NCBI GenBank assembly: GCA_963770895.1
Contig: CAVYRF010000002.1
Coordinates: 4,320,001-4,384,000 of the forward strand
DNA: 64,000 nt
Source: an uncultured Acidobacteriota bacterium
GTDB lineage: Bacteria > Acidobacteriota > Thermoanaerobaculia > Multivoradales > UBA5704
Reading direction: 5' to 3'
Part shown: one piece after another, positions 1 to 64,000 of the stretch
How the letters are laid out: each line of letters opens with the position of its first letter
Numbering within the stretch: position 1 is the first letter of the stretch
The notes under the pieces: model-generated
The model's input: the letters and a program-made list of their open reading frames with translations, nothing else
Told to the model about the DNA's origin: nothing
Databases searched by the model: none
Made by a program: the position numbers and the translations under genes

Positions 1-534
1 ATCAACTTCCTGGTCCGGCCGCAGCCGGGCGTTTCGACGGCGCAGCTGCGGCAGGCCCTGCACCGGCAGATGGTGGGGATCGATCCCGAGGTGCCGGATT
101 ACGACGTCGCCACCATGGACGATCGCCTGGCCCGCCAGACCGACAAGGAGAGGTTCCAGCTCATCCTGATCGACGTCTTCGCCATCCTGGCGCTGCTCCT
201 GGCGGCCATCGGCATCTATGGCGTGATCTCCTACGGCGTGGCGCAGAGAAGGGCCGAGATCGCCGTGCGCATGTCGCTGGGGGCCGACCGCCGCAGCATC
301 GTCGGCATGGTGGTCGGACGCGGCGCCGTGCTGACCGCGGTGGGGCTCGGCCTGGGGCTGCTGGCGGTCTTCGCCTTGAGCCCGCTGCTGGTCAGCCTGC
401 TGTACAAGACCAGCATCGCCGATCCGTGGAGCCTGCTGGGCACCTCGGCCGGCCTGTTCGCCATCACGCTCGTCGCCAACTACATCCCGGCGCGCCGCGC
501 CGCGACCTTGGATCCGATGATGGGTCTGCGCTAG
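1..534 (+). CDS. ABC transporter permease (FtsX/MacB-like, ADOP-type), C-terminal part; runs off the 5' edge
   Basis: Frame is open from base 1. Motifs GIYGVISYGVAQRRAEIAVRMSLGA and YIPARRAATLDPM are typical FtsX-domain permease C-terminal motifs; 4 hydrophobic segments. Confidence 0.9.
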   Translation: MNFLVRPQPGVSTAQLRQALHRQMVGIDPEVPDYDVATMDDRLARQTDKERFQLILIDVFAILALLLAAIGIYGVISYGVAQRRAEIAVRMSLGADRRSIVGMVVGRGAVLTAVGLGLGLLAVFALSPLLVSLLYKTSIADPWSLLGTSAGLFAITLVANYIPARRAATLDPMMGLR

Positions 535-556
535 CGCTGGGACGAAGGCGCAGGCG

Positions 557-3500
557 ATGCAGGTTACAGAGGCCACGGGCGGGCTGGCGGTCGCAGAGCT
601 CCACGCACCGCACGAGCATCCGGTCGAAGCCTTCCTGCAGGCGGCGCTGGCGCGGGTTCTGGGGTGCGACCCCGCCCGCATCGACCGCGCGACGCCGATG
701 GCGTCCTACGGCCTCGATTCGCTGGCGGCGGTCGAGCTGTGCCACGCGGTCGAGGAGGAGCTCGGGGCGGCGCTGGATGTCGCGGACCTGCTGTCCGGCT
801 GTTCCATCGCGGAGGCGGCGCGGCAGGTGGCGGCGCTCGGCGCCGCCGCAAACGGTGCCCGGCAGCGCGGGGCGCCCGGCGATCGCGCCGGCTTCTCCCC
901 CGCCCTCGCCGCCGCCGAATTCCCGCTCAGCCTGGGCCAGCAGGCGCTGTGGATCCTGCATGGGCTGGCGCCCGAAAGCGCCGCCTACGTCATCGCCGGC
1001 GCCGCGCGGCTGGTCGGGGGCGTCGATGCGGCGGCCCTGGGCCGCGCCGTCCGCACCCTGGTGGCACGCCACCCGGCGCTGCGCACGACGTTCGCCAACG
1101 GGCCTGGCGGGCCGGTCCAGCGCGTGCATCCGCCGGCGGCGCCGGCAGCGGCCGCGTGGGCGCGCGAGGACGCCGCGGGCTGGAGCGGCGAGGAGCTCGC
1201 GCGGCGCGTGCGGCAGGCGGCGTTTCGCCCGTTCGACCTGGAGCACGGCCCGGTGCTGCGCGCCGTGCTGTTCGATCGCGGACCGCGCGAGCCCGCGGCG
1301 AGCGTGCTGGTCCTGGCGGTGCACCACATCGCCGCCGACTTCTGGTCGCTGGCGGTGCTGCTGCGCGAGCTGGGGGAGCTCTACGCCGGCGGCGGCGCCG
1401 CCGCCCTGGCCGCTCCCGGCGTGCACGTCGCCGACCTGGTGGCGCGGCAGCGGCAGGAGCTGGCGGCCGGGCGGTACGACCCGATGCTGGCGGCGGCGCG
1501 GCGGCAGCTGGCCGGCGCGCCGCCGCTCGACCTGCCGCTGGACCGCCCGCGGCCGGACCTGCAGACCTTCCGCGGCGCGCGGGTGGGCGGCCGCCTGGGC
1601 CGCGACCTGGCGCTGGCCGCCGCCGCCCTGGCGCGGCGCTGCGACGCGACGCTCTTCACGGTGCTGCTGGCCGCCTTCGAGGTGCTCCTGGCGCGCCACG
1701 GGGGGCAGGAGGACTTCCTGGTCGGAACGCCGACCGCGGGCCGCTCGTCGCGCGCGCTGGCCGGCCTGGTCGGCTACCTGGTCAACCCGGTGCCGCTGCG
1801 GGCCGACCTGGCGGCCGACCCCGACGTCCTGACGCTGGTGGCCCGGGCGCGCCGCGCCACGCTCGACGGGTTGGCGCGGCAGGACCTGCCGTTCACCCTG
1901 CTGGCCGAGGGGCTGGCGGAGGCGCGCGATCCGAGCCGTCCGGCGGTGTTCCAGGCCATGCTCGTGCTCGAACGTTCGCCGGTGCCGGAGCTGGAAGGCC
2001 TGGCTGCCTTCGCCCTGGGCGAGGGCGGCGCCCGCGTCCGCCTCGGCGCCGCCGGCGCCGCTCCGACCGGCGGCGAGCTGACGCTCGAGTCGGTCGCCCT
2101 GGAGCGGTCCGCGGCCCAGGTGGACCTCACGCTGCTCGCCGCCGAGATCGGCGGCGACCTGGCCGCCGCCTTCGAATGGAACCTCGACCTGCTGGACGCC
2201 GCGACGGCGCGGCGCATGTTCGGCCATCTGGTCAACCTGTTGACCGCGATGACCCGCCATCCGGAGCGGCGTCTTTCGGCGCTGCCGATGCTCGGCCCGG
2301 CCGAGGTGCAGCAGGTCGTGCGCGAGTGCAACGACACCGGCCTGGCGCTGGGCGGGGAGTGCCTGCACCAGCTGATCGAAGCGCAGGTCGAGCGCACTCC
2401 GGGAGCGCCGGCGGTGGTCTTCGCCGGCGAGACCCTGACCTACCGCGAGCTGAACGCCCGCGCCAACCGGCTGGCTCTGCACCTGGCGCGGCTGGGGGTG
2501 GGGCCGGAGGTGCGGGTGGGGCTCTGCCTGGAGCGGTCGGCCGAGCTGATCGTGGCCCTGGTCGCGACGCTCAAGGCGGGCGGCGCCTTCGTGCCGATCG
2601 ACCCGTCCTACCCCGCGCCGCGGATCGCCCACATGCTCGGCGACGCCCGCGTGTCCGTGGCGCTCACCGAGGAGCGGATCGCCCCCTTGCTGCCGCCTGG
2701 GGCCGCCCGCACCGTGCTGCTCGACGGCGGCGGCGACCACGACGCGGCCTGGCGGAGCGGACCCGATCCCGGCAACCCGGCCGCGGGTGGCGGCGGCCCG
2801 CTGCGCCTGGCGTACGTCCTGTACACCTCGGGCTCGACCGGCGAGCCCAAGGGGGCGATGAACAGCCATGGCGCCATCGTCAACCGCTTGCGGTGGATGC
2901 AGGAGACGTTCCGGCTGACGGCGGCGGACAGGGTGCTGCAAAAGACTCCGGCCAGCTTCGACGTCTCGGTCTGGGAGTTCTTCTGGCCGCTCGCGACCGG
3001 CGCCTGCCTGGTGGTGGCGCGGCCCGGCGGGCACCTGGACCCCCCCTACCTGCGCGACGAGATCGCCCGCGCCGGCGTCACCACCGTGCACTTCGTCCCC
3101 TCCCTGCTGCAGGTCTTCCTGGAGCAGCCGGGGCTGGAGGCCTGCGCCGGCCTGCGCCGTGTGCTGGTGAGCGGCGAGGCTCTCGGGCGCGATCTTGCCG
3201 AGCGCTTCCAAGAGCGCCTGGGACGGCTGGGGAGCGAGCTGCACAACCTGTACGGTCCGGCGGAAGCGGCGGTGGACGTCACATGGTGGCCCTGCGCGGC
3301 CGCCGGCGACGCGCGCCCGGTGCCGATCGGCAGGCCGATCGACAACGTCCAGATCCACCTGCTGGACCGCCACCTGCGGCCGGTTCCCATCGGCGTCGCC
3401 GGCGAGCTGCACATCGCCGGCGTGCAGGTGGCGCGCGGCTACCTGGGCCGCCCGCGGCTGTCGGCCGAGCGGTTCATCCCGGACCCGTTCGCAGCCGAGC

Positions 3501-4315
3501 CGGGCAGGCGGCTCTACCGCACCGGCGACCTGGTGCGGCGGCGCGCCGGCGGCGAGCTGGAGTTCCTGGGGCGTCTGGACCACCAGGTCAAGATCGGCGG
3601 CGTCCGCATCGAGCTGGGAGAGATCGAGCACGCCCTGGCCGGCCATCCGGCGGTGCGCGAGGCGGTGGTGCTGGCGCGCCGCAGGGGCGGCAACCTGCGC
3701 CTGGTCGCCTACGTGGTCCCGGCGACGCCGGAAGTCCCGGCAGCGGCGGCGGACGGCGCGCCCGACGCCGCGGCGCTGCGCGCGCACCTGGTGGGGAAGC
3801 TGCCGGCGACGATGATCCCCGCCGTCTGGGTGTTCCTGCCCAGCCTGCCGCTGTCGCCGAGCGGCAAGGTGGACCGCAAGGCGCTCCCCGAGCCGGACCA
3901 GGAAGCGGCCATGGCGCCCTGGGCGCCGCCGGCAACGGCCGCCGAAAAGGCGCTGGCGGCGATCTGGTGCGAGGTCCTGGGGCGCCAAGGCGTCGGCGTG
4001 CACGACAACTTCTTCAGCCTGGGCGGCGATTCGATCCTCGGCGTCCAGGTGCTGACGCGGGCCGCGCAGGCCGGCCTGCAGCTGACGCCGCGCCAGGTCT
4101 TCCGCCATCCCACGATCGCCGAGCTGGCCGCCGTCGCCGCGCCGATCGCCGCCGCCCCCGATGCGGACGACGCGGACGATGCGCACGATGAGGACGATCC
4201 CGCCCAGCGCGCGGCGCCGGCCGCCCTCGACGCCGCCGCATCCGGCCTGTCCGAACGCGACCTGCAGCGGTTGCTGAGCAGGCTCGTCCAGGGCGAGCAG
4301 GAGCCGGGTCGATGA
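557..4315 (+). CDS. NRPS initiation protein, T(ACP-like)-C-A(Ser)-T plus short C-terminal docking tail
   Basis: GLDSLAAVEL carrier motif; C motif HHIAADFWS; A motifs YTSGSTGEPKG, NLYGPAE, YRTGD, SGKVDRKAL; pocket residues read by eye DVWHLSLVDK (Ser type); T motif GGDSIL. Confidence 0.93.
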   Translation: MQVTEATGGLAVAELHAPHEHPVEAFLQAALARVLGCDPARIDRATPMASYGLDSLAAVELCHAVEEELGAALDVADLLSGCSIAEAARQVAALGAAANGARQRGAPGDRAGFSPALAAAEFPLSLGQQALWILHGLAPESAAYVIAGAARLVGGVDAAALGRAVRTLVARHPALRTTFANGPGGPVQRVHPPAAPAAAAWAREDAAGWSGEELARRVRQAAFRPFDLEHGPVLRAVLFDRGPREPAASVLVLAVHHIAADFWSLAVLLRELGELYAGGGAAALAAPGVHVADLVARQRQELAAGRYDPMLAAARRQLAGAPPLDLPLDRPRPDLQTFRGARVGGRLGRDLALAAAALARRCDATLFTVLLAAFEVLLARHGGQEDFLVGTPTAGRSSRALAGLVGYLVNPVPLRADLAADPDVLTLVARARRATLDGLARQDLPFTLLAEGLAEARDPSRPAVFQAMLVLERSPVPELEGLAAFALGEGGARVRLGAAGAAPTGGELTLESVALERSAAQVDLTLLAAEIGGDLAAAFEWNLDLLDAATARRMFGHLVNLLTAMTRHPERRLSALPMLGPAEVQQVVRECNDTGLALGGECLHQLIEAQVERTPGAPAVVFAGETLTYRELNARANRLALHLARLGVGPEVRVGLCLERSAELIVALVATLKAGGAFVPIDPSYPAPRIAHMLGDARVSVALTEERIAPLLPPGAARTVLLDGGGDHDAAWRSGPDPGNPAAGGGGPLRLAYVLYTSGSTGEPKGAMNSHGAIVNRLRWMQETFRLTAADRVLQKTPASFDVSVWEFFWPLATGACLVVARPGGHLDPPYLRDEIARAGVTTVHFVPSLLQVFLEQPGLEACAGLRRVLVSGEALGRDLAERFQERLGRLGSELHNLYGPAEAAVDVTWWPCAAAGDARPVPIGRPIDNVQIHLLDRHLRPVPIGVAGELHIAGVQVARGYLGRPRLSAERFIPDPFAAEPGRRLYRTGDLVRRRAGGELEFLGRLDHQVKIGGVRIELGEIEHALAGHPAVREAVVLARRRGGNLRLVAYVVPATPEVPAAAADGAPDAAALRAHLVGKLPATMIPAVWVFLPSLPLSPSGKVDRKALPEPDQEAAMAPWAPPATAAEKALAAIWCEVLGRQGVGVHDNFFSLGGDSILGVQVLTRAAQAGLQLTPRQVFRHPTIAELAAVAAPIAAAPDADDADDAHDEDDPAQRAAPAALDAAASGLSERDLQRLLSRLVQGEQEPGR

Positions 4316-7300
4316 GACCGGAGAACCTGGAGTCGGTATACCGGCTGTCGCCGGTGCAGGCGGGCATCCTGTTTCACGTCCTGCACGATCCGCAAGGCGG
4401 GCTCTATGGCCGGCAGCTGGTGGTCGAGCTTGCCGGCACCCTGGATGTGGAGCGGCTGGCGCAGGCCTGGGCCGGCCTGCTCGAACGCCACGCGGTGCTG
4501 CGGACCTCGTTTCACTGGCAGGAGGTGGCGCACCCGGTGCAGGTCGTCGCCCGCCAGGTGGCGCTGCCCTGGGAAGAGCTGGACTGGCGACAGCTGACCG
4601 CCGCGGAGCGCCAGCAGGCGATGGCGGAGCTGCTGCGCGCCGACCTGGCGCGGGGCTTCGACCTGGAGCGCCCGCCGCTGCTGCGTCTGACGCTGGTGCG
4701 CACCGGCGAGGCCGCCTGGGAGCTGATCTGGACCTTCCATCACCTGATCCTCGACGGCTGGTCGCTGCTGCTGCTGCTGCGCGAGGTGTTCGCGAGCTAC
4801 GCGGCGCTCTGCCAGGGGACGCGGCCGGCGGTCGCCAAAACGGTCCCTTACAAGGATTTCGTCGCCTGGCAGGAGCGCCAGGACGGGGCTGCCGCGGAGC
4901 GCTTCTGGCGCCAGCTGCTGGCGGGGTTCGCGGCGCCGACGCCGCTGCCGGTCGTGGCGCCGCCCGCGGTTGCAGCGGCGTCCGGGCATCGCTCGTACGA
5001 AGAGCGCAGCGTCGAGCTCGCGGCGGAGACCACCGCCGCGCTGGCGCGGGCGGCGCGGCGGCATGGGCTGACCGTCAACACGCTCTTGCAGGGAGCCTGG
5101 GCGGTGCTGCTGTCGCGCTACAGCCAGGAAGCCGACGTGGTGTTCGGCACCACGGTGTCCGGTCGCTCGGCGCCGCTGGCGGGGATCGAAGCCATGGTCG
5201 GGCTGCTCATCAACACCCTGCCGCAGCGGGTGCGGGTCGAGGACGGCCGCGCGCTGCTGCCCTGGCTGCGGGACCTCCAGCAGGCGCAGAGCGAGCTGCT
5301 GCAGCACGAGCACCATTCGCTCGCCGCGGTGCAGGGGTGGAGCGAGCTGCCGCGCGGGCTGCCGCTGTTCGACAGCATCGTGGTGTTCCAGAACCTGCCG
5401 ATCGAAACGATCCTGGACCAGGGCTTCGTCGGCTCGCTGCCGCTGCGCCTCGCGGTGCGCCGCGGCGGCGAGCCGCTCAACTACCCGCTCACCCTGATCG
5501 CCTTTGAAGGCGACCGGCTGGATCTCCGCCTGAGCTTCGAGCGCGGGCGGGTGGAAGCCGCGGCGGCGGTGCGCATGCTGTGGCATTTGCGGTCGCTGCT
5601 CGCGGGGATGGCCGCGCTCGCCGCCAGCCCGCACGCGGTGCTGGCCGATCTCTCTCCCTGGAGCGCGGCGGAGCGGCAGCAGCTGCTGGCCGAATGGAAC
5701 AGCGGCCCCGCCGTGCCGGTGGCTTGCGGCAGCCTGGCGGCGCACTTTGCGGCGGTGGCGGCCGAGCGGCCGCAGGCGGTGGCGGTGGTGTGCGCCGAGG
5801 CGCACCTGTCCTACGGCGAGCTGGCGGCCCGCGGCCGGCGCCTGGCGCGCCACCTGCGCCGTTGCGGGGTGATGCCGGGCGAGGCGGTGGCGCTGCTGCT
5901 CGAACGGTCGCCGGAGATGGTGGCGGCGATCCTGGGCGTGCTGGCGGCCGGCGCTGCCTACGTGCCGCTCGATCCGGCCTATCCGGAGGAGCGGCTGTCG
6001 TTCATCCTGGCTGACAGCGGGGCGCGCGTGGTGGTGATGGACGACGCGCTCGCGTCGCGCCTGCCGCTGCCCGCGGGGGTGCGGCGGGTGGCGCCGTCCG
6101 GCGGCGCGGCGGAGCAAGACGGCCAGGAGATCGGCGACGCCGCGGCGGCCGTCGGACCGGACGACCTGGCGTACGTGATCTACACCTCCGGCTCGACCGG
6201 CCGGCCGAAGGGGGTGGGGGTGACGCATGGCAACGTCCTGCGCCTGCTCACCTCGACCGCCGACGATTTCGCCATCGGCGCGCGCGACGTCTGGACGCTC
6301 TTTCATTCCTACGCCTTCGATTTCTCGGTATGGGAGCTGTGGGGGGCGCTGGCCGCCGGCGGACGGCTGGTCCTGGTGCCCTGGGCGGTGAGCCGGACGC
6401 CCGAGACGTTCCGGCAGCTGTTGATCCGCGAAGGGGTGACGGTGCTCAACCAGACCCCCTCGGCGTTCGGCCAGCTCATCGCGGTGGACGAGGCGGCGGC
6501 CAGGACGGCCGGCGGCGAGGGCGACCTGTGCGGCCTGCGCCTGGTGATCTTCGGCGGCGAGGCCCTGGAGCCGCGCCTGCTGCGGCCCTGGATCGCCCGC
6601 CACGGCGACGAGTCGCCGTGCCTGGTCAACATGTACGGCATCACCGAGACGACGGTGCACGTGACCCTGCGCCGGGTCGGCATCCGCGACCTGGAGGCGG
6701 GCAGCCGCATTGGCCGGCCGATCGCCGACCTGGCGGTCTACCTGCTCGATCGCTGCCTGGAGCCGGTGCCGGTGACCGTCACGGGCGAGATCTTCGTCGG
6801 CGGGGCGGGAGTGGCGCGCGGCTATCCGGGACGCCCGGACCTGACGGCCGAGCGGTTCGTCCCCGACCCGTTCGGCGGCGCCGCGGGTGCGCGGCTCTAC
6901 CGCTCGGGCGACCTGGCGCGCCACCGTGCCGACGGCGACCTGGAATACCTGGGGCGGCTCGATCACCAGGTGAAGGTGCGGGGCTTCCGCATCGAGCTCG
7001 CGGAGATCGAGCTGGCCCTGGCGAGCTTCGCCGGGGTGGCGGACGCGGCGGTGGTGCTGCGCCGCGGCCTGGCGGGGGGCGACGGGCTGGTCGCCTACCT
7101 GGTGGCGGAGCCCGGCGCCGATCCGCGGGGTGCGGCGCTGCGCGATCATCTGAAGAGCCGGCTGCCCGACTACATGATCCCGGTGCAGGTGGTGCTCCTG
7201 GCGGCGCTGCCGCTCACCGCCAACGGCAAGCTGGACCGCAGATGGCTGGCGGAGCTGGCGCCGCTGGACGCTGGCGGGGCTGGGCACGCCGACCCGGCGT

Positions 7301-10300
7301 CAGGGCCGCGCCCGCGCACGCCGGTCGAGGAGCTGGTGGGCGACCTTTTCGCCCAGGTCCTGGCGGTGCAGGAGGTGGGCGCGGACGCCGACTTCTTCGC
7401 CCTGGGCGGCCATTCGCTGCTCGCCACGCAGCTGCTGTCGCGGATGCGGGACGCTTTCCGGGTCGAGCTGCCGATGCGGGCGATCTTCGAGCAGCCGACG
7501 GTGGCCGGCCTGGCGCGGGAGATCGCCAAGGCGTCCAACCTGGGCGGCGCCGTGCCGCCGCCGCTGGTGCGCGGCGAGCGCGCGGCCGACGAACGACCTG
7601 CCGGAAGTGCCGCGACAGGCGAAAGCCGCGGCCCCCTGTCCTTCGCCCAGCAGCGGCTGTGGTTCGTCGACCAGCTGGAAGGCGGGTCGCTCTACAACGT
7701 GCAGGCCGCGCTGGCGGTGAGCGGCGAGCTGTCGGTCGCCTTGCTGTCGCGGGTGCTGGCGGAGGTGGTGCGCCGCCACGAGGTCCTGCGGACCGTGTTC
7801 CGCGCCGGCGGCGGCCAGCCGCGGCAGGTGATCCTGCCGCCGGCCGGCGTCGCGGTGCCCGTCGCCGACCTGACGGCCCTGGCCGCGGCGCGGCGGCAGC
7901 CGGCCGCGTCGAGTCTAGTGGCGGACCTGGCGCAGCGGCCGTTCGACCTGGCGCGCGGGCCGCTGCTGCGGGTGGGGCTGTTGCGCCTGGAGCAGACGGA
8001 GCACGTGCTGTTCCTGGCCCTCCACCACATCGTCAGCGACGGCTGGTCGCTCGGCGTGCTGGTGCGGGAGGTGACGGCCCTGTACACCGCCTTTGCCGCC
8101 GGTCAGCCGTCGCCGCTCGCACCGCTGCCGGTGCAGTACGCCGACTTCGCGTCCTGGCAGCGGCGCTGGCTCGCCAGCGCCACCGATGCGAGCGATGCCG
8201 GCGAAGCCCTCAGCGTGCTGGACCGGGAGCTGCGGTACTGGCGCTCCCACCTGGCCGGGGCGCCGGCGGTGCTGGATCTGCCCACCGACCGGCCGCGCCC
8301 GGCGCTGCGCAGCATCCACGGGGCGGTCCGCCCGCTGGCGCTCGGGCCGCGGCTGTCGGCGGACCTGGCGGCGCTGTCGCGGCGCGAGGGAGCGACGCTC
8401 TTCATGACCCTGGCGTCGGCGCTGAGCGTGCTGCTGTCGCGCTTCGCGGGGCAGAGCGACTTCACCCTGGGCACGGTGGTGGCCGGCCGTCACCACCTGG
8501 AGATCGAGGGGTTGATCGGGTTCTTCGTCAACACCCTGGTGCTGCGGCCGGAGTTGGCCGGCGAGCCGCGCTTTACCGAGCTCCTGACCCGCATGCGGCG
8601 GGAGGCGCTGGAAGCCTACGCCCACCAGGACCTGCCGTTTGAAAGGTTGGTGGAAGACCTGGCGCCGGAGCGCAGCCTGGCCCACACGCCGCTGTTCCAG
8701 GTGATGTTCGCCTGGCAGAACGCGGCGCTGGGCGAACTCGCGCTGCCGGGGCTGCGGCTGGCGCCCCGGGCGGTCGCGGACCAGACCGCCAAGTTCGATC
8801 TGACCCTGTCGCTCGCGGACAGCGGCTCGGCGATCGCCGGCGACATCTCCTACGCGCGGGACCTGTTCGACGCCGTGACGATCGAGCGGCTGGCGGCGGC
8901 CCTGCAGGTGCTGCTGGCGGCGGTGGTCGCGGAACCCGAGCTGCCGATCTCGCGGCTGCCGCTGTGGGATGCCGGGCAACGGCACCAGATGGTGGTCGAG
9001 TGGAACGCCACGGGCACGGACTGGCCGTCCGCCAGCACGCTGCCGGAGCTGTTCGCCCTGCAGGCGGCGGCCCATCCGCGGCGGCTCGCCTGGGAGCTCG
9101 GCGCTGAAGAGCTGTCGTACGCAGAGCTGGCCGTCCGCGCCGACGCGGTGGCGCGCTACCTCCGGCGGCAGGGGGTGGGGTCCGGGGACGTGGTGGGGGT
9201 CAGTCTGGAGCGTTCGGGAGCCGTGCTGGTGGCGATGCTGGGGATCGTCAAGGCCGGCGCCGCCTACCTGCCGCTCGACGCGGACTACCCGGCCGAGCGT
9301 CTGGCGTGGATGCTCGCCGACAGCGGCGCGCCGGTGGTGCTCACCCAGGAGAGCCTGGCGCCGCGCCTGCCGGCGGCGGGGCCGCGGGTGGTGCGGCTCG
9401 ACACGCAGTGGGAAGAGATCGCCGCCGCCCCTGCGGCCGGTGCAGCGGGTGTGGCCGGTGCAGCCGGCCAGGCGGGCGTCACGCCTGCGCCTGGCGCCGG
9501 GACCGCGGCGCCCGCGCCGCACCCGGAGGACCCGGCCTACGTGATGTACACGTCGGGTTCGACGGGGCGGCCCAAGGGCGTGGCGGTGCCGCACCGGGCC
9601 GTGGTCCGCCTGGTCCTGGCGACCGATTATGTCGACCTGCAGGCAGCCGGCCGCATCGCGCAGCTGTCCAACCTGGCGTTCGACGCGGCGACGTTCGAGA
9701 TCTGGGGCGCGCTGCTGGGCGGCGCGACGCTGGTGGGGGTGCCGCAGGAGGTGCTGCTGTCGCCGGCCGACCTGGCGGCCCACCTGGCGGCGGCGCGCGT
9801 CCGGGTGCTGTTCCTGACCACGGCGCTGTTCAACCAGGTGGCGCAGCAGGTGCCGGGCGCTTTCGCCGCCCTGGACACCGTGCTGTTCGGCGGCGAGGCG
9901 GGCGATCCGGAGGCGGTGCGCAAGGTCCTGGCCGGCGGCGCGCCGCGGCGCCTGGTGAACGCCTACGGGCCGACGGAAAACGCCACCTTCAGCACCTGGT
10001 ACCGGGTCGGAGCGTTGGCGGCGCAGGCGGTGACGGTGCCGATCGGGCGGCCGATCGCCAACAGCCGGGCGTACGTGCTGGACGCCGGGTTGCAGCCGGT
10101 GCCGCTGGGCGGCGTCGGCGACCTGTACCTGGCCGGCGCGGGGTTGGCGCTGGGCTATTGGCGGCAGCCGGAGCTGACGGCGGAGCGGTTCGTGGAGAGC
10201 CCGGCGCTGCCGGGTGAGCGGCTGTATCGGAGCGGCGACCGGGCTCGCCTGCTGGCGGAGGGCAACCTGGAGTTCCGCGGCCGTGACGACCAGCAGGTCA

Positions 10301-13300
10301 AGCTGCGCGGCTTCCGCATCGAGCTGGGCGAGATCGAGCTGGCGCTGACGGCGATCGCGGGGGTCGGCGAAGCGGCGGTGGTGCTGCGCGGCGACCTGGC
10401 GGGCGGCCGGGGCCTGGTCGCCTACGTGGTGCCGGCGGCTCCGGTCGGCGCGAGCAGCGCGGACGGTGTGGGCGCCGCGGGCTGGCCGGCCGAGCTGCGG
10501 CAGGCGCTGGCCGGCCAGCTGCCGGCGTACATGGTGCCGGCTCACGTGGTGCCCCTGGCGGCGCTGCCGCTGACCCCCAACGGCAAGGTGGACCGGCGTT
10601 TCCTCGCCGAGCGCGGGCCGCTGCCCGACGCCGCGGCCGGCGGCGCGCGGACCGCACCGCGCACGGTGACCGAGGAGCTGCTGGCCGGGATCTTCGCCGA
10701 CGTCCTGCAGCTGGGCGACCTGGGGGCGGAGGCCGACTTCTTCGCCCTGGGCGGGCATTCGCTGCTGGCCACGCAGCTGGTGTCGCGGGTGCGGGAGACG
10801 TTCGGGGTCGAGCTGCCGCTGCGGGCGGTGTTCGAGCGTTCGACGGTCGCCGACCTGGCGCGGGAGGTCGACACGGCGTCGAGCCCGCGCGGCAGCGCGC
10901 CGCCGCTGGTGCGCGCCGGCCGCCAGGGGGAGATTCCGCTGTCGTTCGCGCAGCAGCGGCTGTGGTTCATCGACCAGCTGGAGGGCGGGTCGCTCTACAA
11001 CGTGCCGATCGCGCTGCGCATGAGCGGCGACCTGTCGGTCGCGGTGCTGGCGCGGGTGTTGGGCGAGGTGGCGCGGCGCCACGAGGTGCTGCGGACGGTG
11101 TTCCAGTCGGTGGCAGGCCGGGCGCGCCAGGTGGTGCTGCCGGCGGCCGGGCTGGCGGTGCCGGTGGTCGACCTGACGGGCCTTGCCGCGGCGCAGCGCG
11201 AGCCGGCGGCGATGGGCCAGGCGACGGACGAAGCGCGGCGGGCGTTCGACCTGGCGCGCGGCCCGCTGGTGCGGGCGCGGCTCTGGCGGCTCGACCCGGC
11301 GGAGCACCTGCTGCTTTTGGCCATGCACCACATCGTCAGCGACGGCTGGTCGCTGGGCGTGCTGGTGCGCGAGGTCAAGGCCCTGTATGCGGCATTCGCG
11401 CTCGGCCTGCCGTCGCCGCTGCCCGAGCTGCCGGTGCAGTACGCCGACTTCGCGGTCTGGGAGCAGGAGCGGTTCGCCGGCGAGGCGCTGGCGGCGGACC
11501 TGACCTGGTGGCGCGAGCACCTGGCCGGCGCGCCGCCGCTGCTTGAGCTGCCCACCGACCGGCCGCGGCCGGCGATGCTGCAGCGCCAGGGCGGCAGCCT
11601 GCAACTGACCTATGACGTCGAGCTGGCCGCCGCGCTGACCCGGCTGGCGCACCAGCATGGGGCGACGCTCTTCATGGTGTTGCTGGCGGCGGTCCAGAGC
11701 CTGCTGGGCCGGCTCGCCGGCGCGCCCGAGGTCACGGTGGGCACGCCGATCGCGGGCCGCACGCGGCGCGAGACCGAGGACCTGATCGGCCTCTTCGTCA
11801 ACACGCTGGTGATGCGCGGCGACCTGGCGGACGATCCGTCGTTCGCCCGCCACCTGGCGCGCGTGCGGACCGAGGCGCTCGCCGCCTATGCCCACCAGGA
11901 GCTGCCGTTCGAGAAGCTGGTCGTCGAGCTGGCGCCGGAGCGCAGCTTGAACGCCACGCCGCTCTTCCAGGTGCTGCTGGCGCTGCGCAACGTGCCGATG
12001 GGAACGGTGGAGCTGCCGGGCGTGGCGCTGACGCCGGTCGACCTCGAGCCCAGCGTCACCCGCTTCGACCTGGAGCTGTCGTTCACCGATGCCGCCGCGC
12101 AGGGGTTGGCGGGACTGCCGGGAAGCATCGAGTACGACACCAGCCTCTTCGACCGCACGACGATCGCCCGCCTGGCGGGGCAGCTCGCGGCGCTGCTGCG
12201 CTCCGCCGCGGCGGCCGCGGAGCTGCGGCTGTCGGACCTGGCGCTGCTCACCGCGGCGGAGAGCCAGCAGCTGCTGGTGGAGTGGCGGCGGCACCCGCAG
12301 CCGTTGGCGTCGGCGCCGGTCGACGTCGCGACACGCCTGGCGGCCGCGGCGTCGCGCGCGCCGGACGCGGTGGCGCTGATTGCGGGAAGCCACTGGCTGA
12401 GCCACGGCGAGCTCGACCGGCGGGTGCGGCTGCTGGCGCAGCGGCTGCGCGGTCTGGGGGTGAAGCGGGAGACCCGCGTCGGCCTGCTGGTCGAACGGTC
12501 GCTCGACCTGGTGGTGGGCCTGGCGGCGATCTGGCGCGCCGGCGGCGCCGCGGTGCCGCTCGATCCCGGCCAGCCGCGCGCCCGCCTGGCGCTGATGGTC
12601 GAGGACGCCCTGGGACCGGCCGGTGCCCTGGTGGCGCAGCGCGGGCTGCTGGAGCTGGTGGCGGCGCTGCCGCTCGACCGCGTGCCGATCGCCTGGGTGG
12701 ACGCGGCGGCGGACCGGGCGACGGTCGGCGCACCGGCCGCACCGGCCGAGGCGGCAGAGCCGGTCGGCGCCGGCGACCTGGCGTACGTCATCTACACCTC
12801 GGGCACGACGGGGCGCCCCAAGGGGGTGATGGTCGAGCACGGCAGCCTGGCCCACACGCTGGCGGCGGTCGACGAGATGTTCGGCTTCGGCGCCGACGAC
12901 CGCATGCCGGTCCTGGCTTCGGCGTCGTTCGACATCTTCCTCTTCGAGCTGCTGGCGCCGCTCCTGGCCGGCGGCACGGCGGTGCTGTTCGACCTGCAGC
13001 CGACCCTCGACCTGGCGTTGGTGGCCGAGGAGCTGCGCACCTCGACGCTGCTGCACGCGGTGCCGGCGGTCATGCGGCAGCTGACGGCGGGCTTGCTGGC
13101 GCAGGGGGTGGAATGCCCGCGGCTGCGGCGGGTGTTCGTCGGCGGCGACGCGGTGGGCGCCGATCTGCTGGAGCTGATGCGGCGCGCCTTCCCGCAGTCG
13201 CGGCTGACGGTGCTCTACGGCCCGACCGAGGCCGCCATCCTGGCGTCGTGGGACGCCGGGGAGGCGCGGCCGGGGAGCGGGCTCGGCCGCCCGCTGCCGG

Positions 13301-16300
13301 GGGTGGCGGTGGCGGTGCTCGACGCCCTGGGCGCGCCGGTGCCGATCGGGGTGGCCGGCGAGCTGTGGCTGGGCGGACCTGGCGTGGCGCGGGGCTACCT
13401 GGGCCGGCCGGAGCTGACCGCGGAGCGCTTCGTGCCGGACCGGGAGGGCGGCGGGCGGCGCCTGTACCGCACCGGCGACCGGGTGCGCTTTACCGCCGCC
13501 GGCCGCCTGGAGTTTTTGGGCCGGGTGGACCAGCAGGTGAAGGTCCGCGGCTTCCGCATCGAGCTGGGCGAGGTCGAGGCGGCGCTGCTCGCCCATCCGG
13601 CGGTGCGCGAGGCGGCGGTCGTGGCGCGCCGCCAGGGCGGCGACGAACGGCTGGTGGCGTTCGTCGTCGGGGAGAGCCCGCCGCCGGCCGCGGAGCTGCG
13701 CCGGTTCCTGGACGCGCGCCTGCTGGCGGCGATGGTGCCGAGCCACTTCGTCCAGCTGGCGGCGCTGCCGCTGTCGCCGCACGGCAAGGTGGACCGGCGC
13801 GCGCTGGGGGCGCTGGCGACCCAGGCCGCTGCTGGAGCGGCGGGGGCGGCGGGGGATCCAGGGTCGTTCGGCGCGCCGCGGACGCCGCTCGAAGAGCTGG
13901 TGGCCGGCCTGTTCGCCGAGGTGCTGCACCTCGAGCGCGTCGGGCCGGAGGGCGACTTCTTCGAGCTGGGAGGTCATTCCCTGCTGGCGACACAGCTCGC
14001 CTCGCGCCTGCGGCAGGTGGCGGGCGCCGAGCTGCCGCTGCGCGCCATCTTCGAGCAGCCGACGGTGGCCGGCCTGGCGCGCCTGGTGGAGGAGGCGTCG
14101 CGGTCCGCCGCCGGCCCCGCCCGGCCGCCGATCCAGGCCGCGGCGCGGGAAGAGCCGCTGCCGCTGTCGTTCGCGCAGCAGCGGCTGTGGTTCATCGACC
14201 AGATGGAGGGCAGCTCCACCTACAACATGCCGATCGCGCTGCGGATGAGCGGCGCGCTGTCGGTCGCGGTGCTGCGGCGGGTGCTGGCCGAGGTGGTGCA
14301 GCGGCACGAGGTGCTGCGCACGGTGTTCTCCTCGGTCGAGGGGCATCCGCGCCAGGTGATCCTGCCGCCGGCCGGCGCGACGGCGGCAAGGGTCGGCCTG
14401 GTGGACCTGACTGCCCTGCCTGCCGTGCTGCGGCAGCCGGCGGCGACCGCCAGCATCGCGGCGGAAGCACGCCGGCCGTTCGACCTGGCGCGCGGCCCGC
14501 TGCTGCGCGGAGCGCTGTGGCGGCTCGACGCGACGGAGCACCTGCTGCTGCTGTCGCTGCATCACATCGTCGGCGACGGCTGGTCGCTCGGCGTGCTGGT
14601 GCGCGAGGTGACGGCGCTCTACACGGCGTTTGCCGCCGGGCACCCCTCGCCGCTCGCCCCCCTGCCGGTGCAGTACGCGGACTTCGCGGCCTGGCAGCGC
14701 GAGTGGCTGGCCGGCGACGTGCTGGCGGCGGAGCTGGAGCACTGGCGCGCCCGCCTGGCCGGGGCGCCGCCTCTGTTCGAGCTGCCCACCGACCGGCCGC
14801 GCCCGGCGGTGCAGAGCTTCCGCGGCGCCGTGCGCCCGGTGTCGCTGCCGCCGGCGCTGGGCGCGGCCTTGACCGCCCTCTCCCGGCGGCAGGGCGCCAC
14901 CCTTTTCATGACGCTGGCGTCGGCCTGGAGCGTGCTGCTGTCGCGCTACGCGGGGCAGAGCGACTTCACTCTGGGCACGGTGGTGGCCGGCCGCCACCGC
15001 CTGGAGATCGAGGGGCTGATCGGGTTCTTCGTCAACACCCTGGTGCTGCGCCCCGACCTGGCGGCCGAGCCGCGCTTTACCGACCTGCTGTCGCGGCTGC
15101 GCCACGAGACGCTGGACGCCTACGCGCACCAGGACCTGCCGTTCGAAAAGCTGGTGGAGGAGCTGGCGCCGGCGCGCAGCCTGGCCCATTCGCCGCTGTT
15201 CCAGGTGATGTTCGCCTGGCAGAACGCGGCGGTGGGGGAGCTGGCGCTGCCGGGGCTGCGGCTGGTGCCGCTGGAGCTGGCGGACGAGACCGCCAAGTTC
15301 GACCTCAACCTGGCGCTGCACGAAGCCGCGGGCGGCATCGCCGGCGACCTCTCCTACGTGCGCGACCTTTTCGACGCCCCGACGATCGCGCGGCTGGCGG
15401 CGGCCTTCCAGGTCCTGCTGGCGGCGGTGGCGGCGGATCCCGACCTGCCGATCGCGCGGCTGCCGCTGCTGGGGCCGAGCGAACGGCACCAGCTGGCGGT
15501 CGAGTGGAACGCCACCGGCACCAGCTGGCCGGCGGGCAGCACGCTGCCGCAGGTCTTCGCCTTGCAGGCGGCGGCGCATCCCCGGCGGCTCGCCTGGGAC
15601 TACGCCGGCGAACAGCTGCGCTACGAGGAGCTGGCCAGCCGCTCGGACGCGATGGCTGGCTTCCTGCGCCGGCACGGGGTGGCGGCGGGCGACCTGGTGG
15701 GGCTGTGCGTGGAGCGCTCGGGCGTCCTGCTGGTGGCGATGCTGGGGATCCTCAAGGCCGGCGCCGCCTACCTGCCGCTCGATGCCGACAACCCGCGCGA
15801 GCGGCTGGCGTGGATGCTCGAAGACAGCGGCACGCCGCTGCTGCTCACCCAGGAGAGCCTGGCGTCCCGGCTGCCGCCGTCCGCGGCGCGGGTGGTGCGG
15901 CTCGACTCGCAATGGGAAGAGGTCGTCGCCGCGGCGAGCCCGGCGGGCACGCTGCCCGCCGGCAGCCCGGCGGACGCGGCCATGGTGATCTATACCTCGG
16001 GCTCGACGGGGCGGCCCAAGGGTGTGGTGGTGCCGCACCGCGGTGTGGTCCGCCTGGTGGTGGCCAACGACTACGTCGATTTCGCCGGCCTGGATGCCGC
16101 GGCGGAACCGGGGCGGCGGGACGAGCCGGACGATGCCGGCAGGGTCAACCGGGTCTCGCAGACGTCCAACCTGTCGTTCGACGCGGCGACGTTCGAGATC
16201 TGGGGCGCCCTGCTCTCCGGCTCGACCCTGGTCGGGGTGCCCCATGAGGTCCTGCTGTCGCCGGCCGACCTGGCGGCGTACCTGACGACGGCGCGCATCC

Positions 16301-19300
16301 GCGTCCTGTTCCTGACCACGGCGCTGTTCCACCAGGCGGCGCACCAGGCGCCGGGGATGTTCGGCGCGATCGACACCCTGATGGCCGGCGGCGAGGCGAT
16401 GGATCCGGCGGCGGCGCAGAAGGTCCTGGCCAGCGCCACCCCGCCGCGGCGCCTGCTGAACCTCTACGGGCCGACCGAGAACTCCGTCTGCAGCACCTGG
16501 TTCCGGGTCGAGCTGCTGGCCGGGGAGGCGGCGGCGCACGCGGTGACGGTGCCGATCGGCCGGCCGATCGGCAACAGCCGGGCGTACCTGCTGGACGCGG
16601 GGTTGCAGCCGGTGGTGGTGGGCGGCGTGGGCGAGCTGTACGTCGCAGGCCTTGGCTTGGCGCTGGGCTATTGGCGCCAGCCGGAACGGACGGCGGAGCG
16701 CTTCCTGGAAAGCCCGGCGCTGCCGGGCGAGCGCCTGTACCGGACCGGCGACCGGGCGCGCCAGCTGGCGGACGGCAACTTCGAGTACCGCGGCCGCGGC
16801 GACCAGCAGGTCAAGCTGCGCGGCTTCCGCATCGAGCTGGGCGAGATCGAGCTGGCGCTGACGGCGATCGCGGACGTCGCCGAAGCCGCGGTGGTGGTGC
16901 GCGACGACCTTCCCGGCGGCCGCAGCCTGGTGGCCTACGTCGTACCCGCCGCGGATGCCGAACCGTCCGCGGCCGGGCTGCGGCAGGCGCTCAGGGACCG
17001 GCTGCCCGACTACATGGTGCCGGCCCGCTTCGTGCCCCTGGCGGCGCTGCCGCTGACGTCGCAAGGCAAGGTGGACCGCCGGTGGCTGGCGCAACGCGGG
17101 CCGCTGTCGCCGGGAGGCGGCGCGGCCGCCGCGCCGGCCGGCGCCTGGAGCAGTCCGGTCGAGGAGCTGCTGGGGGCGATCTTCGCCGCCGTCCTGGGCG
17201 TCGGCAGCGTCGCCGCGGACGACGACTTCTTCGCCCTGGGCGGGCACTCCCTGCTGGCCACGCAGGTGGTGTCGCGGCTGCGCGCGACCTTTGACGTCGA
17301 GCTGCCGGTGCGGCTGCTCTTCGAACGGTCGACCGTCCGGGAGCTGGCGCGGGCGGTCGAAGAGGAGCTGCGGCGCGGCGGCGCCACGGCCGCCCAGCCG
17401 CCGATCGCGCCGCGGCCGCGCGACGGGGCGGGCCTGCGACCTGCCGGAAGTGCCGCGACAGGCGAAAGCCGCGGCCCGCTGTCGTTCGCCCAGCAGCGGC
17501 TGTGGTTCGTCGATCAGCTGGCCAGCGGCTCGCTCTACAACGTGTCGATCGCGCTGCGGGCGGAAGGCGACCTGTCGATCGCGGTGCTGTCGCGGGTGTT
17601 CGCGGAAGTGGTGCGCCGGCACGAGGCGCTGCGGACGCTGTTCCGCGGCGCCGGCGGCCAGGTGCGGCAGGTGATCCTGCCGCCGGGCGGCTTCGACCTG
17701 CCGCTGGTGGACCTGTCGGCGGTGGCGCCGGCGTTGCGGGAAGCGACGGCGCTCGCGGCGCTTTCCGCCGAGGCGGAGCGGCCGTTCGACCTGGCCGGCG
17801 GCCCGCGAGATGAGGCGAGTGCCGGCCGGCCACGGCGGCCGGCCGGCCTGCTGCGGGTGCGGGTGTGGCGGCTCGGCGCCACCGAGCACCTGCTGCTGGT
17901 GGCGCTGCATCACATCGTCAGCGACGGCTGGTCGATGGGCGTGCTGGTGCAGGAGGTGGCGGCCCTCTACCGGGCATTCTCCCAGGGGGAGGCGTCGCCG
18001 CTCGCACCGCTGCCGGTGCAGTACGCGGATTTCGCGGCCTGGCAGCGGCAGTGGCTCTCCGGCGAGGTCCTGGCACAGGAGCTGGCGTACTGGCGCGGAT
18101 ACCTGGCCGGCGCGCCGCCGGTGCTGGAGCTGCCGACGGACCGGCCGCGCCCGCTGGTGCAGAGCCTGCGCGGCGGGCTGCTGCCGGTGGCGTTCGACCG
18201 CGCGCTGGCGGCGGCGGCGGCGCAGCTGGCCCTGCGCCACCGGGCGACGCTCTTCATGGTGCTCACCGCCGCGTTCCAGAGCCAGCTGGTGCGCCTGAGC
18301 GGCGTGCCCGACCTGTGCCTGGGCACGCCGATCGCAGGCCGCACGCGCCGCGAGACGGAAGGTCTGATCGGCTTCTTCGTCAACACCCTGGTGCTGCGCG
18401 GCGACCTGGGCGGTGATCCGTCGTTCGGCGACCACCTGGCGGCGGTGCGGCGGGAGGCGCTCGCCGCCTACGCCCACCAGGACCTGCCGTTCGAAAAGCT
18501 GGTCCTGGAGCTGGCGCCGGAGCGCAGCCTGGCCCACACCCCGCTGTTCCAGGTCATGTTCGCGCTGCAGAACGCGCCCATGGGGTCGCTCGACCTGCCG
18601 GGCGTGCGGCTGGCGCCGGTGGCGCTGGCCAGGGACGTCGCGCAGTTCGACCTGACGCTGTCGCTGGCCGCGGCGGATCCCGCGGAGCCTGCCGGGCTCG
18701 CGGGATTCGTCGAATACGCCGAGGCGCTGTTCGACCGCGCGACGGTGGCGCGTTGGATCGGCCAGCTGGAGACCCTGCTGCGCGGCGCCGTGGCGAGCCC
18801 GGAGACGCGGCTCTCCGAGCTGCCGCTGTGGAGCGCCGCGGAGCGCCAGCAGCTGCAGCGGGAGTGGCGCGGGGTGGCGCGGCCGGCGCCGGCGGCGAGC
18901 GTGCCGGCGAGCCTGGCGCTGCAAGCCGCGCTGACGCCGTCGGCGCCGGCGCTGGAGTGGGGGGACGTGCGCTGGACCCACGCCGAGCTGCAGCGGCGCG
19001 CCGGGCGGCTGGCGCGGCGCCTGCGCGCGGCCGGGGTGGGGGCGGAGACGCGGGTGGGGCTGCTGGTCGAGCGGTCGGCCGACCTGGTCGTGGGCCTCTT
19101 GGGGATCTGGCTGGCGGGCGGGGCCGCGGTACCGCTCGATCCCTGGCAGCCGGTGGCGCGCCTGCAGCTGCTGATGGCGGAGGCCTTGCCGGAAGGTGCC
19201 TCCGCCGTGGTGTCGCAGCACGTCCTGCGCGGGTTGCAGGAGTCGTTGGAGCTGGGATCGACGCCGGTCGTCCAGGTGGCGGAGACGGAGGACGGCGAGG

Positions 19301-22300
19301 AGGCGGCGGGTCCGGACCTGGCGCCGGCCGCGTTCGACGCCTGCCTGCCCGGCGCCGGCGACCTGGCCTACGTGCTCTATACCTCGGGCAGCACGGGGCG
19401 GCCCAAAGGGGTCATGGTGGAGCACGGCAGCCTGGCTCACACCCTGGCGGCGGTGCAGGAGGCGTTCGGCGCCGCCGCCGGCGAGCGGATGCCGGTCTTG
19501 GCGCCGGCGACGTTCGACGCCTTCCTGCTGGAGCTGCTGCTGCCGATGGTCGGCGGCGGCACGGCGGTGCTGTTCGCGATCCGGCCGGTCGTCGACATGG
19601 CGCAGCTGCTGGCGGAGCTCGAGCGGTCGACGCGGCTGTTCGCGGTGCCGGCGCTGATGCAGCGGCTGGCGGCGGCCGTGGTCGAGCGCGGGGCCCGCTG
19701 TCCGCGCCTGCGCCAGGTGTTCGTCGGCGGCGACGCGGCGGGGCGCGACCTGCTGCTGGCGATGCGGCAGGCGTTCCCGGCGGCGCGGAGGGTCGTGCTC
19801 TACGGCCCCACCGAGGCGGCCATCGCGGCGACCGGCGAGGAGCCGGACGAAGGGGCGCACAACGGCATCGGCTGGCCGCTGCCGGGGGTGACCGTGGAAG
19901 TGCGGGACGCCGCCGGCGGGGCGGTGCCGGCCGGCGCGGCCGGGGAGCTGTGGCTGGGCGGCCCGGGGGTGGCGCGCGGCTACCTGGACCGCCCTGACCT
20001 GACGGCGGAGCATTTCGTGCCGTCCTGGTCGGGACGCGGCGAGCGGCTCTATCGCACCGGCGACCGGGTCCGCTTCCACGCCAGCGGCCGCCTGGAGTTC
20101 CTGGGCCGGATGGACAAGCAGGTCAAGGTGCGCGGCTTCCGCCTCGAGCCCGGCGAAGTGGAGGCGGCGCTGCTGGCCTGTCCGGGGGTGGCGGCGGCGG
20201 CGGTGCTGGTCGAGCGGCACGGCGCCGGCGACGAGCGGCTGGTGGCCTACGTGGCGGGGGCGGCAGGGACCGCCGTGCCGCAGGGTGCCGAGCTGCGCCG
20301 GTTCGCCGAGTCGCGGCTGCCCGCGTACATGGTGCCGAGCCGTTTCGTCGGCCTGGAGCGGCTGCCGCTGACGCAGCACGGCAAGGTGGACCGGCGCGCC
20401 CTGGCCGAGCTGCGGGCGCGCGGCGCGGAGGAGGCGCCGGCGCAGGCCCCCGCGGCCGGCCTGGAGAGCCTGGTCGCCGGGGTGTTCCAGGAGGTGCTGG
20501 GGGTCGAGCGGGTGGGGATCGCCGACAACTTCTTCGACCTGGGCGGGCACTCGCTGCTGCTCACCGAGGTGCAGAGCCGGCTTTCCAAGCAGCTGGGCGA
20601 AGACGTGCCGCTGCTCGAGATCTTCCGCAACCCCAACGTCGGCGCCCTGGCCCGCGCGCTGGCGGAGCGGCGGGACCCCGGCAGCGGCGCCGCCGCGGCG
20701 AGCCTGGAGGCCCTGCGCCTGGCCGCGCCGGCCGCCGCCGCCGCGGCGCGCGCCGCGGGGCCGGAAGGCCGGGCGGTGGCGATCGTCGGCAGGGCCGGGC
20801 GGTTCCCGGGCGCTCCCGACCTGGAGGCCTTCTGGCGCAACCTGCGCGACGGGGTCGAATCGATCTCCTTTTTCACCGCCGCCGAGCTGGACCTGGCCGG
20901 CGTCGACCGCGAGGTGCGGCGGCTGCCCGGCTACGTCGCCGCCGGCGGGGTGCTTGCGGGGACCGAGCTGTTCGACGCCGGCTTCTTCGACGTCGGACCG
21001 CGCGAGGCGCAGATCATGGATCCGCAGCAGCGGGTGCTGCTGGAGTGCTGCGCCCAGGCGCTGGAGAGCGCCGGCTACGGGGCGGGCAGCCCGGCGGCCG
21101 AGGCGGTGCGCATCGGCGTCTTCGTCGGCGGCGGCGCCAGCAGCTACGCGCTGTTGAACCTGGTCGGCCACCCGGAGTTGGACGGCCTGGAGATGGCGCT
21201 CGGCAACGAGAAGGACTTTTTGGCCACCCGCCTGTCCTACAAGCTCGACCTCAAGGGGCCGGCGCTGACCGTGCAGACGGCGTGCTCCACGTCGCTGGTG
21301 GCGGTGCACCTGGGGGTGCGCAGCCTGCTCGACGGCGAGTGCGAGCTGGCTTTGGCGGGAGGCGTCAACATCAGCCCCTCGCAGGTCGCAGGGTACGTCT
21401 ACCAGGAGGGGAGCGTGGCGTCGCCGGACGGCCACAACCGGGCGTTCGACGCGCGCGCCAAGGGGTCGGTTTCCGGCAACGGCGCCGGGGTGGTGGTGCT
21501 CAAGCCGCTGGCCCGCGCGCTGGCCGACGGCGACACCATCCACGCCGTCATCCTGGGCTCGGCGCTCAACAACGACGGCGCCGGCAAGGTGGGCTTCACC
21601 GCCCCGTCGGAGGAGGGCCAGGCCAAGGTCATCGTCGCCGCGCAGGCGGCCGCGGGGGTGTCGCCGGAGAGCATCGCCTACGTCGAGGCGCACGGCAGTG
21701 CCACGCCGGTCGGCGATCCGATCGAGGTCGCGGCGTTGACGCGGGCCTTCCGGCTGGGCACGGCGCGGCGGGGATTCTGCGCCGTCGGTTCGGTGAAGAC
21801 CAACATCGGCCACAACGGCTCGGCGGCCGGCATCGCCGGCCTGCTCAAAACCGTGCTGGCGCTGGAGCACCGGCAGATCCCGGCGAGCCTGCACTTCGAG
21901 CAGCCCAATCCGCGGATCGATTTTGCGTCGAGCGCCTTCTACGTCAACCGGCAGCTGGCGGAGTGGCCGGCGGGCGAGACGCCGCGGCGGGCGGGGGTGA
22001 GCTCCTTCGGCCTGGGCGGCACCAACATCCACGTCATCGTCGAGGAGGCGCCGGCGCGGCCGGAGACGGCGCCGTCGCGCCCCTGGCAGCCGGTGGTGCT
22101 GTCGGCGCGCACGCCGGCGGCCCTGGAGGCGGCGACCGAGCGGCTCGCGGCGCACCTTGCAGAGCATGCGGAGCTGGACCTGGCCGACGTCGCGGCGACC
22201 CTGGCGACCGGCCGCAAGGGGCACGCCTGGCGGCGGGCGGTCATCTGCCGCGACGCGCGCGACGCGCGGGAGGTGCTGGCGACGCGCGATCCGCAGCGGC

Positions 22301-25300
22301 TCCTGGCGGGGACGGTGGACGGCTCGCGGCGGCCGGTGGCGCTGCTGTTCTCGGGGTTGGGCGAGCAGTACCCGGCGATGGCGGCCGGTCTCTACCGCGA
22401 CCTTCCGGCCTTCCGCGAGCGGCTGGACCGCCATGCCGCGGTGCTGGCGCCGATCCTCGGGTTCGATCCGCTGGCGGTGCTCTTTGCCGGGGCGGACCGC
22501 CAGGCGGCCGGCGCGCCGGCCGCCGGCCTCGACCTGCGCCGGATGCTCGGCCGCCGGCGCGCCGGGACCGACCCCGGGGTGCCGGCGCCGGCCGACGAGC
22601 GGCTGGCGCGCACGGCGGTGTCCCAGCCGTTGCTCTTCGCGGTCGAGCTGGCGCTCGCCGGGACGTGGCGGGACTGGGGCATCCAACCGCAGGCGATGCT
22701 CGGCTACAGCCTGGGCGAGTACGTGGCGGCGTGCGTGGCCGGGGTGCTCGCCGCCGAGGACGCGCTGCGGCTGGTGGCGGAGCGGGCGCGTCTCATCGAC
22801 GCCCTGCCGGCGGGGGCGATGCTGGCCGTGCCGCTCGGGCCGGAGGAGCTGCGGCCGCTGCTCGCGGGCGAGCTGTGGGTGGCGGCGGTCAACGGGCCGC
22901 GGCTCACCGTGGTGTCGGGGGCGCCGGGGGCGGTGGCGGAGCTGGCGCGGCGGCTCGACCAGCTGGGGACGGCAAGCCGGCCGCTGGCCACGACGCACGC
23001 CTTCCACTGCCCGCTGCTGGCGCCGGTGGCGGCGGCGCTGGTCGAGCTGCTGCGCCGGGTGCCGCTCGCGGCGCCGCGCATCCCGTACCTGTCGAACCTG
23101 ACCGGCACCTGGATCACCGCCGCGCAGGCCACCGATCCGCAGTATTGGGCGGAGCAGATGTGCCGGCCGGTGCAGTTCGCCGCCGGCGTGGCCGAGCTGT
23201 GGCGGGAGCCGGGACGGGTGCTCCTGGAGGTCGGGCCGGGGGCGAGCCTGTCGTCGCTGGCGCTGCAGGCCGGCGGCGCGGCGGCCGACCCGGTGGCGGT
23301 CTCGTCGCTGCCGGGCGCCTACGAGCGCCAGCCGGACCGCGTCCACCTGCTGGGCGCCGCGGCAAAGCTCTGGCTGTCGGGGGTGCGCCTGGACTGGCGG
23401 GCGGCCTGGGGCGGCGAGCAGCGGCGGCGCGTCCCCCTGCCCACCTATCCGTTCGAGCGGCGGCGGTATTGGATCGAGCGCCGCCAGCCGGACCGCTTGT
23501 CCGGGGGCGGCGAGGCCGCCGGACGGGCGGGCGCCGGCGCCGGGCCGGGGCTGCACCTGCCGGCGTGGCGGCGGACGCCGGCGCTGCCGGTGCCGGGCGC
23601 TGCCGGGCTGCAGGCCGCGGGGGCGCCCTGGCTGGTGCTGGTGGAGGAGTCCGGCCTGGGCCAGCGCATCACGGCGCGGCTGCGGCAGGCGGGGGCGCGG
23701 GTGGTGGAGGTGACGGCCGGGACGGCGGGCGCCGGTTTCGCGTCGCTCCGGCCGGACACCTTCCGCATCGACCCGTGCGAGCCGCGCGACTACGACCTGC
23801 TGGCCGCGGCGCTCGGCGGTGCGGGCCGGCCGGGACCGGGGCGGATCGTTCACCTGTGGGGCATCGGCGCCGGGCGTGCCCGCGCCGCGGCCGGCCTGGG
23901 CCTGCGCGCCCTGCTCGGGTTGGCGCAGGCGCTCGACCGCGCGGCCGGGGGGAACGGTGGGACCGGCGCGGACGGCGCGGATGGCGCCGGCGGCGCCGCC
24001 AATACGCTGGCGTTGCTGGTGGCCGCCGACGGGCTGCATCCGTTCACCGGCTCGGCCCGGCGCCGTGCGGAGCTGGCGCCGCTCGGCGCCCTCTGCCAGG
24101 CGCTGCCGCGCGAGCTGCCGGGCGTCGCCAGCCGCGCGGTGGACATCGAGCTGCCGCGCGGCACGGGGGGGGCCGCGGAGCGGCGGTGGGAGCGGCTGGC
24201 GGCGGCCCTGCTGGCGGAGATCGCGGCAATGCCCGCCGCCGGCGTCGCCGGCACTGCCGGCGCGCCCGCGGCGGCGGCGGTCGCGCTGCGCGGCGGCGAG
24301 CGCTGGACGGAGGCGTTCGAGCCGGTGCCGCTGGCGCCCGCGCCGGGGTCGTCGTCGCTGCAGGGCGCCGTGCTGCTGGTGGGACGGCGCGCCGGGTTCC
24401 TGGCGGCCGCGGCGTCGGTTCTCGGCCAGGCCGGCGTGCGCACCGTCTGGGAGGAGAGCGACGCCGGCGGCGGCGGCACGCCCGCCGGGGCGGCGCCGGG
24501 CGGCCTGAACGCCGCGGGTGAGGAGCCGCTGGCCGGGGTGATCGTGGGAGAAGAGGCGCTGCTCGGCGACACGGCGCCGGTGCCGGCGGCGCGGCTCGAT
24601 GCCGCCGCGTGGGACGCCCTGCTGGCCGGGGTGGCGGATCGCTTCGCGGACCTCGGGCGGCGGCTGGCGGATCGCCAGCCGGGCTTCCGCGTCCTGGCGT
24701 CGTCCTGGTCGCCCTTGGCGGCGCTCCCGGCGCCGATGGCGGCGACTGCGGCGGCGGCGGCGAAGCCGGAGCCGGCGTGGCGCGCCGCGGCGCGCGGCCT
24801 GCTCGACGCCCTGGCCGAAAAGGCGGGCCGTGCGGAGCCGCACTCCCCCTGGGTGCGAGTCGCCTGGGACGGGCTGGCGGCGATGCCTGCGGGGATGGTT
24901 GCGGACCTGCTGGCGCGGTTGGCGTCGGAGGCGGACGGCGGGCGCTTCGCGGTGTCGCCGGGCGAGGCGGCCGTGCCGCGGTCCACGCCGGAGGCCGGCG
25001 ACTTCCCGGGGACGCTCCACGGCCGGCCGAACCTCAAGCATGCCTACGTCGCCCCCGAAGGGGAGGTCGAGCGCCAGCTGACGGTGATCTGGCAGGAGCT
25101 GCTGGGCATCCAGGGGATCGGCGTCCACGACAGCTTCTTCGAGCTGGGCGGCGACTCGCTCCAGGCGGTGCAGGTGATCTCGCGGGTGCGCGGCGCCTGG
25201 GGGGTGGAGATCGCTCTGGGCGCGCTCTTCGAGACGCCGACGCCGCGGGCGCTCGCCGCCACGCTGCGGACAATGCGGCCGGACGCCAGGCCCGCCATCG

Positions 25301-28300
25301 TGCCGCAGCCGCGGCAGGGGGGCGCCGCGGCGGAGTTGCCGCTGTCGTTCGCGCAGCGGCGGCTGTGGTTCATCGACCAGCTGGAAGGCGGCGCCCTGTA
25401 CAACGTGCCGCTCGCGGTGCGGTTGGAAGGCCCTCTGTCGGCCGCCTTGCTGTCGCGGGTGCTGGGGGAGGTGGTGCGCCGGCACGAAGGCGTGCGTACC
25501 GTGTTCCCGGGCGTCGACGGCCAGGCGCGGCAGGTGATCCTGCCGCCGTCCGCGGTGGCGGTCGCGGTCGTCGATCTGACGGGTCTGGCGCCGGCGCTGC
25601 GCCAGCCGGTGGCGGCGGACCTGGTGCGGGAGGACGTGCGCCGGCCGTTCGACCTGGCGCGCGGGCCGCTGCTGCGGGCAGGGCTCTGGCGCCTGGGCGC
25701 GGCCGAGCACGTGATGCTGCTCAACCTCCACCACATCGTCAGCGACGGCTGGTCGCTGGGCGTGCTGCTGCGGGAGATGACGGCCCTGTACGCGGCCTTT
25801 GCCGCCGGTCAGCCGTCGCCGCTTGCCCCGCTGCCGGTGCAGTACGCGGATTTCGCGGCCTGGCAGCACGGCTGGCTGGCCGCCGATGCCGGCGGCGCCG
25901 GCGGCGCCGGCACCACCCTGGAAGCGGAGCTGCGCCATTGGCGCTCGCGGCTGGCCGGGGTGCCGCCGGTGTTCGAGCTGCCCACCGACCGGCCCCGCCC
26001 GGCGGTGCAGAGCTTCCGCGGCGGGGTCCGCTCGCTGGCGCTGGCGCCGGAGCTTGCCGCGGCCCTGGCGGCGCTGTCACGCCGCGAGGGAGCGACGCTC
26101 TTCATGACGCTGGCGTCGGCGCTGAGCGTGCTGCTGTCGCGCTTCGCGGGGCAGAGCGACTTCACCCTGGGCACGGTGGTGGCCGGCCGTCACCACCTGG
26201 AGATCGAGGGGTTGATCGGGTTCTTCGTCAACACCCTGGTGCTGCGGCCCGACCTGGCCGGCGAGCCGCGCTTCACCGACCTGGTGGCGCGGATGCGCGA
26301 CGAGGCGCTGGCCGCGTTCGCGCACCAGGATCTGCCGTTCGACAAGCTGGTGGAAGACCTCGCGCCGGAGCGCAGCATGGCCCACACGCCGCTGTTCCAG
26401 GTGATGTTCGCCTGGCAGAACGTGGCGGTGGGAGAGGTGTCGCTGGCGGGCCTGCGCCTGGTGCCGCTGGAGCTGGGCGAGGAGGTCGCCAAGTTCGACC
26501 TGACCCTGACGCTGCACGACAGCGGGTCGGGGATCACCGGCAACATCTCCTACGCACGGGACCTGTTCGACGCCGCGACGATCGAGCGGCTGGCAGCGTC
26601 CCTCCAGGTGCTGCTGGCGGCGGCGGCCGCGGACCCCGAGCTGCCGATCTCGCGGCTGCCGCTGTCGAGCCCCGCGCAGCGGCACCAGCTGGTGGTCGAG
26701 TGGAACGCCACGGACACCGACTGGCCGAGCGGCAGCACGCTGCCGGAGCTGTTCGCCCTGCAGGCGGCGGCCCATCCGTGGCGGCTGGCCTGGGAGCTCG
26801 GCCGCGAGCAGCTGTCGTACGCGGAGCTGGCCGTCCGCGCCGACGCGGTGGCGCGCTACCTCCGGCAGCAGGGGGTGGGGTGCGGGGACGTGGTGGGGCT
26901 CTGTATCGAGCGTTCGGGGGCCGTGCTGGTGGCGATGCTGGGGATCGTCAAGGCCGGGGCCGCCTACCTGCCGCTCGATGCGGCCTACCCGGCGGAGCGC
27001 CTGGCGTGGATGCTCGCCGACAGCGGTGCGCCGGTGGTGCTCACCCAGGAGAGCCTGGCGCCGCGCCTGCCGGCCGCGGGACCGCGGGTGGTGCGGCTCG
27101 ACACGCAGTGGGCAGAGATCGCCGCCCCCCCTGCGGCCGGTGCGGCCGGTGTGGCCGGCGGGGCGGGCGTCACACATGCGGCCGGCGCCGGGGACGCGGC
27201 GCCCGCGACGCGCCCGGAGGACCTGGCCTACGTGATCTATACGTCGGGCTCGACGGGGCGGCCCAAGGGCGTGGCGGTGCCGCACCGGGCGGTGGTCCGC
27301 CTGGTTCTGGCGACCGACTACGTCGATCTGGAGGCAGCCGGCCGGATCGCGCAAACGTGCAACCAGGCGTTCGACGTGGCGACGTTCGAGATCTGGGGCG
27401 CGCTGCTGTGCGGCGCGACGCTGGTGGGGGTGCCGCAGGAACTGCTGCTGTCGCCGGCCGAGCTGGCGGCACACCTGGCGGCGGCGCATGTCCGGGTGCT
27501 GTTCCTGGTCACGGCGCTGTTCAACCAGGTGGCGCAGCAGGCGCCGGGTGCCTTCGCCGGGGTGGACACCGTGCTGTTCGCCGGCGAGGCGGCCGATCCG
27601 GAGGCGGTGCGCAAGGTCCTGGCGGGCGGCGCGCCGCGGCGCCTGGTGAACGCCTACGGGCCGACGGAAAACACCACCTTCAGCACCTGGTACCGGGTCG
27701 AAGCGTTGGCGGCGCACGCGGTGACGGTGCCGATCGGGCGGCCGATCGCCAACAGCCGGTCGTACGTGCTGGACGCCGGGTTGCAGCCGGTGCCGCCGGG
27801 CGGCGTCGGCGACCTGTACCTGGCGGGCGCTGGGCTGGCGGTGGGCTATTGGCGGCAGCCGGAGCTGACGGCGGAGCGGTTCGTGGAGAGCCCGGCGCTG
27901 CCGGGTGAGCGGCTGTACCGGTCCGGCGACCGGGCTCGCCTGCTGGCGGACGGCAACCTGGAGTTCCGCGGCCGTGACGACCAGCAGGTCAAGCTGCGCG
28001 GCTTCCGCATCGAGCTGGGCGAGATCGAGCTGGCGCTGACGGCGATCGTGGGTGTCGCCGAAGCGGCGGTGGTGCTGCGCGGCGACCTGGCGGGCGGCCG
28101 GGGATTGGTCGCCTACGTGGTGCCGGCGGCACCTGGCGGCGCGGGCGATGGAGGCGGTGTGGGCGCCGCGGGCTGGCCGGCGGAGCTGCGGCAGGCGCTG
28201 GCAGGCCACCTGCCGGGCTACATGGTGCCGGCTCACGTGGTGCCCCTGGCGGCGCTGCCGCTGACCCCCAACGGCAAGGTGGACCGGCGCTTCCTGGCCG

Positions 28301-31300
28301 AGCGCGGGCCGCTGCCCGACGCCGCGGCCGGCGGCGCGCGGATCGCGCCGCGCACCGTGACCGAGGAGCTGCTGGCGGGGATCTTCGCCGACGTCCTGCG
28401 GTTGGAGGGCGTCGGGGCGGAGGCCGACTTCTTCGCCCTCGGCGGGCACTCGCTGCTGGCCACCCAGCTGGTGTCGCGGGTGCGGGCGGCGTTCGGGGTC
28501 GAGCTGCCGCTGCGGGCGGTGTTCGAGCGTTCGACGGTCGCCGGGCTGGCGCTGGAGGTCGACCGGGCGGCCAGCCTGGGCGGCAGTGTGCCGCCGCTGG
28601 TGCGCGCCGACCGGCAGGGGGAGCATCGACCTGCCGGAAGTGCCGCGACAGGCGACAGCCGCGGCCCGCTGTCGTTCGCGCAGCAGCGGCTGTGGTTCAT
28701 CGACCAGCTGGAGGGCGGGTCGCTCTACAACCTGCCGATCGCCCTGCGCATGAGCGGCGACCTGTCGGTCGCGCTGCTGGCGCGGGTGCTGGGCGAGGTG
28801 GCGCGGCGCCACGAGGTGCTGCGGACGGTGTTCCAGTCGGTGGAGGGCCGGGCGCGCCAGGTGGTGCTGCCGGCGGCCGGGCTGGGCGTCCCGGTGGTCG
28901 ACCTGACGGGTCTTGCCGCGGCGCTGCGCGAGCCGGCGGCGACCGGCCAGGCGATGGGCGAGGCGCGGCGGGCGTTCGACCTGGCGCGCGGCCCGCTGAT
29001 GCGGGTGCGGCTCTGGCGGCTTGACGCGACGGAACACCTGCTGCTGCTGGCCATGCACCACATCGTCAGCGACGGCTGGTCGATGGGCGTGCTGGTGCGG
29101 GAGGTGACGGCCCTCTATACGGCGTTCGCGCTCGGCCGGCCGTCGCCGCTGCCCGAGCTGCCGGTGCAGTACGCCGACTTCGCCGCCTGGCAGCAGAGCT
29201 GGCTCTCGGGCCAGGTGCTGGCGGCGGAGATGGATCACTGGCGCCGCCGCCTGGCCGGCGCGCCGCCGGTTTTGGAGCTGCCGACCGACCGGGCCCGCCC
29301 GCCGGTGCGCAGCTTCCGCGGCGCCACGCGCGCCCACCGCCTGTCGCCGGCGCTGACGCAGACCATCCTGGCGTTGGCGCGGCGCCGGGGGACGACGCTC
29401 TTCATGGCTCTTGCCGCCGGTTTCCAGGCCTGGCTGGCGCGCATCAGCGGCCAGACCGATTTCACCCTGGGCACGCCGATCGCCGGCCGCAACCGCCTGG
29501 AGACCGAGGGCTTGATCGGCTTCTTCGTCAACACCCTGGTGCTGCGCGCCGAGCTGTCCGACGACCCCGCCGCCGGCGAGATCCTGGACCGCGTGCGGCG
29601 GCAGACGCTGGCGGCGTATCAGCACCAGGACCTCCCCTTCGAGAAGCTGGTCGAGGAGCTCGATCCGGAGCGCAGCCTGAGCCGCGCGCCGCTGTTCCAG
29701 GTGATGCTGGTGCTGCAGAACAACGCGGCGGAACGGCTGGAGATGCCGGGCCTTGAGCTGCGGCCGGTGGCGGTCCCCACCGGGACGACCGACTTCGACC
29801 TGACGCTGGTGGCGGGGGAGAGCGAGCAGGGGCTGGACGCGATGCTCGACTACAGCACCGACCTGTTCGACGCCGCGACCGTGGCGCGGTTCCTGGCGCA
29901 GATCGAGCGGCTGCTTGGCGCCGTCGCGGCGGCGCCGGAGACGCGGCTGTCGCAGCTGCCGCTGCTCGGCGCCGGCGAACGCCACCAGGTGGTGGCCGAA
30001 TGGGCCGCCTGGAGCGAATGGGCCGGCCGCGCCGCGGCGAGCGAGGGCAGCGGCGGCGGGCCGGACCGCGCCGGGGGCGGGCTGCTGCATGCGCCTTTCT
30101 TCGCCCAGGCGGCGCTGGTTCCCGAGCGCGTGGCCTTGACCTGTGGCGAAGCGCACGTGACCTATGGCGAGCTGGCGGCTCGCGCCGGCCGCCTGGCGCG
30201 CCAGCTGGCGGTCCTGGGCGCCCGCGCCGAGGCGCCGGCCGGCATCCTGCTGGAACGCGGCGTGGATCGCATCACCGCCGTGCTCGGCGTGCTGATGACG
30301 GGCGCCCTCTACCTGCCCCTCGACCCGTCGCTGCCGCGGGAGCGCGTCGGCGAGCTGCTGGCCGGCGCCGGCGCCGCGCTGGTGGTGACGCGCGAGGAGC
30401 TGCTGGAGCTGGTGCCGGCCGCCACCACCGCCCTCTGCCTTGGACGCGACGGCGCGAACGACGCAACTGGCGCGAACGTCGCGAGCGGCGCGCACGAGGC
30501 GAACGGCGCCTACGTCCTGTACACCTCGGGCTCGACCGGCCGCCCCAAGGGGGTGCTGGTCGAGCATCGCGCCGCCGCCTGGTACTCCCGGTGCGCCGCC
30601 GGCAACTTCGCCTTGACGCCGGCCGACTGCGCCCTGCAGTTCGCCTCCCTCAGCTTCGACGTCAGCATCGAGGAGATCTTCCCGATCCTGGCGAGCGGCG
30701 GCCGGCTGGCGATCCTGCCGCCCGGCGACGTGCCGACGGCGGCCGAGTTCCTGGCCGCGTGCCGGACGGCGGGGGTCACCGTCCTCACCCTGGCGACCGC
30801 CTACTGGCACGAGCTGGCGATCGAGGTCGAGGCGCGGCCGCACACGCTGCCGCCGGCGCTGCGCCTGGTCTCGATCGGCGGCGAAAAGGCCAGGCCGGAC
30901 CGCGTCGCGTCGTGGCAGCGCGCCGCCGCCGGCAGCGCCGTGTACAACGGCTACGGCCCCACCGAAACCACCGTCATCGCCACGCTCTACCGGGTGGAGT
31001 GCGGGCCGTGGGACGCCGCGGCCGACCTGCCGCTGGGCCGTCCCATCCCCGGCGCTCGCACCTTCGTCGTGGACCGCCAGCTGCAGCCGCTGCCGCCGGG
31101 AGCGCCGGGGGAGCTGGCGATCGGCGGCGCCGGCCTGGCGCGCGGCTACCTGGGCGAGCCGGCGATGACGGCGGAGCGCTTCGTGCCGGACCCGTTCGGC
31201 GCCGCGGGCGACCGGCTGTATCGCACCGGCGACCTGGCGCGTCAGCGGCCGGACGGCCAGATCGAGTTCCTGGGGCGGATCGACCACCAGGTGAAGCTGC

Positions 31301-34300
31301 GCGGTTTCCGCATCGAGCCGGGGGAGATCGAGCAGGCCCTCGCCGCCCAGCCGGAAGTGACGGGGGCGGTGGTGGTGGTGCGCGAAGGCCTGCCGGGCGG
31401 CCGCGGGCTGGTGGCCTACGTCGTGCCGGCGCCGGCGGCCGGGGCAACGGCGGCGGCGCTGCGGGAAGGGCTCAAGGCCAGGCTCCCCCCCTACATGGTG
31501 CCGGCGCACGTGATGCTGCTCGAGGCGCTCCCCCTGACGCCCAGCGGCAAGCTGGACCGCAAGTGGCTGGCGCAGCACGGACCGCTCCCCGGCGGCGCCG
31601 ACCTGCCGGCGGCGCGGGAGTCGCGGCGGCTCAACGTGACCGAGGAGCTGCTGGCCGGGCTGTTCGCCGAGGTGCTGGAGATCGCGGCGCCGGCGATGTC
31701 CGCGAGCGCGCCGGGCGGTTCGGGCGCGCCGGCGGGCACCTCTGGGGCAGGGGTGGGGTTGGACGCCGACTTCTTCGAGCTGGGCGGCCACTCCCTGCTG
31801 GCGACGCGGCTCATGTCGCGGGTGCGGACCACCTTCGGCGTCGAGCTGCCGCTGCGGGCGATCTTCGAGCAGCCGACGATCGCCGGCCTGGCGCGGGAGA
31901 TCGACAGGGCGTTGCGGTCCGGGGCGGGCGCACCGGTCGAGGTCGCGGCGCCGGTGTCGCGCGACGCCCTTCTGCCGCTGTCGTTCTCGCAGGAGCGGCT
32001 GTGGTTCCTGCAGCAGCTGGAGCCCGGCTCGGCGACCTACAACATGCCGCTGCAGCTCGCGCTTGCCGGCACCCTCAGCATCGGCGCCCTGGCGGCGGCG
32101 TTGAGTGCGCTGCTGCGCCGCCACGAGTCGCTGCGCACCACCTTCGTGCAGGGCACCGGGACGCTGCGCCAACAGATCGCGCCGCCGGTCCCCGTCGCGG
32201 CGCTGCCGCTGGTCGACCTGTCGGGCCTGCCGCCGGCGGCGCGCCGGGACGCGGCGGCAGGGCTGGCACGGTGGCACGCCGGCCAGGGGTTCGACCTGGA
32301 GCGCGGGCCGCTCTGCGTGTGGCTGCTGGTGCGGCTGGCGGCGGCGGAGCACCGGTTCCTGCTCAACATGCACCACACCATCTCGGACGGCTGGTCGATC
32401 GAGGTGCTGGCCCGCGACCTGGGCGAGCTGTACGCCGCGACGCTGGAGGGGCGGCCGGCGCGGCTGCCGGACCTGCCGATCCAGTACGCCGACTTCGCGC
32501 ACTGGCAGCGCCGGTGGCTGGTGGAGAAGCAGGCGCAGGAGCTGGCCTATTGGGAGTCCCGGCTGGGCGGCGAGGTGGCGTCGGCCGAGCTGCCCACCGA
32601 CCGGCCGCGCCCCGCCGTGCAGACCTTCCGCGGCGGCCGGCGGCAGCTGGTGCTGGGAGAGGAGCTGACGGCGCGGCTCAAGCGCTTCGGCCGCGACGAA
32701 GGCGTGACGCTCTTCATGACGCTCCTGGCTGCCACCCAGGTGCTCCTGGCGCGCCACAGCGGCGAGCACGACGTGGCGGTGGGCGTGCCGGTGGCCGGCC
32801 GCCAGTGGGAAGAGACGGAAGGGCTGATCGGGTGCTTCCTCAACACCCTGGTCTTGCGCACCGACACCGCGGGCGAGCCGAGCTTCCGCGAGTTCGCGGC
32901 GCGGGTGCGCACGGTGACGCTCGAAGCCTACTCGCACCAGAGCGTGCCGTTCGAAGCCGTGCTCGGCCGCCTGGGGCTGCGCCGCGACCTGTCGCGGTCG
33001 CCGCTGTTCCAGGTGCTGTTCAACCTGTTCAACCTGCCGGGGGCGCCCTTGGCGCTGCCCGACCTGGAGCTGCGGGCGCTGGCGCCGGCCGAGGTGCCGT
33101 CGAAGCTCGACCTGACGTTCTACGTCTCCGAGGACGCCGGCAGGGTGCCGATCGACCTGGTCTACAACGCCGATCTCTTCGACGAGGCGCACATGGCCGA
33201 GGTGCTGGCGCAGCTCGAGGCGCTGCTGCGGCAGGCGGTCGAACAGCCGGAGGTGCCGGTGGCGCATCTCTCCCTGGTCACCGACCTGGCGCGCGCGGTG
33301 CTGCCCGACCCGGGATGCGAGATCGACAGGCCTGCCTTCCCCGCGGTGGCGCGCCAGTTCCTCGCCCGCGAGGCGGCGCAGCCGGAGCGGGCGGCGGTCT
33401 GTTTCCAGGCCCAGGCGTGGTCCTATTCCCAGCTGGGCAGCCGGGCGCGGGAGATCGCCCGCGCGGCCATCGCCGCGCTGGCTCCGGTGGCCGCGATGGC
33501 CGCCGGCGGGGCGGCGCCGCCGGTCATCGCGGTGACCGGCCCGCGGTGCCCCGAGCTGATCGGCAGCATCCTGGGGGTCTTCCTGGCCCGCGGGGTGCTG
33601 TTGACGCTGGACCCTGCGCTGCCGGCGGCGCGCCTCCGCCTGATGGTGGAGCAGGCGAAGCCCGGATGCCTGCTGTACGTCGGCGAGCCGCGCGAGGAGG
33701 ACGCCTGGATGTGGGAGCTGGGTGCGCTCGGCATCCTGGCGGTGGTGCCGGTGGTGCGGGGGGCGGCGGCGGCCGGGCCGGCGCACGACGAGCCGGCGGC
33801 GGCCGTCGCCGACCCCGGTGCGGACGATCCGGCGTACATCTTCTTCACCTCCGGCACCACCGGCAGGCCGAAGGCGGTCGTCGGGCGCCAGAAGGGGCTG
33901 AGCCACTTCGTCACCTGGCAGCGCGAGACCTTCGGCATCGGCCAGGGCGACCGCGTCGCCCAGCTGACCGGCCTCTCCTTCGACGCGGTGCTGCGCGACA
34001 TCTTCGTGGCGCTGACCAGCGGCGCGACGCTCCACCTGCCGGACGAGGACGAGGCGAGCCCCGAGCACCTCCTGTCCTGGCTGCGGCGGCGCGCGATCAC
34101 CGTGCTGCACACCGTCCCGTCGCTGGCCGGCGCCTGGCTGGCCGCGCCGGCGGCGGTGGCCGCGGCGGGGCCGGCAGCGCTGCGTTTGACGTTCTTCGTC
34201 GGCGAGCCGCTGCTCGACCATGTGGTCGAGCGCTGGCGGGCGGCCTTCGCCGGCGCCGAGGTGTTCAATTTCTACGGTCCGACGGAAACCACGCTGATCA

Positions 34301-36630
34301 AGTGCTGGCACCGCGTGGCCGACCCGCCCGCCGCGGGCGTGCAGCCCGTCGGCGTGCCGATGCCGCAGACGCAGGCGCTGATCCTGGCCGGCGACGGCGC
34401 CGGCGCCGGCCGGCAGGTCCTGTGCGGCATCGGCGAGGTCGGCGAGATCGTGCTGCGGACGCCCTTCCGCAGCCTCGGCTACCTGGCCAATCCCGCCGAG
34501 ACGCGCGCCCGCTTCCGGCCCAACCCGTTCCGCGCGGTGCGCGCCGCCGCCGCGCCGGCGGACGGCGACGACGATCTGCTGTATTTCACCGGCGACCGTG
34601 GCCGCTACCGGCTCGACGGGTCGCTGGCGATCCTCGGCCGCCTGGACGCGCAGGTGAAGGTCCGCGGCGTGCGCATCGAGCCGGCGGAGATCCGGGCGTG
34701 CCTGGGCCGGCACCAGGCGGTGGCGGAGAGCGCCGTGGTGCTGCGCGAGGTCCAGGCCGGCGACTCCCGCCTGGTCGCCTACGTCGTGCCGCGGCCGGGC
34801 GCCGCCTGGGACCCCGAGGCGCTGCGCCGGCACCTCCGTCTGGAGCTGCCGGAGGTCATGATCCCGGCGGCGTTCGTCGCCCTGGACGCGCTGCCGCTGA
34901 CGCCCAACGGCAAGCTCGACACGCGGGCCCTGCCCGCGCCGCGGGTGGCGGCCGGCGAGCAGCGCGCCCTGCAGACGCCGGTCGAGGAGATCACCGCCGG
35001 GCTGTGGGCCGAGCTGCTCGGCCTGCCGCACGTCGGTCCCGACGACAACTTCTTCGAGCTGGGCGGCCACTCGCTGATCGGCGCCCGGCTGATCTCGCGC
35101 CTGCGCCAGGCGCTCGCGGTCGACCTGCCCTTGCGCCTGCTGTTCGAGGCGCCGACGGTGGCGGGGCTGGCCGCCGGGATCGAACGTCTGCGGCGCGGCG
35201 ACGGCGCGGCGGAGCTGCCGACGATTGGCTCCTTCCGCCACGACCGCGGCGCCCCGCCGCCGCTGTCGTTCGCGCAGGAGCGCTACTGGACGGGGCGCCA
35301 CCTGGAAGCGCGTTCGGTGGCCTCGACGATCCCGATGCTGATGCAGCTCACGGGGCCGCTCGAGGGCGCCAGCCTGCGGCGCGCGATCGCGGCGCTGGTC
35401 GATCGCCACGAGCTGTTGCGCACCAGCTTCCAGGAGGGGCCGCGGGGGCCGGTGCAGGTCATCCATCCGACGGTGCCCATGCCGCTTCCCGTCGTCGACC
35501 TGGAGCGGCTGCGGCCGCCGCAGCGGATGGCGGAGGTGCGCCGGTTCAGCATCCTCGACGGGCGGTCGCATTTCGACTACGAGCGCGCACCCTTCTTCCG
35601 CATGACCCTTTTCCGCTGCGGGCCGCAAGAGCACGCGCTGCTCTTCACCATCCATCACGTCGCTTCGGACTGGTGGTCGGGCACCGTCCTGAAGCGCGAG
35701 GTCGCGGCCCTGTACGTGGCGTTCCGCGACGGCCAGCCGCCGCCGCTGCCGCCGCTTGCCGCGCAGTTCCAGGACTTCGCGCGCTGGCAGCGGCGCCTGT
35801 CCCTGGACGACGCACAGGCCAGCCAGGTGACGTTCTGGCGCCAGCACCTGACCGGGGCCACGCCGATCGACCTGGGCGCCGGCCGGCCGCGCCCGCAAAG
35901 GCGGACGTTCGCCGCCGGGAGCGAGGAGATCTGGGTGCCGGAAGAGCTGGAAAAGCAGCTCGACGCCTTCTCCTCGCAGCACGGCGTGACGCTCTTCATG
36001 ACGCTGCTGGCAGCCTTCAAGGTGCTGCTGCATAACGAGACGGGCCAGGACGACCTGGTCGTCCCGTGCAGCTTCGCCAACCGCAACCAGCTGGAGACGG
36101 AGGCGCTGATCGGCAACTTCGCCACCGGGCTGCCCCTGCGCACGCGGCTGTCCGGCGTGCGGAGCTTCCTCGACCTGCTGCAGCGGGTGCGGGAGGTGAC
36201 GCTGCTGGCCCACGAGCATCCGGACATCTTCTACGAACCGGTGGTGGCGGGCATGAGCTTCCTAGAGGAGGGGGATCGAGGCGGGCTCACCACGTTCAAG
36301 GTCCTCTTCCAGCTGGTCAAGGTGCCGGTGCCGGCGGTGCCGGCGGTGCCGGAGGCGGCGGAGGTGGCGGCGGCCGCTGCCGACCTGCGCATCTCCCACC
36401 TGCACGTCGACACCGGCAAGATCCGCCTCGACCTCAGCCTTTTCCTCTCCCAGGCGGGCGGTCTCGCCGGACGTTTCCGCTACAACCGCGACGTGCTCGA
36501 CGCGGCCAGGGTCGCCGGGATGCGCGAGCGCCTGCTGCGCATCCTGGCAGCCGTCGTCGCCGACCCGGAGCGCCCGCTGGCCGAGCTGGCGGTCGCCGAT
36601 TGCGTGGCGCAGGAGGTGATCGTTCGATGA
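4312..36630 (+). CDS. Giant hybrid NRPS-PKS (10,772 aa): (C-A-T)x5 - KS-AT-KR(degenerate)-ACP - (C-A-T)x3 - terminal C
   Basis: Eight YTSG/FTSG..G.PK A motifs, eight GGHSL T motifs, HHxxxDG C motifs, KS TACSTSLVA, AT GYSLG/HAFH, ACP GGDSL. ATGA overlap with the upstream gene. Confidence 0.95.
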   Translation: MRPENLESVYRLSPVQAGILFHVLHDPQGGLYGRQLVVELAGTLDVERLAQAWAGLLERHAVLRTSFHWQEVAHPVQVVARQVALPWEELDWRQLTAAERQQAMAELLRADLARGFDLERPPLLRLTLVRTGEAAWELIWTFHHLILDGWSLLLLLREVFASYAALCQGTRPAVAKTVPYKDFVAWQERQDGAAAERFWRQLLAGFAAPTPLPVVAPPAVAAASGHRSYEERSVELAAETTAALARAARRHGLTVNTLLQGAWAVLLSRYSQEADVVFGTTVSGRSAPLAGIEAMVGLLINTLPQRVRVEDGRALLPWLRDLQQAQSELLQHEHHSLAAVQGWSELPRGLPLFDSIVVFQNLPIETILDQGFVGSLPLRLAVRRGGEPLNYPLTLIAFEGDRLDLRLSFERGRVEAAAAVRMLWHLRSLLAGMAALAASPHAVLADLSPWSAAERQQLLAEWNSGPAVPVACGSLAAHFAAVAAERPQAVAVVCAEAHLSYGELAARGRRLARHLRRCGVMPGEAVALLLERSPEMVAAILGVLAAGAAYVPLDPAYPEERLSFILADSGARVVVMDDALASRLPLPAGVRRVAPSGGAAEQDGQEIGDAAAAVGPDDLAYVIYTSGSTGRPKGVGVTHGNVLRLLTSTADDFAIGARDVWTLFHSYAFDFSVWELWGALAAGGRLVLVPWAVSRTPETFRQLLIREGVTVLNQTPSAFGQLIAVDEAAARTAGGEGDLCGLRLVIFGGEALEPRLLRPWIARHGDESPCLVNMYGITETTVHVTLRRVGIRDLEAGSRIGRPIADLAVYLLDRCLEPVPVTVTGEIFVGGAGVARGYPGRPDLTAERFVPDPFGGAAGARLYRSGDLARHRADGDLEYLGRLDHQVKVRGFRIELAEIELALASFAGVADAAVVLRRGLAGGDGLVAYLVAEPGADPRGAALRDHLKSRLPDYMIPVQVVLLAALPLTANGKLDRRWLAELAPLDAGGAGHADPASGPRPRTPVEELVGDLFAQVLAVQEVGADADFFALGGHSLLATQLLSRMRDAFRVELPMRAIFEQPTVAGLAREIAKASNLGGAVPPPLVRGERAADERPAGSAATGESRGPLSFAQQRLWFVDQLEGGSLYNVQAALAVSGELSVALLSRVLAEVVRRHEVLRTVFRAGGGQPRQVILPPAGVAVPVADLTALAAARRQPAASSLVADLAQRPFDLARGPLLRVGLLRLEQTEHVLFLALHHIVSDGWSLGVLVREVTALYTAFAAGQPSPLAPLPVQYADFASWQRRWLASATDASDAGEALSVLDRELRYWRSHLAGAPAVLDLPTDRPRPALRSIHGAVRPLALGPRLSADLAALSRREGATLFMTLASALSVLLSRFAGQSDFTLGTVVAGRHHLEIEGLIGFFVNTLVLRPELAGEPRFTELLTRMRREALEAYAHQDLPFERLVEDLAPERSLAHTPLFQVMFAWQNAALGELALPGLRLAPRAVADQTAKFDLTLSLADSGSAIAGDISYARDLFDAVTIERLAAALQVLLAAVVAEPELPISRLPLWDAGQRHQMVVEWNATGTDWPSASTLPELFALQAAAHPRRLAWELGAEELSYAELAVRADAVARYLRRQGVGSGDVVGVSLERSGAVLVAMLGIVKAGAAYLPLDADYPAERLAWMLADSGAPVVLTQESLAPRLPAAGPRVVRLDTQWEEIAAAPAAGAAGVAGAAGQAGVTPAPGAGTAAPAPHPEDPAYVMYTSGSTGRPKGVAVPHRAVVRLVLATDYVDLQAAGRIAQLSNLAFDAATFEIWGALLGGATLVGVPQEVLLSPADLAAHLAAARVRVLFLTTALFNQVAQQVPGAFAALDTVLFGGEAGDPEAVRKVLAGGAPRRLVNAYGPTENATFSTWYRVGALAAQAVTVPIGRPIANSRAYVLDAGLQPVPLGGVGDLYLAGAGLALGYWRQPELTAERFVESPALPGERLYRSGDRARLLAEGNLEFRGRDDQQVKLRGFRIELGEIELALTAIAGVGEAAVVLRGDLAGGRGLVAYVVPAAPVGASSADGVGAAGWPAELRQALAGQLPAYMVPAHVVPLAALPLTPNGKVDRRFLAERGPLPDAAAGGARTAPRTVTEELLAGIFADVLQLGDLGAEADFFALGGHSLLATQLVSRVRETFGVELPLRAVFERSTVADLAREVDTASSPRGSAPPLVRAGRQGEIPLSFAQQRLWFIDQLEGGSLYNVPIALRMSGDLSVAVLARVLGEVARRHEVLRTVFQSVAGRARQVVLPAAGLAVPVVDLTGLAAAQREPAAMGQATDEARRAFDLARGPLVRARLWRLDPAEHLLLLAMHHIVSDGWSLGVLVREVKALYAAFALGLPSPLPELPVQYADFAVWEQERFAGEALAADLTWWREHLAGAPPLLELPTDRPRPAMLQRQGGSLQLTYDVELAAALTRLAHQHGATLFMVLLAAVQSLLGRLAGAPEVTVGTPIAGRTRRETEDLIGLFVNTLVMRGDLADDPSFARHLARVRTEALAAYAHQELPFEKLVVELAPERSLNATPLFQVLLALRNVPMGTVELPGVALTPVDLEPSVTRFDLELSFTDAAAQGLAGLPGSIEYDTSLFDRTTIARLAGQLAALLRSAAAAAELRLSDLALLTAAESQQLLVEWRRHPQPLASAPVDVATRLAAAASRAPDAVALIAGSHWLSHGELDRRVRLLAQRLRGLGVKRETRVGLLVERSLDLVVGLAAIWRAGGAAVPLDPGQPRARLALMVEDALGPAGALVAQRGLLELVAALPLDRVPIAWVDAAADRATVGAPAAPAEAAEPVGAGDLAYVIYTSGTTGRPKGVMVEHGSLAHTLAAVDEMFGFGADDRMPVLASASFDIFLFELLAPLLAGGTAVLFDLQPTLDLALVAEELRTSTLLHAVPAVMRQLTAGLLAQGVECPRLRRVFVGGDAVGADLLELMRRAFPQSRLTVLYGPTEAAILASWDAGEARPGSGLGRPLPGVAVAVLDALGAPVPIGVAGELWLGGPGVARGYLGRPELTAERFVPDREGGGRRLYRTGDRVRFTAAGRLEFLGRVDQQVKVRGFRIELGEVEAALLAHPAVREAAVVARRQGGDERLVAFVVGESPPPAAELRRFLDARLLAAMVPSHFVQLAALPLSPHGKVDRRALGALATQAAAGAAGAAGDPGSFGAPRTPLEELVAGLFAEVLHLERVGPEGDFFELGGHSLLATQLASRLRQVAGAELPLRAIFEQPTVAGLARLVEEASRSAAGPARPPIQAAAREEPLPLSFAQQRLWFIDQMEGSSTYNMPIALRMSGALSVAVLRRVLAEVVQRHEVLRTVFSSVEGHPRQVILPPAGATAARVGLVDLTALPAVLRQPAATASIAAEARRPFDLARGPLLRGALWRLDATEHLLLLSLHHIVGDGWSLGVLVREVTALYTAFAAGHPSPLAPLPVQYADFAAWQREWLAGDVLAAELEHWRARLAGAPPLFELPTDRPRPAVQSFRGAVRPVSLPPALGAALTALSRRQGATLFMTLASAWSVLLSRYAGQSDFTLGTVVAGRHRLEIEGLIGFFVNTLVLRPDLAAEPRFTDLLSRLRHETLDAYAHQDLPFEKLVEELAPARSLAHSPLFQVMFAWQNAAVGELALPGLRLVPLELADETAKFDLNLALHEAAGGIAGDLSYVRDLFDAPTIARLAAAFQVLLAAVAADPDLPIARLPLLGPSERHQLAVEWNATGTSWPAGSTLPQVFALQAAAHPRRLAWDYAGEQLRYEELASRSDAMAGFLRRHGVAAGDLVGLCVERSGVLLVAMLGILKAGAAYLPLDADNPRERLAWMLEDSGTPLLLTQESLASRLPPSAARVVRLDSQWEEVVAAASPAGTLPAGSPADAAMVIYTSGSTGRPKGVVVPHRGVVRLVVANDYVDFAGLDAAAEPGRRDEPDDAGRVNRVSQTSNLSFDAATFEIWGALLSGSTLVGVPHEVLLSPADLAAYLTTARIRVLFLTTALFHQAAHQAPGMFGAIDTLMAGGEAMDPAAAQKVLASATPPRRLLNLYGPTENSVCSTWFRVELLAGEAAAHAVTVPIGRPIGNSRAYLLDAGLQPVVVGGVGELYVAGLGLALGYWRQPERTAERFLESPALPGERLYRTGDRARQLADGNFEYRGRGDQQVKLRGFRIELGEIELALTAIADVAEAAVVVRDDLPGGRSLVAYVVPAADAEPSAAGLRQALRDRLPDYMVPARFVPLAALPLTSQGKVDRRWLAQRGPLSPGGGAAAAPAGAWSSPVEELLGAIFAAVLGVGSVAADDDFFALGGHSLLATQVVSRLRATFDVELPVRLLFERSTVRELARAVEEELRRGGATAAQPPIAPRPRDGAGLRPAGSAATGESRGPLSFAQQRLWFVDQLASGSLYNVSIALRAEGDLSIAVLSRVFAEVVRRHEALRTLFRGAGGQVRQVILPPGGFDLPLVDLSAVAPALREATALAALSAEAERPFDLAGGPRDEASAGRPRRPAGLLRVRVWRLGATEHLLLVALHHIVSDGWSMGVLVQEVAALYRAFSQGEASPLAPLPVQYADFAAWQRQWLSGEVLAQELAYWRGYLAGAPPVLELPTDRPRPLVQSLRGGLLPVAFDRALAAAAAQLALRHRATLFMVLTAAFQSQLVRLSGVPDLCLGTPIAGRTRRETEGLIGFFVNTLVLRGDLGGDPSFGDHLAAVRREALAAYAHQDLPFEKLVLELAPERSLAHTPLFQVMFALQNAPMGSLDLPGVRLAPVALARDVAQFDLTLSLAAADPAEPAGLAGFVEYAEALFDRATVARWIGQLETLLRGAVASPETRLSELPLWSAAERQQLQREWRGVARPAPAASVPASLALQAALTPSAPALEWGDVRWTHAELQRRAGRLARRLRAAGVGAETRVGLLVERSADLVVGLLGIWLAGGAAVPLDPWQPVARLQLLMAEALPEGASAVVSQHVLRGLQESLELGSTPVVQVAETEDGEEAAGPDLAPAAFDACLPGAGDLAYVLYTSGSTGRPKGVMVEHGSLAHTLAAVQEAFGAAAGERMPVLAPATFDAFLLELLLPMVGGGTAVLFAIRPVVDMAQLLAELERSTRLFAVPALMQRLAAAVVERGARCPRLRQVFVGGDAAGRDLLLAMRQAFPAARRVVLYGPTEAAIAATGEEPDEGAHNGIGWPLPGVTVEVRDAAGGAVPAGAAGELWLGGPGVARGYLDRPDLTAEHFVPSWSGRGERLYRTGDRVRFHASGRLEFLGRMDKQVKVRGFRLEPGEVEAALLACPGVAAAAVLVERHGAGDERLVAYVAGAAGTAVPQGAELRRFAESRLPAYMVPSRFVGLERLPLTQHGKVDRRALAELRARGAEEAPAQAPAAGLESLVAGVFQEVLGVERVGIADNFFDLGGHSLLLTEVQSRLSKQLGEDVPLLEIFRNPNVGALARALAERRDPGSGAAAASLEALRLAAPAAAAAARAAGPEGRAVAIVGRAGRFPGAPDLEAFWRNLRDGVESISFFTAAELDLAGVDREVRRLPGYVAAGGVLAGTELFDAGFFDVGPREAQIMDPQQRVLLECCAQALESAGYGAGSPAAEAVRIGVFVGGGASSYALLNLVGHPELDGLEMALGNEKDFLATRLSYKLDLKGPALTVQTACSTSLVAVHLGVRSLLDGECELALAGGVNISPSQVAGYVYQEGSVASPDGHNRAFDARAKGSVSGNGAGVVVLKPLARALADGDTIHAVILGSALNNDGAGKVGFTAPSEEGQAKVIVAAQAAAGVSPESIAYVEAHGSATPVGDPIEVAALTRAFRLGTARRGFCAVGSVKTNIGHNGSAAGIAGLLKTVLALEHRQIPASLHFEQPNPRIDFASSAFYVNRQLAEWPAGETPRRAGVSSFGLGGTNIHVIVEEAPARPETAPSRPWQPVVLSARTPAALEAATERLAAHLAEHAELDLADVAATLATGRKGHAWRRAVICRDARDAREVLATRDPQRLLAGTVDGSRRPVALLFSGLGEQYPAMAAGLYRDLPAFRERLDRHAAVLAPILGFDPLAVLFAGADRQAAGAPAAGLDLRRMLGRRRAGTDPGVPAPADERLARTAVSQPLLFAVELALAGTWRDWGIQPQAMLGYSLGEYVAACVAGVLAAEDALRLVAERARLIDALPAGAMLAVPLGPEELRPLLAGELWVAAVNGPRLTVVSGAPGAVAELARRLDQLGTASRPLATTHAFHCPLLAPVAAALVELLRRVPLAAPRIPYLSNLTGTWITAAQATDPQYWAEQMCRPVQFAAGVAELWREPGRVLLEVGPGASLSSLALQAGGAAADPVAVSSLPGAYERQPDRVHLLGAAAKLWLSGVRLDWRAAWGGEQRRRVPLPTYPFERRRYWIERRQPDRLSGGGEAAGRAGAGAGPGLHLPAWRRTPALPVPGAAGLQAAGAPWLVLVEESGLGQRITARLRQAGARVVEVTAGTAGAGFASLRPDTFRIDPCEPRDYDLLAAALGGAGRPGPGRIVHLWGIGAGRARAAAGLGLRALLGLAQALDRAAGGNGGTGADGADGAGGAANTLALLVAADGLHPFTGSARRRAELAPLGALCQALPRELPGVASRAVDIELPRGTGGAAERRWERLAAALLAEIAAMPAAGVAGTAGAPAAAAVALRGGERWTEAFEPVPLAPAPGSSSLQGAVLLVGRRAGFLAAAASVLGQAGVRTVWEESDAGGGGTPAGAAPGGLNAAGEEPLAGVIVGEEALLGDTAPVPAARLDAAAWDALLAGVADRFADLGRRLADRQPGFRVLASSWSPLAALPAPMAATAAAAAKPEPAWRAAARGLLDALAEKAGRAEPHSPWVRVAWDGLAAMPAGMVADLLARLASEADGGRFAVSPGEAAVPRSTPEAGDFPGTLHGRPNLKHAYVAPEGEVERQLTVIWQELLGIQGIGVHDSFFELGGDSLQAVQVISRVRGAWGVEIALGALFETPTPRALAATLRTMRPDARPAIVPQPRQGGAAAELPLSFAQRRLWFIDQLEGGALYNVPLAVRLEGPLSAALLSRVLGEVVRRHEGVRTVFPGVDGQARQVILPPSAVAVAVVDLTGLAPALRQPVAADLVREDVRRPFDLARGPLLRAGLWRLGAAEHVMLLNLHHIVSDGWSLGVLLREMTALYAAFAAGQPSPLAPLPVQYADFAAWQHGWLAADAGGAGGAGTTLEAELRHWRSRLAGVPPVFELPTDRPRPAVQSFRGGVRSLALAPELAAALAALSRREGATLFMTLASALSVLLSRFAGQSDFTLGTVVAGRHHLEIEGLIGFFVNTLVLRPDLAGEPRFTDLVARMRDEALAAFAHQDLPFDKLVEDLAPERSMAHTPLFQVMFAWQNVAVGEVSLAGLRLVPLELGEEVAKFDLTLTLHDSGSGITGNISYARDLFDAATIERLAASLQVLLAAAAADPELPISRLPLSSPAQRHQLVVEWNATDTDWPSGSTLPELFALQAAAHPWRLAWELGREQLSYAELAVRADAVARYLRQQGVGCGDVVGLCIERSGAVLVAMLGIVKAGAAYLPLDAAYPAERLAWMLADSGAPVVLTQESLAPRLPAAGPRVVRLDTQWAEIAAPPAAGAAGVAGGAGVTHAAGAGDAAPATRPEDLAYVIYTSGSTGRPKGVAVPHRAVVRLVLATDYVDLEAAGRIAQTCNQAFDVATFEIWGALLCGATLVGVPQELLLSPAELAAHLAAAHVRVLFLVTALFNQVAQQAPGAFAGVDTVLFAGEAADPEAVRKVLAGGAPRRLVNAYGPTENTTFSTWYRVEALAAHAVTVPIGRPIANSRSYVLDAGLQPVPPGGVGDLYLAGAGLAVGYWRQPELTAERFVESPALPGERLYRSGDRARLLADGNLEFRGRDDQQVKLRGFRIELGEIELALTAIVGVAEAAVVLRGDLAGGRGLVAYVVPAAPGGAGDGGGVGAAGWPAELRQALAGHLPGYMVPAHVVPLAALPLTPNGKVDRRFLAERGPLPDAAAGGARIAPRTVTEELLAGIFADVLRLEGVGAEADFFALGGHSLLATQLVSRVRAAFGVELPLRAVFERSTVAGLALEVDRAASLGGSVPPLVRADRQGEHRPAGSAATGDSRGPLSFAQQRLWFIDQLEGGSLYNLPIALRMSGDLSVALLARVLGEVARRHEVLRTVFQSVEGRARQVVLPAAGLGVPVVDLTGLAAALREPAATGQAMGEARRAFDLARGPLMRVRLWRLDATEHLLLLAMHHIVSDGWSMGVLVREVTALYTAFALGRPSPLPELPVQYADFAAWQQSWLSGQVLAAEMDHWRRRLAGAPPVLELPTDRARPPVRSFRGATRAHRLSPALTQTILALARRRGTTLFMALAAGFQAWLARISGQTDFTLGTPIAGRNRLETEGLIGFFVNTLVLRAELSDDPAAGEILDRVRRQTLAAYQHQDLPFEKLVEELDPERSLSRAPLFQVMLVLQNNAAERLEMPGLELRPVAVPTGTTDFDLTLVAGESEQGLDAMLDYSTDLFDAATVARFLAQIERLLGAVAAAPETRLSQLPLLGAGERHQVVAEWAAWSEWAGRAAASEGSGGGPDRAGGGLLHAPFFAQAALVPERVALTCGEAHVTYGELAARAGRLARQLAVLGARAEAPAGILLERGVDRITAVLGVLMTGALYLPLDPSLPRERVGELLAGAGAALVVTREELLELVPAATTALCLGRDGANDATGANVASGAHEANGAYVLYTSGSTGRPKGVLVEHRAAAWYSRCAAGNFALTPADCALQFASLSFDVSIEEIFPILASGGRLAILPPGDVPTAAEFLAACRTAGVTVLTLATAYWHELAIEVEARPHTLPPALRLVSIGGEKARPDRVASWQRAAAGSAVYNGYGPTETTVIATLYRVECGPWDAAADLPLGRPIPGARTFVVDRQLQPLPPGAPGELAIGGAGLARGYLGEPAMTAERFVPDPFGAAGDRLYRTGDLARQRPDGQIEFLGRIDHQVKLRGFRIEPGEIEQALAAQPEVTGAVVVVREGLPGGRGLVAYVVPAPAAGATAAALREGLKARLPPYMVPAHVMLLEALPLTPSGKLDRKWLAQHGPLPGGADLPAARESRRLNVTEELLAGLFAEVLEIAAPAMSASAPGGSGAPAGTSGAGVGLDADFFELGGHSLLATRLMSRVRTTFGVELPLRAIFEQPTIAGLAREIDRALRSGAGAPVEVAAPVSRDALLPLSFSQERLWFLQQLEPGSATYNMPLQLALAGTLSIGALAAALSALLRRHESLRTTFVQGTGTLRQQIAPPVPVAALPLVDLSGLPPAARRDAAAGLARWHAGQGFDLERGPLCVWLLVRLAAAEHRFLLNMHHTISDGWSIEVLARDLGELYAATLEGRPARLPDLPIQYADFAHWQRRWLVEKQAQELAYWESRLGGEVASAELPTDRPRPAVQTFRGGRRQLVLGEELTARLKRFGRDEGVTLFMTLLAATQVLLARHSGEHDVAVGVPVAGRQWEETEGLIGCFLNTLVLRTDTAGEPSFREFAARVRTVTLEAYSHQSVPFEAVLGRLGLRRDLSRSPLFQVLFNLFNLPGAPLALPDLELRALAPAEVPSKLDLTFYVSEDAGRVPIDLVYNADLFDEAHMAEVLAQLEALLRQAVEQPEVPVAHLSLVTDLARAVLPDPGCEIDRPAFPAVARQFLAREAAQPERAAVCFQAQAWSYSQLGSRAREIARAAIAALAPVAAMAAGGAAPPVIAVTGPRCPELIGSILGVFLARGVLLTLDPALPAARLRLMVEQAKPGCLLYVGEPREEDAWMWELGALGILAVVPVVRGAAAAGPAHDEPAAAVADPGADDPAYIFFTSGTTGRPKAVVGRQKGLSHFVTWQRETFGIGQGDRVAQLTGLSFDAVLRDIFVALTSGATLHLPDEDEASPEHLLSWLRRRAITVLHTVPSLAGAWLAAPAAVAAAGPAALRLTFFVGEPLLDHVVERWRAAFAGAEVFNFYGPTETTLIKCWHRVADPPAAGVQPVGVPMPQTQALILAGDGAGAGRQVLCGIGEVGEIVLRTPFRSLGYLANPAETRARFRPNPFRAVRAAAAPADGDDDLLYFTGDRGRYRLDGSLAILGRLDAQVKVRGVRIEPAEIRACLGRHQAVAESAVVLREVQAGDSRLVAYVVPRPGAAWDPEALRRHLRLELPEVMIPAAFVALDALPLTPNGKLDTRALPAPRVAAGEQRALQTPVEEITAGLWAELLGLPHVGPDDNFFELGGHSLIGARLISRLRQALAVDLPLRLLFEAPTVAGLAAGIERLRRGDGAAELPTIGSFRHDRGAPPPLSFAQERYWTGRHLEARSVASTIPMLMQLTGPLEGASLRRAIAALVDRHELLRTSFQEGPRGPVQVIHPTVPMPLPVVDLERLRPPQRMAEVRRFSILDGRSHFDYERAPFFRMTLFRCGPQEHALLFTIHHVASDWWSGTVLKREVAALYVAFRDGQPPPLPPLAAQFQDFARWQRRLSLDDAQASQVTFWRQHLTGATPIDLGAGRPRPQRRTFAAGSEEIWVPEELEKQLDAFSSQHGVTLFMTLLAAFKVLLHNETGQDDLVVPCSFANRNQLETEALIGNFATGLPLRTRLSGVRSFLDLLQRVREVTLLAHEHPDIFYEPVVAGMSFLEEGDRGGLTTFKVLFQLVKVPVPAVPAVPEAAEVAAAAADLRISHLHVDTGKIRLDLSLFLSQAGGLAGRFRYNRDVLDAARVAGMRERLLRILAAVVADPERPLAELAVADCVAQEVIVR
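4330..7530 (+). other. NRPS module: DCL-like C domain, A(Thr), T (approximate bounds)
   Basis: N-terminal YRLSPVQAGILFH and WTFHHLILDGWS resemble DCL-type C domains; pocket DFWNIGMVHK is the canonical Thr code. Confidence 0.8.
7594..7632 (+). repeat. 39-nt in-frame hairpin element, copy 1 (RPAGSAATGESRG)
   Basis: CGACCTGCCGGAAGTGCCGCGACAGGCGAAAGCCGCGGC immediately before the PLSFAQQR start of a C domain. Confidence 0.9.
17437..17475 (+). repeat. 39-nt in-frame hairpin element, copy 2
   Basis: Identical to copy 1, in the same position before PLSFAQQR; the upstream flank is unrelated to that of copy 1. Confidence 0.9.
20770..25270 (+). other. Embedded type I PKS module: KS-AT(malonyl)-degenerate KR-ACP (approximate bounds)
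   Basis: KS Cys (TACSTS), His (EAHGSAT) and His (NIGHNG); AT GYSLG and HAFH (malonyl-type); the KR region lacks a GGxGxxG Rossmann motif; ACP GGDSL. Confidence 0.85.
28627..28665 (+). repeat. 39-nt in-frame hairpin element, copy 3 (one substitution, loop GAAA to GACA)
   Basis: CGACCTGCCGGAAGTGCCGCGACAGGCGACAGCCGCGGC; absent from the paralogous linker near 10921-10940. Confidence 0.9.
35260..36600 (+). other. Terminal condensation domain in place of a thioesterase (approximate bounds)
   Basis: PLSFAQERYW...HHVASDWWS...QFQDFARWQ follows the last T domain; no GxSxG TE or NAD-binding R domain. Confidence 0.8.
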
Positions 36631-37727
36631 GCGAGCGCGAGCACGGCCTGACCAGGGAGGTGCCGTTCGACGGCGGCGCCTGGGTGTGCGACGCCGCCCA
36701 GTGGCGGGTCGAGGAGCACCTGGGGCGCCGCAGCCTCTACCTCAAGGGCGGCATCGCCACCGTCGCCGGCGAGAACTTCGTCGACGGCAGGCTGGCGGTG
36801 GACGTGGCGTTCGGCGGCGAGCGCGCATTCATCGGCGCCGTCTGGCGCGTCCAGGACGCCGGCAACTACGAGGAGTTCTACCTGCGTCCGCACCAGTCGG
36901 GGAACCCGGACGCCACCCAGTACACGCCGGTGTTCAACGGCGTCTCGGGTTGGCAGCTCTACCACGGCGAGCGCTACGCGGTGCGCGCCGTCCATCCGCG
37001 CGATGCCTGGGTGCGCCTGGAAGTGGTCTTCGCCGGGGCGCGGGCCGAGATCTACCTGGGCGGCGCCGCCCAGCCGGTCCTGGTCGTCGACGACCTCAAG
37101 CGCGAGGTCGCGCCGGGCGGCGTCGGGGTCAGCGCGCTGGATTTCGCTCCCGCGCACTTCTCGAACTTCTCCTTCGCCGCGGCGCCGGCAGCCCCGCCGG
37201 CCCCGCCGGACGCTCGGGAAGGTCCCGCCGCCGCCGGCTCCGCGCCGGCGCCTGGCACCGCCACCGTCCGCCGGTGGTGGGTCTCCGAGGCATTTCGCGA
37301 AAGCTCGCTGGGCGACACGCTCGAGCTTGCCGAAAGCGACCTGGCGGCGCGCACCTGGCAGCCCCTGGTGGCCGAGCCGGGGGGACTTGCCAACCTCGCC
37401 CGCGTGCAGGGGATCGTGCTGGGCAAGGACACCGTGCTGGCGCGCGCCGTGGTGACCGCGCCGCGCGACGGCGTGTGGCGGCTCGACTTCGGCTTCAGCG
37501 ACCGCGTGCGGCTGTTTCTGAACCGCCGCCTGCTCTATCGCGGCGACGACGGCCAGGGCTCGCGCGACTACAGATTTCTCGGCAGCATCGGCTTTTACGA
37601 TTCTTTGTATCTGCCGCTTGTTTGCGGCCGCAACGAAATCGTGATGGCGGTGTCAGAAGACAACCGCGGCGGCTGGGGCGTGCAGGCCCGGTTTGCCGAT
37701 GCCGCGGCACTTGCGTTGGAAGAGTGA
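36627..37727 (+). CDS. Hypothetical protein (366 aa), probably two beta-sandwich domains (ConA/LamG-like plus a C-terminal carbohydrate-binding-like domain)
   Basis: ATG at 36627 overlaps the NRPS stop (ATGA). Aromatic-rich, non-random sequence (NYEEFYLRPHQSGNPDATQYTPVFNG; FGFSDRVRLFLN). The fold call is tentative. Confidence 0.7.
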   Translation: MSEREHGLTREVPFDGGAWVCDAAQWRVEEHLGRRSLYLKGGIATVAGENFVDGRLAVDVAFGGERAFIGAVWRVQDAGNYEEFYLRPHQSGNPDATQYTPVFNGVSGWQLYHGERYAVRAVHPRDAWVRLEVVFAGARAEIYLGGAAQPVLVVDDLKREVAPGGVGVSALDFAPAHFSNFSFAAAPAAPPAPPDAREGPAAAGSAPAPGTATVRRWWVSEAFRESSLGDTLELAESDLAARTWQPLVAEPGGLANLARVQGIVLGKDTVLARAVVTAPRDGVWRLDFGFSDRVRLFLNRRLLYRGDDGQGSRDYRFLGSIGFYDSLYLPLVCGRNEIVMAVSEDNRGGWGVQARFADAAALALEE

Positions 37728-37751
37728 ACAGACAGGAGAGGAAAAACCGTC

Positions 37752-39137
37752 ATGCTTGAGATCATTCAGGAACCATTGCCGGGCGCGCCAGGGGTGACGG
37801 AGTTGCCGGAGCCTGTTGCCGCAGGGGCGCACGCGGCGGAGGCGCCGGCGCCTCCGGAGCTGTCCCGCAAAGGGGTCATCATCAACTATCCGATGTTCCG
37901 CTTCTGGCACAAGGAGGCGGTGGCGGAAGGCCAGCGGCAGCAGCCGCTCAATGTTTACATCCACATGCCGTACTGTATTCAACGCTGCGCCTATTGTTAC
38001 TTCAAGACCACCACCTTGAAGGAAAACCGCCTGGCCGACATCGATCAGTACGTGCGCTCAGTCTGCGCCGAGATGGCGCTGGGCTCGCGCCACTTCGCTC
38101 TCGGGCAGCGGCCGGTGGAAACGGTCTATTTCGGCGGCGGCACGCCGACGCTGATGTCGGAAGAGAACATCGACCTGCTGTTCGCGGCGTTGCGCGAGAA
38201 CTTCACGCTGGCCGACCCGCAGATCACCTTCGAAGGCGAGCCGGTGACGCTGACCGAGCGCAAGGCGGCGCTGCTGGCGCGGCACAAGGTCAACCGCATC
38301 AGCCTGGGCATCCAGTCGTTCAAGGAGGAGATCGTCTTCCAGACCGGCCGCCGCGACACCGAGGAGCAGACCTTCCGCGCCATCGAGCTGGCCAAGGCGA
38401 CCGGCGCCGAGGTGAACGTCGACCTGATCAGCGGCCTGGCCGGCGAGACGCTCGACACCTGGGCCTATTCGGTGCGGCGGGCGATCGAGGCCGACGTGCA
38501 CAACATCACCATTTACAAGCTGGAGCTTTACGCTAATACACCGTATTACACGGCGGAGAAGCACCAGGAGATCGCGCTGCCCGACGAGACGCGGGAGCTG
38601 GCGTTCATCGAGTACGCCGTCGCCGAGCTCAAGCGTCACAATTATCTCCCCGTCAATACCTTCACCTTCACCAAGGGCGGCGCCCACGACCAGCTCAACA
38701 CGCGCAAGCGCTGGCAGGGGGCCGACAGCTACGCCTGCGGCGTTTCTGCCTACGGTTCGCTGGGCGACTGGCAGTTTCAGAACACCAACGAAATTCCGGC
38801 CTATACCGCGGCGATCGCGCGCAACGAGCTGCCCACCGTCCGCGCCTACCGCAACACCAGCTTCGATCGCATCGTGCGCGAAGCGGTGATGGGGATCAAG
38901 CTGGTGGCGATCGATCACCACCACTTCCGCGACAAGCACGGCCTGGACCTGCTGCAGGTCTGCGCCGCCGACCTGGCGCGGCTGGCGAGCGACGGGTTCC
39001 TGGTCGTCGACGAGCGGGAGATCCGCCTGACCGACCGCGGCATCATCTATGGCGACTACGTGAGCCGGGTTCTGGAAAGCTCGCTCAAAAAGCTCACCGG
39101 CGGCCACGCCGCCAGCCGCACGCGGGTGCATCGCTGA
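37752..39137 (+). CDS. HemN-like (class C) radical SAM protein
   Basis: YIHMPYCIQRCAYCYF (CxxxCxxC), YFGGGTPT, NRISLGIQSF, DLISGL and a HemN-like C-terminus (IRLTDRG); RBS AGGAG upstream. Confidence 0.9.
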   Translation: MLEIIQEPLPGAPGVTELPEPVAAGAHAAEAPAPPELSRKGVIINYPMFRFWHKEAVAEGQRQQPLNVYIHMPYCIQRCAYCYFKTTTLKENRLADIDQYVRSVCAEMALGSRHFALGQRPVETVYFGGGTPTLMSEENIDLLFAALRENFTLADPQITFEGEPVTLTERKAALLARHKVNRISLGIQSFKEEIVFQTGRRDTEEQTFRAIELAKATGAEVNVDLISGLAGETLDTWAYSVRRAIEADVHNITIYKLELYANTPYYTAEKHQEIALPDETRELAFIEYAVAELKRHNYLPVNTFTFTKGGAHDQLNTRKRWQGADSYACGVSAYGSLGDWQFQNTNEIPAYTAAIARNELPTVRAYRNTSFDRIVREAVMGIKLVAIDHHHFRDKHGLDLLQVCAADLARLASDGFLVVDEREIRLTDRGIIYGDYVSRVLESSLKKLTGGHAASRTRVHR

Positions 39138-39183
39138 GCGGCGGGCGGCCAGGTCCACGATCGCGCAATGGAAAGGATTGGCA

Positions 39184-39468
39184 ATGACATCGGATGAAGT
39201 GCTGGAAGGGTTGAAGCGCATCATTGTCGACGACCTGGACGTCGACGTCGAGTACCAGGACCTGTCGCCGGACGTGCCGCTGTTCGAGGGCGGACTGGGC
39301 CTCGATTCGGTGGTGCTGGTCGAGCTCATCAGCTGCATCGAGAAACGTTTCGACGTCATGGTGTCGGACGACCTGCTCACCGTCGAAACGTTCAAGGACC
39401 TGCAGTCGGTGGCGCAGGTGATCGGCACGCTGCTCGCCGCGGTCGAGCTGCCGGCGGGGCGTGGGTGA
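39184..39468 (+). CDS. Free-standing acyl/peptidyl carrier protein 1
   Basis: Small acidic protein with LFEGGLGLDSVVLVEL; ATG follows GAAAGGA. Confidence 0.9.
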   Translation: MTSDEVLEGLKRIIVDDLDVDVEYQDLSPDVPLFEGGLGLDSVVLVELISCIEKRFDVMVSDDLLTVETFKDLQSVAQVIGTLLAAVELPAGRG

Positions 39469-41108
39469 GCGATAGCCGGGCCGTGCCGGCCCCGCCCGCT
39501 CTGACCGCCAAGCCGGCGGCAGCGCCGCGCAAGCCCGACTTCTTCATCGTCGGCGCTCCGCGCTGCGGCACCACCACGCTGTACGCTGCGCTGCGCCAGC
39601 ACCCGCAGATCTTCGCCTCGGTGCACAAGGAGCCGCACTTTTTCGGCAGCGACCTGACGCCGCTGCCGGGCGCCATCCGCGACGAGGCGTCGTATCTCGC
39701 CCTGTTCGCCGGCGCCGGCGACCGCCCTCGCGCCGGCGAGAGCTCGGTGCACTACCTGTCGTCGCGGCGGGCGCCGTTCGAGATCCGGGCCTACGCGCCG
39801 GCGGCGCGCATCCTCATCCTGCTGCGCGAGCCGGTGAGCATGGCGCACTCCCTCTACGCGCTCTTTACCCGCACCGGCAACGAGGAGCTGCCGACCTTCG
39901 AGGCGGCGCTCGCGGTGGAGGAGGAGCGCCGCGCCGGGCGCCGCATCCCGCCGGGCGCCTATTTCCCGGAGGGCCTGCTGTACACCGACGGCGCGCGCTA
40001 CGCGGCGAAGGTCGAGCGCTGGCTGGAGGTGTTCGGCCGCGAGCAGGTGCACTGCATCCTGTTCGACGACCTGGTGCGCGACACCGCGGCGGTCTATCGC
40101 CGGGCGCTGGCGTTCCTCGGCGTCGATGCCGGCTTCACCGCCGAGCTCGAGCCGCGGCGGGCCGCCGAGCTCGCCCGCGTGCAGACGATCCGGCAGCTGC
40201 GCCACCTGCCGCCCGAGGTGCGGCAGCGCATGCAGTTCGACCAGATGAAACTTCACCAGGGGCCGCCCCGCCCGGAGGTCGACCCGGCGCTGGCCGGGCG
40301 GCTGCGCGCGCTGTTCGCCGCCGACGTGGCGCGCCTGGGGCAGCTGCTGGACCGCGACCTCTCGGCGTGGAGCCGCGGCGAGGCGGTGCCGGCGGTGGCG
40401 GCGACTCCGGCGCCGGCCGCCGCGGACAGCAGGGCCGAGATCTTCGCCTGCCTGCGGGCGCTGCGCCAGATCCCGCCCGAGCTGCGCGCGCGGCAGGACC
40501 GGGTGGAGCCGATGGAGCGCAAGTTCGCGCGCTGGCAGCGGCTGCGGCTGCCCGATCTGCCGCTCGAGCAGCGCGCCTGGGATCCGCAGTGGGCCAGCTG
40601 GTTTGCCGGCGAGCAGGAGCGGATCGCCGCGGCGCTCGCGCCGCGCACGGCGCGCATCGAGCACTTCGGCAGCACCGCGGTGCCGGGCCTGGGATCGAAG
40701 AACATCATCGACATCGCGGTGGGCGTCGACGGCGCCGAAGGCGTGGACGGCGAAACCGAGGCGGTCGAAGCGGCGCTCGGGGCGATCGGCTACGTCGCCT
40801 ACGGCAACAGCCCGATCGATCCCCAGACGCGCTGGCTGTGGCGGCTGGAAGGCGACCGCGCCTTCGCTGTCCACCATTGCGATCGCCGCCGCACCTGGCT
40901 GGATGAACAGACCGACCTGCGCGACTACCTGTGCGCCTGCCCGGAGGAGCGCGAACGCTACGCCTCGTTGAAGCGTCGTCTCGCCGCCGAGAGCGGCACA
41001 AAATTTCTGCGCTACAGCGTCGGCAAGATGGCGCTGTCGCTCGAGCTGGTCGCCCGCGCGCTCAGCTGGCGGGAGGCAGGAGGCGGCCGTGCGGTGGGAA
41101 CACGGTGA
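39465..41108 (+). CDS. Sulfotransferase - GrpB-family fusion protein
   Basis: N-terminal PAPS motifs FIVGAPRCGTTTL, KEPHFF and REPVSMAHS; C-terminal IEHFGSTAVPGLGSKNIIDI...LRDYL...YASLKRRLA matches the GrpB pattern. Confidence 0.82.
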   Translation: MSDSRAVPAPPALTAKPAAAPRKPDFFIVGAPRCGTTTLYAALRQHPQIFASVHKEPHFFGSDLTPLPGAIRDEASYLALFAGAGDRPRAGESSVHYLSSRRAPFEIRAYAPAARILILLREPVSMAHSLYALFTRTGNEELPTFEAALAVEEERRAGRRIPPGAYFPEGLLYTDGARYAAKVERWLEVFGREQVHCILFDDLVRDTAAVYRRALAFLGVDAGFTAELEPRRAAELARVQTIRQLRHLPPEVRQRMQFDQMKLHQGPPRPEVDPALAGRLRALFAADVARLGQLLDRDLSAWSRGEAVPAVAATPAPAAADSRAEIFACLRALRQIPPELRARQDRVEPMERKFARWQRLRLPDLPLEQRAWDPQWASWFAGEQERIAAALAPRTARIEHFGSTAVPGLGSKNIIDIAVGVDGAEGVDGETEAVEAALGAIGYVAYGNSPIDPQTRWLWRLEGDRAFAVHHCDRRRTWLDEQTDLRDYLCACPEERERYASLKRRLAAESGTKFLRYSVGKMALSLELVARALSWREAGGGRAVGTR

Positions 41109-41806
41109 AACGAGTTGCCTTGGTGACGGGCGCGAACCGCGGCATCGGGTTCGAGACCTGCCGGCAGCTGGGCGCGGCGGGCTATTCGATCGTGCTCACC
41201 GCGCGCGATGCGGACAAGGGCAACCGGGCTTTGACGGCGCTGCGCCAGCAGGGTGTCGAGGCGCGCTTCCACGTGCTCGACGTGACCGATCCAGCGAGCG
41301 TGGCGCGGGCCGCTGCCTGCGTGAGCGGCGAGCTGGGGCGGCTGGATGCGCTGGTCAACAATGCGGCGATCGCCATCGACAGCAAGGAATCGCTGGCGCG
41401 GGTCGACCTGGAGATCCTGCGGCGGACGCTCGACACCAACCTGGTCGGTGCGCTCAGCTGCTGCCAGGCGTTTCTGCCGCTCATGCTGCAGCAGGGCTAC
41501 GGCCGCATCGTCAACGTGTCGAGCGGGCGGGCCTCGTTCACCAGGCTGGCCGCCGGCGGGCCGTGCTATCGCATTTCGAAGGCCGCGCTCAACGCCCTGA
41601 CGGTGATCCTCGCCGACGAGGTGAAGGAGAGCAACATCCTGGTCAACGCCATGACGACGGGATGGGTGCGCACCCGCATGGGCGGGCTGCTCACGGCGCC
41701 GCGCTCGCTCGCCGAAGGGGCGGACACGGCGGTCTGGCTGGCGATGCTGCCCGACGGCGGGCATCGCGGCAAGTTCTTCCGGGACCGGCAGGAGTTTCCG
41801 TGGTGA
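41105..41806 (+). CDS. Short-chain dehydrogenase/reductase (carbonyl reductase-like)
   Basis: GTG start overlaps the previous stop; VTGANRGIG, NNAAI, VNVSS, YRISK and GWVRTRMGG. Confidence 0.92.
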   Translation: MKRVALVTGANRGIGFETCRQLGAAGYSIVLTARDADKGNRALTALRQQGVEARFHVLDVTDPASVARAAACVSGELGRLDALVNNAAIAIDSKESLARVDLEILRRTLDTNLVGALSCCQAFLPLMLQQGYGRIVNVSSGRASFTRLAAGGPCYRISKAALNALTVILADEVKESNILVNAMTTGWVRTRMGGLLTAPRSLAEGADTAVWLAMLPDGGHRGKFFRDRQEFPW

Positions 41807-41843
41807 TGCGACCAACCGGCCAGCCGCGGCCGCGGACGGTGCG

Positions 41844-43313
41844 ATGAGCTCGCTGCCTGTAGCGACGCTGCCGGCGCACGGCCTGGCCAGCTTCTGGGAC
41901 GAGACGCGCCTGCGCGCCGACGAGGCCAGGTCGGCCACCGTCCGGCCCGCCGCCGAAACGGTGTCCTGGCGCATCGCGCTCGAAGACGTCCTCAAGATCG
42001 GCTATGGGATCCAGACGCAGTCGTGGGTCGTGGCGGGCGCCCGGCGGCGCATCGTGTGGCGCACCGTGCCGTCGGCCGGCGGGCTCTATCCGTTCGAGGT
42101 GATCGCCAATGTCTTCGGCGACGCCGCCTACCTCTGGGACGTGGACGCGGCGCGGTTGGTGCCGCTCGACCGCGAGCCGCTGTCGCGCGCCGACGTCGCG
42201 GCGGCCGGCATCGTCGACGATCCGGGCGCCCCCCTGGCGGCGCTGCTGATCCTGGTCGCCCGTCCCTGGCTGAGCATGGTCAAGTACCGCCGGCGCGGCT
42301 ACACCTACACGCACCTGGACGTGGGCCACGTGACCACCAACCTGGCGCTCTACACGACGGCCCTGGGCTACGCTCCGGCCGTCCACCTGCGCTTCCGCCG
42401 CGTCGCCCTGGCCGAGCGCCTGCAGCTCGCCGGGCTCTGCCGCGAGCCGCTGGCGGTGCTCTCCTTCGCCGGCGACGAAGCGGGCGTGGTCGCGCCGGTC
42501 GGGCCGGAAGCCGCGGCCGGCGCCGAGCGCCGCGGCCTGGCGCCGCCCGACCTGCCCGAGATCCTGGCCTGGGAGTCGCTGGAAGGCATCCGCTCGTTCG
42601 AGGGCGCGCCGGCGCCGCCGGCCGCGGCCGAGAGCACACCGCTGCTGGCGGAGCCGGTGGGGATCGACAACCCGGTCTCCCTGCCGCTGCCCGCCGGCAG
42701 TCCCCTGTCCTGGGCCGCGGCGCAGCTGCGCGCGGCGATCCTGCGCCGCCGTTCGGCCAAGGGCTTCCGCGGCGAATCGCTCAGCCTGACGCAGATCGGG
42801 CGGTTGCTTGCCGCCGTGCGGACCGCCGGACTGGTGACCGACTGTCCCGCCGACGAGGCCGTGCGGCTGGGCGTGCGCCTGGTGGCGACCGACGTCGAGG
42901 GTCTGGCCGGCGTCTTCGCCTACTCGCCGGAGAACCACGCCCTGCATCAGCTCGGCGGTTTGACCCACGATCCCCACACGGCCTGCATGCGGCAGGAGAT
43001 CGCCAGGAAAATGTCGGCCCTGGTGGTCCTCCACGCGCCGCTCTCCCAGCTGCTCGAACGGCGGGGGCACGCGGCCTTCGCCGAGCTGCACTTCCGCGCC
43101 GGCGAGCTCGGCCAGCACCTGCACCTGGCGGCGGCGCGGCTGGGCATCGGCATCACCTGCCTGGGCGGCTTCGACGGGCACCGCTGTGCCGCGCTCGCCT
43201 ACCTCGAGGGCGGCGAAGAGGTGGTCTACGTGCTGCTGCTCGGCGCGGCCGACGAGTCGGCGACCAAGCACGACCGGCTGAGCGTCGCCTTCAGTCACGG
43301 GTATTCGACCTAG
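41844..43313 (+). CDS. SagB/ThcOx-like FMN nitroreductase-family dehydrogenase with two tandem domains
   Basis: RTVPSAGGLYP and KYRRRGYTYTHLDVGH in the first domain; ILRRRSAKGF and AGELGQHLHLAAARLGIGITCLGGF in the second. Confidence 0.8.
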   Translation: MSSLPVATLPAHGLASFWDETRLRADEARSATVRPAAETVSWRIALEDVLKIGYGIQTQSWVVAGARRRIVWRTVPSAGGLYPFEVIANVFGDAAYLWDVDAARLVPLDREPLSRADVAAAGIVDDPGAPLAALLILVARPWLSMVKYRRRGYTYTHLDVGHVTTNLALYTTALGYAPAVHLRFRRVALAERLQLAGLCREPLAVLSFAGDEAGVVAPVGPEAAAGAERRGLAPPDLPEILAWESLEGIRSFEGAPAPPAAAESTPLLAEPVGIDNPVSLPLPAGSPLSWAAAQLRAAILRRRSAKGFRGESLSLTQIGRLLAAVRTAGLVTDCPADEAVRLGVRLVATDVEGLAGVFAYSPENHALHQLGGLTHDPHTACMRQEIARKMSALVVLHAPLSQLLERRGHAAFAELHFRAGELGQHLHLAAARLGIGITCLGGFDGHRCAALAYLEGGEEVVYVLLLGAADESATKHDRLSVAFSHGYST

Positions 43314-43348
43314 TGGCCAGCCCAGATCACTCACATCCGGGCAGCGCC

Positions 43349-44515
43349 ATGGAGAGTGCGCTGCTGGATCACCCGGCTTTCGGGCGGCATTTCACCGCCG
43401 GGCACCGCGAGCTGCGCGCCCGCGCCCGCGGCTACTTCGTGCCCGAGCGGCTGGGCGGCTGGCTGGGCGGGCCGGGCGGCCACCTGGTCAAGGCGCAGTG
43501 GGAAGCCTTCGGCCGGGAAGGCTTCCTGGGCGTGTCGCTGCCGCGCGCCGACGGCGGCCAGGGGCTGGGCCTGCTCGGCGCGCTGATCCTGTCCGAGGCG
43601 ACGGCGGCGCTCGGCGACCTGGGGATCTCCCTGGGGCTGCACTGCCAGAGCGAGATCACCGGCGCCTGGCTGGCGACGGCGCACGACCCGGCGGTGGCCG
43701 GCGCCTACCTTCCCGGCATGATCGCCGGCCGGCTGGTCGGCTGCGCCTGCGACACCGAGCCGGGCGGCGGCATGGAGGCGACGGCGGTGCGCGACGGCGA
43801 CCAGGTGGTGGTGCGCGCGCGCAAGCTGTACGTCATCAACGGCGCCAACGCCGACCTCTGCTTCGTGACCGTGCGGCTCGACGGCGAGATGGCGACGGTG
43901 CTGGTGGAAAAGGATCGTCCCGGCGTGCGGGTCGAAAAGGTTTTCGACAAGCTCGGCACCCGGTCGATCGATTCGGCCATGCTTCACTTCGACGATGTGC
44001 GCGTGCCGGCGGTCAACCTCTCGGGCAAGCGAGGCGTCCGCCAGCTGATGCAGTGGAACAAGGTGATGACGGCGGCGCGGTTCCTGATGTGCGCCGACGC
44101 CTGCCTGCTGCACCAGCAGCTGCTGGGGCGCATGCTGCGCTACGGCAGGCGGCGGAGCGTCGGCGGCCGCCCGCTGGCGGACTGGCCGCTGCAACGCCAC
44201 GCCCTGGCGCGTGCCGCCGCCGACCAGCAGCTGATGCGCGCCGGGCTGATCGACGGCTTCGAGCGGCTGGAGCAGGGGCAGAACGCGGTGGCCCAGGTGG
44301 CCGCTCTCAAGTGGTTCTGCGTCAGCCGCACCGCGGCCTTCGCCGCGCACTGCGCGGAAACGCAAGGCGGCGCCGGGTACATGTGGGACAGCGCCTTCCT
44401 GCGCGCGCAGGCGCAGATCGCCGGCCTCAAGATGGCGGGCGGCAGCCTGACCACCATGGCCGCCATCGCCGGCCAGGCCTTCGCCTACCGCGAGGAGATC
44501 GAGGCGGTGGGATGA
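43349..44515 (+). CDS. Acyl-CoA/acyl-ACP dehydrogenase
   Basis: GFLGVSLPRADGGQG, CDTEPGGG, KLYVINGANAD, KLGTRS, FDDVRVP and QGGAGYM. Confidence 0.88.
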   Translation: MESALLDHPAFGRHFTAGHRELRARARGYFVPERLGGWLGGPGGHLVKAQWEAFGREGFLGVSLPRADGGQGLGLLGALILSEATAALGDLGISLGLHCQSEITGAWLATAHDPAVAGAYLPGMIAGRLVGCACDTEPGGGMEATAVRDGDQVVVRARKLYVINGANADLCFVTVRLDGEMATVLVEKDRPGVRVEKVFDKLGTRSIDSAMLHFDDVRVPAVNLSGKRGVRQLMQWNKVMTAARFLMCADACLLHQQLLGRMLRYGRRRSVGGRPLADWPLQRHALARAAADQQLMRAGLIDGFERLEQGQNAVAQVAALKWFCVSRTAAFAAHCAETQGGAGYMWDSAFLRAQAQIAGLKMAGGSLTTMAAIAGQAFAYREEIEAVG

Positions 44516-46005
44516 GCGAAGCCCCGGCGGCCGCCTCCGCCCCCGTCACCGGCCCGGAACCCGGCGTGCTGAGCGCGGCGATGCGCGGCTGTTGCGTCCT
44601 TCATGCCGCGCGCACCGCGGTGGTGAGCCCGGCGGCGGCGCTCTCCTATGCCGAGCTGGGCGAGCGCATCGAGACGGCGGCAGGCCTGCTGGCGGCGACC
44701 CTGGGCGGTTCGTCGCACCTGGGCTTCTGCCTGGGCAACCGGCCAGAGTACGTCGTCCTCTACTTCGCCGCGCTGCGCGCCGGCCACCTGCCGCTGCTGC
44801 TCGACGCCAACTTCAACTCCGGCGAGATCGAGGCGATCCGCGCCGATTGCGGTCTGGACGCGCTGGTCGTCGAGGCGGACAAGGGGGCGCGGCTCGACGT
44901 CCCTGGCAAAGGCGAGCCGGCGCCGTTCCAAGGCGACGTCGTGCTGCTGCCTTTGGCGAGCGACGCTCCGCCGCGCTTCCGGCGCCGGCCGGCCACCGAG
45001 GTCTGCCGCTTCACCTCCGGCACCACCGGCCGGCCCAAGTGCCTGGAATTCAGCGGCCACGCGGTGGTCGCGGCGGCGCGGCACTGGGTGGCAGGCACCG
45101 GCATGGGCGCCGCGGACCGCACGCTGTGCCTGGCGGCGCTGTCCAACGGCCTGGCCTTCAACACCTCGCTGCTGGCGACCTTCCTGGCCGGCGGCGAGCT
45201 GCACTTCGCGGCCGGCCCGCCCCTGACCCGCACCGTGGCGCGCCGCATCGCCGAATCGCGGATCACCCGGCTGGTCGCCTTCCCCACCCTCTATCGCAAC
45301 TTCGTCGCCGCCGGCGGTCCCGACCCGGCAGCCATGGCCAGCCTGGAGCACGCGATCTCGGCCGGCGCGCCGCTCTGGCCCGACGTCCGCGACGAGTTCC
45401 GCACGCTGTACGGGCTCGACATCTCCGACTACTACGGCATCGCCGAGACCGGCCCCTGCACCTTCGAGCGCGACCCCGGCCACGGCAGCGGCCTGGGCGA
45501 GCCGCTGCCGGGAGCGGAGATCCGCATCGATCCCAGCGGCGAGGTGCTGGTGCGCACCGAGTCGATGACCAGCGGCTATCTGAACCATCCCGGCCTGTTC
45601 GAGAGCCGCCTGGACGCGGACGGGTTCTATCGCTCCGGCGACCGGGGGCGCCTGGTCGATGGGCGGCTCCACCTGGTCGGCCGGACGCAGGACCACATCA
45701 ACGTCGCGGGGCGCAAGATCGATCCCGCCGAAATCGTCGCGCTGGTCTCGACGCTGCCCGGGGTGGCGGACGCCGTCGCCTTCGCCGACGAGGACCTCAA
45801 CAAGGAGACCGTGGTGCACCTGGCGGTGGTCGCCACCGACCCCCAGGTGACCAAGGCCTCCGTGGCCGCGGTCTGCCGGTCGCGCCTCGCACCCTATAAG
45901 ATCCCGGGCCTGATCAGCTTCGTGCAGGAGATCCCGCGCAACGGCATCGGCAAACCGCGGATCGTCGCGCTGCGCGAGCAGCTGCGGGCGCCGGGCGCCG
46001 CCTGA
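44512..46005 (+). CDS. Stand-alone AMP-dependent ligase (class I adenylate-forming)
   Basis: FTSGTTGRPK, SAGAPL, YYGIAETG, YRSGDRG, GRTQDHINVAGRKI, YKIP and GIGK; ATGA overlap. Confidence 0.9.
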   Translation: MSEAPAAASAPVTGPEPGVLSAAMRGCCVLHAARTAVVSPAAALSYAELGERIETAAGLLAATLGGSSHLGFCLGNRPEYVVLYFAALRAGHLPLLLDANFNSGEIEAIRADCGLDALVVEADKGARLDVPGKGEPAPFQGDVVLLPLASDAPPRFRRRPATEVCRFTSGTTGRPKCLEFSGHAVVAAARHWVAGTGMGAADRTLCLAALSNGLAFNTSLLATFLAGGELHFAAGPPLTRTVARRIAESRITRLVAFPTLYRNFVAAGGPDPAAMASLEHAISAGAPLWPDVRDEFRTLYGLDISDYYGIAETGPCTFERDPGHGSGLGEPLPGAEIRIDPSGEVLVRTESMTSGYLNHPGLFESRLDADGFYRSGDRGRLVDGRLHLVGRTQDHINVAGRKIDPAEIVALVSTLPGVADAVAFADEDLNKETVVHLAVVATDPQVTKASVAAVCRSRLAPYKIPGLISFVQEIPRNGIGKPRIVALREQLRAPGAA

Positions 46006-46035
46006 GGCGGCGGCACACCAGGAAAGGACTGCCGG

Positions 46036-46311
46036 ATGAGCGACGAGGACCTCCAGGCCATCAAGCAACGGGTGCAGCGCATCGTCTTTCTGGCCGCGGG
46101 GGGGAAGATCAGCGAAGCGGACCTGGCGAAGTCCGACGCCGACCTGCGCGAGATCGGGCTCGATTCGCTCGGCTATCTCAACCTGCTCGAGGGCCTGGAG
46201 CGGACCTTCGGCGTCAGCATCGACCTGGACCAGGAGGCCAGCCATCACTTCCTGCACACCATCGACAACCTGGTGAGCTACCTGGCGGCGCGACGGGGGC
46301 CGGTGGCGTGA
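46036..46311 (+). CDS. Free-standing carrier protein 2
   Basis: LREIGLDSLGYLNLLEGLERTFGV; RBS GGAAAGGA upstream. Confidence 0.9.
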   Translation: MSDEDLQAIKQRVQRIVFLAAGGKISEADLAKSDADLREIGLDSLGYLNLLEGLERTFGVSIDLDQEASHHFLHTIDNLVSYLAARRGPVA

Positions 46312-47612
46312 CCGGCACGCCGGTGAGCGCGCCCGCCACGCCTGCCGGCAGTGCAGGCGGCGCAGGCAGCGCGGGCGCCGCCGGCGCCGACGCCGGGCTG
46401 GCGGCGGCCGCCAGGGCTCTGGCCGAGGGCTGCGGCACCGGCGCCGCCGACTTGGTAGATTGCGCGTCGCCCCGCGAATGGGTCGAAAGCCTGGCCACCA
46501 CGTTGCCGGCCGTCGCGGCGGCCGCCGTCATCGAGCACCTGTTCGGCGTCCTGCCCCTGGTCGCGGGCTTCTTCGCCCCGGCGCCCTGGTGCGCCGACGT
46601 CGCCGCCGGGCGCAGCCTTGCCGCGCTCGGCCTCTTCACCCCCGATCCCGAGCTGCGCTGGGGCGCCGTCGCCGGCCAGGCCGCGGCCACAGCCGCGGCT
46701 GGCGATCAGGCCGCGGCGGAGCCCGCGGCGGACGGTAGGGCTGCGGGAGAGCCCGCGGTGGGCGGTACGGCTGCGCCGGAGGCCGCGGCGGGCTACCGGC
46801 TGAGCGGCACGGTTCGCTTGGCAGGGTGCCCTGGGGGCGGCGTTCTGGTCCTGGTGCGGAGCGGAGAGGAGCACCGGCTGGCCTGGGTGGACGCCGGCGT
46901 GTCCGGCGTCGAGTGGCACGGCCAGGGACCTTGCCGCGCCGCCATGGCCGGGGCGGCGGTCGGCGCCGACTGCGTTTCGCGGCCGGTGACGGTCACGTCC
47001 GGCGGCGAGCTGTGGACGCACCTGGCGCGCTATGCGAGCCTTTGGGGCCTGGCGGCCTCGATCTGGGCGCGGCACGGTGTCCTCGCCCTGCGCCGGGCTG
47101 CCAGGGCGCCGCGGGCCGGCGAGCCGCGCTGGAGCGCCGCGCAGCTGGTGGCCACCGCTGTCACCGAGGTCGAGATCGAAGCCGAGCTTGCCGCCACGGC
47201 CCTGCGCATCCACTTTGCCACGGCCGCCGGCCAGGCCGCCCGCGGTGCCGGCGCCGATGGCGCCCATGGCTCCGATGGCGCCCATAGCTCCGATGGCGCC
47301 CATGGCCCTGATGGCCCCGATGGCGCCGATGACGCCGACCTTGCCATTGCAGTCGGCGCCGCCCGCGCGCTGGCGGCGGTCGCGGCGTGCACGGTCGAGT
47401 TGCGCGACCGCCTGGGGCTCGCCGTCGAAGGGCCTCTGGCCGACGGCCTGCCGGGGCCGCTCGCCGCTTCCCTGGGCGGGGTGCTGATGCTCGAAAGCGA
47501 GCTCGCCGCGCAGCTCGACCGGCTGGTGGTGGGCGACGTCGCGGCGGTCATGGCGACCGCGGTGACCGCGGTGACCGCGGCGCCGGCGGCGCCGGAGGAT
47601 GCCGGGCGATGA
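46308..47612 (+). CDS. Highly divergent acyl-CoA dehydrogenase-like protein (possibly a non-catalytic partner subunit)
   Basis: YRLSGTVRLA beta-domain-like segment and ACAD-like helical C-terminus (QLVATAVTEVEIEAELA; SLGG); Ala/Gly-rich insertions; GTGA and ATGA overlaps at the two ends. Confidence 0.55.
   Translation: MTGTPVSAPATPAGSAGGAGSAGAAGADAGLAAAARALAEGCGTGAADLVDCASPREWVESLATTLPAVAAAAVIEHLFGVLPLVAGFFAPAPWCADVAAGRSLAALGLFTPDPELRWGAVAGQAAATAAAGDQAAAEPAADGRAAGEPAVGGTAAPEAAAGYRLSGTVRLAGCPGGGVLVLVRSGEEHRLAWVDAGVSGVEWHGQGPCRAAMAGAAVGADCVSRPVTVTSGGELWTHLARYASLWGLAASIWARHGVLALRRAARAPRAGEPRWSAAQLVATAVTEVEIEAELAATALRIHFATAAGQAARGAGADGAHGSDGAHSSDGAHGPDGPDGADDADLAIAVGAARALAAVAACTVELRDRLGLAVEGPLADGLPGPLAASLGGVLMLESELAAQLDRLVVGDVAAVMATAVTAVTAAPAAPEDAGR
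47253..47339 (+). repeat. 9/18-bp tandem repeat encoding (DGAHGS/DGP)n
   Basis: GCCGATGGC GCCCATGGC TCCGATGGC GCCCATAGC TCCGATGGC... Confidence 0.75.
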
Positions 47613-48325
47613 ACATCGCCCTTGTCGGCTACGGCCGGATGGGGCAGGTTGTCGAGGAGGTGGCGGCGACGCAGGGGGTGGGGTGCGTCGCGCACTTCGA
47701 CCGCAGCCGCCCCTTGGCGGCCGACGGCTCCGCCCGCCAGGCTCTGCAGGACGTCGCGGTGCTGATCGACTTTTCCGTGCCGGACGCGGTCGCCGGCACG
47801 GTGCGCGCGGCGGGCGAGCTGGGCATCCCCTTGGTGATCGGCACGACCGGCTGGCACGCCCAGCTGGACGACGTCCGCGCCGCCGTTCTGGCCTCGCGTG
47901 CCGGGGTCGTGCACGGCGCCAACTTTTCGCTCGGCGTCAACGTCTTCTACCGGCTCGCCGAGCAGGCCGCCCGGCTGCTGGCAGGCTTCGACGGCTACGA
48001 CCCGTTCATTCAGGATTGGCACCCGCGCACCAAGCGCGACGCTCCGTCGGGCACGGCGCTGGAAGTCCAGCGGCGGATGGCGCGCCACCTGGGCCAACGG
48101 GAGGTGCCCATCACCTGCACCCGCTCCGGTTACGTCCCTTCGGAGCACAGGGTCGGTTTCGACTCGGAGGCCGACACCCTCGTCATCGAGCACCGGGCGC
48201 GCAACCGGCGAGGCCTGGCCGCCGGAGCGCTGCTCGCCGCGCGGTGGATCGCCGGCCGGTCCGGCTTCTACGACTTCCAGGACGTCATGGCCGACGTCCT
48301 GCCGGGGGACGGCACGCCGGGCTGA
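47609..48325 (+). CDS. dapB: 4-hydroxy-tetrahydrodipicolinate reductase homolog (divergent, inside the cluster)
   Basis: MNIALVGYGRMG, LIDFS, VIGTTG, ANFSLGVN, HPRTKRDAPSGTA and EHRARNRRGLAAGA. Confidence 0.85.
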   Translation: MNIALVGYGRMGQVVEEVAATQGVGCVAHFDRSRPLAADGSARQALQDVAVLIDFSVPDAVAGTVRAAGELGIPLVIGTTGWHAQLDDVRAAVLASRAGVVHGANFSLGVNVFYRLAEQAARLLAGFDGYDPFIQDWHPRTKRDAPSGTALEVQRRMARHLGQREVPITCTRSGYVPSEHRVGFDSEADTLVIEHRARNRRGLAAGALLAARWIAGRSGFYDFQDVMADVLPGDGTPG

Positions 48326-48350
48326 GGCCCACGGCGTCCCTGCGCTCGCC

Positions 48351-48734
48351 ATGCCGCTTGAAACCCTCTGCGCCGGGCTCGACGCCGCAGCGACCCGCAC
48401 GGTGACGCTGGACATGAGCCCGCCGCACGTGCGGGGGATCCTTGCGACCTCGCGGTTGATCGGTCTGTGTGAGGACACCTGTCTGGAGCTGCTCGATCGC
48501 CACCTTTGCGCCGGCGAAACTTCGCTCGGCACCCGCGTCGACTTTCAGCACATCGGCGTCGCCTGGGCCGGCGACGAGATCAGCATCCGCGTCCACCTGA
48601 CGCGCGTCACCCAGAAGCGCCTGCTCACCTTCGCGGTCGAGGTGGAGGCTCCCGGAGGCCTGGTCAGCACCGGCACCCATCAGCGCCTGATCGTCGATCG
48701 CGCGCGCTTCGCCCGCTCCGCCGCCCCCGCTTGA
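48351..48734 (+). CDS. Hotdog-fold thioesterase, FlK (fluoroacetyl-CoA thioesterase) family
   Basis: ILATSRLIGLCEDTC, TSLGTRVDFQH and GTHQRLIVDRARF; Thr-Glu-His triad positions are retained. Confidence 0.8.
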   Translation: MPLETLCAGLDAAATRTVTLDMSPPHVRGILATSRLIGLCEDTCLELLDRHLCAGETSLGTRVDFQHIGVAWAGDEISIRVHLTRVTQKRLLTFAVEVEAPGGLVSTGTHQRLIVDRARFARSAAPA

Positions 48735-48831
48735 CCGGCGCCTGGAGTCGGCGCGCCTGTGGGCCCCGGGGCCGGGGCGCGCGTCGGGCCGGCCGGGCGG
48801 CGGCAATCGCCGCGTGATACGTATACAGCGC

Positions 48832-51255
48832 ATGCGTTCACGCTGGCTCGCCGCGAGCCTGCCCGCCGCTCTCCTGCTGGTCTTCGCCTGGCGCGGTGTG
48901 CTCGCCATGCACGCGGACGGCGCCACCGTCGACGAAGCGTCGCACCTGGGCTACGGCGAGCGCGCGCTGTCGGAGGGGACGTTCCTGCGCACGCGCGAGC
49001 TCAATTCCAAGATGCCGGTGTCGGCGCTCAACGCCATGCCGGTCGTGATCGCGCGGCATTGGCGGCCGGGGCTGGCATGGCCGGCGGCGCTGTTCGTGGC
49101 CCGTCTGCCGTCGCTGCTGCTCGGCGTGCTGCTGGGCTGGTTGATCTGGCTGTGGGCGCGGGCTCTGTTTGGCTGCTGGAGCGGCATCCTGGCCCTCTTC
49201 CTGTACAGCTTCTGTCCCAACGTGCTGGCGCACACCCATCTGGTGACGACCGATATCTCGACGGCCCTGGCGATGTTCGCCGCCGTGTTCTTCCTGTGGC
49301 GCTACCGGCAGCGGCCCGGTCGCGGGCGGTTGTGGGCCGCCGCCGCGGTGTTCGGGGCGGCGCAGCTGACCAAGGCGACGGCGCTGCTGCTGGCGCCGCT
49401 GTTCGGCGCGATCCTGTTGGTCGGCGCGCTGCGCCAGGTGATGCTGCAGGAGGGCGCGGCGGCGGGCGCCGGACCGGCGGGCGGCGGGGCAGCGGAGGAC
49501 GGGGCAGCGGAGGACGGAGCCGCAGACGGCGGGGCAGCGGATGGCGGAGCGGTAGACGGCGGGGCAGCGGAGGACGGGGCGGTAGACGGCGGGGCAGCGG
49601 AGGACGGGGCCGCAGACGGCGGGGCAGCGGAGGACGGGGCAGCAGACGGCGGGGCAGCGGATGGCGGAGCGGTAGACGGCGGGAGGACGGGGCGCAGGGG
49701 CGCCGGCGGCGCGCGCGTGGGGGAGCGGGCGCGCCGGCTGGGTGCCGAGCTGTGGCGGAGCGCGCCGCTGGCGGCTGCCTGCGCGGTCGCCGCGGTGGTG
49801 GCGCTCAACCTGGGGTTTGCCGGCGAAGGCACGTTCACTCCGCTGCGCCGGTATGCCTTCATCAGCGACAGCTTCCAGTCGCTCGCCAGGGTGCCGGTGG
49901 TGCGCGACCTGCCGCTGCCGCTCCCCTACGCCTACGTCCAGGGGCTGGACATGGTGGCCTACGATTCGCGGGCGCCGGGCTGGAGCTACCTCCATGGGCA
50001 GTACAGCCAGCACGGCTTCGCCGCGTACTTTCTGCTGGCGCTGCTGGTCAAGGTGCCGCTCGGCACGCAGCTGCTGGCGGCGCTGGCGCTGGGGCTGTGC
50101 CTGGCGGGGCGGGCGCGCGCGCCGGGCGGCGAGGAGTTTCTGGCCGTTCCGGTGTTGCTGCTGCTGGCCTACTTCACCCTGGCGTTCAAGCTGGATATCG
50201 GCGTGCGCTACGTGCTGCCGGTGCTGCCGTTCCTGTTCGTCTTCAGCTCCCGCGTCGCAGCCAGGCCGCGGGGACGGGCGGGCGCGCCGGCTGGCGCGGA
50301 TGCAGCGGCGCAGTTTGCCGAGGGGGTCAACGCGCTCCGCCGGGCGGCGGCGCCGCGCTGGCTGGCGCCGGCGGCGGGCGCGCTGGCGCTGTGGGTGGCC
50401 CTTGCGTCCTGGTCGGTCCATCCGCACTACCTGGTCTATTTCAACGAGCTGGCGGGGGGCCCGGACAACGGCTGGCGCTGGCTGATCGATTCCAACCAGG
50501 ATTGGGGCCAGGACAGCGAGCGCGTGCGCCAGGTCTACGTCCCAAGCAGCCCGGTGCACGTGTTCGTCGACCCTGGCGGGCCGCTCGTCGGGCGCATCGC
50601 CGTCGGGATTTCCAACCTTGTCGGGCGCGACCCTGCGGCCGCGGCGCGCATGGCCTGGCTGCGCGACAACTTCAAGCCGATCGCGGTGATCGGCGGCTCC
50701 TGGAAGGTCTTCGACGTGCACGAAGACGACCTGGCGCGCTGCTGCGCCGGACTGCCGCGCGTCCAGGTGATCGACGACCTGGCGAGCGACCTGGCGCCGG
50801 GCGGCCAAGTGGTCGGCGGCGGCGACGGGGTGAACGTGCGCTACCTGGAGCAGCTGAACGACGGCCTGCTCGGCGTCGGCGCGCCGCTGGACGCGGTGCG
50901 CACGGCGCCGGTGCAACCGCACCCGGTGCGTGCCTGGTTCGGCGTCGTCTGGCCGGGAGACCGCATCGTCGCGCGCGTCGTGGCCTATCCGGGGTTTTCC
51001 ATCCGCGAACCCGCAGCCCGCCGCTTTCTGGCCCTCGACTACGTATTCCAGCTGTGGGACGGAGCCGCGTGGCACGACCTTCCCGGCACCCGTCAGCACG
51101 ACAACCAGCAGCTTCGCCTGGAGCACCGCTTTGCACCTCGCGCCATGCGCGGCATCCGCCTGGTGATCGAACGCGAGCGCAACGACCAGGGCACCCTGGA
51201 ACCGGGCGGCGGCTACCGCGCCGCCTGCCTGGAGCTGGCCGCCTACCCGCAGTAG
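48832..51255 (+). CDS. ArnT/PMT (GT39/GT83-like) membrane glycosyltransferase with a C-terminal discoidin-like domain
   Basis: ATVDEASHL, multiple TM helices, PNVLAHTHLVTTD, IGVRYVLP, YFNELAGG and DSNQDWGQD; alternative GTG start at 48814. Confidence 0.8.
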   Translation: MRSRWLAASLPAALLLVFAWRGVLAMHADGATVDEASHLGYGERALSEGTFLRTRELNSKMPVSALNAMPVVIARHWRPGLAWPAALFVARLPSLLLGVLLGWLIWLWARALFGCWSGILALFLYSFCPNVLAHTHLVTTDISTALAMFAAVFFLWRYRQRPGRGRLWAAAAVFGAAQLTKATALLLAPLFGAILLVGALRQVMLQEGAAAGAGPAGGGAAEDGAAEDGAADGGAADGGAVDGGAAEDGAVDGGAAEDGAADGGAAEDGAADGGAADGGAVDGGRTGRRGAGGARVGERARRLGAELWRSAPLAAACAVAAVVALNLGFAGEGTFTPLRRYAFISDSFQSLARVPVVRDLPLPLPYAYVQGLDMVAYDSRAPGWSYLHGQYSQHGFAAYFLLALLVKVPLGTQLLAALALGLCLAGRARAPGGEEFLAVPVLLLLAYFTLAFKLDIGVRYVLPVLPFLFVFSSRVAARPRGRAGAPAGADAAAQFAEGVNALRRAAAPRWLAPAAGALALWVALASWSVHPHYLVYFNELAGGPDNGWRWLIDSNQDWGQDSERVRQVYVPSSPVHVFVDPGGPLVGRIAVGISNLVGRDPAAAARMAWLRDNFKPIAVIGGSWKVFDVHEDDLARCCAGLPRVQVIDDLASDLAPGGQVVGGGDGVNVRYLEQLNDGLLGVGAPLDAVRTAPVQPHPVRAWFGVVWPGDRIVARVVAYPGFSIREPAARRFLALDYVFQLWDGAAWHDLPGTRQHDNQQLRLEHRFAPRAMRGIRLVIERERNDQGTLEPGGGYRAACLELAAYPQ
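49483..49677 (+). repeat. 13 x 15-bp tandem repeat encoding (G/D)GA(A/V)(E/D)
   Basis: GGCGGGGCAGCGGAG / GACGGGGCAGCGGAG units, in frame within the glycosyltransferase. Confidence 0.9.
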
Positions 51256-51342
51256 CCTCAGGGTGGGCGGTGTTGGCGCCGCTCTGGCTGGCGCCGCCAA
51301 CACCTCGTGGGTTTGGGTTTGCTGCCGTGGCCGGTGCTTCTG

Positions 51343-52272
51343 CTACTGCGCCTGTTGCACCTGCTGCGCCGCCTGCACCTGCTGCGTCTGCTGCGCCGCC
51401 TGCGCCTGCTCTGCCGCCTGCCAATGTGCGCGCAGCTCCTGGTTGAGCTCCACCCAGCGCTCTTCGGGAAAGAACACTCTGGCGCCGTCAAGCTCGACGC
51501 GGCGCCGGGTGCCGGGGATGGCGTCGGCGAGCCAGTGCGACCATTTCAGGTCGAAGTACACGTCGTCCGTGCCCCAGACGATCAGCGTCGGCGCCTGCAG
51601 CGTCCTGAGCCGCGCTTCGATGGCGAGGGTGTGCTGGTTGTCGAAAGCTGCCAGGAAGCGTTGCAGGTCGCGCGTGCGCTGCTCGGTGTCGACCAGCGGA
51701 CGCAGGTAGGTTTCGATGCTGTCGTCGCTCAACCGTTCCGGGTGCTCGTACGCCGGTCCGAGCGCCTGCGGCGATCGATAGACGGTCTTGTCCGCCAACA
51801 TCGCCTCCAGCGTGCCGCGCAGGCCGCCCGCGGCAGCCATCGTCAGAAAGGGCTTGAACGCCTCGGGCGGCCAGTTGTCGTGGGTGTCGCAGTCGGTGAG
51901 CGTCAGGCTGCGGACGCGCTCCGGATAGGACGCGGCGAAGATCTGGGCGATACCGCCGCCGCTGTCGTTGCCAACCAGGTCCACCTGGTCGATCTGCAAG
52001 GCATCCAGAAACTCCCGGAGCATCCGCGCATTGGCCGTCACCGACACGTCCTGGTCCGGCGCGATCTCGGTACGCCCATGCGCCAGCAGGTCCACGGCGA
52101 TGCAGCGCCGGACGTCCGACACGTCCGCCAGCTGGTGACGCCACAGGTGCCCGTTGAGCAGCACGCCGTGCACGAACAGTGCAACCGGTCCGCTGCCTTG
52201 CTCCACGTAGCCGATCCTGCCCGACGCGGTGTGCACGCTGCGGCGAGCCGGCAAAGAATTGTTTGCGTTCAT
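51343..52272 (-). CDS. Alpha/beta hydrolase (haloalkane dehalogenase/epoxide hydrolase-like)
   Basis: LFVHG, VDLLAHG, nucleophile elbow VGNDSGG (Asp), IVWGTDD; Gln/Ala tandem-repeat tail. Confidence 0.88.
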   Translation of the reverse strand: MNANNSLPARRSVHTASGRIGYVEQGSGPVALFVHGVLLNGHLWRHQLADVSDVRRCIAVDLLAHGRTEIAPDQDVSVTANARMLREFLDALQIDQVDLVGNDSGGGIAQIFAASYPERVRSLTLTDCDTHDNWPPEAFKPFLTMAAAGGLRGTLEAMLADKTVYRSPQALGPAYEHPERLSDDSIETYLRPLVDTEQRTRDLQRFLAAFDNQHTLAIEARLRTLQAPTLIVWGTDDVYFDLKWSHWLADAIPGTRRRVELDGARVFFPEERWVELNQELRAHWQAAEQAQAAQQTQQVQAAQQVQQAQ

Positions 52273-52433
52273 GAATCAGCCCTTCCTGTCGCCGTCGCGG
52301 CAACGTGCGCTTCCTGCAGCCGCTGTGCGCATTCCTCACAGCACACCTCGACCGTATTGCCGCCGATCCTGACCTTGATGGGATTGCCATCCAGCTCGCA
52401 GTCGCAAGCCGCACACGTTCTCGTCTCGACCAT
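52269..52433 (-). CDS. 54-aa Cys-rich small protein (TRASH/YHS-like CxxC...CCxxC), not in the ORF track
   Basis: MVETRTCAACDCELDGNPIKVRIGGNTVEVCCEECAQRLQEAHVAATATGRADS; AGGAG RBS; stop overlaps the hydrolase ATG (ATGA). Confidence 0.8.
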   Translation of the reverse strand: MVETRTCAACDCELDGNPIKVRIGGNTVEVCCEECAQRLQEAHVAATATGRADS

Positions 52434-52526
52434 GACCTTGCTCTCCTGGTAAACCCGGCGTCCGGGTAGGAGCAGTAGGCCACGCGGCGAGAGACCGCCG
52501 CTATCAGATTCTTTAGCGACCTGTCA

Positions 52527-52614
52527 GCTCAGGGTCCCTGCTCAGGCTCCCTGCTCAGGCTCTTTGCTCAGGCTCTTTTGCCCAGGCTCTTTTGCCCAGG
52601 CTCTTGGGCTCAGG
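52527..52614. repeat. Degenerate 13-14-bp direct tandem repeat (GCTCAGGCTCYYT) x6-7
   Basis: gctcagggtccct gctcaggctccct gctcaggctcttt gctcaggctctttt gcccaggctctttt gcccaggctctt. Confidence 0.8.
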
Positions 52615-52635
52615 ATCATTTGCCCTGCTCGGGGT

Positions 52636-53466
52636 CTAGCGATGCAGCGCTGCCTGCCGGAACTCCGAAGGCGAGCGGCCGTAAACCTTGCGGAAGGCGG
52701 CGCTGAAGTGGCTGTGACTGGAAAAGCCCAGGTCCAGGCTCAGGCTGGTGAGGTCGTCGACCTGCGCCAGAAGGTCGAGCGCCAGCGCCAGGCGGAGCCG
52801 CAGCTGATAGCGATACAGGGGCACGCCTTCCACCTGCTGGAAGATCTGGGTGAGATAGATCGGCGAGGTGCGCACCTCCGCGGCGATGTCGGCCAGCGTC
52901 CAGCGCCGCGCCAGGTCGCCGGTCAGCACCAGTTTGGCGCGGTCCACCAGCCGCTGGCAGCCGGCGCTGGCGCCCGCCGCGTGGGTGGTGCGCGGCCCTT
53001 GCGCCCGCTGCACCAGGGTCAACGCCAGGCTCTCCGCTTCCAGCGGTTCCGCCACGTTCTGGCGCAGGCTGTGCCGCAGCAGCGCCACCAGCGCCTGCGC
53101 GCGCGGGTCGATGCGCAGGCGCTGCTGCCTGAAAGCCAGCGCGGCGCCGTCGCGCAGCAGCGCCCGAGGCGCCAGCTCCCGCTGCAGAGCTTCGCTGATC
53201 GTCACCGTCAGGCAGGCGTCGCCGCCCGCCACGGGGTGGCTGACCCGGTACCCTTCGGCGGCGTTGAAAAACAGCACCTGGTTTGCTTCGGCGACGGCCT
53301 GGTCGCTCCCCAGGTGCCGCACGTAGACGCCGCGGTACGGAAACACCAGCTGCGTGGCCGTGGCGCACTCCTCCGCACCGTGGCCGCGGCAGCTGCCCCG
53401 GCAGCACACGTCCCGGATGGTGACCGTGGGAGTCGTCAGCAGGGTCTGAACGGCAAACTCAGACAT
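52636..53466 (-). CDS. AraC-family transcriptional regulator
   Basis: WTLADIAAEV..SPIYLTQIF and LGFSSHSHFSAAFRKVYGRSPSEFR HTH motifs; likely start MSEFAVQ at 53466. Confidence 0.92.
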   Translation of the reverse strand: MSEFAVQTLLTTPTVTIRDVCCRGSCRGHGAEECATATQLVFPYRGVYVRHLGSDQAVAEANQVLFFNAAEGYRVSHPVAGGDACLTVTISEALQRELAPRALLRDGAALAFRQQRLRIDPRAQALVALLRHSLRQNVAEPLEAESLALTLVQRAQGPRTTHAAGASAGCQRLVDRAKLVLTGDLARRWTLADIAAEVRTSPIYLTQIFQQVEGVPLYRYQLRLRLALALDLLAQVDDLTSLSLDLGFSSHSHFSAAFRKVYGRSPSEFRQAALHR

Positions 53467-53571
53467 GGCTTGTGGAGGAGGGCCTGGGCGCAACACCCGC
53501 AAAGCAACGCTCGCGCCCGGCGGGCTCAGTATCAGTATATGCGGTCGCGCCGGGCGCCCGGGAGATCTCGC

Positions 53572-53670
53572 CGCGGGGCCGTCGGGGTCGCCGGGGTCTT
53601 CGGGGCGGTCGGGGCAGTTGGGGTCTTCGGGGCAGTTGGGGTCTTCGGGGCCGTTGGGCCGTCGGGGTGG
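53572..53670. repeat. 9-bp period G-tract array (NNNGGGGNN) x~10 in a divergent intergenic region
   Basis: gtcggggtc gccggggtc ttcggggcg gtcggggca gttggggtc ttcggggca gttggggtc ttcggggcc. Confidence 0.8.
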
Positions 53671-53718
53671 CGGCCGCCGGTGACAGCCGGCGCTGGAAAG
53701 CGATAGCATCAGCGCTCA

Positions 53719-55836
53719 ATGACCAAAACGCGACGCAGCTTCTGCGGCGGCAGGGTCTGCCTGGCCGCTTTGGTGTTTGCCGGTGCGCTGGGCGCGGCGG
53801 GGCGGGCGGACGACCTGCCGCACGACCGCAACGACTGGATCGAGGCGCGGACTGCCAACTTCCTGATCTGGAGCGACGCAGGCGAGCGGCACACGCGGGA
53901 GTACGCGGCCGACCTCGAGCAGCTGCGGGCGGCGCTGGCGCAGCTCGATCCGGGGCTGGGAGCGGCGGCGCCGGTGCCGACCTACCTGTACGTGTTCAAG
54001 AACCGGTTTGCGCTGGCGCCCTATCTGCCCCTCTTCCAGGGCAAGCGCGAGGAGCTGGCGGGGTACTTCGAGCCGCGGCCCACGGCGAACTACATGGTGA
54101 TGGACGGCGATGCGCGCGGTCCGGGGGCGCAGATCGTCTACCACGAGTACCTGCACTTCCTGCTGCACAGCCGCTACGCGCACCTGCCGCTGTGGCTGGA
54201 CGAAGGTCTCGCGGAATACTTCAGCAGCTTTCACATCGCCGAGGGGGAGGCGCGGCTGGGCCTGCCGATCGAAGAGCACATTCGCTGGCTGCGGCAGAAC
54301 ACCCTGCTGCCGCTGCCGCAGCTGGTGGCGATCGACCAGCATTCCAAGGACTACCACGAGGGCATCCACCAGGGGGTCTTCTACGCCGAGTCGTGGGCGT
54401 TGACCCACTACCTGATGGTCGGCAAACCCGAGCGGCGGAGCCAGCTGGCGCAGATGATGAAGCTGATCGAGGCCGGCACGCCGCAGGACAAGGCGTTCGC
54501 CCAGGCCTTCGGCGACGTCGCGAGCCTGGACCAGGAGCTGCGGGTCTACGTCAACCACCACGTGTTCAACTTCGAGCGGATGCCGCTCAAGGGTGCGGCG
54601 GACGACGGCGTGACGGTCAAGCCGCTGCCGCCGGCCCAGGTGCTCTACCACCTGGGCGACCTGCTGCTGGGCCTTGAGGGTCAAGAGCCGGCCGCGGCAG
54701 CCCACTTTCGCGCCGCGCTGGCGGCCGATCCGCAGAGCGCCCTGGCCGCGGCCGGCCTGGGCCAGGTGGAGGACGCGGCACACCGCTGGCCGCAGGCGCT
54801 GGCGGATTATGAGAAGGCGGTCGCTCTGCTGAGCCCGGCGCCGGGGGCGGCGGGCGGGACCGGCCCCGCGGAGGCGGCGTTCCTGCACTACCTGCTCGGC
54901 AGGAGCCTGCTCAACCAGGCCAGCCAGGACGTGGCGCCGGCAGCCGGCGCTTCCGGCGACGGCGCCGCGGGCGACGGCGCGCCCGGCGGTCGGGACCACG
55001 AGGGCGTGCGCGCCGCAAGCGAGCTGGCGGCCGCCACCCAGCTGGCGCCGGATTTCGGCGAAGCCTGGGCGCAGCTCGGCCTGGCGCGCCTCGCGATGAA
55101 GCCGCCGTCGCCGGACGCGGTGGCCGCCCTGGCCACGGCCCACCGGCTGCTGCCGTCGCGCTACGACGTCGCGCTCAACCTGGCGGCGGCGTACGCCAAC
55201 GCCGGCGAGCGCCCCAAGGCCGAAGCGATGGTCGAGCGGGCGCGTCTGGCGGGCGCCCCGCCGCAGGACATCGCACAGGCACGCAGGAACCTGCTGCTTG
55301 CCGACTACAACGCCGCCGCCAAGCGAGCCAACGCCGGCGACCTCGCCGGCGCGATCGTCATCCTGCAGCGGCTCGCCGCCACCACCGGCGCCGGCGCCGG
55401 TTCGGGGGGGGCCGGCGGCGGCGACGACGGCTTCCACCGCCAGGTGACGGAGCGGCTCGACCGCCTGCGCCAGGCGGCCTCCCGCAAGACGTATGGGGAT
55501 GCCTACAACCATGCGGTCGAGCTGGCCAACCACGGCGACCTCAAGGGTGCCGCGGCGCAGCTCGAAGCCCTGCTCGCCGGCCTGCCTGCAAACGGCGCCA
55601 CGCCCGCGGCCCCCACCGCTCCCGGTGCCGTCCCAGCCGCCAGCGCCGCCGGCGTCGCGCCCGTGGCCCCCACCGCGCCCGGCGCGCCCGCCGCCGCCAG
55701 AGCCGCCGGCGCCGTGCCCGCGGATGCCGTCGTTCCAGCCGGCGCCGCCGCCATGCCTGTGCCCGACGACATCGCCGACATGGCGCGGCAGATGCTCGCC
55801 AAGGTGAAGGCCGCAGCGGCCCGCCGCAAGCCCTGA
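53719..55836 (+). CDS. Secreted DUF1570-like (zincin HExxH) protein with TPR repeats
   Basis: Signal peptide-like N-terminus; WIEARTANF, HEYLH and PLWLDEGLAEY; TPR-like helices (FRAALAADP, YEKAVAL). Confidence 0.75.
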   Translation: MTKTRRSFCGGRVCLAALVFAGALGAAGRADDLPHDRNDWIEARTANFLIWSDAGERHTREYAADLEQLRAALAQLDPGLGAAAPVPTYLYVFKNRFALAPYLPLFQGKREELAGYFEPRPTANYMVMDGDARGPGAQIVYHEYLHFLLHSRYAHLPLWLDEGLAEYFSSFHIAEGEARLGLPIEEHIRWLRQNTLLPLPQLVAIDQHSKDYHEGIHQGVFYAESWALTHYLMVGKPERRSQLAQMMKLIEAGTPQDKAFAQAFGDVASLDQELRVYVNHHVFNFERMPLKGAADDGVTVKPLPPAQVLYHLGDLLLGLEGQEPAAAAHFRAALAADPQSALAAAGLGQVEDAAHRWPQALADYEKAVALLSPAPGAAGGTGPAEAAFLHYLLGRSLLNQASQDVAPAAGASGDGAAGDGAPGGRDHEGVRAASELAAATQLAPDFGEAWAQLGLARLAMKPPSPDAVAALATAHRLLPSRYDVALNLAAAYANAGERPKAEAMVERARLAGAPPQDIAQARRNLLLADYNAAAKRANAGDLAGAIVILQRLAATTGAGAGSGGAGGGDDGFHRQVTERLDRLRQAASRKTYGDAYNHAVELANHGDLKGAAAQLEALLAGLPANGATPAAPTAPGAVPAASAAGVAPVAPTAPGAPAAARAAGAVPADAVVPAGAAAMPVPDDIADMARQMLAKVKAAAARRKP

Positions 55837-55944
55837 GCGCACGTTTTGCGTCGCCGCCGGGCGGCCACCGGCCGCTGCCGCGCGAGCCGTGGGCGGCGCC
55901 GCCGGCCACCCTGCCGAGCGAACGGCTGGCTGGCGGACGGCCGG

Positions 55945-58398
55945 TCAGTTGAGGCGGAAGAGTGCCGACGGGTTGGCGCGCGCCGCCTTGTAGGCGGGGC
56001 GCAGGATCGCCGGCAGGGTGAACAGTGCGATCAGGCAGGCGCCGGTCAGAAAGACCAGCGGATCGTAGGGGTTCACCTGGAACAGGATGCTTTCCATGGC
56101 GCGCGCCAGGCCGAGCGCGCAGGCCAGGCCGGCGATCACCCCCAGGGCGAGCAGCGTCAACCCCTGGCGGACGTAGTGGCGCAGGATCTGCGGCTGGTCG
56201 GCCCCCACCGCCATGCGGATGCCGATTTCGAAGCCCTGCTGGCGCACGGTGTAGAGCAGCACCGAGTAGATGCCGACGATCGCCAGCAGCAGCGCCGAGG
56301 CGGCGAAGAACATCAGCAGGAAAGTGTTCAGGCGGATGCCCGCCTCTTCTTCGCGGCGCAGCTGGACCATCGTCTTGACGTCGAACACCGGGATGTCGGG
56401 GTCGATCGGCTGCATGATCTGGTCGAGCGCCAGCCGCGTCGCCGCGCTGTCGCGGCGCAGGCGCAGCAGGATCGAGGCCGTGCGCGAACGCACCTGCAGG
56501 AGCGGCAGGTACATGTCGCGCTTGAAGTCGTGGTCGGCCTGGATGCGGCCGTGCTGGTCGACGTCGGCGACGACTCCCACCACGCGCACCCAGCGGTTGT
56601 GCGGCGGCCCCAGCCAGAACCGCTTGCCCAGCGGGTCCTGCGCCGGCCACAGGGCGCCCGCGGCGGAGCGGCTGAGCACCGCCACGCGGTCGGTGTGGGC
56701 GTCGTCCTGGGCGGTGAAATCGCGCCCGCGCAGCAGGGCGAAGCCCATGCTGGAAAGCAGGCCGGGGCTGGTGCGGTGTTCGTACACCTTGAACTTTTCC
56801 TCCGGCACGTCGAGCGGCCGCCCCTCCGGCACGATGAACTGGTAGTAGAGGCCGTAGCCGAGCATGCCGGGGGCCCAGATCCCGGCGTCCGCCACGTCGG
56901 GCAGCGACTTGGCCTGCTGGATCACCCGCCGGTACAGCTGGTAGACCGGCTCGTCGGTCTGGTAGCGCGCCGGCGGCAGCTCGAAGCGCGCGGTCAGCAC
57001 GCCGTCGACGCGGAAGCCGGGGTTGCTGTCGATCAGCGCCAGCAGGCTCTTGATCATCAGCCCGGTGCCGATCAGCAGCACGACGGAAAAAAAGATCGCC
57101 GACACGCCCAGCAGGCTGCGGGTGAAGACCGTGCTGGCCGAGGCGGTGTGCCCCTTGCCCAGCGATTGCAGCTCTTCCTGCAGGTCGACCTGCATGCTCT
57201 TGCGCGCCGGGATGACGCCGATCAGCAGGCTGATCAGGATCGCCAGCGCCACCGCCACGGCCAGCGCGCGCAGGTCGACGCTGAAGTGGACGAAGCCCGG
57301 CAGGTTGTAGGCGGCGGCGCCAAACTTGCTGAGCGCCGAAACCGCCGCAAAGGCCGCCGCGACGCCCAGCGCGGCGCCGCCGGCGCAGAGCAGGGCGCCT
57401 TCCAGGATGAACAGGCGCACCAGGCGCACCTGGCTCACCCCCAGCGCCAGGCGCAGGGCGACCTCCTTGCGCCGCTCGACGGCGCGGATCAGCAGCAGGT
57501 TGGTGACGTTGGCGCAGCCGACGAGCAGCAGCAGGACCGAGCCGATCAGCAGGGTGAGCAGCGACACGCGCATGCTGTCGAAGTCGAACTGCAGCGTGCG
57601 CAGCGGCTGCACGACCAGGGTGTAGCCCTTGTTGCTGGCCGGGAAGGCCAGCGCCAGCTGGCGGCAGACGCCGGCCATGTCGGTCTGCGCCTGCGCCAGG
57701 GTCACCCCCGGCCGCAGGCGCGCGATCACGTCCAGCCAGCGCACCGCGCGGTCGTCGACGTAGCCCGGCCGCTGCGCCAGCCGGGCGACGGTGACCGGCA
57801 CGTACAGGTCGACGTCGGGGTAGATGTCTTCGAAACCGCGCGGCAGCACGCCCACCACCTGCAGCGTGAGCCCCTGCAGCCGCACCGCCTTGCCGATGAT
57901 GGCGGGATCGCCGCCGAAGCGGCGCTGCCACAGGCCGTGGCGCAGCACCGCCACCAGGATGGGGCTGGCGCGGTTTTCGTCGGCCGCGTCAAAGGTGCGC
58001 CCGAACAACGCGCGCACTCCCAGCAGGTCGAAATAGGACGCCGATACGAACGCCGCGCCGACCCGTTCGGCGCGGTTGTCGGCCGACAGGTTGAACTGCA
58101 TGCCGATCGAGGTGGTGGAGAGCTGCTCCAGGGTGCGGCTGCGCTCGCGCCAGGACTCGACGTCCAGCCACGACGACGAAAAGGTCGAGCCGTCGCGCTC
58201 CACCTTCATGCGCACTCCCACCAGCCGGTCGCCGTCGCGGTAGGGGAGCCTGGCCAGCAGCGCCGAGCTGACGACGCTGAAAATCGTCGTGGTCGAGCCG
58301 ATGCCCAGGGCCAGGATCAGCAGCACGGCAAGCGACAGGCCGGGGCGGCGGCCGAGAGCCCGCAGCGCATGACGCACGTCGTAGAGGAGCATGCCCAT
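55945..58398 (-). CDS. ADOP-family duplicated ABC transporter permease (MacB/FtsX-like)
   Basis: LALGIGSTTTIFS, LLVGCANVTNLL, RRKEVALRLALG, EIGIRMAVGA and RPAYKAARANP; two periplasmic/FtsX halves. Confidence 0.92.
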   Translation of the reverse strand: MGMLLYDVRHALRALGRRPGLSLAVLLILALGIGSTTTIFSVVSSALLARLPYRDGDRLVGVRMKVERDGSTFSSSWLDVESWRERSRTLEQLSTTSIGMQFNLSADNRAERVGAAFVSASYFDLLGVRALFGRTFDAADENRASPILVAVLRHGLWQRRFGGDPAIIGKAVRLQGLTLQVVGVLPRGFEDIYPDVDLYVPVTVARLAQRPGYVDDRAVRWLDVIARLRPGVTLAQAQTDMAGVCRQLALAFPASNKGYTLVVQPLRTLQFDFDSMRVSLLTLLIGSVLLLLVGCANVTNLLLIRAVERRKEVALRLALGVSQVRLVRLFILEGALLCAGGAALGVAAAFAAVSALSKFGAAAYNLPGFVHFSVDLRALAVAVALAILISLLIGVIPARKSMQVDLQEELQSLGKGHTASASTVFTRSLLGVSAIFFSVVLLIGTGLMIKSLLALIDSNPGFRVDGVLTARFELPPARYQTDEPVYQLYRRVIQQAKSLPDVADAGIWAPGMLGYGLYYQFIVPEGRPLDVPEEKFKVYEHRTSPGLLSSMGFALLRGRDFTAQDDAHTDRVAVLSRSAAGALWPAQDPLGKRFWLGPPHNRWVRVVGVVADVDQHGRIQADHDFKRDMYLPLLQVRSRTASILLRLRRDSAATRLALDQIMQPIDPDIPVFDVKTMVQLRREEEAGIRLNTFLLMFFAASALLLAIVGIYSVLLYTVRQQGFEIGIRMAVGADQPQILRHYVRQGLTLLALGVIAGLACALGLARAMESILFQVNPYDPLVFLTGACLIALFTLPAILRPAYKAARANPSALFRLN

Positions 58399-58710
58399 GG
58401 TTCAAGAAGGCCTATGCCGTGAAGGTTGCAATTTCAGCTCGCCCGGCGCCCACGCAGCACGGCGACGCGCAGGCTCGCCGGGTTCCGGCGCCGGCCTAGC
58501 GTACCACCGCGCCAGCGTGGAGACGCCGGCTGCGGCCCTGGCCGAACAGGGTCCTGGGGGCGGCGCCGTGCGGCCCGCGTGCAGCCCGTAGCGCGGCGCC
58601 TGCGGGAGTCCGGCCCGCGCGGCGGAGGGCCCCCGGGCGGGCCGCGGTCGCGGAGCCCGGGGGCGGCGGCCGGCTGGGAGCCGGCCGGTGGAGCGGCGGG
58701 ATGCGGCCGC

Positions 58711-59355
58711 TCAGGGGTCGAGGCGGATGCGGAAGTCGGAGCGGTTCCCCCACGTCGGCACGAAGTTGCAGGGCACCGGACCCACCATCGGATTGACCAT
58801 CCACGACAGGATGGCGCGGGCCGGCAGCGCCTGGCCGGTGTACTGCTGGTCCATCAGCGTGGCGTTCGACTGGATCACCGCGGCAAAGTCCCAGTTGGGC
58901 GCCAGGGTGGAGTCGTAGACGTGGAAGCCGTTGACGTTGATCGGCACCAGTCCGGCGCCGAAGTCGACGCAGAGGAGCACGAACTCCCAGCTGCCCGAGG
59001 CCGCGCAGATCATGCCGCCGAAACCGGTCGGCTGCCGGATCTGGATGGGACAGGTGGCCTCCTTGCGCTGGGGGTTGTAGCCGCAGGCTTCGATCGCCTC
59101 GAAGCTGGTGTTGCTCCCGCCGGGGTTTGTGATGCTCTGGTTGTACGGCGCGCTCAGCTCGGCGCCGCTGATCGGCGACAGCAGGCAGCTCGCCATGGTT
59201 TCCGAGATCTGGTCGGTCGGTTCACCGCTTTCCACCGCGGCCTCGATGTTGGCGCGGTTCTGCGGGCAGGTCGCGGTCGTGGCGCGCGCCGCGAGCGGGG
59301 CGAGCAGACCGAGTGCGAGGAGCGCCAGCACGGCGCCAGGAGAGGATCGGGACAT
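58711..59355 (-). CDS. Secreted Cys-containing hypothetical protein (214 aa)
   Basis: Signal peptide-like N-terminus (LLALGLLAPLAARA), 7 Cys, RBS AAAGGAG, C-terminal RAILSW...PTWGN. Confidence 0.75.
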   Translation of the reverse strand: MSRSSPGAVLALLALGLLAPLAARATTATCPQNRANIEAAVESGEPTDQISETMASCLLSPISGAELSAPYNQSITNPGGSNTSFEAIEACGYNPQRKEATCPIQIRQPTGFGGMICAASGSWEFVLLCVDFGAGLVPINVNGFHVYDSTLAPNWDFAAVIQSNATLMDQQYTGQALPARAILSWMVNPMVGPVPCNFVPTWGNRSDFRIRLDP

Positions 59356-59396
59356 ACAAGTCTCCTTTCATTTGACAAATCAACAAAGACAGCATG

Positions 59397-59425
59397 ATAG
59401 TGAATAAAGAAATCGTCTATGTCAA
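59397..59425 (-). promoter_or_regulatory. Putative sigma70-type promoter for the 58711-59355 gene
   Basis: Minus strand TTGACA-N17-CACTAT in an AT-rich stretch ~40 bp upstream of the ATG. Confidence 0.45.
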
Positions 59426-59815
59426 TATGTCGCTGAGCTCACGGAGCGATCCCGGCCTGAACGACGGCGGAGCCGGCAAGATCGTGCTGCCGCGGCGCTG
59501 CGGTAGGGGGGTATGGAACAATACCCAGGAGAGGCTTTTGCAGCGTGCAAGAAATCGATCGCTGGTGGTGAAAAGTCCGCCCAGCACGGAATTTTTCAAC
59601 AGCGCAATGCGGATACTTTCCCAGCGTCGCGCCCGTTAGTGCCCTGACCACTCAGACCGTTGGGTTTTGATCGCCCGTCAGGGTTAGTAGGTCGATGTGC
59701 ATCTCGTCGCGAACCTGTATGCCTTGAGATCACTGCGGGCGACTCCATGGATGGGGGCGCAGCGCAGGGGTGCAAGCAGCGACAGCGGGCGGCGCCAGTG
59801 GGCCTGCGGGCCAGG

Positions 59816-60286
59816 TCACTTCGCCAGGGGCGGCGGCTCGGCGGCCAGCGCCATGCCGGCAGACGGTGCGGAATTGTGACTGATCACCTGTGGGCAGCGG
59901 CGGCAGGCGGCGGCGCCTTGCTCGCCGAACCAGCGGCAGGTGGGCCGTAGAGCGCACGCCGGCAGGCGATCGGCGACCGGCGGCAGCAGCTGCACCAGCC
60001 TGTCGCCCAAGGAGCACCGCGAGTCGGCGAAATGGCTGCAGGCGCCCTCCGCACAGCGGCCGCCAAAGCGGAAGATTGCGCCGGGATCGACCGTGCCGGA
60101 GAGAGCCAGCAGGTCGCCGGTCGGGCGGACCTGGCGTTGCAGATAACCCACCCGCGGCTGCTCCACGGTACCGGCGATGACGCCGAAGATGACCGCGCCA
60201 TCGCTGTCCGGGCGCGCGCTCGGGCAGGACAGCGGGCGTGAAGATGGTGAGTGCGCGTAGTCAATGTTGTTGGTCGTGTCGTCCAT
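59816..60286 (-). CDS. Cys-rich hypothetical protein (156 aa, 8 Cys), possibly metal or Fe-S binding
   Basis: CPSA...FRFGGRCAEGACSHF...C...LPACALRPTCRWFGEQGAAACRRCPQV; GGAGG RBS before the ATG at 60286. Confidence 0.75.
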   Translation of the reverse strand: MDDTTNNIDYAHSPSSRPLSCPSARPDSDGAVIFGVIAGTVEQPRVGYLQRQVRPTGDLLALSGTVDPGAIFRFGGRCAEGACSHFADSRCSLGDRLVQLLPPVADRLPACALRPTCRWFGEQGAAACRRCPQVISHNSAPSAGMALAAEPPPLAK

Positions 60287-60581
60287 CGCTCGTCCCTCCG
60301 CGTGGCCAGGGCAGGCCGCGAGCCGAAGCCGCCGCCGCTCGCCGAGACCCTCGACGGCCGGCGGCGTGTTCACCGGTGGGGCCGGCTGCCCGCGCTGCCT
60401 TGCTACGCCAGGAATTTCTAGTGGCCGGTATCAGTGAAATTGGTAGCGGATGGCGCCGCCATTCGGCGGCGCGGGCCAGGCGCGCCGACACAGGCATAGT
60501 CGAACCTATGTCGAGGAGGCGCAACGCAGCCCCCGCCGTCGAGGGCAAGCCAGGCGCTGCCGATTTCTCTGATACAGGCCA

Positions 60582-60830
60582 CTAGCCTTCGGATGCCTCT
60601 TCGGCCGTTTGGACCTGGACGAAGGGGGAGGGAGGATGAATGATGATGCCAACCCAGATCGGAGGGTGATAGGGCCGCACGCCTCCGCCGCTGCCGGGCG
60701 CCTGCAGAGCGCCCCGCTGTGCGGCCCTGGTCGCGGCTTCGATCAGGTCCTCCAGGGTGATCCGCGAAGCTTCGGATCGCGGCGGCGGCAGGGGGAGCGT
60801 GGGGGAGTCTGGTTCCTCTCGCTGACTCAT
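60582..60830 (-). CDS. 82-aa small protein, RiPP precursor-like
   Basis: Strong RBS AAAGGAG; amphipathic ITLEDLIEAATRAAQR segment, Gly linker, hydrophobic PPIWVGIIIHPP. Confidence 0.6.
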   Translation of the reverse strand: MSQREEPDSPTLPLPPPRSEASRITLEDLIEAATRAAQRGALQAPGSGGGVRPYHPPIWVGIIIHPPSPFVQVQTAEEASEG

Positions 60831-61084
60831 GGGATTTCTCCTTTCATCTCTCGAAAGGCGTCCGGACGCCGCGCTGCGTTACACGCTGGGCGGAGACGAA
60901 AGGCGAAATCCGCTTTCCCCACCTGTCACCCCTGACCAGCCAGGCCGGTCCAGCGGTCGCAGCCTGCTACAATGCTTGTAAGCAATCAAGAGAGCCTTTT
61001 GCACCGGCGCCGGAAAGAGCACGATGCCCGCTCCGCGAGGCGCCCCGCTCCGCGATCTGCCACCTGCTACAGGGACTACCTCCA

Positions 61085-63814
61085 ATGCCCGGCGCTCCGC
61101 CCGATCTTCCGCCCGCTCCGACGCCCTCCGCGGCGCCCGCTCCGGCGCTCTCTGCGCCCTTTGACGTTCTCCTGAGCTACAACCGCCAGGACCAGGCACT
61201 GGCGATGGAGTTGGCCAATGCCCTCCGTGCCCGCGGCCTGCGGCCCTGGATCGACGAAGCCGAGCTGATCCCGGGCCGCCGGTGGCAGGAAGCGCTGGAA
61301 CGGGCCCTGGGGCAGGTCTGCACGACGGCGGTGCTCTTCGGCAGCGACGGTCTGGGTCCCTGGCAGACACCGGAGATGCGTGCCGCCATCGACGAGAGCG
61401 TTCGCCGCGGCCTGCCGGTCATCCCTGTGCTGCTGCCCGGCGCGCCTGCACGGCCCGAGCTGCCGCTCTTCCTACGCGACTTCACCTGGGTCGACCTCCG
61501 CCGCGGCTTCACCCCCGACGGCCTGGACCGGCTCCATTGGGGCATCACCGGCGTGAAGGCCGGCGCCGGCTCCGCGACAGGCCTGCGGGCTCCGCGCGGT
61601 CCGGCCCGCCACAGCCTCCCGTTCCTGTCGCTGGACGCGCTTTTCACCGGGCGCGAGCAGGAGCTGCTGCACCTTGCCGCGGCCCTCGACAATGCCGGCG
61701 CCGCCGCCGTCGGCCAGGACCAGTTGCTCTGCGGCCTGGGTGGCATCGGCAAGAGCCGCCTCGCGGTCGAGTACGCCTGGCGCTATGGCGGCCGCTACCA
61801 GGCCGTGCTCTTCGTGCGCGCCGACTCGCGCGACGGCATGCGCCGCGGCCTGGCCGCCCTCGCCGCCGCCGACCTGCTGGACCTCCCCGAGCGCCAGGCG
61901 TCACAGGAGGACGAAACCGTTGCGGCGGTGCTGCGGTGGCTTCGCGATTCGCCCGGCTGGCTCCTGATCCTGGACAACGCCGACTCCCAGGAGGCCGCGG
62001 CGGCCGTCTCGGAGCTGCTGCCCCGCCTTGCGGTCGGCCACGTGCTGATCACCTCGCGCTGGACCCGCTGGGGAGCAGCGCTCCACGGCCAGCCTCTGGC
62101 CCCCCTGACGCGTGCGGAAGCCGCCAGTTTCCTGGACCGGCGCACTGCCGGCCGCCGCAGCCCGCGCCCCGACGATCCCCAGGCCGCCGAGCGCCTGGCT
62201 GCGCTCCTGGGCGGCCTCCCCCTGGCCCTCGAGCAGGCCGCCGCCTACATTGGACAGCGCCGGCTGAGCTTCGCTGCCTATCTTGACGCCTAGCCGGCCG
62301 AACGCGACAAGGTGCTCTCCTGGTACGACCCGCTGGTCATGGCCTATCCCGAATCGGTGGCCGTGACCTGGCACCGTAGCTTCGACGGCCTCGCCCCGGC
62401 TGCCGCCGCGCTCCTCCGCCTGGCCGCCTTCCTGGCCCCCGATCCCATCCCCGTCGCCCTGTTCGAGGAGGGCCGCGAGCTTTTCGACTCCGCGTGCCAG
62501 CTCCTCTGCGACGAAACCGACCAGCCCCGACCGGCGGCGCCCGCCGCTCGCGACGCCTTGGCCGACCTGGACGCCTTTAGCCTGGTCGCCTGGATCGAGG
62601 GGACCTTTACCGTCCACCCCATGGTCCAGGAGGTCATCAGGGGGCGCATACCTCCAGACCGCAAGTGCGAGTGGATCGAAGCGGTCCTTCGCCTGGTCAA
62701 CCGCCATGCGCCATTCGATGCTGACGACGTCCGCACCTGGCCGGTGTGGGACCTCCTCCGTCCCCACGCCGCGGCCGTCCTCGACGGTGCGGAAGCAGCC
62801 GCTCACACCAAGTCCGCGCCTCGGTTGATGAGCCAGCTGGCGTTGTATCTCTTCGCCAAGGCACTGTACGGCGAGGCCGAGCCTTTGATGCGCCGTGCCC
62901 TCACGATCGACGAGGCCAGCGTCGGCCCCGACCACCCCACGGTCGCCAGAGACCTCAACAACCTGGCCCAGCTGCTCAAGGCCACGAACCGCCTCTCCGA
63001 GGCCGAGCCCCTGATGCGCCGCGTCCTCGCGATCGACGAGGCCAGCGTCGGCCCCGACCACCCCACGGTCGCCATATGCCTCAACAACCTGGCCCAGCTG
63101 CTCAAGGCCACGAACCGCCTCTCCGAGGCCGAGCCCCTGATGCGCCGCGTCCTCGCGATCGACGAGGGGAGCGTCGGCCCCTACCACCCCTCGGTCGCCA
63201 TAGGCCTCAACAACCTGGCCCAGCTGCTCAAGGCCACGAACCGCCTCTCCGAGGCCGAGCCCCTGATGCGCCGCGTCCTCGCGATCGACGAAGCCAGCTT
63301 CGGCCTCGATCACCCCGAGGTCGCCAGAGACCTCAACAACCTGGCCCTTCTGCTCCAGGCCACGAACCGTGTCTCCGAGGCCGAGCCCTTGATGCGCCGC
63401 GCCCTCGCGATCAAAGAGGCCAGCTTTGGCTCCGACCATCCAAAGATCGCCATAGGCCTCAACAACCTTGCCCTTTTGCTCGAGGCCACGAACCGTCTCT
63501 CCGAGGCCGAGCCCCTGATGCGCCGCGCCCTCGCGATCGACGAGGCCAGCTTCGGCCCCGATCACCCTACGGTCGCCCTCCGGCTCAACAACCTCGCCCA
63601 GCTTCTCCGGGTCACGAACCGCCTCTCCGATGCCGAGCCTCTGATGCGTCGCGCCCTTGCGATCGACGAGGCCAGCCTCGGCCCCGATCACCCCACGGTC
63701 GCCATTGACCTCAATAACCTCGCCCAGCTGCTCCTGGCTACGAACCGTCTCTCCGAGGCTGAGCCCCTGATGGGCCGTGCCCTCGCGATCGAGGAGGCCA
63801 GCATCCGGGCCTAG
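61085..63814 (+). pseudogene. TIR - NB-ARC/STAND ATPase - TPR protein interrupted by one in-frame TAG at 62291-62293
   Basis: TIR FDVLLSYN...WIDEAELIPG...GPWQTPE; Walker A GLGGIGKS; Walker B LLILDNAD; GGLPLALEQAAAY. ORFs 61085-62293 and 62312-63814 share a frame with a single stop between them. Confidence 0.8.
62873..63800 (+). repeat. 126-bp (42-aa) TPR tandem repeats, ~7.4 copies
   Basis: EAEPLMRRALAIDEASxGPDHPxVAxxLNNLAxLLxATNRLS units start at 62873, 62999, 63125 and so on. Confidence 0.92.
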
Positions 63815-63904
63815 TCGTCTGCGCCTCGAAGGCTCCCCAATCTCGCGGCACGATTCGCCTGGCCGCTCGCGGAGGGCAAGGTCGAGCGTAACCCGCCGCT
63901 TGCC

Positions 63905-64000
63905 TCACCCTTGCGGCGAGGGACGGCGCACCAGGCTCTGAGCCGCATTGACCGGGTCCTGGAGCGATCCGCCGGTCTTGATGTCCAGCATCTTCACCAG
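63905..64000 (-). CDS. Probable C-terminus of a gene entering from the right edge
   Basis: Open frame LVKMLDIKTGGSLQDPVNAAQSLVRRPSPQG* with GC3-rich codons; too short to identify. Confidence 0.35.
   Translation of the reverse strand: MVKMLDIKTGGSLQDPVNAAQSLVRRPSPQG

Follow-up and report, generated by a model that had tools for sequence, protein, structure and literature searches.

An orphan hybrid NRPS-PKS gene cluster with a terminal condensation domain in an uncultured Acidobacteriota lineage

Genes and domains of the locus

The window, by which we mean the whole 64,000-nucleotide stretch of DNA that was analysed, comes from a soil bacterium of an uncultured lineage of the Thermoanaerobaculia (Acidobacteriota) and is dominated by two synthetase genes, A and B, which overlap by 4 nt and are translationally coupled (Table 1). 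Both are read in a frame that carries the coding signature of the host genome (GC3 of 0.94-0.95, GC2 of 0.52-0.53), and gene B runs for 32.3 kb without a stop codon at a GC3 of 0.95. Downstream of gene B, several of the ORFs in a plain ORF list lie in the wrong frame, which explains their Pfam blanks, and the frames there were set by GC3 frame analysis. With the start codons that we chose, thirteen co-directional genes, C to O, fill positions 36627-51255, and 8 of the 14 junctions between genes A to O overlap by 1-4 nt; a preliminary description of this DNA had listed about 12 mostly coupled tailoring genes, and of this the coupling stands while the count becomes 13. The same description had the cluster spanning 557-51255. 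Its end, at about 51255, holds; its start does not, for a co-directional operon that begins about 9 kb upstream of the window was missed, and the total span is roughly 60 kb.

Table 1. Features of the cluster and its downstream neighbour, in window coordinates
Feature	Position	Strand	Basis or remark
MacB-type ABC permease gene, 3' part	1..534	+	starts at L001:18087, upstream; FtsX 7.6e-18, MacB_PCD 1e-38
Gene A, 1,252 aa	557..4315	+	T0-C1-A1-T1; Pfam, motif mapping, pocket code
Gene B, 10,772 aa	4312..36630	+	modules 2-6 (C-A-T), PKS module, modules 8-10 (C-A-T), terminal C
KS and AT of the single PKS module	20770..23385	+	ketoacyl-synt 4.9e-68, Acyl_transf_1 2.8e-45
KR0, degenerate ketoreductase-derived domain	23479..25071	+	gene B aa ~6390-6920; alignment
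ACP of the PKS module	25075-25266	+	directly after KR0
Terminal condensation domain	35212..36627	+	HHVASDW; Pfam Condensation 2.6e-72; last domain of gene B
orfC, 366 aa, two-domain all-beta (lectin/DUF1080-like)	36627..37727	+	no signal peptide evident
orfD, HemN-like (class C) radical SAM enzyme	37752..39137	+	Pfam Radical_SAM and HemN_C
orfE, free-standing carrier protein, 94 aa	39184..39468	+	PP-binding 5.3e-10
orfF, N-terminal sulfotransferase and C-terminal GrpB fusion	39465..41108	+	Pfam; PDB 3rnl 8.4e-41, GrpB 2nrk
orfG, FabG-like short-chain dehydrogenase/reductase	41105..41806	+	adh_short 5.5e-48
orfH, SagB-type dehydrogenase (nitroreductase-fold, FMN)	41844..43313	+	TIGR03605 103 bits (cut-off 78.4 bits); PDB 3eo7
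orfI, ACAD	43313-44515	+	Pfam
orfJ, adenylate-forming ligase without Asp235	44512-46005	+	Pfam, alignment
orfK, carrier protein	46036-46311	+	Pfam
orfL, divergent protein of predicted ACAD fold	46308-47612	+	atlas lead and Foldseek
orfM, DapB paralogue	47609-48325	+	dapB TIGR00036 127 bits (cut-off 122 bits)
orfN, FlK-like hotdog thioesterase	48351-48734	+	FlK 5e-21; PDB
orfO, 813-aa membrane protein with PMT_2 (ArnT/PMT-like glycosyltransferase) domain	48814..51255	+	PMT_2 2.4e-13
alpha/beta hydrolase	51343-52275	-	just downstream of the cluster

Pfam (Condensation, E=0; AMP-binding, 6e-296) and motif mapping give the domain order T-C-A-T for gene A and [C-A-T]x5, KS-AT-(530 aa)-ACP, [C-A-T]x3, C for gene B, which adds up to 9 A domains, 10 C domains, 10 carrier domains of the NRPS type, one ACP and one PKS module. 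The core motifs of a modular NRPS (HHxxxD, A3, the A10 Lys and GGxS) recur along both proteins, HHxxxD being kept in all 10 C domains. ORFs, Pfam and motifs agree on the two overlapping genes with nine A domains and one PKS module that had been reported, and the claim of a 10,772-aa megasynthetase without a TE is borne out as well: Pfam matched no TE, E or MT domain in genes A and B, and no PF00975 match lies within 100 kb of the cluster, the nearest flanking ones of the 32 in the genome being at contig positions C2:4127348 and C2:4489937. The nine 10-residue Stachelhaus codes, formerly read by eye, were re-derived from an independent MAFFT alignment with identical results, using the code positions of the GrsA-PheA numbering. 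Of the substrate calls that follow from the code tables, those for Ser and Thr alone are standard matches. The last A domain has a D-x-R-H pocket, which we take to be typical for amino-dicarboxylic acids.

The upstream part of the cluster holds a transketolase-aminotransferase-sulfotransferase set and an AMP-ligase, and it ends in the MacB-type permease gene (MacB_PCD twice, FtsX once). Two sulfotransferases are present in the cluster, as fits the possibly sulfated peptide of the preliminary description. In two related loci (L027 and L045) the gene A orthologue is immediately preceded by an orthologue of the permease, 76-77% identical, and the permease is likely the exporter: a MacB-type pump would carry the product out of the cell.

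Chain initiation and the PKS module

The first condensation domain, C1, reads HHIAADF, and A1 has the Ser-like code DVWHLSLVDK. In six related synthetases an N-terminal FAAL domain is followed by a T-C pair that shares 38-47% identity with T0-C1, and we read gene A as a putative lipoinitiation or loading module that lacks the usual fused FAAL. Orthologues of T0-C1 (73-81%) occur in 4 of 5 MAG genomes. No FAAL is fused to the loading carrier or encoded in or near the cluster; the genome has five strong FAAL homologues, the nearest 311 kb off. Identity to FAALs is only about 25-30% for the two adenylate-forming enzymes that stand alone, orfJ and the upstream AMP-ligase, and one or the other might load T0 with a carboxylic acid; since orfJ has no Asp235, it is unlikely to load serine. 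By homology to FAAL-T-C lipoinitiation, C1 would then acylate Ser1. Gene A shares with daptomycin-type lipoinitiation, which in the available portion of PMC9113097 comprises a FAAL, an ACP and a specialised C domain, a carrier directly before the first C domain and a Ser-activating module after it; it differs in that the cluster has no FAAL and in the weak similarity of C1 to solved starter C domains (poor scores, about 1e-7 for RzmA and CDA-C1).

The second condensation domain has a DCL-like character, yet no E domain is found in module 1, and it reads HHLILDGWS in place of HH[I/L]xxxxGD, the motif by which the accessible text of PMC10510592 defines dual E/C domains. Such an atypical domain would fit a line that runs from gene B to gene A, in which the N-terminal C domain of gene B is the starter domain and its terminal C domain couples the chain to a unit bound to T0. 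Gene B does end in a C domain and gene A begins with a T domain, and locus L027, where the gene order differs (gene B end, MacB, gene A, orfC), has gene A downstream of a terminal-C synthetase. This order is nevertheless very improbable, as it would leave gene A ending in T1 without a release function and runs against the translational coupling of A and B. It also sits badly with the kinship of T0-C1 to the six FAAL-linked T-C pairs and with the synthetase P0125, a single polypeptide in which a C1-type C domain comes first and a relative of the terminal C domain last; and the Asp235 that an alpha-amino acceptor on T0 would call for is missing from the stand-alone ligases (shown for orfJ). With gene A first, as we prefer, gene B would add Thr and four further residues before the chain reaches the PKS module.

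In that module the KS has its catalytic Cys-His-His, and the AT carries GYSLGE and HAFH, with the elbow GYSLGE instead of GHSxG. The active-site Ser is present, the same GYSLGE is found in the orthologue of gene B in a Thermoanaerobaculia MAG (G401), and we take HAFH to be a malonyl-type motif. KS, AT Ser and ACP together mark a type I cis-AT PKS module. The 530 aa between AT and ACP give no match to a KR Pfam model, and they align over their full length with the KR regions of P0036, P0002 and P0003. In this alignment VGRRAGF, with an 11-aa deletion, stands where the NADPH loop would be, the Lys segment has gone, and Trp and Arg occupy the places of Tyr and Asn; the Gly-rich NADPH loop and Lys-Ser-Tyr-Asn set of an active KR is not there. 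Because the same degenerate state recurs in a paralogue (P0035) and in the G401 orthologue, the comparison shows KR0 to be a conserved and, to judge from its residues, catalytically dead ketoreductase. KS-AT-KR0-ACP would insert one malonate-derived C2 unit, and since the built-in KR is dead, the beta-keto group would be retained unless a free-standing reductase such as orfG reduced it in trans. Three more residues would follow, the last picked by the D-x-R-H pocket, and the product should, on the predicted domain functions, be a peptide of nine residues that carries an acyl group and a single polyketide unit. A conserved dead KR and a lipoinitiation module loaded in trans would both depart from textbook rules, which would affect automated product prediction.

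A dead KR in a cluster that has neither FAAL nor TE could also be the mark of a decaying or silent relic that makes nothing. We give this very little credence: the frame of 10,772 codons has no stop, the catalytic motifs are intact throughout, and the collinear orthologue, at 67% identity, carries the same "defects", with KR0 kept in the paralogue too, which indicates selection.

The terminal condensation domain

Gene B closes with a condensation domain. When the search of 150 representatives was re-scored per domain, the ranking by summed score being uninformative, the top three among 736 C-domain HSPs (66, 58 and 58% identity) were all terminal, a position held by 32 of the 736, and the next-best matches were at most 42% identical. 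In loci with relatives at 67-77% identity, the ORF ends 0-45 aa past the domain in 15 of 15, a T motif lies 48-63 aa before it in 10 of 15, and 10 of the 14 cases have a D-x-R-H code in the A domain before it. The same genome encodes a second large NRPS, of 11,248 aa, that closes with a paralogue at 74% identity. Within the search, these domains were confined to Thermoanaerobaculia and one "Holophagales UBA5704" MAG, and by their sequences they form a lineage-specific clade. The absence of a TE is not a defect; in its place at the end of the synthetase stands a dedicated C domain.

This domain is our candidate catalyst for the release of the chain, which would be off-loaded here instead of by a TE; the nucleophile could be water, a free amine, or an amine or Ser/Thr internal to the chain. 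Release by terminal C domains has precedent in bacteria: in the available portion of PMC10587159, the C domain of glidonin module 13 is shown to add a free amine, and the C-terminal C domains of the malleobactin and bicornutin synthetases are proposed to act in release. The glidonin type is alike in that TE chemistry gives way to a C domain placed behind the last loaded carrier, and the place of our domain, last and after a T domain, is that of the glidonin/malleobactin type as far as position alone is compared; the glidonin domain, however, belongs to a C-A*-T-TE module (the same portion of PMC10587159), whereas here the C domain is the very last. Fungal CT domains such as that of TqaA (PDB 5dij) likewise stand last, where a TE would otherwise be, and release the chain through a C fold, as is proposed here. 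Their motif is SHxxxD in the text accessible from PMC10510592, against HHVASDW here, and the match to TqaA is weak (about 1e-9), against 1e-59 for ordinary bacterial C domains such as that of Txo1. The X-domain 4tx2 is also among the PDB matches of the terminal C domain (9.5e-37).

The X-domain match could be taken to mean that the terminal C domain is structural, or that it docks or recruits a partner as the glycopeptide X-domain does, and that release falls to orfN, a hotdog thioesterase within the operon, to the alpha/beta hydrolase on the opposite strand just downstream, or to a TE elsewhere. The Trp that takes the place of the Gly of canonical HHxxxDG points the same way, with some clade members having G there. 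We regard this as unlikely. The catalytic HH...D is retained in every aligned clade member, and the clade occurs in 4-7 copies per MAG, always terminal and among varied neighbours. A counterpart of orfN was found in one related locus only, as a fragment on the opposite strand, so that the clade is not accompanied by any shared trans-acting releaser. The hydrolase is no PF00975 member, and in NCBIfam it scores best with haloalkane-dehalogenase-like models.

With release by the terminal C domain retained as the preferred reading, the clade and its D-x-R-H A domain make up a candidate mechanism for release without a TE, which NRPS engineering could put to new use. A bolder proposal, which we offer as speculative and on balance doubtful, is that the UBA5704-group Thermoanaerobaculia have evolved their own termination module, C-A(D-x-R-H)-T-C(HHVA[S/A]D[W/G]), which replaces the TE 4-7 times per genome and carries out a release reaction not yet described in bacterial NRPSs. 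If this were true, the terminal C domain would act on a C-terminal amino-dicarboxylic residue, for example by cyclisation through that residue or by coupling it to a sulfated amine made by the cluster, and the clade would offer a new and portable means of off-loading.

Tailoring genes, relatives and orphan status

Building blocks may be supplied or modified by a carrier-based side pathway of radical SAM enzyme, ACP and sulfotransferase/GrpB protein (orfD to orfF), by a second one of SDR, SagB-like enzyme, ACAD, ligase, ACP, ACAD-like protein and DapB (orfG to orfM), and by the upstream transketolase-aminotransferase-sulfotransferase set. The radical SAM enzyme matches ChuW/HutW at 2.4e-59, under the cut-off, and in the PDB HemN (5.7e-33) and the methyltransferase NocN (5.3e-20). 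The orfF fusion is kept in locus L021 (77%, residues 22-542) and appears nowhere among the matches listed in 400 other Acidobacteriota genomes; its assignment as a natural-product sulfotransferase was dropped, since its PDB matches are an uncharacterised bacterial sulfotransferase and heparan-sulfate 3-O-sulfotransferases and support no specific substrate. In L021, L033 and L022 the SDR, orfG, comes immediately after the terminal C domain, and it is a candidate trans-acting ketoreductase.

By sequence orfI is a generic ACAD (FkbI at 4.7e-14, rank about 49). We place orfL in the ACAD fold by fold search alone: all its top Foldseek matches are ACADs, with E down to 4.5e-9 from a model of pLDDT 62, and BLASTP finds no similarity to orfI or to PDB sequences. 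In 400 sampled Acidobacteriota genomes orfL has no real homologue, with 3 weak low-complexity matches of 401. Zwittermicin draws on an ACP-tethered extender unit, aminomalonyl-ACP, made by ZmaJ/H/G/I, and FkbH-K make hydroxymalonyl-ACP; such pathways combine two dehydrogenases with an adenylating enzyme and a carrier protein. The grouping of orfJ, orfK, orfI, orfL and the SDR orfG beside a single PKS module is reminiscent of these pathways and serves as a lead only; against them stand the generic ACAD orfI, the missing Asp235 of orfJ and an AT whose HAFH is presumably malonyl-type. A reading of I-J-K as a pyrrolyl-carrier cassette was rejected because the prolyl-carrier dehydrogenase models score 58-60 bits against a cut-off of 500-650 and orfJ has no Asp235.

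At the flanks of this set, orfC has no Pfam match at E<0.01 and is assigned at 0.99 to DUF1080-like clusters in the atlas; its jelly-roll matches come from a poor model (pLDDT 51), and the fold assignment was dropped. It has orthologues (60-75%) in L021, L027 and L033. A second DapB, 47% identical to orfM, is encoded elsewhere in the genome. No orthologue of orfO was seen in the related loci compared, and its membership of the cluster is uncertain.

Orthologues of the cluster surfaced only through a scan of genome contigs, not in the species-representative set: the nearest species-representative relatives (G266, G365, G176, G005 and G083) have none, the best matches being 50% for gene A and 42% for the terminal C domain. 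In the G401 MAG, the gene B orthologue is collinear and 67.2% identical over 9,574 columns (67% over 9,205 aa), with the same KR0 and identical codes at positions 4 and 8, and beside it lie counterparts of genes G, C, D, E, F, H, I, J, K, L and M and of the upstream AMP-ligase (40-79% identical). The cassette G-H-I-J-K-L-M-C recurs in L033, and three Tkt genes with a sulfotransferase in L029. The cluster is one member of a gene-cluster family in related MAGs, none of them characterised. Taking this together with the intact synthetase, we think it probable that the locus is an intact orphan hybrid NRPS-PKS cluster, belonging to that family, with the assembly route and terminal-C release proposed above.

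There is a slim chance that a product is already on record, in MIBiG or in subscription literature, for this cluster or for one closely homologous to it. Against this, the close homologues are all unnamed or generically named MAG proteins, and the relatives at 67% identity or more come only from uncultured-lineage MAGs. Among 5.8 billion proteins the best non-self match to the PKS module is 57% identical over 59% of the query, and none bears a name beyond generic annotations. A literature search turned up no known product, and the searchable literature gave no characterised nonribosomal peptide from Acidobacteriota. In their available portions, PMC9723581 describes NRPS/PKS clusters of BGC-rich Acidobacteria without MIBiG links, PMC13083261 has RiPP modifications as the only ones characterised from Acidobacteriota, and neither mentions a MIBiG-linked or characterised NRPS product from such bacteria.

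The orphan clusters of Ca. Angelobacter (PMC9723581) and of UBA5704-order Thermoanaerobaculia (PMC13083261) resemble ours, in the accessible text, in the great size of their NRPS or NRPS-PKS genes, in a neighbouring efflux gene of the MacB type, in soil or uncultured hosts and in having no link to characterised clusters. Ca. Angelobacter is of a different lineage (Gp1), its largest reported ORF being 24 kb against 32.3 kb here, and the terminal-C termination module, KR0 and the tailoring set are absent from the same portions of the two papers. The earlier label "unusual" is relative: giant orphan NRPS-PKS clusters beside MacB pump genes have been described in such Acidobacteria, and this one is not unique, being one of a conserved family; the failure to recognise a characterised pathway and the view of the host group as chemically under-explored both agree with what we found, the best relatives all being MAGs of the class. 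The cluster is an interesting lead for genome mining and for enzymology and does not amount to a system of a new kind. As it is complete on a single contig and has a collinear orthologue, product prediction, refactoring and comparative analysis are feasible.

Among the matches listed, no RNA run contains the cluster, which is uninformative either way; the matching DNA sequencing runs are soil metagenomes, with shares of at most 0.36. The host genome, to judge by its PF00975 matches, is extremely rich in assembly lines, and three relatives have 96-150 module-sized matches each.

Extent, reading frames and architecture of the locus

At the 75% G+C of the window (the source genome, G000, is 8.16 Mb in 3 contigs at 70.8% G+C), spurious long ORFs are frequent, an antisense ORF of 6,007 aa being one example, and the real frames were therefore picked by codon-position G+C, true genes having about 0.8 at the first position (GC1), 0.5 at the second (GC2) and at least 0.9 at the third (GC3). 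Genes A and B match this pattern (GC3 of 0.94 and 0.95) and overlap by 4 nt. They are followed in corrected frames by 13 co-directional genes, orfC to orfO, and with hand-chosen start codons neighbouring genes share 1-4 nt at 8 of the 14 junctions from A to O. The preliminary description had proposed two overlapping genes with nine A domains, one PKS module and no thioesterase (TE), which GC3, Pfam and core-motif mapping confirm. It had also delimited the cluster as 557-51255; that start does not hold, since same-strand genes continue upstream of the window, and the locus therefore reaches beyond that interval. The G+C of the cluster (window 1-51255) is 74-79% versus 70.8% genome-wide, and Ala/Gly/Arg-rich linkers, i.e. 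amino-acid composition, may be the reason.

Features of the locus and of other regions of the source genome
Feature	Coordinates	Strand	Content
Biosynthetic locus	contig C2:~4311067-4371255
AMP-ligase	upstream of window	same
Aminotransferase	upstream of window	same	DegT-type
Transketolase	upstream of window	same	split: one N-terminal subunit, two paralogous C-terminal subunits
Second sulfotransferase	upstream of window	same
Permease	upstream of window, 3' end at window 1-534	same	MacB-type
Gene A	window 557-4315		1,252 aa
Gene B	window 4312-36630		10,772 aa
C2 domain	window 4312-5700		first of gene B
orfC			all-beta, DUF1080-like
orfD			HemN-like radical SAM enzyme
orfE			carrier protein
orfF			sulfotransferase-GrpB fusion
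orfG			FabG-like SDR
orfH			SagB-type dehydrogenase
orfI			ACAD
orfJ			adenylate-forming ligase, Asn at Asp235 position
orfK			carrier protein
orfL			ACAD-like by fold only
orfM			DapB paralogue, above NCBIfam cut-off
orfN			FlK-like hotdog thioesterase
orfO			PMT_2 membrane glycosyltransferase-like protein
LanM gene and ABC transporter	L001:5631-10992, upstream of window	-	class II lanthipeptide synthetase (DUF4135 + LANC_like, 1,096 aa)
Genes just past orfO	window 51343-58401	-, -, +, -	alpha/beta hydrolase, AraC regulator, DUF1570/TPR protein, second MacB/FtsX permease
TIR-AAA/TPR pair	window 61085-63814		TIR-AAA(STAND-like) gene, then TPR-rich gene with DUF7779
Second giant NRPS	contig C2:2175731-2209474		11,248 aa stop-to-stop, 10 A-domain codes read
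P0035 region	contig C1:~1175545-1177074		paralogous NRPS-PKS hybrid (5,587 aa), also bears methyltransferase domains

Pfam and core-motif mapping give T0-C1-A1-T1 for gene A (T, carrier; C, condensation; A, adenylation) and, for gene B, five C-A-T modules, a KS-AT-(530 aa)-ACP unit, three further C-A-T modules and, last, one more condensation domain (Pfam Condensation, 2.6e-72). The synthetase has nine A domains in all and a single PKS module; no TE, epimerisation (E) or MT domain was detected in genes A and B. Ten-residue pocket codes were taken from our own alignment of the A domains, at the positions of the GrsA-PheA numbering, and reproduce exactly all nine codes that had earlier been read by eye; substrates other than Ser and Thr depend on code tables and are soft. 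Recent module duplication in gene B is indicated by the identity between A3 and A7 (89-90%) and among C3, C5 and C7 of the window (72-76%).

Pocket codes of the window and of the collinear orthologue in the Thermoanaerobaculia MAG G401
Position	Window	Reading	G401
1	DVWHLSLVDK	Ser-like
2	DFWNIGMVHK	Thr-like
3	DAFFLGATFK		DMVQSGLVYK
4	DIFHFGLILK		DIFHFGLILK
5	DAFFMGLVCK		DAFLLGVTLK
6	DALFFGLIAK		DALFFGLIFK
PKS module	AT	malonyl-type	same GYSLGE AT
7	DVFFLAATFK		DIFHFGLILK
8	DVETSGGVIK		DVETSGGVIK
9	DARHFVFLIK		DVRHFALLAK

Chain initiation and the degenerate ketoreductase

T0-C1 is best matched (38-47% identity) by the T-C pair found near residues 600-1150 in each of six related synthetases, all of which begin with a typical fatty acyl-AMP ligase (FAAL) domain of ~590 residues. 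No FAAL lies near the cluster, the closest of five strong homologues in the genome being 311 kb off, and both stand-alone ligases encoded in the cluster share only about 25-30% identity with FAALs; gene A therefore resembles a lipoinitiation module predicted to be loaded in trans. Against solved starter C domains, C1 scores weakly. The next condensation domain, C2, carries the DCL-type motifs LSPVQAGILFH and HHLILDGWS even though module 1, which precedes it, has no E domain, and it lacks the dual E/C motif as defined in a passage of PMC10510592.

The KS of the PKS module retains its Cys and two His, and the AT bears GYSLGE and HAFH, the latter taken by us to be malonyl-type. The 530 residues separating AT from ACP have no Pfam match to a ketoreductase (KR), yet over their whole length they can be aligned with the KR found in KS-AT-KR-ACP modules of three proteins (P0036, P0002 and P0003; 26-32% identity). 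The structural subdomain is retained in this alignment, VGRRAGF stands in place of the Gly-rich NADPH loop beside an 11-residue deletion, a deletion of ~40-45 residues takes out the catalytic-Lys segment, and Trp and Arg occupy the catalytic Tyr and Asn positions. The same degenerate state recurs in P0035, the paralogous hybrid on contig C1 (50-54% identity over the region), and in the G401 orthologue (70%), which makes the stretch a conserved KR0 without catalytic function. A malonate-type C2 unit would then enter after residue 6, and its beta-keto group would persist in the absence of a free-standing reductase; orfG, whose place in three related loci is directly 3' of the terminal C domain, would be the obvious candidate for reduction in trans.

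The terminal condensation domain and its proposed role in chain release

The C domain that closes gene B retains HH...D, as HHVASDW, and shares just 31-38% identity with the remaining nine C domains of the assembly line. Its nearest relatives by sequence are ordinary bacterial C domains (Txo1, 1.2e-59), whereas fungal CT domains are distant (TqaA, ~1e-9). A 74% paralogue closes the second giant NRPS of the genome, which also ends T-C(HHVASDW) without a TE. When 1.84 billion representatives were searched and the 150 proteins listed among the matches were re-scored per domain, the three best C-domain HSPs (66, 58 and 58% identity) stopped 1, 10 and 23 residues before the protein C-terminus; only 32 of the 736 C-domain HSPs in these 150 proteins lie that near to an end, and those after the best three have at most 42% identity. 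A scan of species-representative genomes yielded 15 loci at 67-77% identity, of which four Thermoanaerobaculia MAGs contribute 14 (4, 7, 2 and 1) and 'Holophagales bacterium UBA5704' the last. The ORF stops 0-45 residues past the domain in all 15, and a carrier-domain motif lies 48-63 residues ahead of it in 10, the remainder being truncated at contig ends or not caught by the pattern. Because the paralogue, the top HSPs and all 15 loci are terminal, these comparisons show the domain to be a member of a dedicated terminal clade. One short protein of the representative set, P0173 (1,010 aa), contains two C domains that belong to the clade (identity to the window's own domain, 53% and 66%) and nothing else recognisable by core-motif mapping; either a fragment or a free-standing version of the domain may be at hand.

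The last A domain ahead of a clade member was covered in 14 termination modules, L022, L026, L030, L031 and L032 being omitted for want of a readable A domain. Ten (the window, L020, L021, L024, L025, L027, L029, L033, L034 and P0125) have D-x-R-H codes, namely DARHFVFLIK, DPRHLVLRAK, DPRHIILRAK, DVRHFALLAK and DARHLSLMTK; two have DLYDLSLVWK (L028 and the in-genome paralogue), one has DIFHFGLILK (L023), and one is misaligned and unreadable (P0207). D-x-R-H pockets are found in microcystin A domains for acidic residues.

Elsewhere the genome makes free use of TEs, with 32 matches to the family PF00975, most inside open frames of 1,600-11,000 aa, versus none within 100 kb of the cluster, and from this and the terminal clade we therefore infer that release is catalysed by the terminal C domain. 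In a rough split conditional on such release, a free amine is our tentative first choice of nucleophile, an internal one (such as Ser1, Thr2 or an amine) is nearly as likely, and water somewhat less so. Passages of PMC10587159 give a bacterial precedent for aminolytic release with a free amine, demonstrated in the case of glidonins and suggested for malleobactin and bicornutin, and fungal terminal C domains are described in part of PMC10510592 as macrocyclising.

Tailoring genes, relatives and novelty

Since Asn replaces Asp235, orfJ is most likely not an alpha-amino-acid activator. By sequence, orfL has no family match; its AlphaFold model (three-sequence alignment, pLDDT 62, pTM 0.62) has a helical, beta, helical layout and gives 273 Foldseek matches to the PDB at E <=0.001, the top ones all acyl-CoA dehydrogenases and the best a subunit of the heteromeric ChsE4-ChsE5 enzyme, with which a weak language-model lead agrees. 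As hypotheses, orfI to orfL with orfG, orfH and orfM would make an ACP-tethered building block, orfD would modify an enoyl- or acyl-carrier intermediate, and cluster enzymes might carry out sulfation.

No orthologue was found among the sampled species representatives of the same family or order (best 50% for gene A, 42% for the terminal C domain); these relatives are extremely rich in NRPS modules, G266, G365 and G176 having 96-150 module-sized matches each, and the source genome is, like them, exceptionally rich in assembly lines. Orthologues of T0-C1 (73-81% identity) occur in four of the five MAGs found through the terminal-C scan. One 40-kb contig of G401 holds an open frame, ended by the contig edge after 9,216 aa or more, which aligns with gene B residues 1310-10768 in a single HSP (67.2% identity, 9,574 columns). 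Codes 4 and 8 are identical, 6 is one residue off, 9 is of the same type and 3, 5 and 7 differ, the pattern expected of what would be congeners. Downstream, G401 has the order G-C-D-E-F-H-I-J-K-L-M and then an orthologue of the upstream AMP-ligase, all at 55-79% identity except orfL (40%). Locus L033 carries G-H-I-J-K-L-M-C, L029 has the three transketolase genes and the sulfotransferase immediately after a terminal C domain, and L027 (MAG SHSU.bins.256) has a terminal-C synthetase end, a MacB permease and orthologues of gene A and orfC, in that order. Content is conserved though order is shuffled, which supports counting the upstream genes as probable cluster members; gene order is not fixed, and genes A and B need not adjoin or be translationally coupled in the family, L027 being permuted.

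This kind of system is already known, because giant orphan NRPS-PKS clusters beside MacB pumps, without MIBiG links, are a trait of BGC-rich soil Acidobacteria in the part of PMC9723581 that treats them; passages of PMC13083261 single out the Thermoanaerobaculia order UBA5704 as BGC-rich and present RiPP modifications as the earliest from the phylum to be characterised by experiment. Within the part of the literature that was searched, no NRPS product of this group turned up as characterised. The preliminary reading of the cluster as an unusual pathway is partly supported. New, as far as sequence predicts, are a C-domain clade that is strictly terminal, restricted to the lineage and paired with a recurrent last A domain, a conserved dead KR, a lipoinitiation module predicted to be loaded in trans, and a tailoring set that is conserved yet opaque in its chemistry. 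For genome mining and enzymology the cluster makes a good target, but it is not a categorically new system.

The LanM gene and its ABC transporter form a separate neighbouring cluster, of a type recently characterised from Thermoanaerobaculia according to a section of PMC13083261. The TIR-AAA/TPR pair is possibly an NLR-like defence or signalling system unrelated to the cluster.

Follow-up and report, generated by a model that had tools for sequence, protein, structure and literature searches.

A 39-nt hairpin repeat of one Thermoanaerobaculia genus, read in frame in three linkers of an NRPS gene

The 39-nt sequence that occurs three times in an NRPS gene of a free-living soil acidobacterium (71% GC) is, as a whole, best explained as a unit belonging to a family of scattered hairpin repeats that is limited to a single genus of Thermoanaerobaculia (Acidobacteriota), a reading that we hold with considerable confidence. 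The repeat family is apparently undescribed and is of a REP-, RPE- or boxB-like kind; literature searches, made by subject, returned no description of this family in the parts of the sources they covered. The window, to which coordinates refer if no contig is named, is the whole stretch of 64,000 nucleotides that was analyzed.

In-frame copies in the NRPS gene and elsewhere

The host gene, delimited by its ORF and Pfam domains (4312..36630, plus strand), encodes an NRPS/PKS of 10,772 aa that contains Condensation, AMP-binding, PP-binding, ketoacyl-synt, and Acyl_transf_1 domains and is laid out as C-A-T modules with a single KS-AT module; C domains start at seven internal points. A search of the window with the 39-mer gave exactly three matches, all on the plus strand, and none in 100 shuffles, so that the sites given in the earlier note were recovered in full: copy 1 (7594..7632, RPAGSAATGESRG, no mismatches, in a T-C linker), copy 2 (17437..17475, the same sequence, no mismatches), and copy 3 (28627..28665, one mismatch), with C domains starting at aa 1109, 4390, and 8120, respectively. 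The mismatch in copy 3 is a change in the loop from GAAA to GACA, which replaces E with D in the peptide. All three copies lie in T-C linkers and are read in frame within the single ORF as RPAGSAATG[E/D]SRG and, as had been noticed before, are followed immediately by the same residues (PLSFAQQRLWF, which begins with the PLSFAQQR first described), while their upstream flanks are mutually unalignable. The unit stands at three of the seven C-start junctions of the gene; of 172 matches to the C-start motif in the whole genome, 3 carry it (perhaps 4 if a candidate decayed copy is counted).

In codon usage, the unit departs strongly from its host gene and is foreign to it. The codons previously named as rare are indeed so (CGA, 5 of 934 Arg codons; CCT, 16/737; GGA, 42/1015; AGT, 7/452; ACA, 4/440), and 6 of the 13 unit codons end in A or T against a GC3 of 0.949 in the rest of the gene (binomial 2e-5), a level matched by only 3 of 10,760 other 13-codon windows, which overlap one another.

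Coding copies also occur outside this gene. An MBL-fold (metallo-beta-lactamase-fold) protein contains three units and a partial one, 50 aa that are missing from all nine of its orthologs; in the related genome G002, a PD40-like protein contains 13 aa missing from the six orthologs that align there; the C-terminal tails of two proteins are built from units; and G002 has more coding cases, two of them antisense. Genome G005 likewise has three units in T-C linkers of NRPSs, read in the frame seen here; the six NRPS copies of the two species are identical in frame and orientation, standing before the P of PLSF in our genome and before the L of LPLSF in G005. This common frame and orientation, with a constant position inside each genome, reflects either a site preference or non-independence of the copies.

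Dispersed repeat family, its stem, and its MITE carrier

The unit is not restricted to NRPS linkers, as the earlier note had suggested it might be: nhmmer (E<1e-3) detected 53 units at 29 loci of the 8.16-Mb genome, including MITEs and unrelated genes, either as single units or as head-to-tail arrays with a period of 39. A pattern search of 41 genomes gave matches in four, all of one genus (38 in our genome, 68 in G002, 24 in G005, and 1 in G003), and the count proposed in the earlier note for the genome and its relatives therefore far exceeds three. Scanning of a species-representative collection produced matches only in two MAGs titled Thermoanaerobaculia bacterium, and a metagenome scan with the NRPS-type stem produced four loci, among them a MITE copy, and no further NRPS case. 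Among the public sequencing runs listed, the best contained 0.19 of the words and none was an RNA run; contigs from four sequencing runs, aligned to positions 9000-28999, proved to be short pieces from a variety of organisms and were uninformative on the 39-nt sites. The ends of the unit are fixed (CGACCTG...CSSCGGC): it starts with CGAC or CTCC and finishes with CGGC. Together with the covarying stem described below and the in-frame copies in unrelated genes, these numbers support the first proposal of a tiny coding palindromic element of the REP or RPE kind.

The proposed hairpin is real, whereas its original drawing was slightly off, since covariation supports a stem of 6 bp that pairs unit positions 16-21 with 34-39 (7609-7614 and 7627-7632 on the plus strand in copy 1, in agreement with the fold) and an inner GC/GC pair that closes a 4-nt loop. 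Over 35 unique units, 97.6% of stem cells are paired, compared to 29-52% with slid partners, and none of 2000 shuffles reached this value. Compensatory changes were found at pairs 17-38 (CG/TA), 20-35 (GC/CG), and 21-34 (GC/AT), with a further stem variant in G008 (GCCGCC/GGCGGC), although units share descent and each compensatory pair may correspond to one amplified event. The minimum-energy fold with DNA parameters is the supported hairpin in three variants, and a GNRA loop fits 34 of the 35 unique units, a subfamily of G008 and C2:4392201 having a different loop. Relatives of the same genus carry genome-specific variants in all of which the stem is compensated, and the main variant of each genome is one compensated pair away from the NRPS-type stem (GCCGCG/CGCGGC), which occurs in three genomes and in the metagenomic MITE copy.

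Most units are intergenic and lie inside a MITE. An empty copy of this carrier, aligned with other MITE copies, is located in the window at 60422..60581 (minus strand); it is 160 bp long, with terminal inverted repeats of ~28 nt and CTAG on both sides, which may link it to an IS5-type target. MITE copies are present in all 10 genomes of the genus, and a MITE arm adjoins the unit array at 16 of the 29 loci, as assigned by arm homology, an inverted-repeat scan being too insensitive (3/29). Among the 26 paired type-A copies of our genome, 18 have abutting arms and are empty, and 8 hold 38-500 nt of units (1, 2, or about 13) at the same point, between MITE bases 60 and 61. By arm sequence, the nearest copy is an empty one for seven of the eight filled MITEs, with one pair 100% identical. 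Three different MITE backbones carry the same unit sequence, uninterrupted MITEs are present in G004, G007, G008, and G009, and the G002 unit has flanks other than this MITE. The unit itself has neither terminal inverted repeats nor a target-site duplication, and a filled site has nothing more than an empty one except the unit; it behaves as a module separate from the MITE backbone.

Age of the NRPS copies and their possible origin

An empty paralogous site was identified by alignment with the junction of copy 3: positions 28618-28668 read GAG CAT [39 nt] CCG, and positions 10930..10938 (plus strand) read GAG ATT CCG. What had been described as a clean indel is therefore a 39-nt length difference beside a changed codon, ATT versus CAT, with two of three bases different, which may mean either an imperfectly clean insertion at 28627 or a later change at the site. 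The flanks of the empty (10936) and filled (28666) junctions are 90-95% identical without gaps over ~900 nt, the shared tract falling to 77% beyond +300; the closest paralog of this filled junction is thus an empty one, and the filled junctions are not mutual nearest relatives. Since the units are identical at 38-39 of 39 positions while the flanks of filled junctions are only 68-79% identical to each other, and since this closest paralog is empty, the NRPS copies postdate the modules, having arrived once these had diverged. Apart from the NRPS copies, no full copy with their stem variant is present in this genome; no external donor is therefore visible, and the three copies probably derive from one another.

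These observations can be brought together as follows: (i) the unit is present or absent at a single precise point of an IS-type MITE that is older than it; (ii) local head-to-tail arrays of period 39 would probably form by slippage; (iii) the unit occasionally enters coding DNA, where its 13-codon length and stop-free frames permit translation as a Gly/Ser/Ala/Pro-rich loop; and (iv) the NRPS copies are insertions into the permissive stretch, a floppy linker, that precedes the condensation domain, arising from at least two events through either a precise insertion mechanism of the unit's own or very short junction-to-junction transfers. Most likely, they are tolerated, neutral passengers and not a device of the synthetase.

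The search for a mobilizer gave a negative outcome. The genome has one Y1 transposase gene (PF01797, C2:1635231-1635587, 143 aa), which looks IS200-like; there are no units within its 3.4-kb locus, and the gene is present in G005 and undetected in G001-G004, including G002, the genome richest in units. The association with a RAYT or IS200 transposase that the earlier note had proposed to look for was not found, and both were rejected as mobilizers for lack of linkage to units. The bases 5' of the unit showed no conserved target tetranucleotide. The 3' flanks resemble the start of the unit at a mean of 6.71 of 14 positions versus 5.82 at random genome positions (P ~6e-4); target mimicry at the junction sites was nevertheless rejected, since the signal comes from degenerate extra units and the NRPS flanks (5-6) are at the null level. 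A bolder proposal, which we regard as rather doubtful, is that the 39-mer constitutes a mobile element of minimal size, made of one hairpin whose ends are fixed. An unrecognized trans-acting enzyme that works on folded single-stranded DNA would excise or copy this hairpin and insert it elsewhere with no target duplication, with the MITE core as the preferred site and condensation-domain starts as a secondary one, where in-phase homology would provide portable NRPS crossover points. If this were true, identical 39-bp homology at module boundaries would allow in-frame loss, gain, and swapping of modules; no product of module recombination was seen in our analysis.

An origin of the NRPS copies by short-patch homologous transfer, in which one linker insertion was gene-converted to the others via the near-identical C-domain start (CCGCTGTCGTTCGCSCAGCAGCGGCTGTGGTTC) without a mechanism of the element's own, is also unlikely, though several observations fit it: the stem variant is unique to these copies in their genome; frame, orientation, and position are constant within each genome; and the modules are mosaic, as the tract shared by 10936 and 28666 shows, so that conversion does occur in the host gene. 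Yet this only demonstrable long shared tract did not bring the unit. Furthermore, in each of the three copies identity stops precisely where the unit begins and ends, with unalignable sequence upstream and, in copies 1 and 2, differences already within the first nine bases downstream, and conversion tracts are not expected to stop thrice at the same two bases.

Module duplication, whereby a single ancestral unit was inherited, kept by selection on the peptide or hairpin, and lost from the empty paralogs, is very unlikely. It would account for units at T-C junctions of a second species and for a possibly decayed copy at a fourth junction, on the other chromosome (contig C1, 1177360), in another NRPS with the same C-domain subtype and the same end position (14 terminal bases identical; score 37 versus a 95th percentile of 30), which hints at an older presence of the unit in this C-domain lineage; no decayed units were recognizable in the homologous G005 junctions (L094, L104). 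On the other hand, the contrast between unit and flank identity speaks against inheritance with the modules, 39/39 matches at 78% identity having a chance of ~6e-5, as does the empty closest paralog, and the duplication that the earlier note had named as its refutation is accordingly disfavored. Units located in MITEs differ at numerous positions, which shows that the hairpin does not depend on the exact sequence of the NRPS copies, and the unit codons have not adapted to the usage of the host gene.

That an mRNA hairpin or the 13-residue peptide acts at the module boundary, for example by pausing translation so that folding can proceed co-translationally or by lengthening the hinge, is highly improbable. 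The position at domain boundaries, the loop of GNRA type, and one of three 79-nt RNA contexts that folds better than shuffles (z -1.92) are consistent with such a function, but the other two contexts are not (+0.90 and +0.49), and the fold of the unit's sense-strand RNA is on a par with that of shuffles (z -0.16 and -0.01); the antisense strand (z -1.83) and DNA folds (z -0.9 to -1.2) are suggestive only. Rfam gave no match at gathering score on either strand of the 64-kb window, and the G008 and C2:4392201 subfamily departs from the common loop. These values, the mostly intergenic position in a MITE, and the scarcity of the unit among C-start junctions tell against the idea of an mRNA structure that punctuates the reading frame. 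Finally, it is hardly credible that the 39-mer was originally a piece of NRPS linker that was captured by a MITE and then spread, because, despite an NRPS-type stem that looks ancestral and occurs in three genomes and a metagenomic MITE copy, the codon usage is foreign to the gene, the unit is limited to 3 (perhaps 4) of 172 junctions, and no unit is recognizable at the homologous G005 junctions.

Comparison with known repeat systems

For the biology of mobile DNA, the preferred reading of a dispersed repeat adds a very small unit, 39 nt and one hairpin without inverted ends or target duplication, with filled and empty alleles in three settings (MITE core, NRPS linker, and conserved enzyme) and with genome-specific paired-stem subfamilies that make its movement testable in a lineage without RAYT. 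For work on NRPSs, it identifies a place, one or two residues ahead of the C-domain start, where the synthetases of two species naturally tolerate 13 inserted residues, and it puts 39 identical in-phase bases at three module boundaries. Such a length is in principle sufficient for rare homologous crossovers. In annotation, units of this kind account for the indels and atypical codons that linkers of megasynthases contain.

IS200/IS605 elements and REPIN-RAYT systems mobilize hairpin DNA (PMC3733652). The unit shares with them precise ends without target duplication and a dependence on the hairpin that the compensated stems of all amplified subfamilies suggest; unlike them, it has no conserved 5' target tetranucleotide and a single hairpin instead of two ends, with the only Y1 gene unlinked and undetected in G002. 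GTAG and CGTC REPs are GC-rich stem-loops of 20-40 bp, some of them intragenic (Di Nocera, De Gregorio and Rocco 2013, PMC3733652). As far as that account extends, the unit is REP-like in being a short GC-rich stem-loop (39 nt, 6-bp stem, 53 copies), in a copy number that differs strongly among related species, in a mostly intergenic location with some intragenic copies that leave proteins intact, and, as with CGTC REPs, in having no dedicated transposase. In contrast to REPs, a GTAG or CGTC tag adjoins the stem in 0 of 35 unique units (the bases 5' of it are AAGT, GAGT, or GAAT), a 15-nt 5' part lies outside the main stem, no RAYT flanked by units was found, and units are arranged head to tail, whereas REPs mainly form inverted, head-to-head dimers and tandem arrays among them are described there as negligible (PMC3733652).

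Rickettsia palindromic elements (RPE; Ogata et al. 2000, 2002, via the summaries in PMC3049150 and PMC10969869) are likewise selfish palindromes that enter unrelated protein-coding genes without shifting the frame and appear in the protein as a tolerated loop, and open-frame insertions of our unit were found in the NRPS genes of both species (three each), the MBL-fold gene, the G002 PD40-like gene, and further G002 genes. According to these summaries, RPEs are ~100-150 bp long and belong to AT-rich Rickettsia, and thus differ from a 39-nt, mostly intergenic unit of a GC-rich acidobacterium. The organization, compared by description and not by sequence, resembles BOX of Streptococcus pneumoniae and S. 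suis, boxA-(boxB)n-boxC (Croucher et al. 2011, PMC3049150), a MITE-like composite whose self-folding middle module is missing or present in variable tandem number, as in our empty and filled MITEs, and in which S. suis boxB stands between different end modules, as the unit does between different backbones. Unlike in BOX, bare units occur in NRPS and other genes, boxB alone entering coding DNA not being described in the part of PMC3049150 relied on here. To conclude, the NRPS copies are an instance of a familiar type of selfish-DNA event, here in a repeat family that seems not to have been described.

Position and age of the synthetase copies

As the earlier note observed, the window holds the 39-nt hairpin unit at 7594, 17437 and 28627 and nowhere else, where none is expected by chance; the first two copies are identical and the third carries a single loop substitution. 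They share one NRPS/PKS reading frame (4312-36630; 10,772 aa) with Condensation, AMP-binding and PP-binding domains and one KS-AT module. They are translated in frame as RPAGSAATG(E/D)SRG and abut PLSFAQQRLWF at the condensation domain start, a stretch that we take to be the C1 motif, and the linkers upstream of them cannot be aligned with one another. The unit fills three of the seven internal C-start junctions of this frame. The filled junctions follow modules 1, 4 and 7, i.e., each third boundary, a spacing that is not significant with seven junctions, and their flank similarity gives no support to the duplication of a three-module block. The empty counterpart of junction 28666 is junction 10936, where GAG ATT CCG stands against GAG CAT [39 nt] CCG; the two differ in length by exactly 39 nt, and in the adjoining codon as well.

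These two junctions align without gaps at 93, 90 and 95% identity from -600 to +300, and at 77% beyond. The filled junctions, on the other hand, are 68 to 79% identical in their flanks (four windows, -600 to +900), compared to 38 to 39 of 39 positions within the units; by our own arithmetic, the probability of 39/39 at 78% identity is about 6e-5. Since the flanks of the filled junctions are this divergent and the closest junction is empty, the unit does not follow the module tree, and the ordinary module duplication with shared flanks that the earlier note had set as grounds for rejecting its proposal was not seen. The 90-95% tract (10336-11236 against 28066-28966), which runs from the end of the A domain through the T domain into the C domain, covering its first 100 aa, is a recent conversion or duplication patch joining junctions 10936 and 28666.

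Codon usage also sets the unit apart: 6 of its 13 codons end in A or T in a gene with a GC3 of 0.949 (P 2e-5), a level matched by 3 of 10,760 other 13-codon windows, which overlap one another. The sole other spot in the frame with at least six such codons in 13 (9424-9468, module 2) encodes AAPAAGAAGVAGAAG, which is low in complexity, rich in Ala and Gly, and possibly a further foreign or slipped insert.

The stem variant of the three copies is absent elsewhere in the genome, and position, frame and orientation are common to all of them; hence they were not drawn independently from the pool of units associated with the 160-bp carrier element (MITE) described below. Either the mechanism of insertion prefers the C-start site, or the unit has passed from junction to junction. 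What speaks against plain gene conversion is that, in all three copies, identity breaks off precisely at the two ends of the unit. The genome is extremely NRPS-rich, with 172 C-start motif matches distributed across the two large contigs. Almost every match is an NRPS junction in a linker-plus-C-start context, and the full unit is present only at the three in the window. A junction at C1:1177360, of the EGGxLYNV subtype like the window copies, possibly holds a decayed unit, its final 14 bases being identical and its end position the same.

Distribution of the unit and its in-frame insertions

Using a profile built from fuzzy matches, we identified 53 units (E<1e-3), spread over 29 loci and both strands of the genome (8.16 Mb, three contigs, 70.7% GC; the window is C2:4320001-4384000), either single or in head-to-tail arrays with a period of 39 and up to about 11 units; most loci are placed between ORFs of high GC3. 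Pattern matches were found in 4 of 41 genomes, all from one genus (38 in the window's own genome and 68, 24 and 1 in its relatives G002, G005 and G003); in a species-representative collection they were limited to two MAGs with the title Thermoanaerobaculia bacterium. These exact-pattern counts underestimate the spread, since a further relative, G008, carries a more divergent unit subfamily.

Units are also read in frame in other proteins. A Lactamase_B_2 protein (C2:2585789-2586721) contains three units and a partial one, read as DLPGMSRPAAAAT and similar, which form an insert of 50 aa in all directly after ECTFL that is missing in all nine orthologs of the genus. The C-terminal tail of a 602-aa protein consists of unit sequence and that of a response-regulator/HD protein of a partial unit. 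G002 carries DLPEVPRQATAAA in a variable loop of a conserved protein, PD40-like by eye, that has SPDG-type repeats and a length of about 1,055 aa; this stretch is missing in the six orthologs alignable there, in a comparison that left out the G004 and G005 rows. The ortholog in the window's genome (C2:2053112-2056846) has a different, Ala/Gly/Pro-rich insert of about 35 aa in the same loop, making this loop a repeated insertion site. G002 has further units inside ORFs or at ORF ends; two of these run antisense to the ORF.

Three units of G005 also occupy NRPS T-C linkers, and their frame and orientation are those seen in the window; they stand one codon more upstream, before LPLSF, and the C domain that follows is of a different kind. 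The G005 homologs of junction 28666 (L094 and L104) have no recognisable unit; their native linker ends ...GCCGCGGC CGGC CGACCTGCCG CTG (ADLPLSF), i.e., the last 8 and first 10 bases of the unit, 4 nt apart, a likeness that may be due to chance in GC-rich DNA or hint at target choice.

At 16 of the 29 unit loci, an arm of the MITE directly adjoins the array. This element is bounded by inverted ends of about 28 nt, with CTAG flanking it on either side. Among the 26 copies of type A, the 60-nt and 100-nt arms abut in 18 and are separated in 8 by 38, 39, 39, 39, 39, 78, 82 or 500 nt of units, always between the same two bases. Over 95 core bases, the nearest copy is an empty one for seven of the eight filled elements, one pair being 100% identical, and the eighth ties; three different backbones hold one identical unit sequence. 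Uninterrupted MITE copies occur in genomes without a pattern match (G004, G007, G008 and G009), a filled copy in G008 has a 39-nt unit of another subfamily at the same point, and other conserved flanks border the unit in G002. The unit is a module distinct from its usual carrier.

The largest array (C2:430540-431192), in which the units become progressively more degenerate, takes up about 500 nt within one type-A MITE and overlaps a 381-aa ORF at its predicted start. An empty MITE copy lies in the window at 60422-60581. Its bases 51-108 (60474-60531, minus strand) give many short matches of 91-97% identity across species, and the core is matched in all 10 genomes of the genus. Types A and B have this core at the insertion point in common, and its conservation exceeds that of the MITE ends; it may serve a function or be specially targeted.

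Stem conservation and mobility

Covariation was assessed on the 35 unique sequences among 118 units, of which 37 came from the window's genome (nhmmer) and 81 from two MAGs (a pattern leaving positions 17, 19-21, 34-35 and 38 unconstrained). Of the cells in the 6-bp stem (16-21 with 34-39), 97.6% pair, compared to 29-52% for slid partners and with none of 2000 shuffles reaching the observed level; double changes occur at three of the six pairs. The 4-nt loop, closed by an inner GC/GC pair, matches GNRA in all but one of the 35 sequences and differs in the G008-type subfamily. The dominant stem varies between genomes, always with compensation: GCCGGG/CCCGGC in the window's genome, GCCGCA/TGCGGC in G002, GTCGCG/CGCGAC in G005 and at two loci of the window's genome, GCCGCC/GGCGGC in G008 and GCCGCG/CGCGGC in the NRPS copies. 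As the units share ancestry, a compensated pair may in each case represent one amplified event; only paired stems were amplified.

With DNA parameters, the hairpin is the minimum-energy fold of three unit variants, and GGCGAAAGCC contains what we take to be an unusually stable DNA mini-hairpin motif. In sense RNA, the hairpin is not the minimum-energy fold and stability equals that of shuffles. With three of seven junctions filled, ordinary stability of the sense RNA and no Rfam match, we saw nothing to suggest that the unit serves the synthetase, and the suggestion that the unit punctuates the mRNA was not borne out. Another suggestion of the earlier note, a REP- or RPE-like coding palindrome, is supported in its essentials, without a RAYT.

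The unit has fixed ends in every setting, with no duplicated target bases, and filled and empty alleles exist in three contexts (MITE core, NRPS linker, conserved enzyme); stems are paired in every amplified subfamily, and tandem growth proceeds in steps of 39. We propose that (i) a trans-acting function would recognise the folded unit and move or copy it precisely, (ii) slippage would build the arrays, and (iii) units would hitch-hike on the MITE. The genome has a single Y1 transposase gene (C2:1635231-1635587; 143 aa), which we read as IS200-like, with no unit nearby; the gene is present in G005 and was undetected in G002 (94% complete), the unit-richest genome. At this locus (C2:1633731-1637087), repeats of about 300 nt flank the Y1 gene on both sides and yield near-identical spurious ORFs at locus positions 893-1195 and 2019-2321, an arrangement resembling the TIR-associated tyrosine transposases mentioned in PMC3733652.

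Relation to known repeat systems

REPs and RPEs within genes are on record in PMC3733652 and in PMC10969869 (citing Ogata et al.), respectively. The present family differs from REPs in the defining features examined, having no GTAG/CGTC tag, no inverted dimers and no RAYT link, and from RPEs in its far smaller unit. The literature searched held no description of it; what is new is the repeat family itself, the modular nature of its 39-nt unit, for which clean filled and empty alleles exist, and the recurrent occupation of a single site ahead of the C domain. Closest in organisation is boxB within BOX elements, the layout of MITE and unit matching the streptococcal boxA-(boxB)n-boxC as given in PMC3049150.

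Follow-up and report, generated by a model that had tools for sequence, protein, structure and literature searches.

Downstream of the two genes of an NRPS-PKS megasynthase, the window (the whole stretch of 64,000 nucleotides analysed here, from an uncultured soil acidobacterium) carries a run of exactly 11 co-directional genes at 37752-48734, delimited by GC3 phase analysis and by Pfam and NCBIfam scans. The initial annotation had described a series of genes with overlapping starts and stops, two discrete carriers and no ketosynthase, and this description was borne out. Neighbouring genes overlap by 1-4 nt at six of the ten junctions and are separated by 25-40 nt at the remaining four, lengths that depend on the start codons as chosen in our analysis. 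Both carriers (g2 and g8) keep the GLDS serine motif on sequence reading, and a Pfam scan found no KS domain in the 11 genes, the upstream megasynthase having one KS-AT module. The enzymes listed in the annotation were also recovered, but a sulfotransferase-GrpB fusion (g3) and an SDR (g4) had been omitted, so that the role of sulfation was overlooked. The unit is larger than noted as well, since gA and a second ligase encoded upstream belong to the set.

521..4315, + strand: NRPS1, an ACP-type carrier (GLDSL) at the N-terminus, then C-A-T (Pfam, motifs)
4312..36630, + strand: NRPS2, 10772 aa (tiled Pfam scan)
36627..37727, + strand: gA, 366 aa, two lectin/CBM66-like beta-sandwiches, no Pfam match
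37752..39137, + strand: g1, HemN-like (class C) radical SAM protein (Pfam Radical_SAM and HemN_C)
39178..39468, + strand: g2, free-standing ACP (GLGLDSV; Pfam PP-binding)
39465..41108, + strand: g3, N-terminal PAPS-type sulfotransferase fused to C-terminal GrpB (UPF0157; Pfam)
41105..41806, + strand: g4, classical SDR (FabG-like)
41844..43313, + strand: g5, two-lobed SagB/ThcOx-type FMN dehydrogenase (nitroreductase)
43313..44515, + strand: g6, ACAD with all three Pfam domains
44512..46005, + strand: g7, stand-alone AMP ligase of the acyl-CoA-synthetase type
46036..46311, + strand: g8, free-standing ACP (EIGLDSL; Pfam, sequence)
46308..47612, + strand: g9, 434 aa, Ala-rich, no Pfam match, ACAD fold
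47609..48325, + strand: g10, DapB paralogue (TIGR00036, 127 bits against a cut-off of 122)
48351..48734, + strand: g11, FlK-family hotdog thioesterase (PF22636, 75 bits)

The NRPS1 stop and the NRPS2 start overlap by 4 nt, and the NRPS2 stop codon overlaps the start codon of gA at 36627. NRPS2 is ordered as (C-A-T)x5, KS-AT-[~540 aa without a Pfam domain]-T, (C-A-T)x3 and a terminal C domain; the tiled Pfam scan found neither a TE nor a Cy domain in it. HHxxxD is present in each of the 10 C domains, and there is no Cy domain among them. The terminal one is full-length, with an intact HHxxxD by motif reading (HHVASDW), and lacks a partner A-T. The AT domain carries GYSLG/HAFH, and HAFH is typical of malonyl-CoA.

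Conservation and two-block structure

The gene set recurs, with its order shuffled, in 23 Acidobacteriota MAG loci from a collection in which each species is represented by a single genome, a recurrence that points to more than chance. Gene order differs, for example, among the window, G003 and G008. Co-occurrence with the NRPS, proposed earlier, is seen here as contiguity: the cassette stands directly behind the terminal C domain in 17 of the 23 loci, and that domain is 49-73% identical to the window's. SagB orthologues were present in 4 of 40 related genomes, and in 3 of 9 within the same genus. The cassette is real, conserved in relatives and uncharacterised; a full-text literature search matched no characterised pathway with its gene combinations, which agrees with the earlier suggestion of a possibly undescribed route. 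Within a conserved NRPS-PKS cluster belonging to an uncultured lineage of Acidobacteriota (Thermoanaerobaculia/Holophagales), the run makes up the tailoring half.

The genes form two blocks, both present in 14 of 14 loci long enough to show them. Block A consists of gA, g1, g2, the sulfotransferase g3 with GrpB, g11 and the second ligase, while block B consists of g5 to g10, with an aspartokinase-like gene added in relatives. Block B occurs alone in one Thermomicrobiales MAG (L039), with a PPTase and a hydrolase fusion, and no NRPS or PKS gene was found in 14 kb of that 16-kb contig. The two blocks move independently.

Enzymes of the two blocks

Within block A, gA accompanies the radical SAM gene and was present in all 15 genome loci reaching its position; it was not found in the metagenome loci L047, L050 and L071. 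By sequence reading, g1 has the motifs CIQRCAYCYF and GGGTP, and it falls under every NCBIfam equivalog cut-off. A PDB sequence search matched it to HemN (6e-33) and NocN (5e-20), and class C methylation or cyclopropanation by g1, as put forward in the annotation, is plausible. Another HemN_C gene lies elsewhere in the genome. Nosiheptide biosynthesis (NosI/NosJ/NosN/NosK) offers a parallel, in which a ligase activates a heteroaryl acid. The acid is held on a discrete carrier, NosN takes its substrate on the carrier NosJ, and enzymes of class C transfer a C1 unit to an sp2 carbon (PMC10114718). However, nosiheptide is a thiopeptide (RiPP), whereas the cassette has an NRPS-PKS context, and the g1 match to the NocN structure covers the N-terminal half only and is weaker than that to HemN. 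Unlike in nosiheptide, the radical SAM gene also adjoins its own ACP and sulfotransferase.

The PDB matches of g3 are 3rnl (8e-41) and heparan-sulfate 3-OSTs; it keeps GAPRCGTTT, KEPHFF and LLREPVSMAHS, and its PAPS motifs are intact. In many related loci its two halves are separate genes. The CurM/olefin-synthase and sulfate-elimination aziridine-forming systems resemble the cassette in having a PAPS-type sulfotransferase in an assembly-line or carrier context with a thioesterase nearby, and sulfate could act as a leaving group. In contrast to these systems, the cassette sulfotransferase stands free, with GrpB either fused to it or encoded alongside, and the thioesterase is a hotdog FlK enzyme, not an alpha/beta hydrolase. 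In most related loci the g11 counterpart is encoded on the other strand. The second ligase, acyl-CoA-synthetase-like with FHSYG at the Asp235 position, is encoded upstream of the NRPS and of the window in this genome; it was matched in 27 related loci, and in most of these it comes behind the FlK gene. The upstream regions of this genome and of G008 also contain split transketolase genes, a DegT aminotransferase and another sulfotransferase.

In block B, g5 exceeds the TIGR03605 cut-off (103 bits versus 78.4), matches 3eo7 in the PDB and has the invariant motifs PSAGxLYP (the SagB signature), K147-Y148 (the Lys-Tyr pair) and RRSAKGF. In these features it resembles the azoline dehydrogenases (SagB/McbC/ThcOx) known from RiPP pathways. 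The scanned ORFs contained no YcaO cyclodehydratase, precursor peptide or Cy domain, and the neighbours of g5 (ACAD, ligase and ACP) suggest a non-RiPP substrate.

Both ACADs of the initial annotation could be recognised, g6 by Pfam and g9 by fold alone. At the place where MCAD-type enzymes carry the catalytic Glu, g6 reads GLKMAGGS, and sequence reading found no Glu at the IVD-type position. With Gly at the MCAD site and no IVD-type Glu, g6 is possibly no plain alpha,beta-dehydrogenase. For g9, an AF2 model (pLDDT 67.6) gave ChsE4-ChsE5 (4x28_C, E 2e-9) as best Foldseek match, followed by many ACADs and including ColB1 and FkbI, while hhalign of g9 against g6 gave a probability of 3.5%. The predicted g6-g9 complex scored 0.86 against a best control of 0.00, a level that 116 of 157 solved complexes attained, as did 2 of 215 mismatched pairs. 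Contact agreement between runs was at least 88% and partner pLDDT at least 73, with the interface predicted to run through the C-terminal helical domains. From this modelling, g9 is predicted to be the partner subunit of g6, although the score may stem from resemblance to solved ACAD heteromers. The actinobacterial alpha2beta2 steroid ACADs ChsE4-ChsE5 and FadE26-27 likewise pair a canonical with a diverged subunit encoded nearby; however, ChsE4-ChsE5 acts on a steroid-CoA, not on a carrier-bound substrate as proposed for the cassette, and g9 is far more degenerate than the steroid subunits.

In the prolyl-to-pyrrolyl systems (PltF/L/E, RedM/O/W, PigI/G/A and AnaC/D/B), an ACAD-type flavoenzyme oxidises a carrier-tethered N-heterocyclic acyl group, and adjacent ligase, free carrier and ACAD-type genes are shared with the cassette. 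The earlier analogy to these systems nevertheless fails. The ligase g7 has Asn at the Asp235 position of amino-acid adenylation domains, and among solved structures it comes closest to synthetases of oxalyl-, malonyl-, feruloyl- and fatty-acyl-CoA; it is not of the amino-acid type. The PigA/RedW models gave 58-60 bits against cut-offs of 500-650, and the PDB relatives of g6 include AnaB only mid-list (1e-17), along with FkbI (5e-14). The cassette also goes beyond these systems in having a SagB-type enzyme and a further ACAD subunit that is degenerate.

The pyridine or piperideine carboxylate suggested earlier from DapB gained support. The second DapB copy in the genome, g10 is 47% identical to the housekeeping DapB without gaps, and the canonical motif HHxxKxD(A/S)PSGTA is kept in 11 of 12 acidobacterial orthologues, the window's g10 having His-Pro where the others have His-His. 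An aspartokinase-like gene (AA_kinase and ACT; 23 of 23 NCBIfam matches were to aspartate kinases) immediately precedes SagB in 10 of the 23 genome loci and in 12 of 28 loci from metagenomes. Together, this gene and the DapB paralogue tie block B to the aspartate/diaminopimelate pathway. The cassette-type aspartokinase is absent from the window genome, and DapB is absent from 2 of the 15 genome loci reaching its position (L029 and L033) and from L047, where it must be dispensable or provided from elsewhere. A DegT-like aminotransferase takes the slot before SagB in two genome and two metagenome loci, a better fit to an amino-bearing unit.

Kribbellichelins from Kribbella, whose caps derive from pyridine-2,6-dicarboxylate by a krb pathway proposed in silico only, provide a close comparison for this part of the cassette in gene content and in the proposed acyl unit (PMC9962454). 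Next to its NRPS genes the krb cluster encodes FAD enzymes, alpha/beta hydrolases, a free PCP, an AMP-binding protein that stands alone and a homologue of DapB; its Table S3 has no ACAD pair, SagB-type dehydrogenase, radical SAM or sulfotransferase (PMC9962454).

Candidate pathway and alternatives

From these genes we infer a substrate, an order of steps, a point of entry into the product and a pairing of enzymes with carriers, the last on the basis of gene adjacency only. Our preferred but tentative reading (probability about 0.45) is that the two free carriers bear a pyridine-type unit (block B) and a C1-modified, sulfated unit (block A). The cassette would most likely make two carrier-bound products, one a nitrogen-ring acid in oxidised form and the other a further acyl unit that is modified. 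In block B, g7 would load onto g8 a carboxylic acid without a free alpha-amino group, with a cyclic imino-dicarboxylate from the aspartate/diaminopimelate pathway (2,3,4,5-tetrahydrodipicolinate or a close relative) as the likeliest acid; its supply would be raised by the DapB paralogue and, if present, the aspartokinase paralogue. The heteromeric ACAD-like g6/g9 and the SagB-type g5 would each take off two electrons, giving an aromatised or partly oxidised pyridine-type carboxyl-ACP. In block A, g1 would add a SAM-derived C1 to an sp2 carbon of the second carrier-bound unit, which would be O-sulfated with PAPS, the sulfate being retained or acting as a leaving group. The thioesterase g11 may edit or release the carrier, and the units may enter at the N-terminal ACP-C of NRPS1, at the terminal C of NRPS2, which is catalytically intact, or at both. 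Against this reading, reduction by DapB followed by a four-electron re-oxidation is a detour; dipicolinate synthases act by direct oxidation of the DapA product.

The acyl-CoA-synthetase type of both free ligases, in place of amino-acid adenylation domains, would also suit the tailoring of a lipid tail as in ramoplanin, enduracidin or friulimicin, for which the ramoplanin and friulimicin gene sets are the model. The ligase would put a fatty acid on the ACP, the ACAD pair and SDR present in the cassette would fix the unsaturation pattern, and the radical SAM enzyme would methylate or cyclopropanate an enoyl double bond (Jaw5-like). The acyl group would then start the peptide at NRPS1, whose first two domains are indeed an ACP-type carrier and a C. 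Jawsamycin is a known case of class C cyclopropanation of enoyl thioesters (PMC10114718). We regard a lipid tail as unlikely, since the SagB-type dehydrogenase, the DapB paralogue and the aspartokinase-like gene of 10 of 23 loci are left without a role, the best solved relatives of g7 are short-dicarboxylate as much as fatty-acid ligases, and g6 lacks the canonical catalytic Glu.

Somewhat less likely still is a cyclic amino acid whose ring is closed by sulfate elimination, as in azinomycin biosynthesis, which forms an aziridine in this way and includes a transketolase step. Here the SDR would oxidise a hydroxyl to a ketone, the DapB-like enzyme would reduce the cyclic imine that arises, and a remaining hydroxyl, once sulfated, would be displaced with formation of an aziridine, cyclopropane or alkene; the amine so produced would be the acceptor for the terminal C domain. 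That domain, with HHxxxD but no partner A-T, would be suited to the task, and the conserved set does include an SDR, a DapB and a sulfotransferase whose PAPS motifs are intact. The upstream sulfotransferase, DegT and transketolase genes and the DegT-like gene in the pre-SagB slot of four loci point the same way; however, transketolase and DegT genes occur in a minority of loci only. This route also leaves two flavin dehydrogenases superfluous and a ligase without the Asp that binds the alpha-amino group, and no LysW-type amino-group carrier or AziU-like gene was found among the scanned ORFs.

The position of the cassette behind the terminal C domain in 17 of 23 loci, and ColB1 among the fold matches of g9, could instead indicate flavoenzymes working in trans on megasynthase-tethered residues, with the SagB-type enzyme oxidising a heterocycle made on the assembly line. 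Such recruitment is documented in the CaeB1/ColB1 model, where the C-like Ct domain of CaeA2 recruits a flavoprotein that dehydrogenates Cys-S-PCP (PMC8149447). This Ct is about one third shorter and lacks the His, whereas the terminal C domain here is full-length with its His pair, and CaeB1 uses Glu372 as base (PMC8149447), where g6 has Gly. Action in trans is quite improbable given further that all 10 C domains have HHxxxD with no Cy domain, that block B has its own ligase and ACP, and that it occurs in L039 without an NRPS gene in the 14 kb searched.

An unusual PKS extender (hydroxy-, amino- or methoxymalonyl-ACP) made on a free ACP for the KS-AT module, with the ligase, ACAD-type and dehydrogenase steps of the zwittermicin/FK520 pathways, would draw on the ligase, ACP, ACAD and SDR of the cassette, on FkbI among the relatives of g6 and g9 and on the one PKS module, but we give it hardly any weight, because the AT is presumably of the malonyl-CoA type, SagB, DapB and aspartokinase are left without a role, and the L039 block has no PKS gene in the same 14 kb. 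Under our preferred reading of two carrier-bound units, the SDR g4 may alternatively work for the PKS module, which has no KR. Few genes of the set are as well conserved as g4, with 51-84% identity over 19 genome loci (69-84% in 17), and its counterpart is usually the first gene behind the NRPS in related loci.

Gene content and surroundings of the cassette

The run at 37752-48734 contains exactly 11 genes (g1 to g11), all on the + strand, as read from GC phase, start codons and matches to Pfam and NCBIfam. Because the window is about 75% G+C, genes were called by third-position GC phase together with candidate start codons. With the chosen starts, neighbouring genes overlap by 1-4 nt at six of the ten junctions; gaps of 25-40 nt separate them at the other four. 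The initial annotation had described an 11-gene run with frequent start/stop overlaps and two carriers, and this description holds, g2 and g8 both being ACPs. The enzymes that it named are present as well, and its list left out a sulfotransferase-GrpB fusion (g3) and an SDR (g4). It had also counted two ACADs, one of which (g6) is recognised by Pfam; the other (g9) is not detectable as an ACAD by sequence and required a fold search.

Genes of the cassette and its flanks (window positions; strand for the cassette)
521-4315: NRPS1, upstream synthetase gene, ACP-C-A-T
4312-36630: NRPS2, upstream synthetase gene, 10772 aa; by tiled Pfam scan five C-A-T, one KS-AT-T, three C-A-T, terminal C
36627-37727: gA, 366 aa, start overlapping the NRPS2 stop, no Pfam match
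37752-39137, +: g1, Radical_SAM with HemN_C
39178-39468, +: g2, ACP
39465-41108, +: g3, Sulfotransfer_1 (N-terminal) fused to GrpB (C-terminal)
41105-41806, +: g4, classical SDR
41844-43313, +: g5, SagB-type nitroreductase (TIGR03605)
43313-44515, +: g6, ACAD
44512-46005, +: g7, AMP-binding ligase
46036-46311, +: g8, ACP
46308-47612, +: g9, no Pfam match
47609-48325, +: g10, DapB (TIGR00036)
48351-48734, +: g11, FlK hotdog thioesterase
48814-51255: PMT_2 membrane glycosyltransferase, 813 aa
51343-52272: alpha/beta hydrolase
L045 (G000:C2:4300001-4320000, directly before the window) 11067-17891: second ligase (544 aa), DegT, transketolase genes, Sulfotransfer_2

The tiled Pfam scan found no TE in NRPS2, and in the 541 residues from its AT domain up to the carrier (about 6380-6920; window 23449-25071) no KR, DH, ER or MT was recognisable, even at E<=5. 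The AlphaFold model of gA (pLDDT 75.8) consists of two beta-sandwiches matching CBM66 and further lectin-like modules. A promoter and terminator scan of 36000-53000 gave nothing above shuffled expectation. Soil DNA runs contain partial shares of the stretch, and no RNA run is among those listed.

Downstream of the cassette lie the PMT_2 glycosyltransferase, the alpha/beta hydrolase, an AraC regulator, a DUF1570 protein and a MacB/FtsX exporter. We considered the first two as cluster members; tblastn gave no match for either in any related locus, and they were therefore left out. On this comparison of sequences, the cluster probably ends at 48734. The DUF1570/peptidase-MA/TPR protein (53707-55836) adjoins the exporter (55945-58401), which is on the other strand. 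Farther on, at 60761-63814, a gene for a TIR-AAA protein precedes one for a TPR-rich protein with DUF7779; the two resemble a STAND/TIR pair for defence or signalling and seem to have no connection with the cluster.

Read in order, the 20 kb preceding the window encode LanM (other strand), the second free ligase (+), DegT (an aminotransferase), a transketolase split over one N-type and two pyr/C-type genes, Sulfotransfer_2, and a MacB/FtsX exporter, second to the downstream one, whose gene continues into the window (1-534). The second ligase and the Sulfotransfer_2 protein are conserved in related loci. For DegT, and for the single transketolase gene used as query (a C-type one), an orthologue-level match occurs in one related genome alone (G008). 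The LanM protein, a class II lanthipeptide synthetase (DUF4135 + LANC_like, 1096 aa; L045:7702-10992, minus strand), is encoded together with an ABC transporter about 10 kb upstream of the NRPS cluster, probably as part of a separate gene cluster.

Conservation and arrangement in two blocks

Homologues of gA and the related loci come from Acidobacteriota, in MAGs of Thermoanaerobaculia/Holophagales. Orthologues of the SagB-like gene g5 occur in 4 of 40 related genomes, three of them among the 9 of the same genus and one in a different genus of the family; none was found at E<=1e-60 in a phylum-wide sample of 400 further genomes, of which only 2 belong to the window's family. A single SagB protein as query retrieved no relative from genome contigs, and an alignment as query succeeded: in a collection with one genome per species, it turned up one Thermomicrobiales locus (40% identity) besides 23 acidobacterial loci. 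A metagenome scan for g5 returned 28 contigs, all 71-77% identical, close relatives only and no new distant contexts. The genome loci and the metagenome contigs are not independent sets, since some contigs are the same records as MAG contigs.

Conserved co-occurrence, raised as a check in the initial annotation, is borne out by tblastn maps, in which the cassette genes recur together in related loci. The g5-g8 and g1-g2 genes are both present in all 14 genome loci long enough to tell; the other 9 of the 23 stop at a contig edge, one of which (L036) still reaches gA, the sulfotransferase and g1. Directly before the SDR or SagB gene, 17 of the 23 loci carry an NRPS segment 49-73% identical to the end of NRPS2.

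Gene order varies between genomes. It reads gA-g1-g2-g3-g4-g5...g10-g11 in the window and g4-gA-g1-g2-g3-g5...g10 in the related genome G003. In most other loci it is g4-(GrpB)-g5-g6-g7-g8-g9-g10-gA-g1-g2-ST-g11(opposite strand)-second ligase, where ST is the sulfotransferase. The cassette therefore divides into two blocks: block B is g5-g6-g7-g8-g9-g10, and block A is gA-g1-g2-ST with GrpB, g11 and the second ligase. Orthologues of the second ligase were found in 27 loci at 54-71% identity (64-71% over longer alignments), usually after g11; in the window genome its position is shifted to upstream of the NRPS. A single gene encodes sulfotransferase and GrpB in the window and in G003, G008, L023 and L034. 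In many other loci, among them L017, L018, L025-L027, L029, L033, L035 and L036, they have a gene each; the two lie several kb from one another, and that for GrpB stands between the SDR and SagB genes. This fused-or-separate pattern suggests that the two are a functional pair.

At 2464-12035 of the Thermomicrobiales locus (L039, a MAG contig), a SagB-like gene is followed in turn by genes for a DJ-1/alpha-beta-hydrolase fusion, an ACAD with 52% identity to g6, a ligase, an ACP, a class II aldolase, a protein resembling g9 (27% identity), DapB and a PPTase. No NRPS gene lies within the 14 kb examined of this 16-kb contig, and no orthologue of its ACAD was found in 150 other genomes sampled from the same order, suggesting that the mini-cluster was acquired by horizontal transfer. 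Given this block-B-only context and its isolation in the order, block B behaves as a self-contained, mobile unit.

Block B enzymes and a proposed link to the aspartate pathway

The g5 protein scores 103.1 bits against TIGR03605 (cut-off 78.4), and the Atlas groups it with SagB/ThcOx dehydrogenases. It keeps PSAGxLYP, RRSAKGF and a Lys-Tyr pair (K147-Y148, invariant in 3 orthologues), which we take to be the conserved functional motif of SagB-type dehydrogenases. Judged by the partner YcaO cyclodehydratase, a RiPP azoline-oxidase (TOMM/cyanobactin) context was not evident: no YcaO was found among the ORFs scanned in the window and the 20 kb upstream.

For g6, all three ACAD Pfam domains exceed their cut-offs, and mean column identity is 77%. 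Its invariant GLKMAGGS places a Gly at the position of MCAD Glu376 (aligned by eye to the MCAD signature), where MCAD-type enzymes read YEGT with the catalytic Glu. The g9 protein is Ala-rich and carries a low-complexity insert and an invariant LExEL close to its C-terminus. A phmmer search against PDB sequences gave nothing meaningful for g9, and hhalign relates it only weakly to g6 (probability 3.5%). Its model (pLDDT 67.6) has the helix/beta-barrel/helix layout of an ACAD, and Foldseek placed ChsE4-ChsE5 first (4x28_C, E 2e-9), followed by many ACADs. A g6-g9 complex was predicted with a score of 0.86 (best control 0.00; runs agreeing in at least 88% of contacts; partner pLDDT at least 73). 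Of the solved complexes, 116 of 157 reach this mark, as do 2 of 215 mismatched pairs. Solved structures of ACAD heteromers exist, so the score may reflect likeness to them and is no proof of binding. By fold and by the predicted interface between C-terminal helical domains, g6 and g9 would form a heteromeric ACAD of the alpha2beta2 type.

In A domains, Asp235 of the FDxS core binds the alpha-amino group. Where the window's nine NRPS A domains show FDxS, g7 has FNTS, and the nearest solved relatives of g7 are oxalyl-, feruloyl-, fatty-acyl- and malonyl-CoA synthetases. Core and relatives together argue that g7 does not activate an alpha-amino acid. The second ligase reads FHSYG at this position and matches malonyl-CoA synthetase and aryl-acid ligases; with Asp235 missing from both, we rejected the two ligases as amino-acid adenylation domains. 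The likeness to prolyl-carrier dehydrogenases put forward in the initial annotation fails on the same residue and on the scores against PigA/RedW equivalogs (60.3 bits vs 500 and 58.3 bits vs 650).

The DapB-like g10 scores 127 bits against TIGR00036 (cut-off 122) and is 47% identical, ungapped, to the housekeeping DapB of the same genome. Among cassette orthologues, DWHHRxKxD(S/A)PSGTA is kept in 11 of 12 acidobacterial sequences, HHxxKxDAPSGTA being, we assume, the DapB substrate motif. The window copy alone departs from it, reading WHPRTKRDAPSGTA at 48020-48064 with the second His replaced by Pro; His-His is kept in the eleven other orthologues and in the housekeeping copy. The DapB gene is missing from 2 of 15 genome loci that reach its position.

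In many related loci, the 1.2-1.4 kb gene directly before the SagB gene encodes an AA_kinase+ACT protein. All 23 NCBIfam matches of these proteins are to aspartate kinases, with TIGR00657 at 182-199 bits, below its cut-off of 208.7. By tblastn, this slot holds an aspartokinase-like gene in 10 of 23 genome loci (L019-L022, L026, L027, L031 and L035-L037; e.g. L027:8574-9965) and 12 of 28 metagenome loci, and a DegT-like aminotransferase in two genome and two metagenome loci. No cassette-type aspartokinase was found in the window genome, whose own copies are 32-33% identical and lie elsewhere, one of them beside the housekeeping dapB. Since paralogues of aspartokinase and DapB bracket block B, the sequences point to a building block derived from aspartate semialdehyde and tetrahydrodipicolinate. 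Chance placement of a housekeeping dapB or hemN was rejected, since the genome has a further copy of each at another site and those in the cassette keep their place in relatives.

Kribbellichelins carry dipicolinate-derived caps, and their cluster, proposed in silico, comprises an AMP-binding protein and a free PCP beside DapB, FAD enzymes and a PPTase (PMC9962454). Having DapB, the AMP-binding protein and the free carrier in common with block B, it is a partial precedent.

Block A, the proposed route and its alternatives

Class C methylases and cyclopropanases transfer a C1 unit to an sp2 carbon, with SAH and 5'-deoxyadenosine as co-products. By its domains (PF04055 82.7 bits, PF06969 38.9 bits, both above cut-off) g1 belongs to class C radical SAM enzymes; its cluster motif is C75-x3-C79-x2-C82, followed by Tyr-Phe instead of a fourth Cys, and GGGTP is present. 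It was rejected as a heme-metabolism equivalog (ChuW/HutW 201 bits vs 400, HemW 178 vs 205, HemN 172 vs 325), and among solved structures it matches HemN (6e-33) more strongly than NocN (5e-20, over just the N-terminal half). As a further HemN_C gene lies elsewhere in the genome, g1 is an additional copy tied to the cluster. Class C enzymes attach a methylene radical derived from SAM to sp2 carbons, and NosN takes a carrier-bound substrate (PMC10114718).

The sulfotransferase domain of g3 (PF00685, 50.7 bits vs 22) is closest to the bacterial sulfotransferase 3rnl (8e-41) and also resembles heparan-sulfate 3-O-sulfotransferases. It carries GAPRCGTTT, LLREPVSMAHS and KEPHFF, taken here as the PAPS (5'-PSB, 3'-PB) and catalytic motifs in intact form, and is classed on domain and motifs as a PAPS-dependent sulfotransferase. 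We know of no function for GrpB; the sole study found on the subject concerns CoaE folding. The FlK domain of g11 (75.2 bits vs 27) has T33, E41 and H67 with 8- and 26-residue spacing, which we take to match the FlK triad T42/E50/H76.

Beside the observed gene identities, conservation, block structure and non-amino-acid ligases, we infer a substrate, a step order, a carrier assignment and an entry point, and give the resulting two-block route a probability of about 0.45. In block B, g7 would load a DAP-pathway imino-dicarboxylate or a close relative on g8, and two flavin steps (g6/g9 and g5) would oxidise the bound unit toward a pyridine-type acyl-ACP. In block A, a second unit on a carrier would be prepared or modified through sulfation and a C1 addition by the radical SAM enzyme. 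Entry of the units would be at the ACP-C with which NRPS1 begins and/or at the terminal C domain of NRPS2, which is intact, and the SDR g4 may serve the KR-less PKS module instead. Against this route stand its redox roundabout, the dispensability of DapB in some loci, the His-to-Pro change in g10, the apparent lack of a canonical base in g6 and the replacement of aspartokinase by DegT in some loci.

Among the alternatives, tailoring of a fatty-acyl tail is unlikely and survives best. Ring closure to a cyclic amino acid by sulfate elimination ranks somewhat below it. It is improbable that the flavoenzymes act in trans on NRPS-tethered residues in the manner of CaeB1: all ten C domains of the synthetases contain HHxxxD, and the terminal one (HHVASDW) is full length, whereas the Ct domain of CaeA2 is about one third shorter and lacks the catalytic His (PMC8149447). 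Moreover, block B carries its own ligase and carrier and occurs in L039 apart from any NRPS gene in the stretch examined there. An unusual PKS extender unit was considered and rejected as very improbable, the AT domain showing HAFH; the active site of this domain reads GYSLG (not GHSxG). Thiazoline oxidation on the NRPS was ruled out, as no Cy domain is present among the ten C domains.

Within the two-block route, a more specific reading, bold and on balance doubtful, has the SagB-type homologue and the split ACAD, outside RiPPs, aromatise an ACP-tethered DAP-pathway imino acid to a pyridine-dicarboxylate-type unit, and the HemN-like enzyme, with the sulfotransferase-GrpB pair and a lectin-fold helper, couple C1 addition to sulfation on a carrier. 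This sulfation may be a cryptic step that supplies a leaving group. If this reading is true, the cassette has two enzyme-substrate pairings not described before.

Tailoring of a unit on a free carrier beside an NRPS is a well-known strategy. The novelty here lies in which enzymes are combined: a split ACAD and a SagB-type dehydrogenase found outside RiPPs, paralogues of DapB and of aspartokinase, a HemN-like enzyme accompanied by an ACP of its own, a sulfotransferase paired with GrpB, and a protein with a lectin fold. No characterised pathway with these gene combinations was found in the literature searched by full text, outside which most subscription journals lie. SagB-type dehydrogenases are known from RiPPs and degenerate ACAD partner subunits mainly from steroid catabolism; one conserved NRPS-PKS cassette holding both, together with GrpB, gives each a defined, testable context. 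The aspartate/DAP link likewise yields a specific hypothesis about the substrate that reconstitution can address. Gene clusters abound in the host lineage (soil Thermoanaerobaculia/Holophagales), which is uncultured, and we know of no characterised natural product from it. With the cassette present in 23 genome loci and 28 soil metagenome contigs, partly the same records, its product is therefore probably common in soils.
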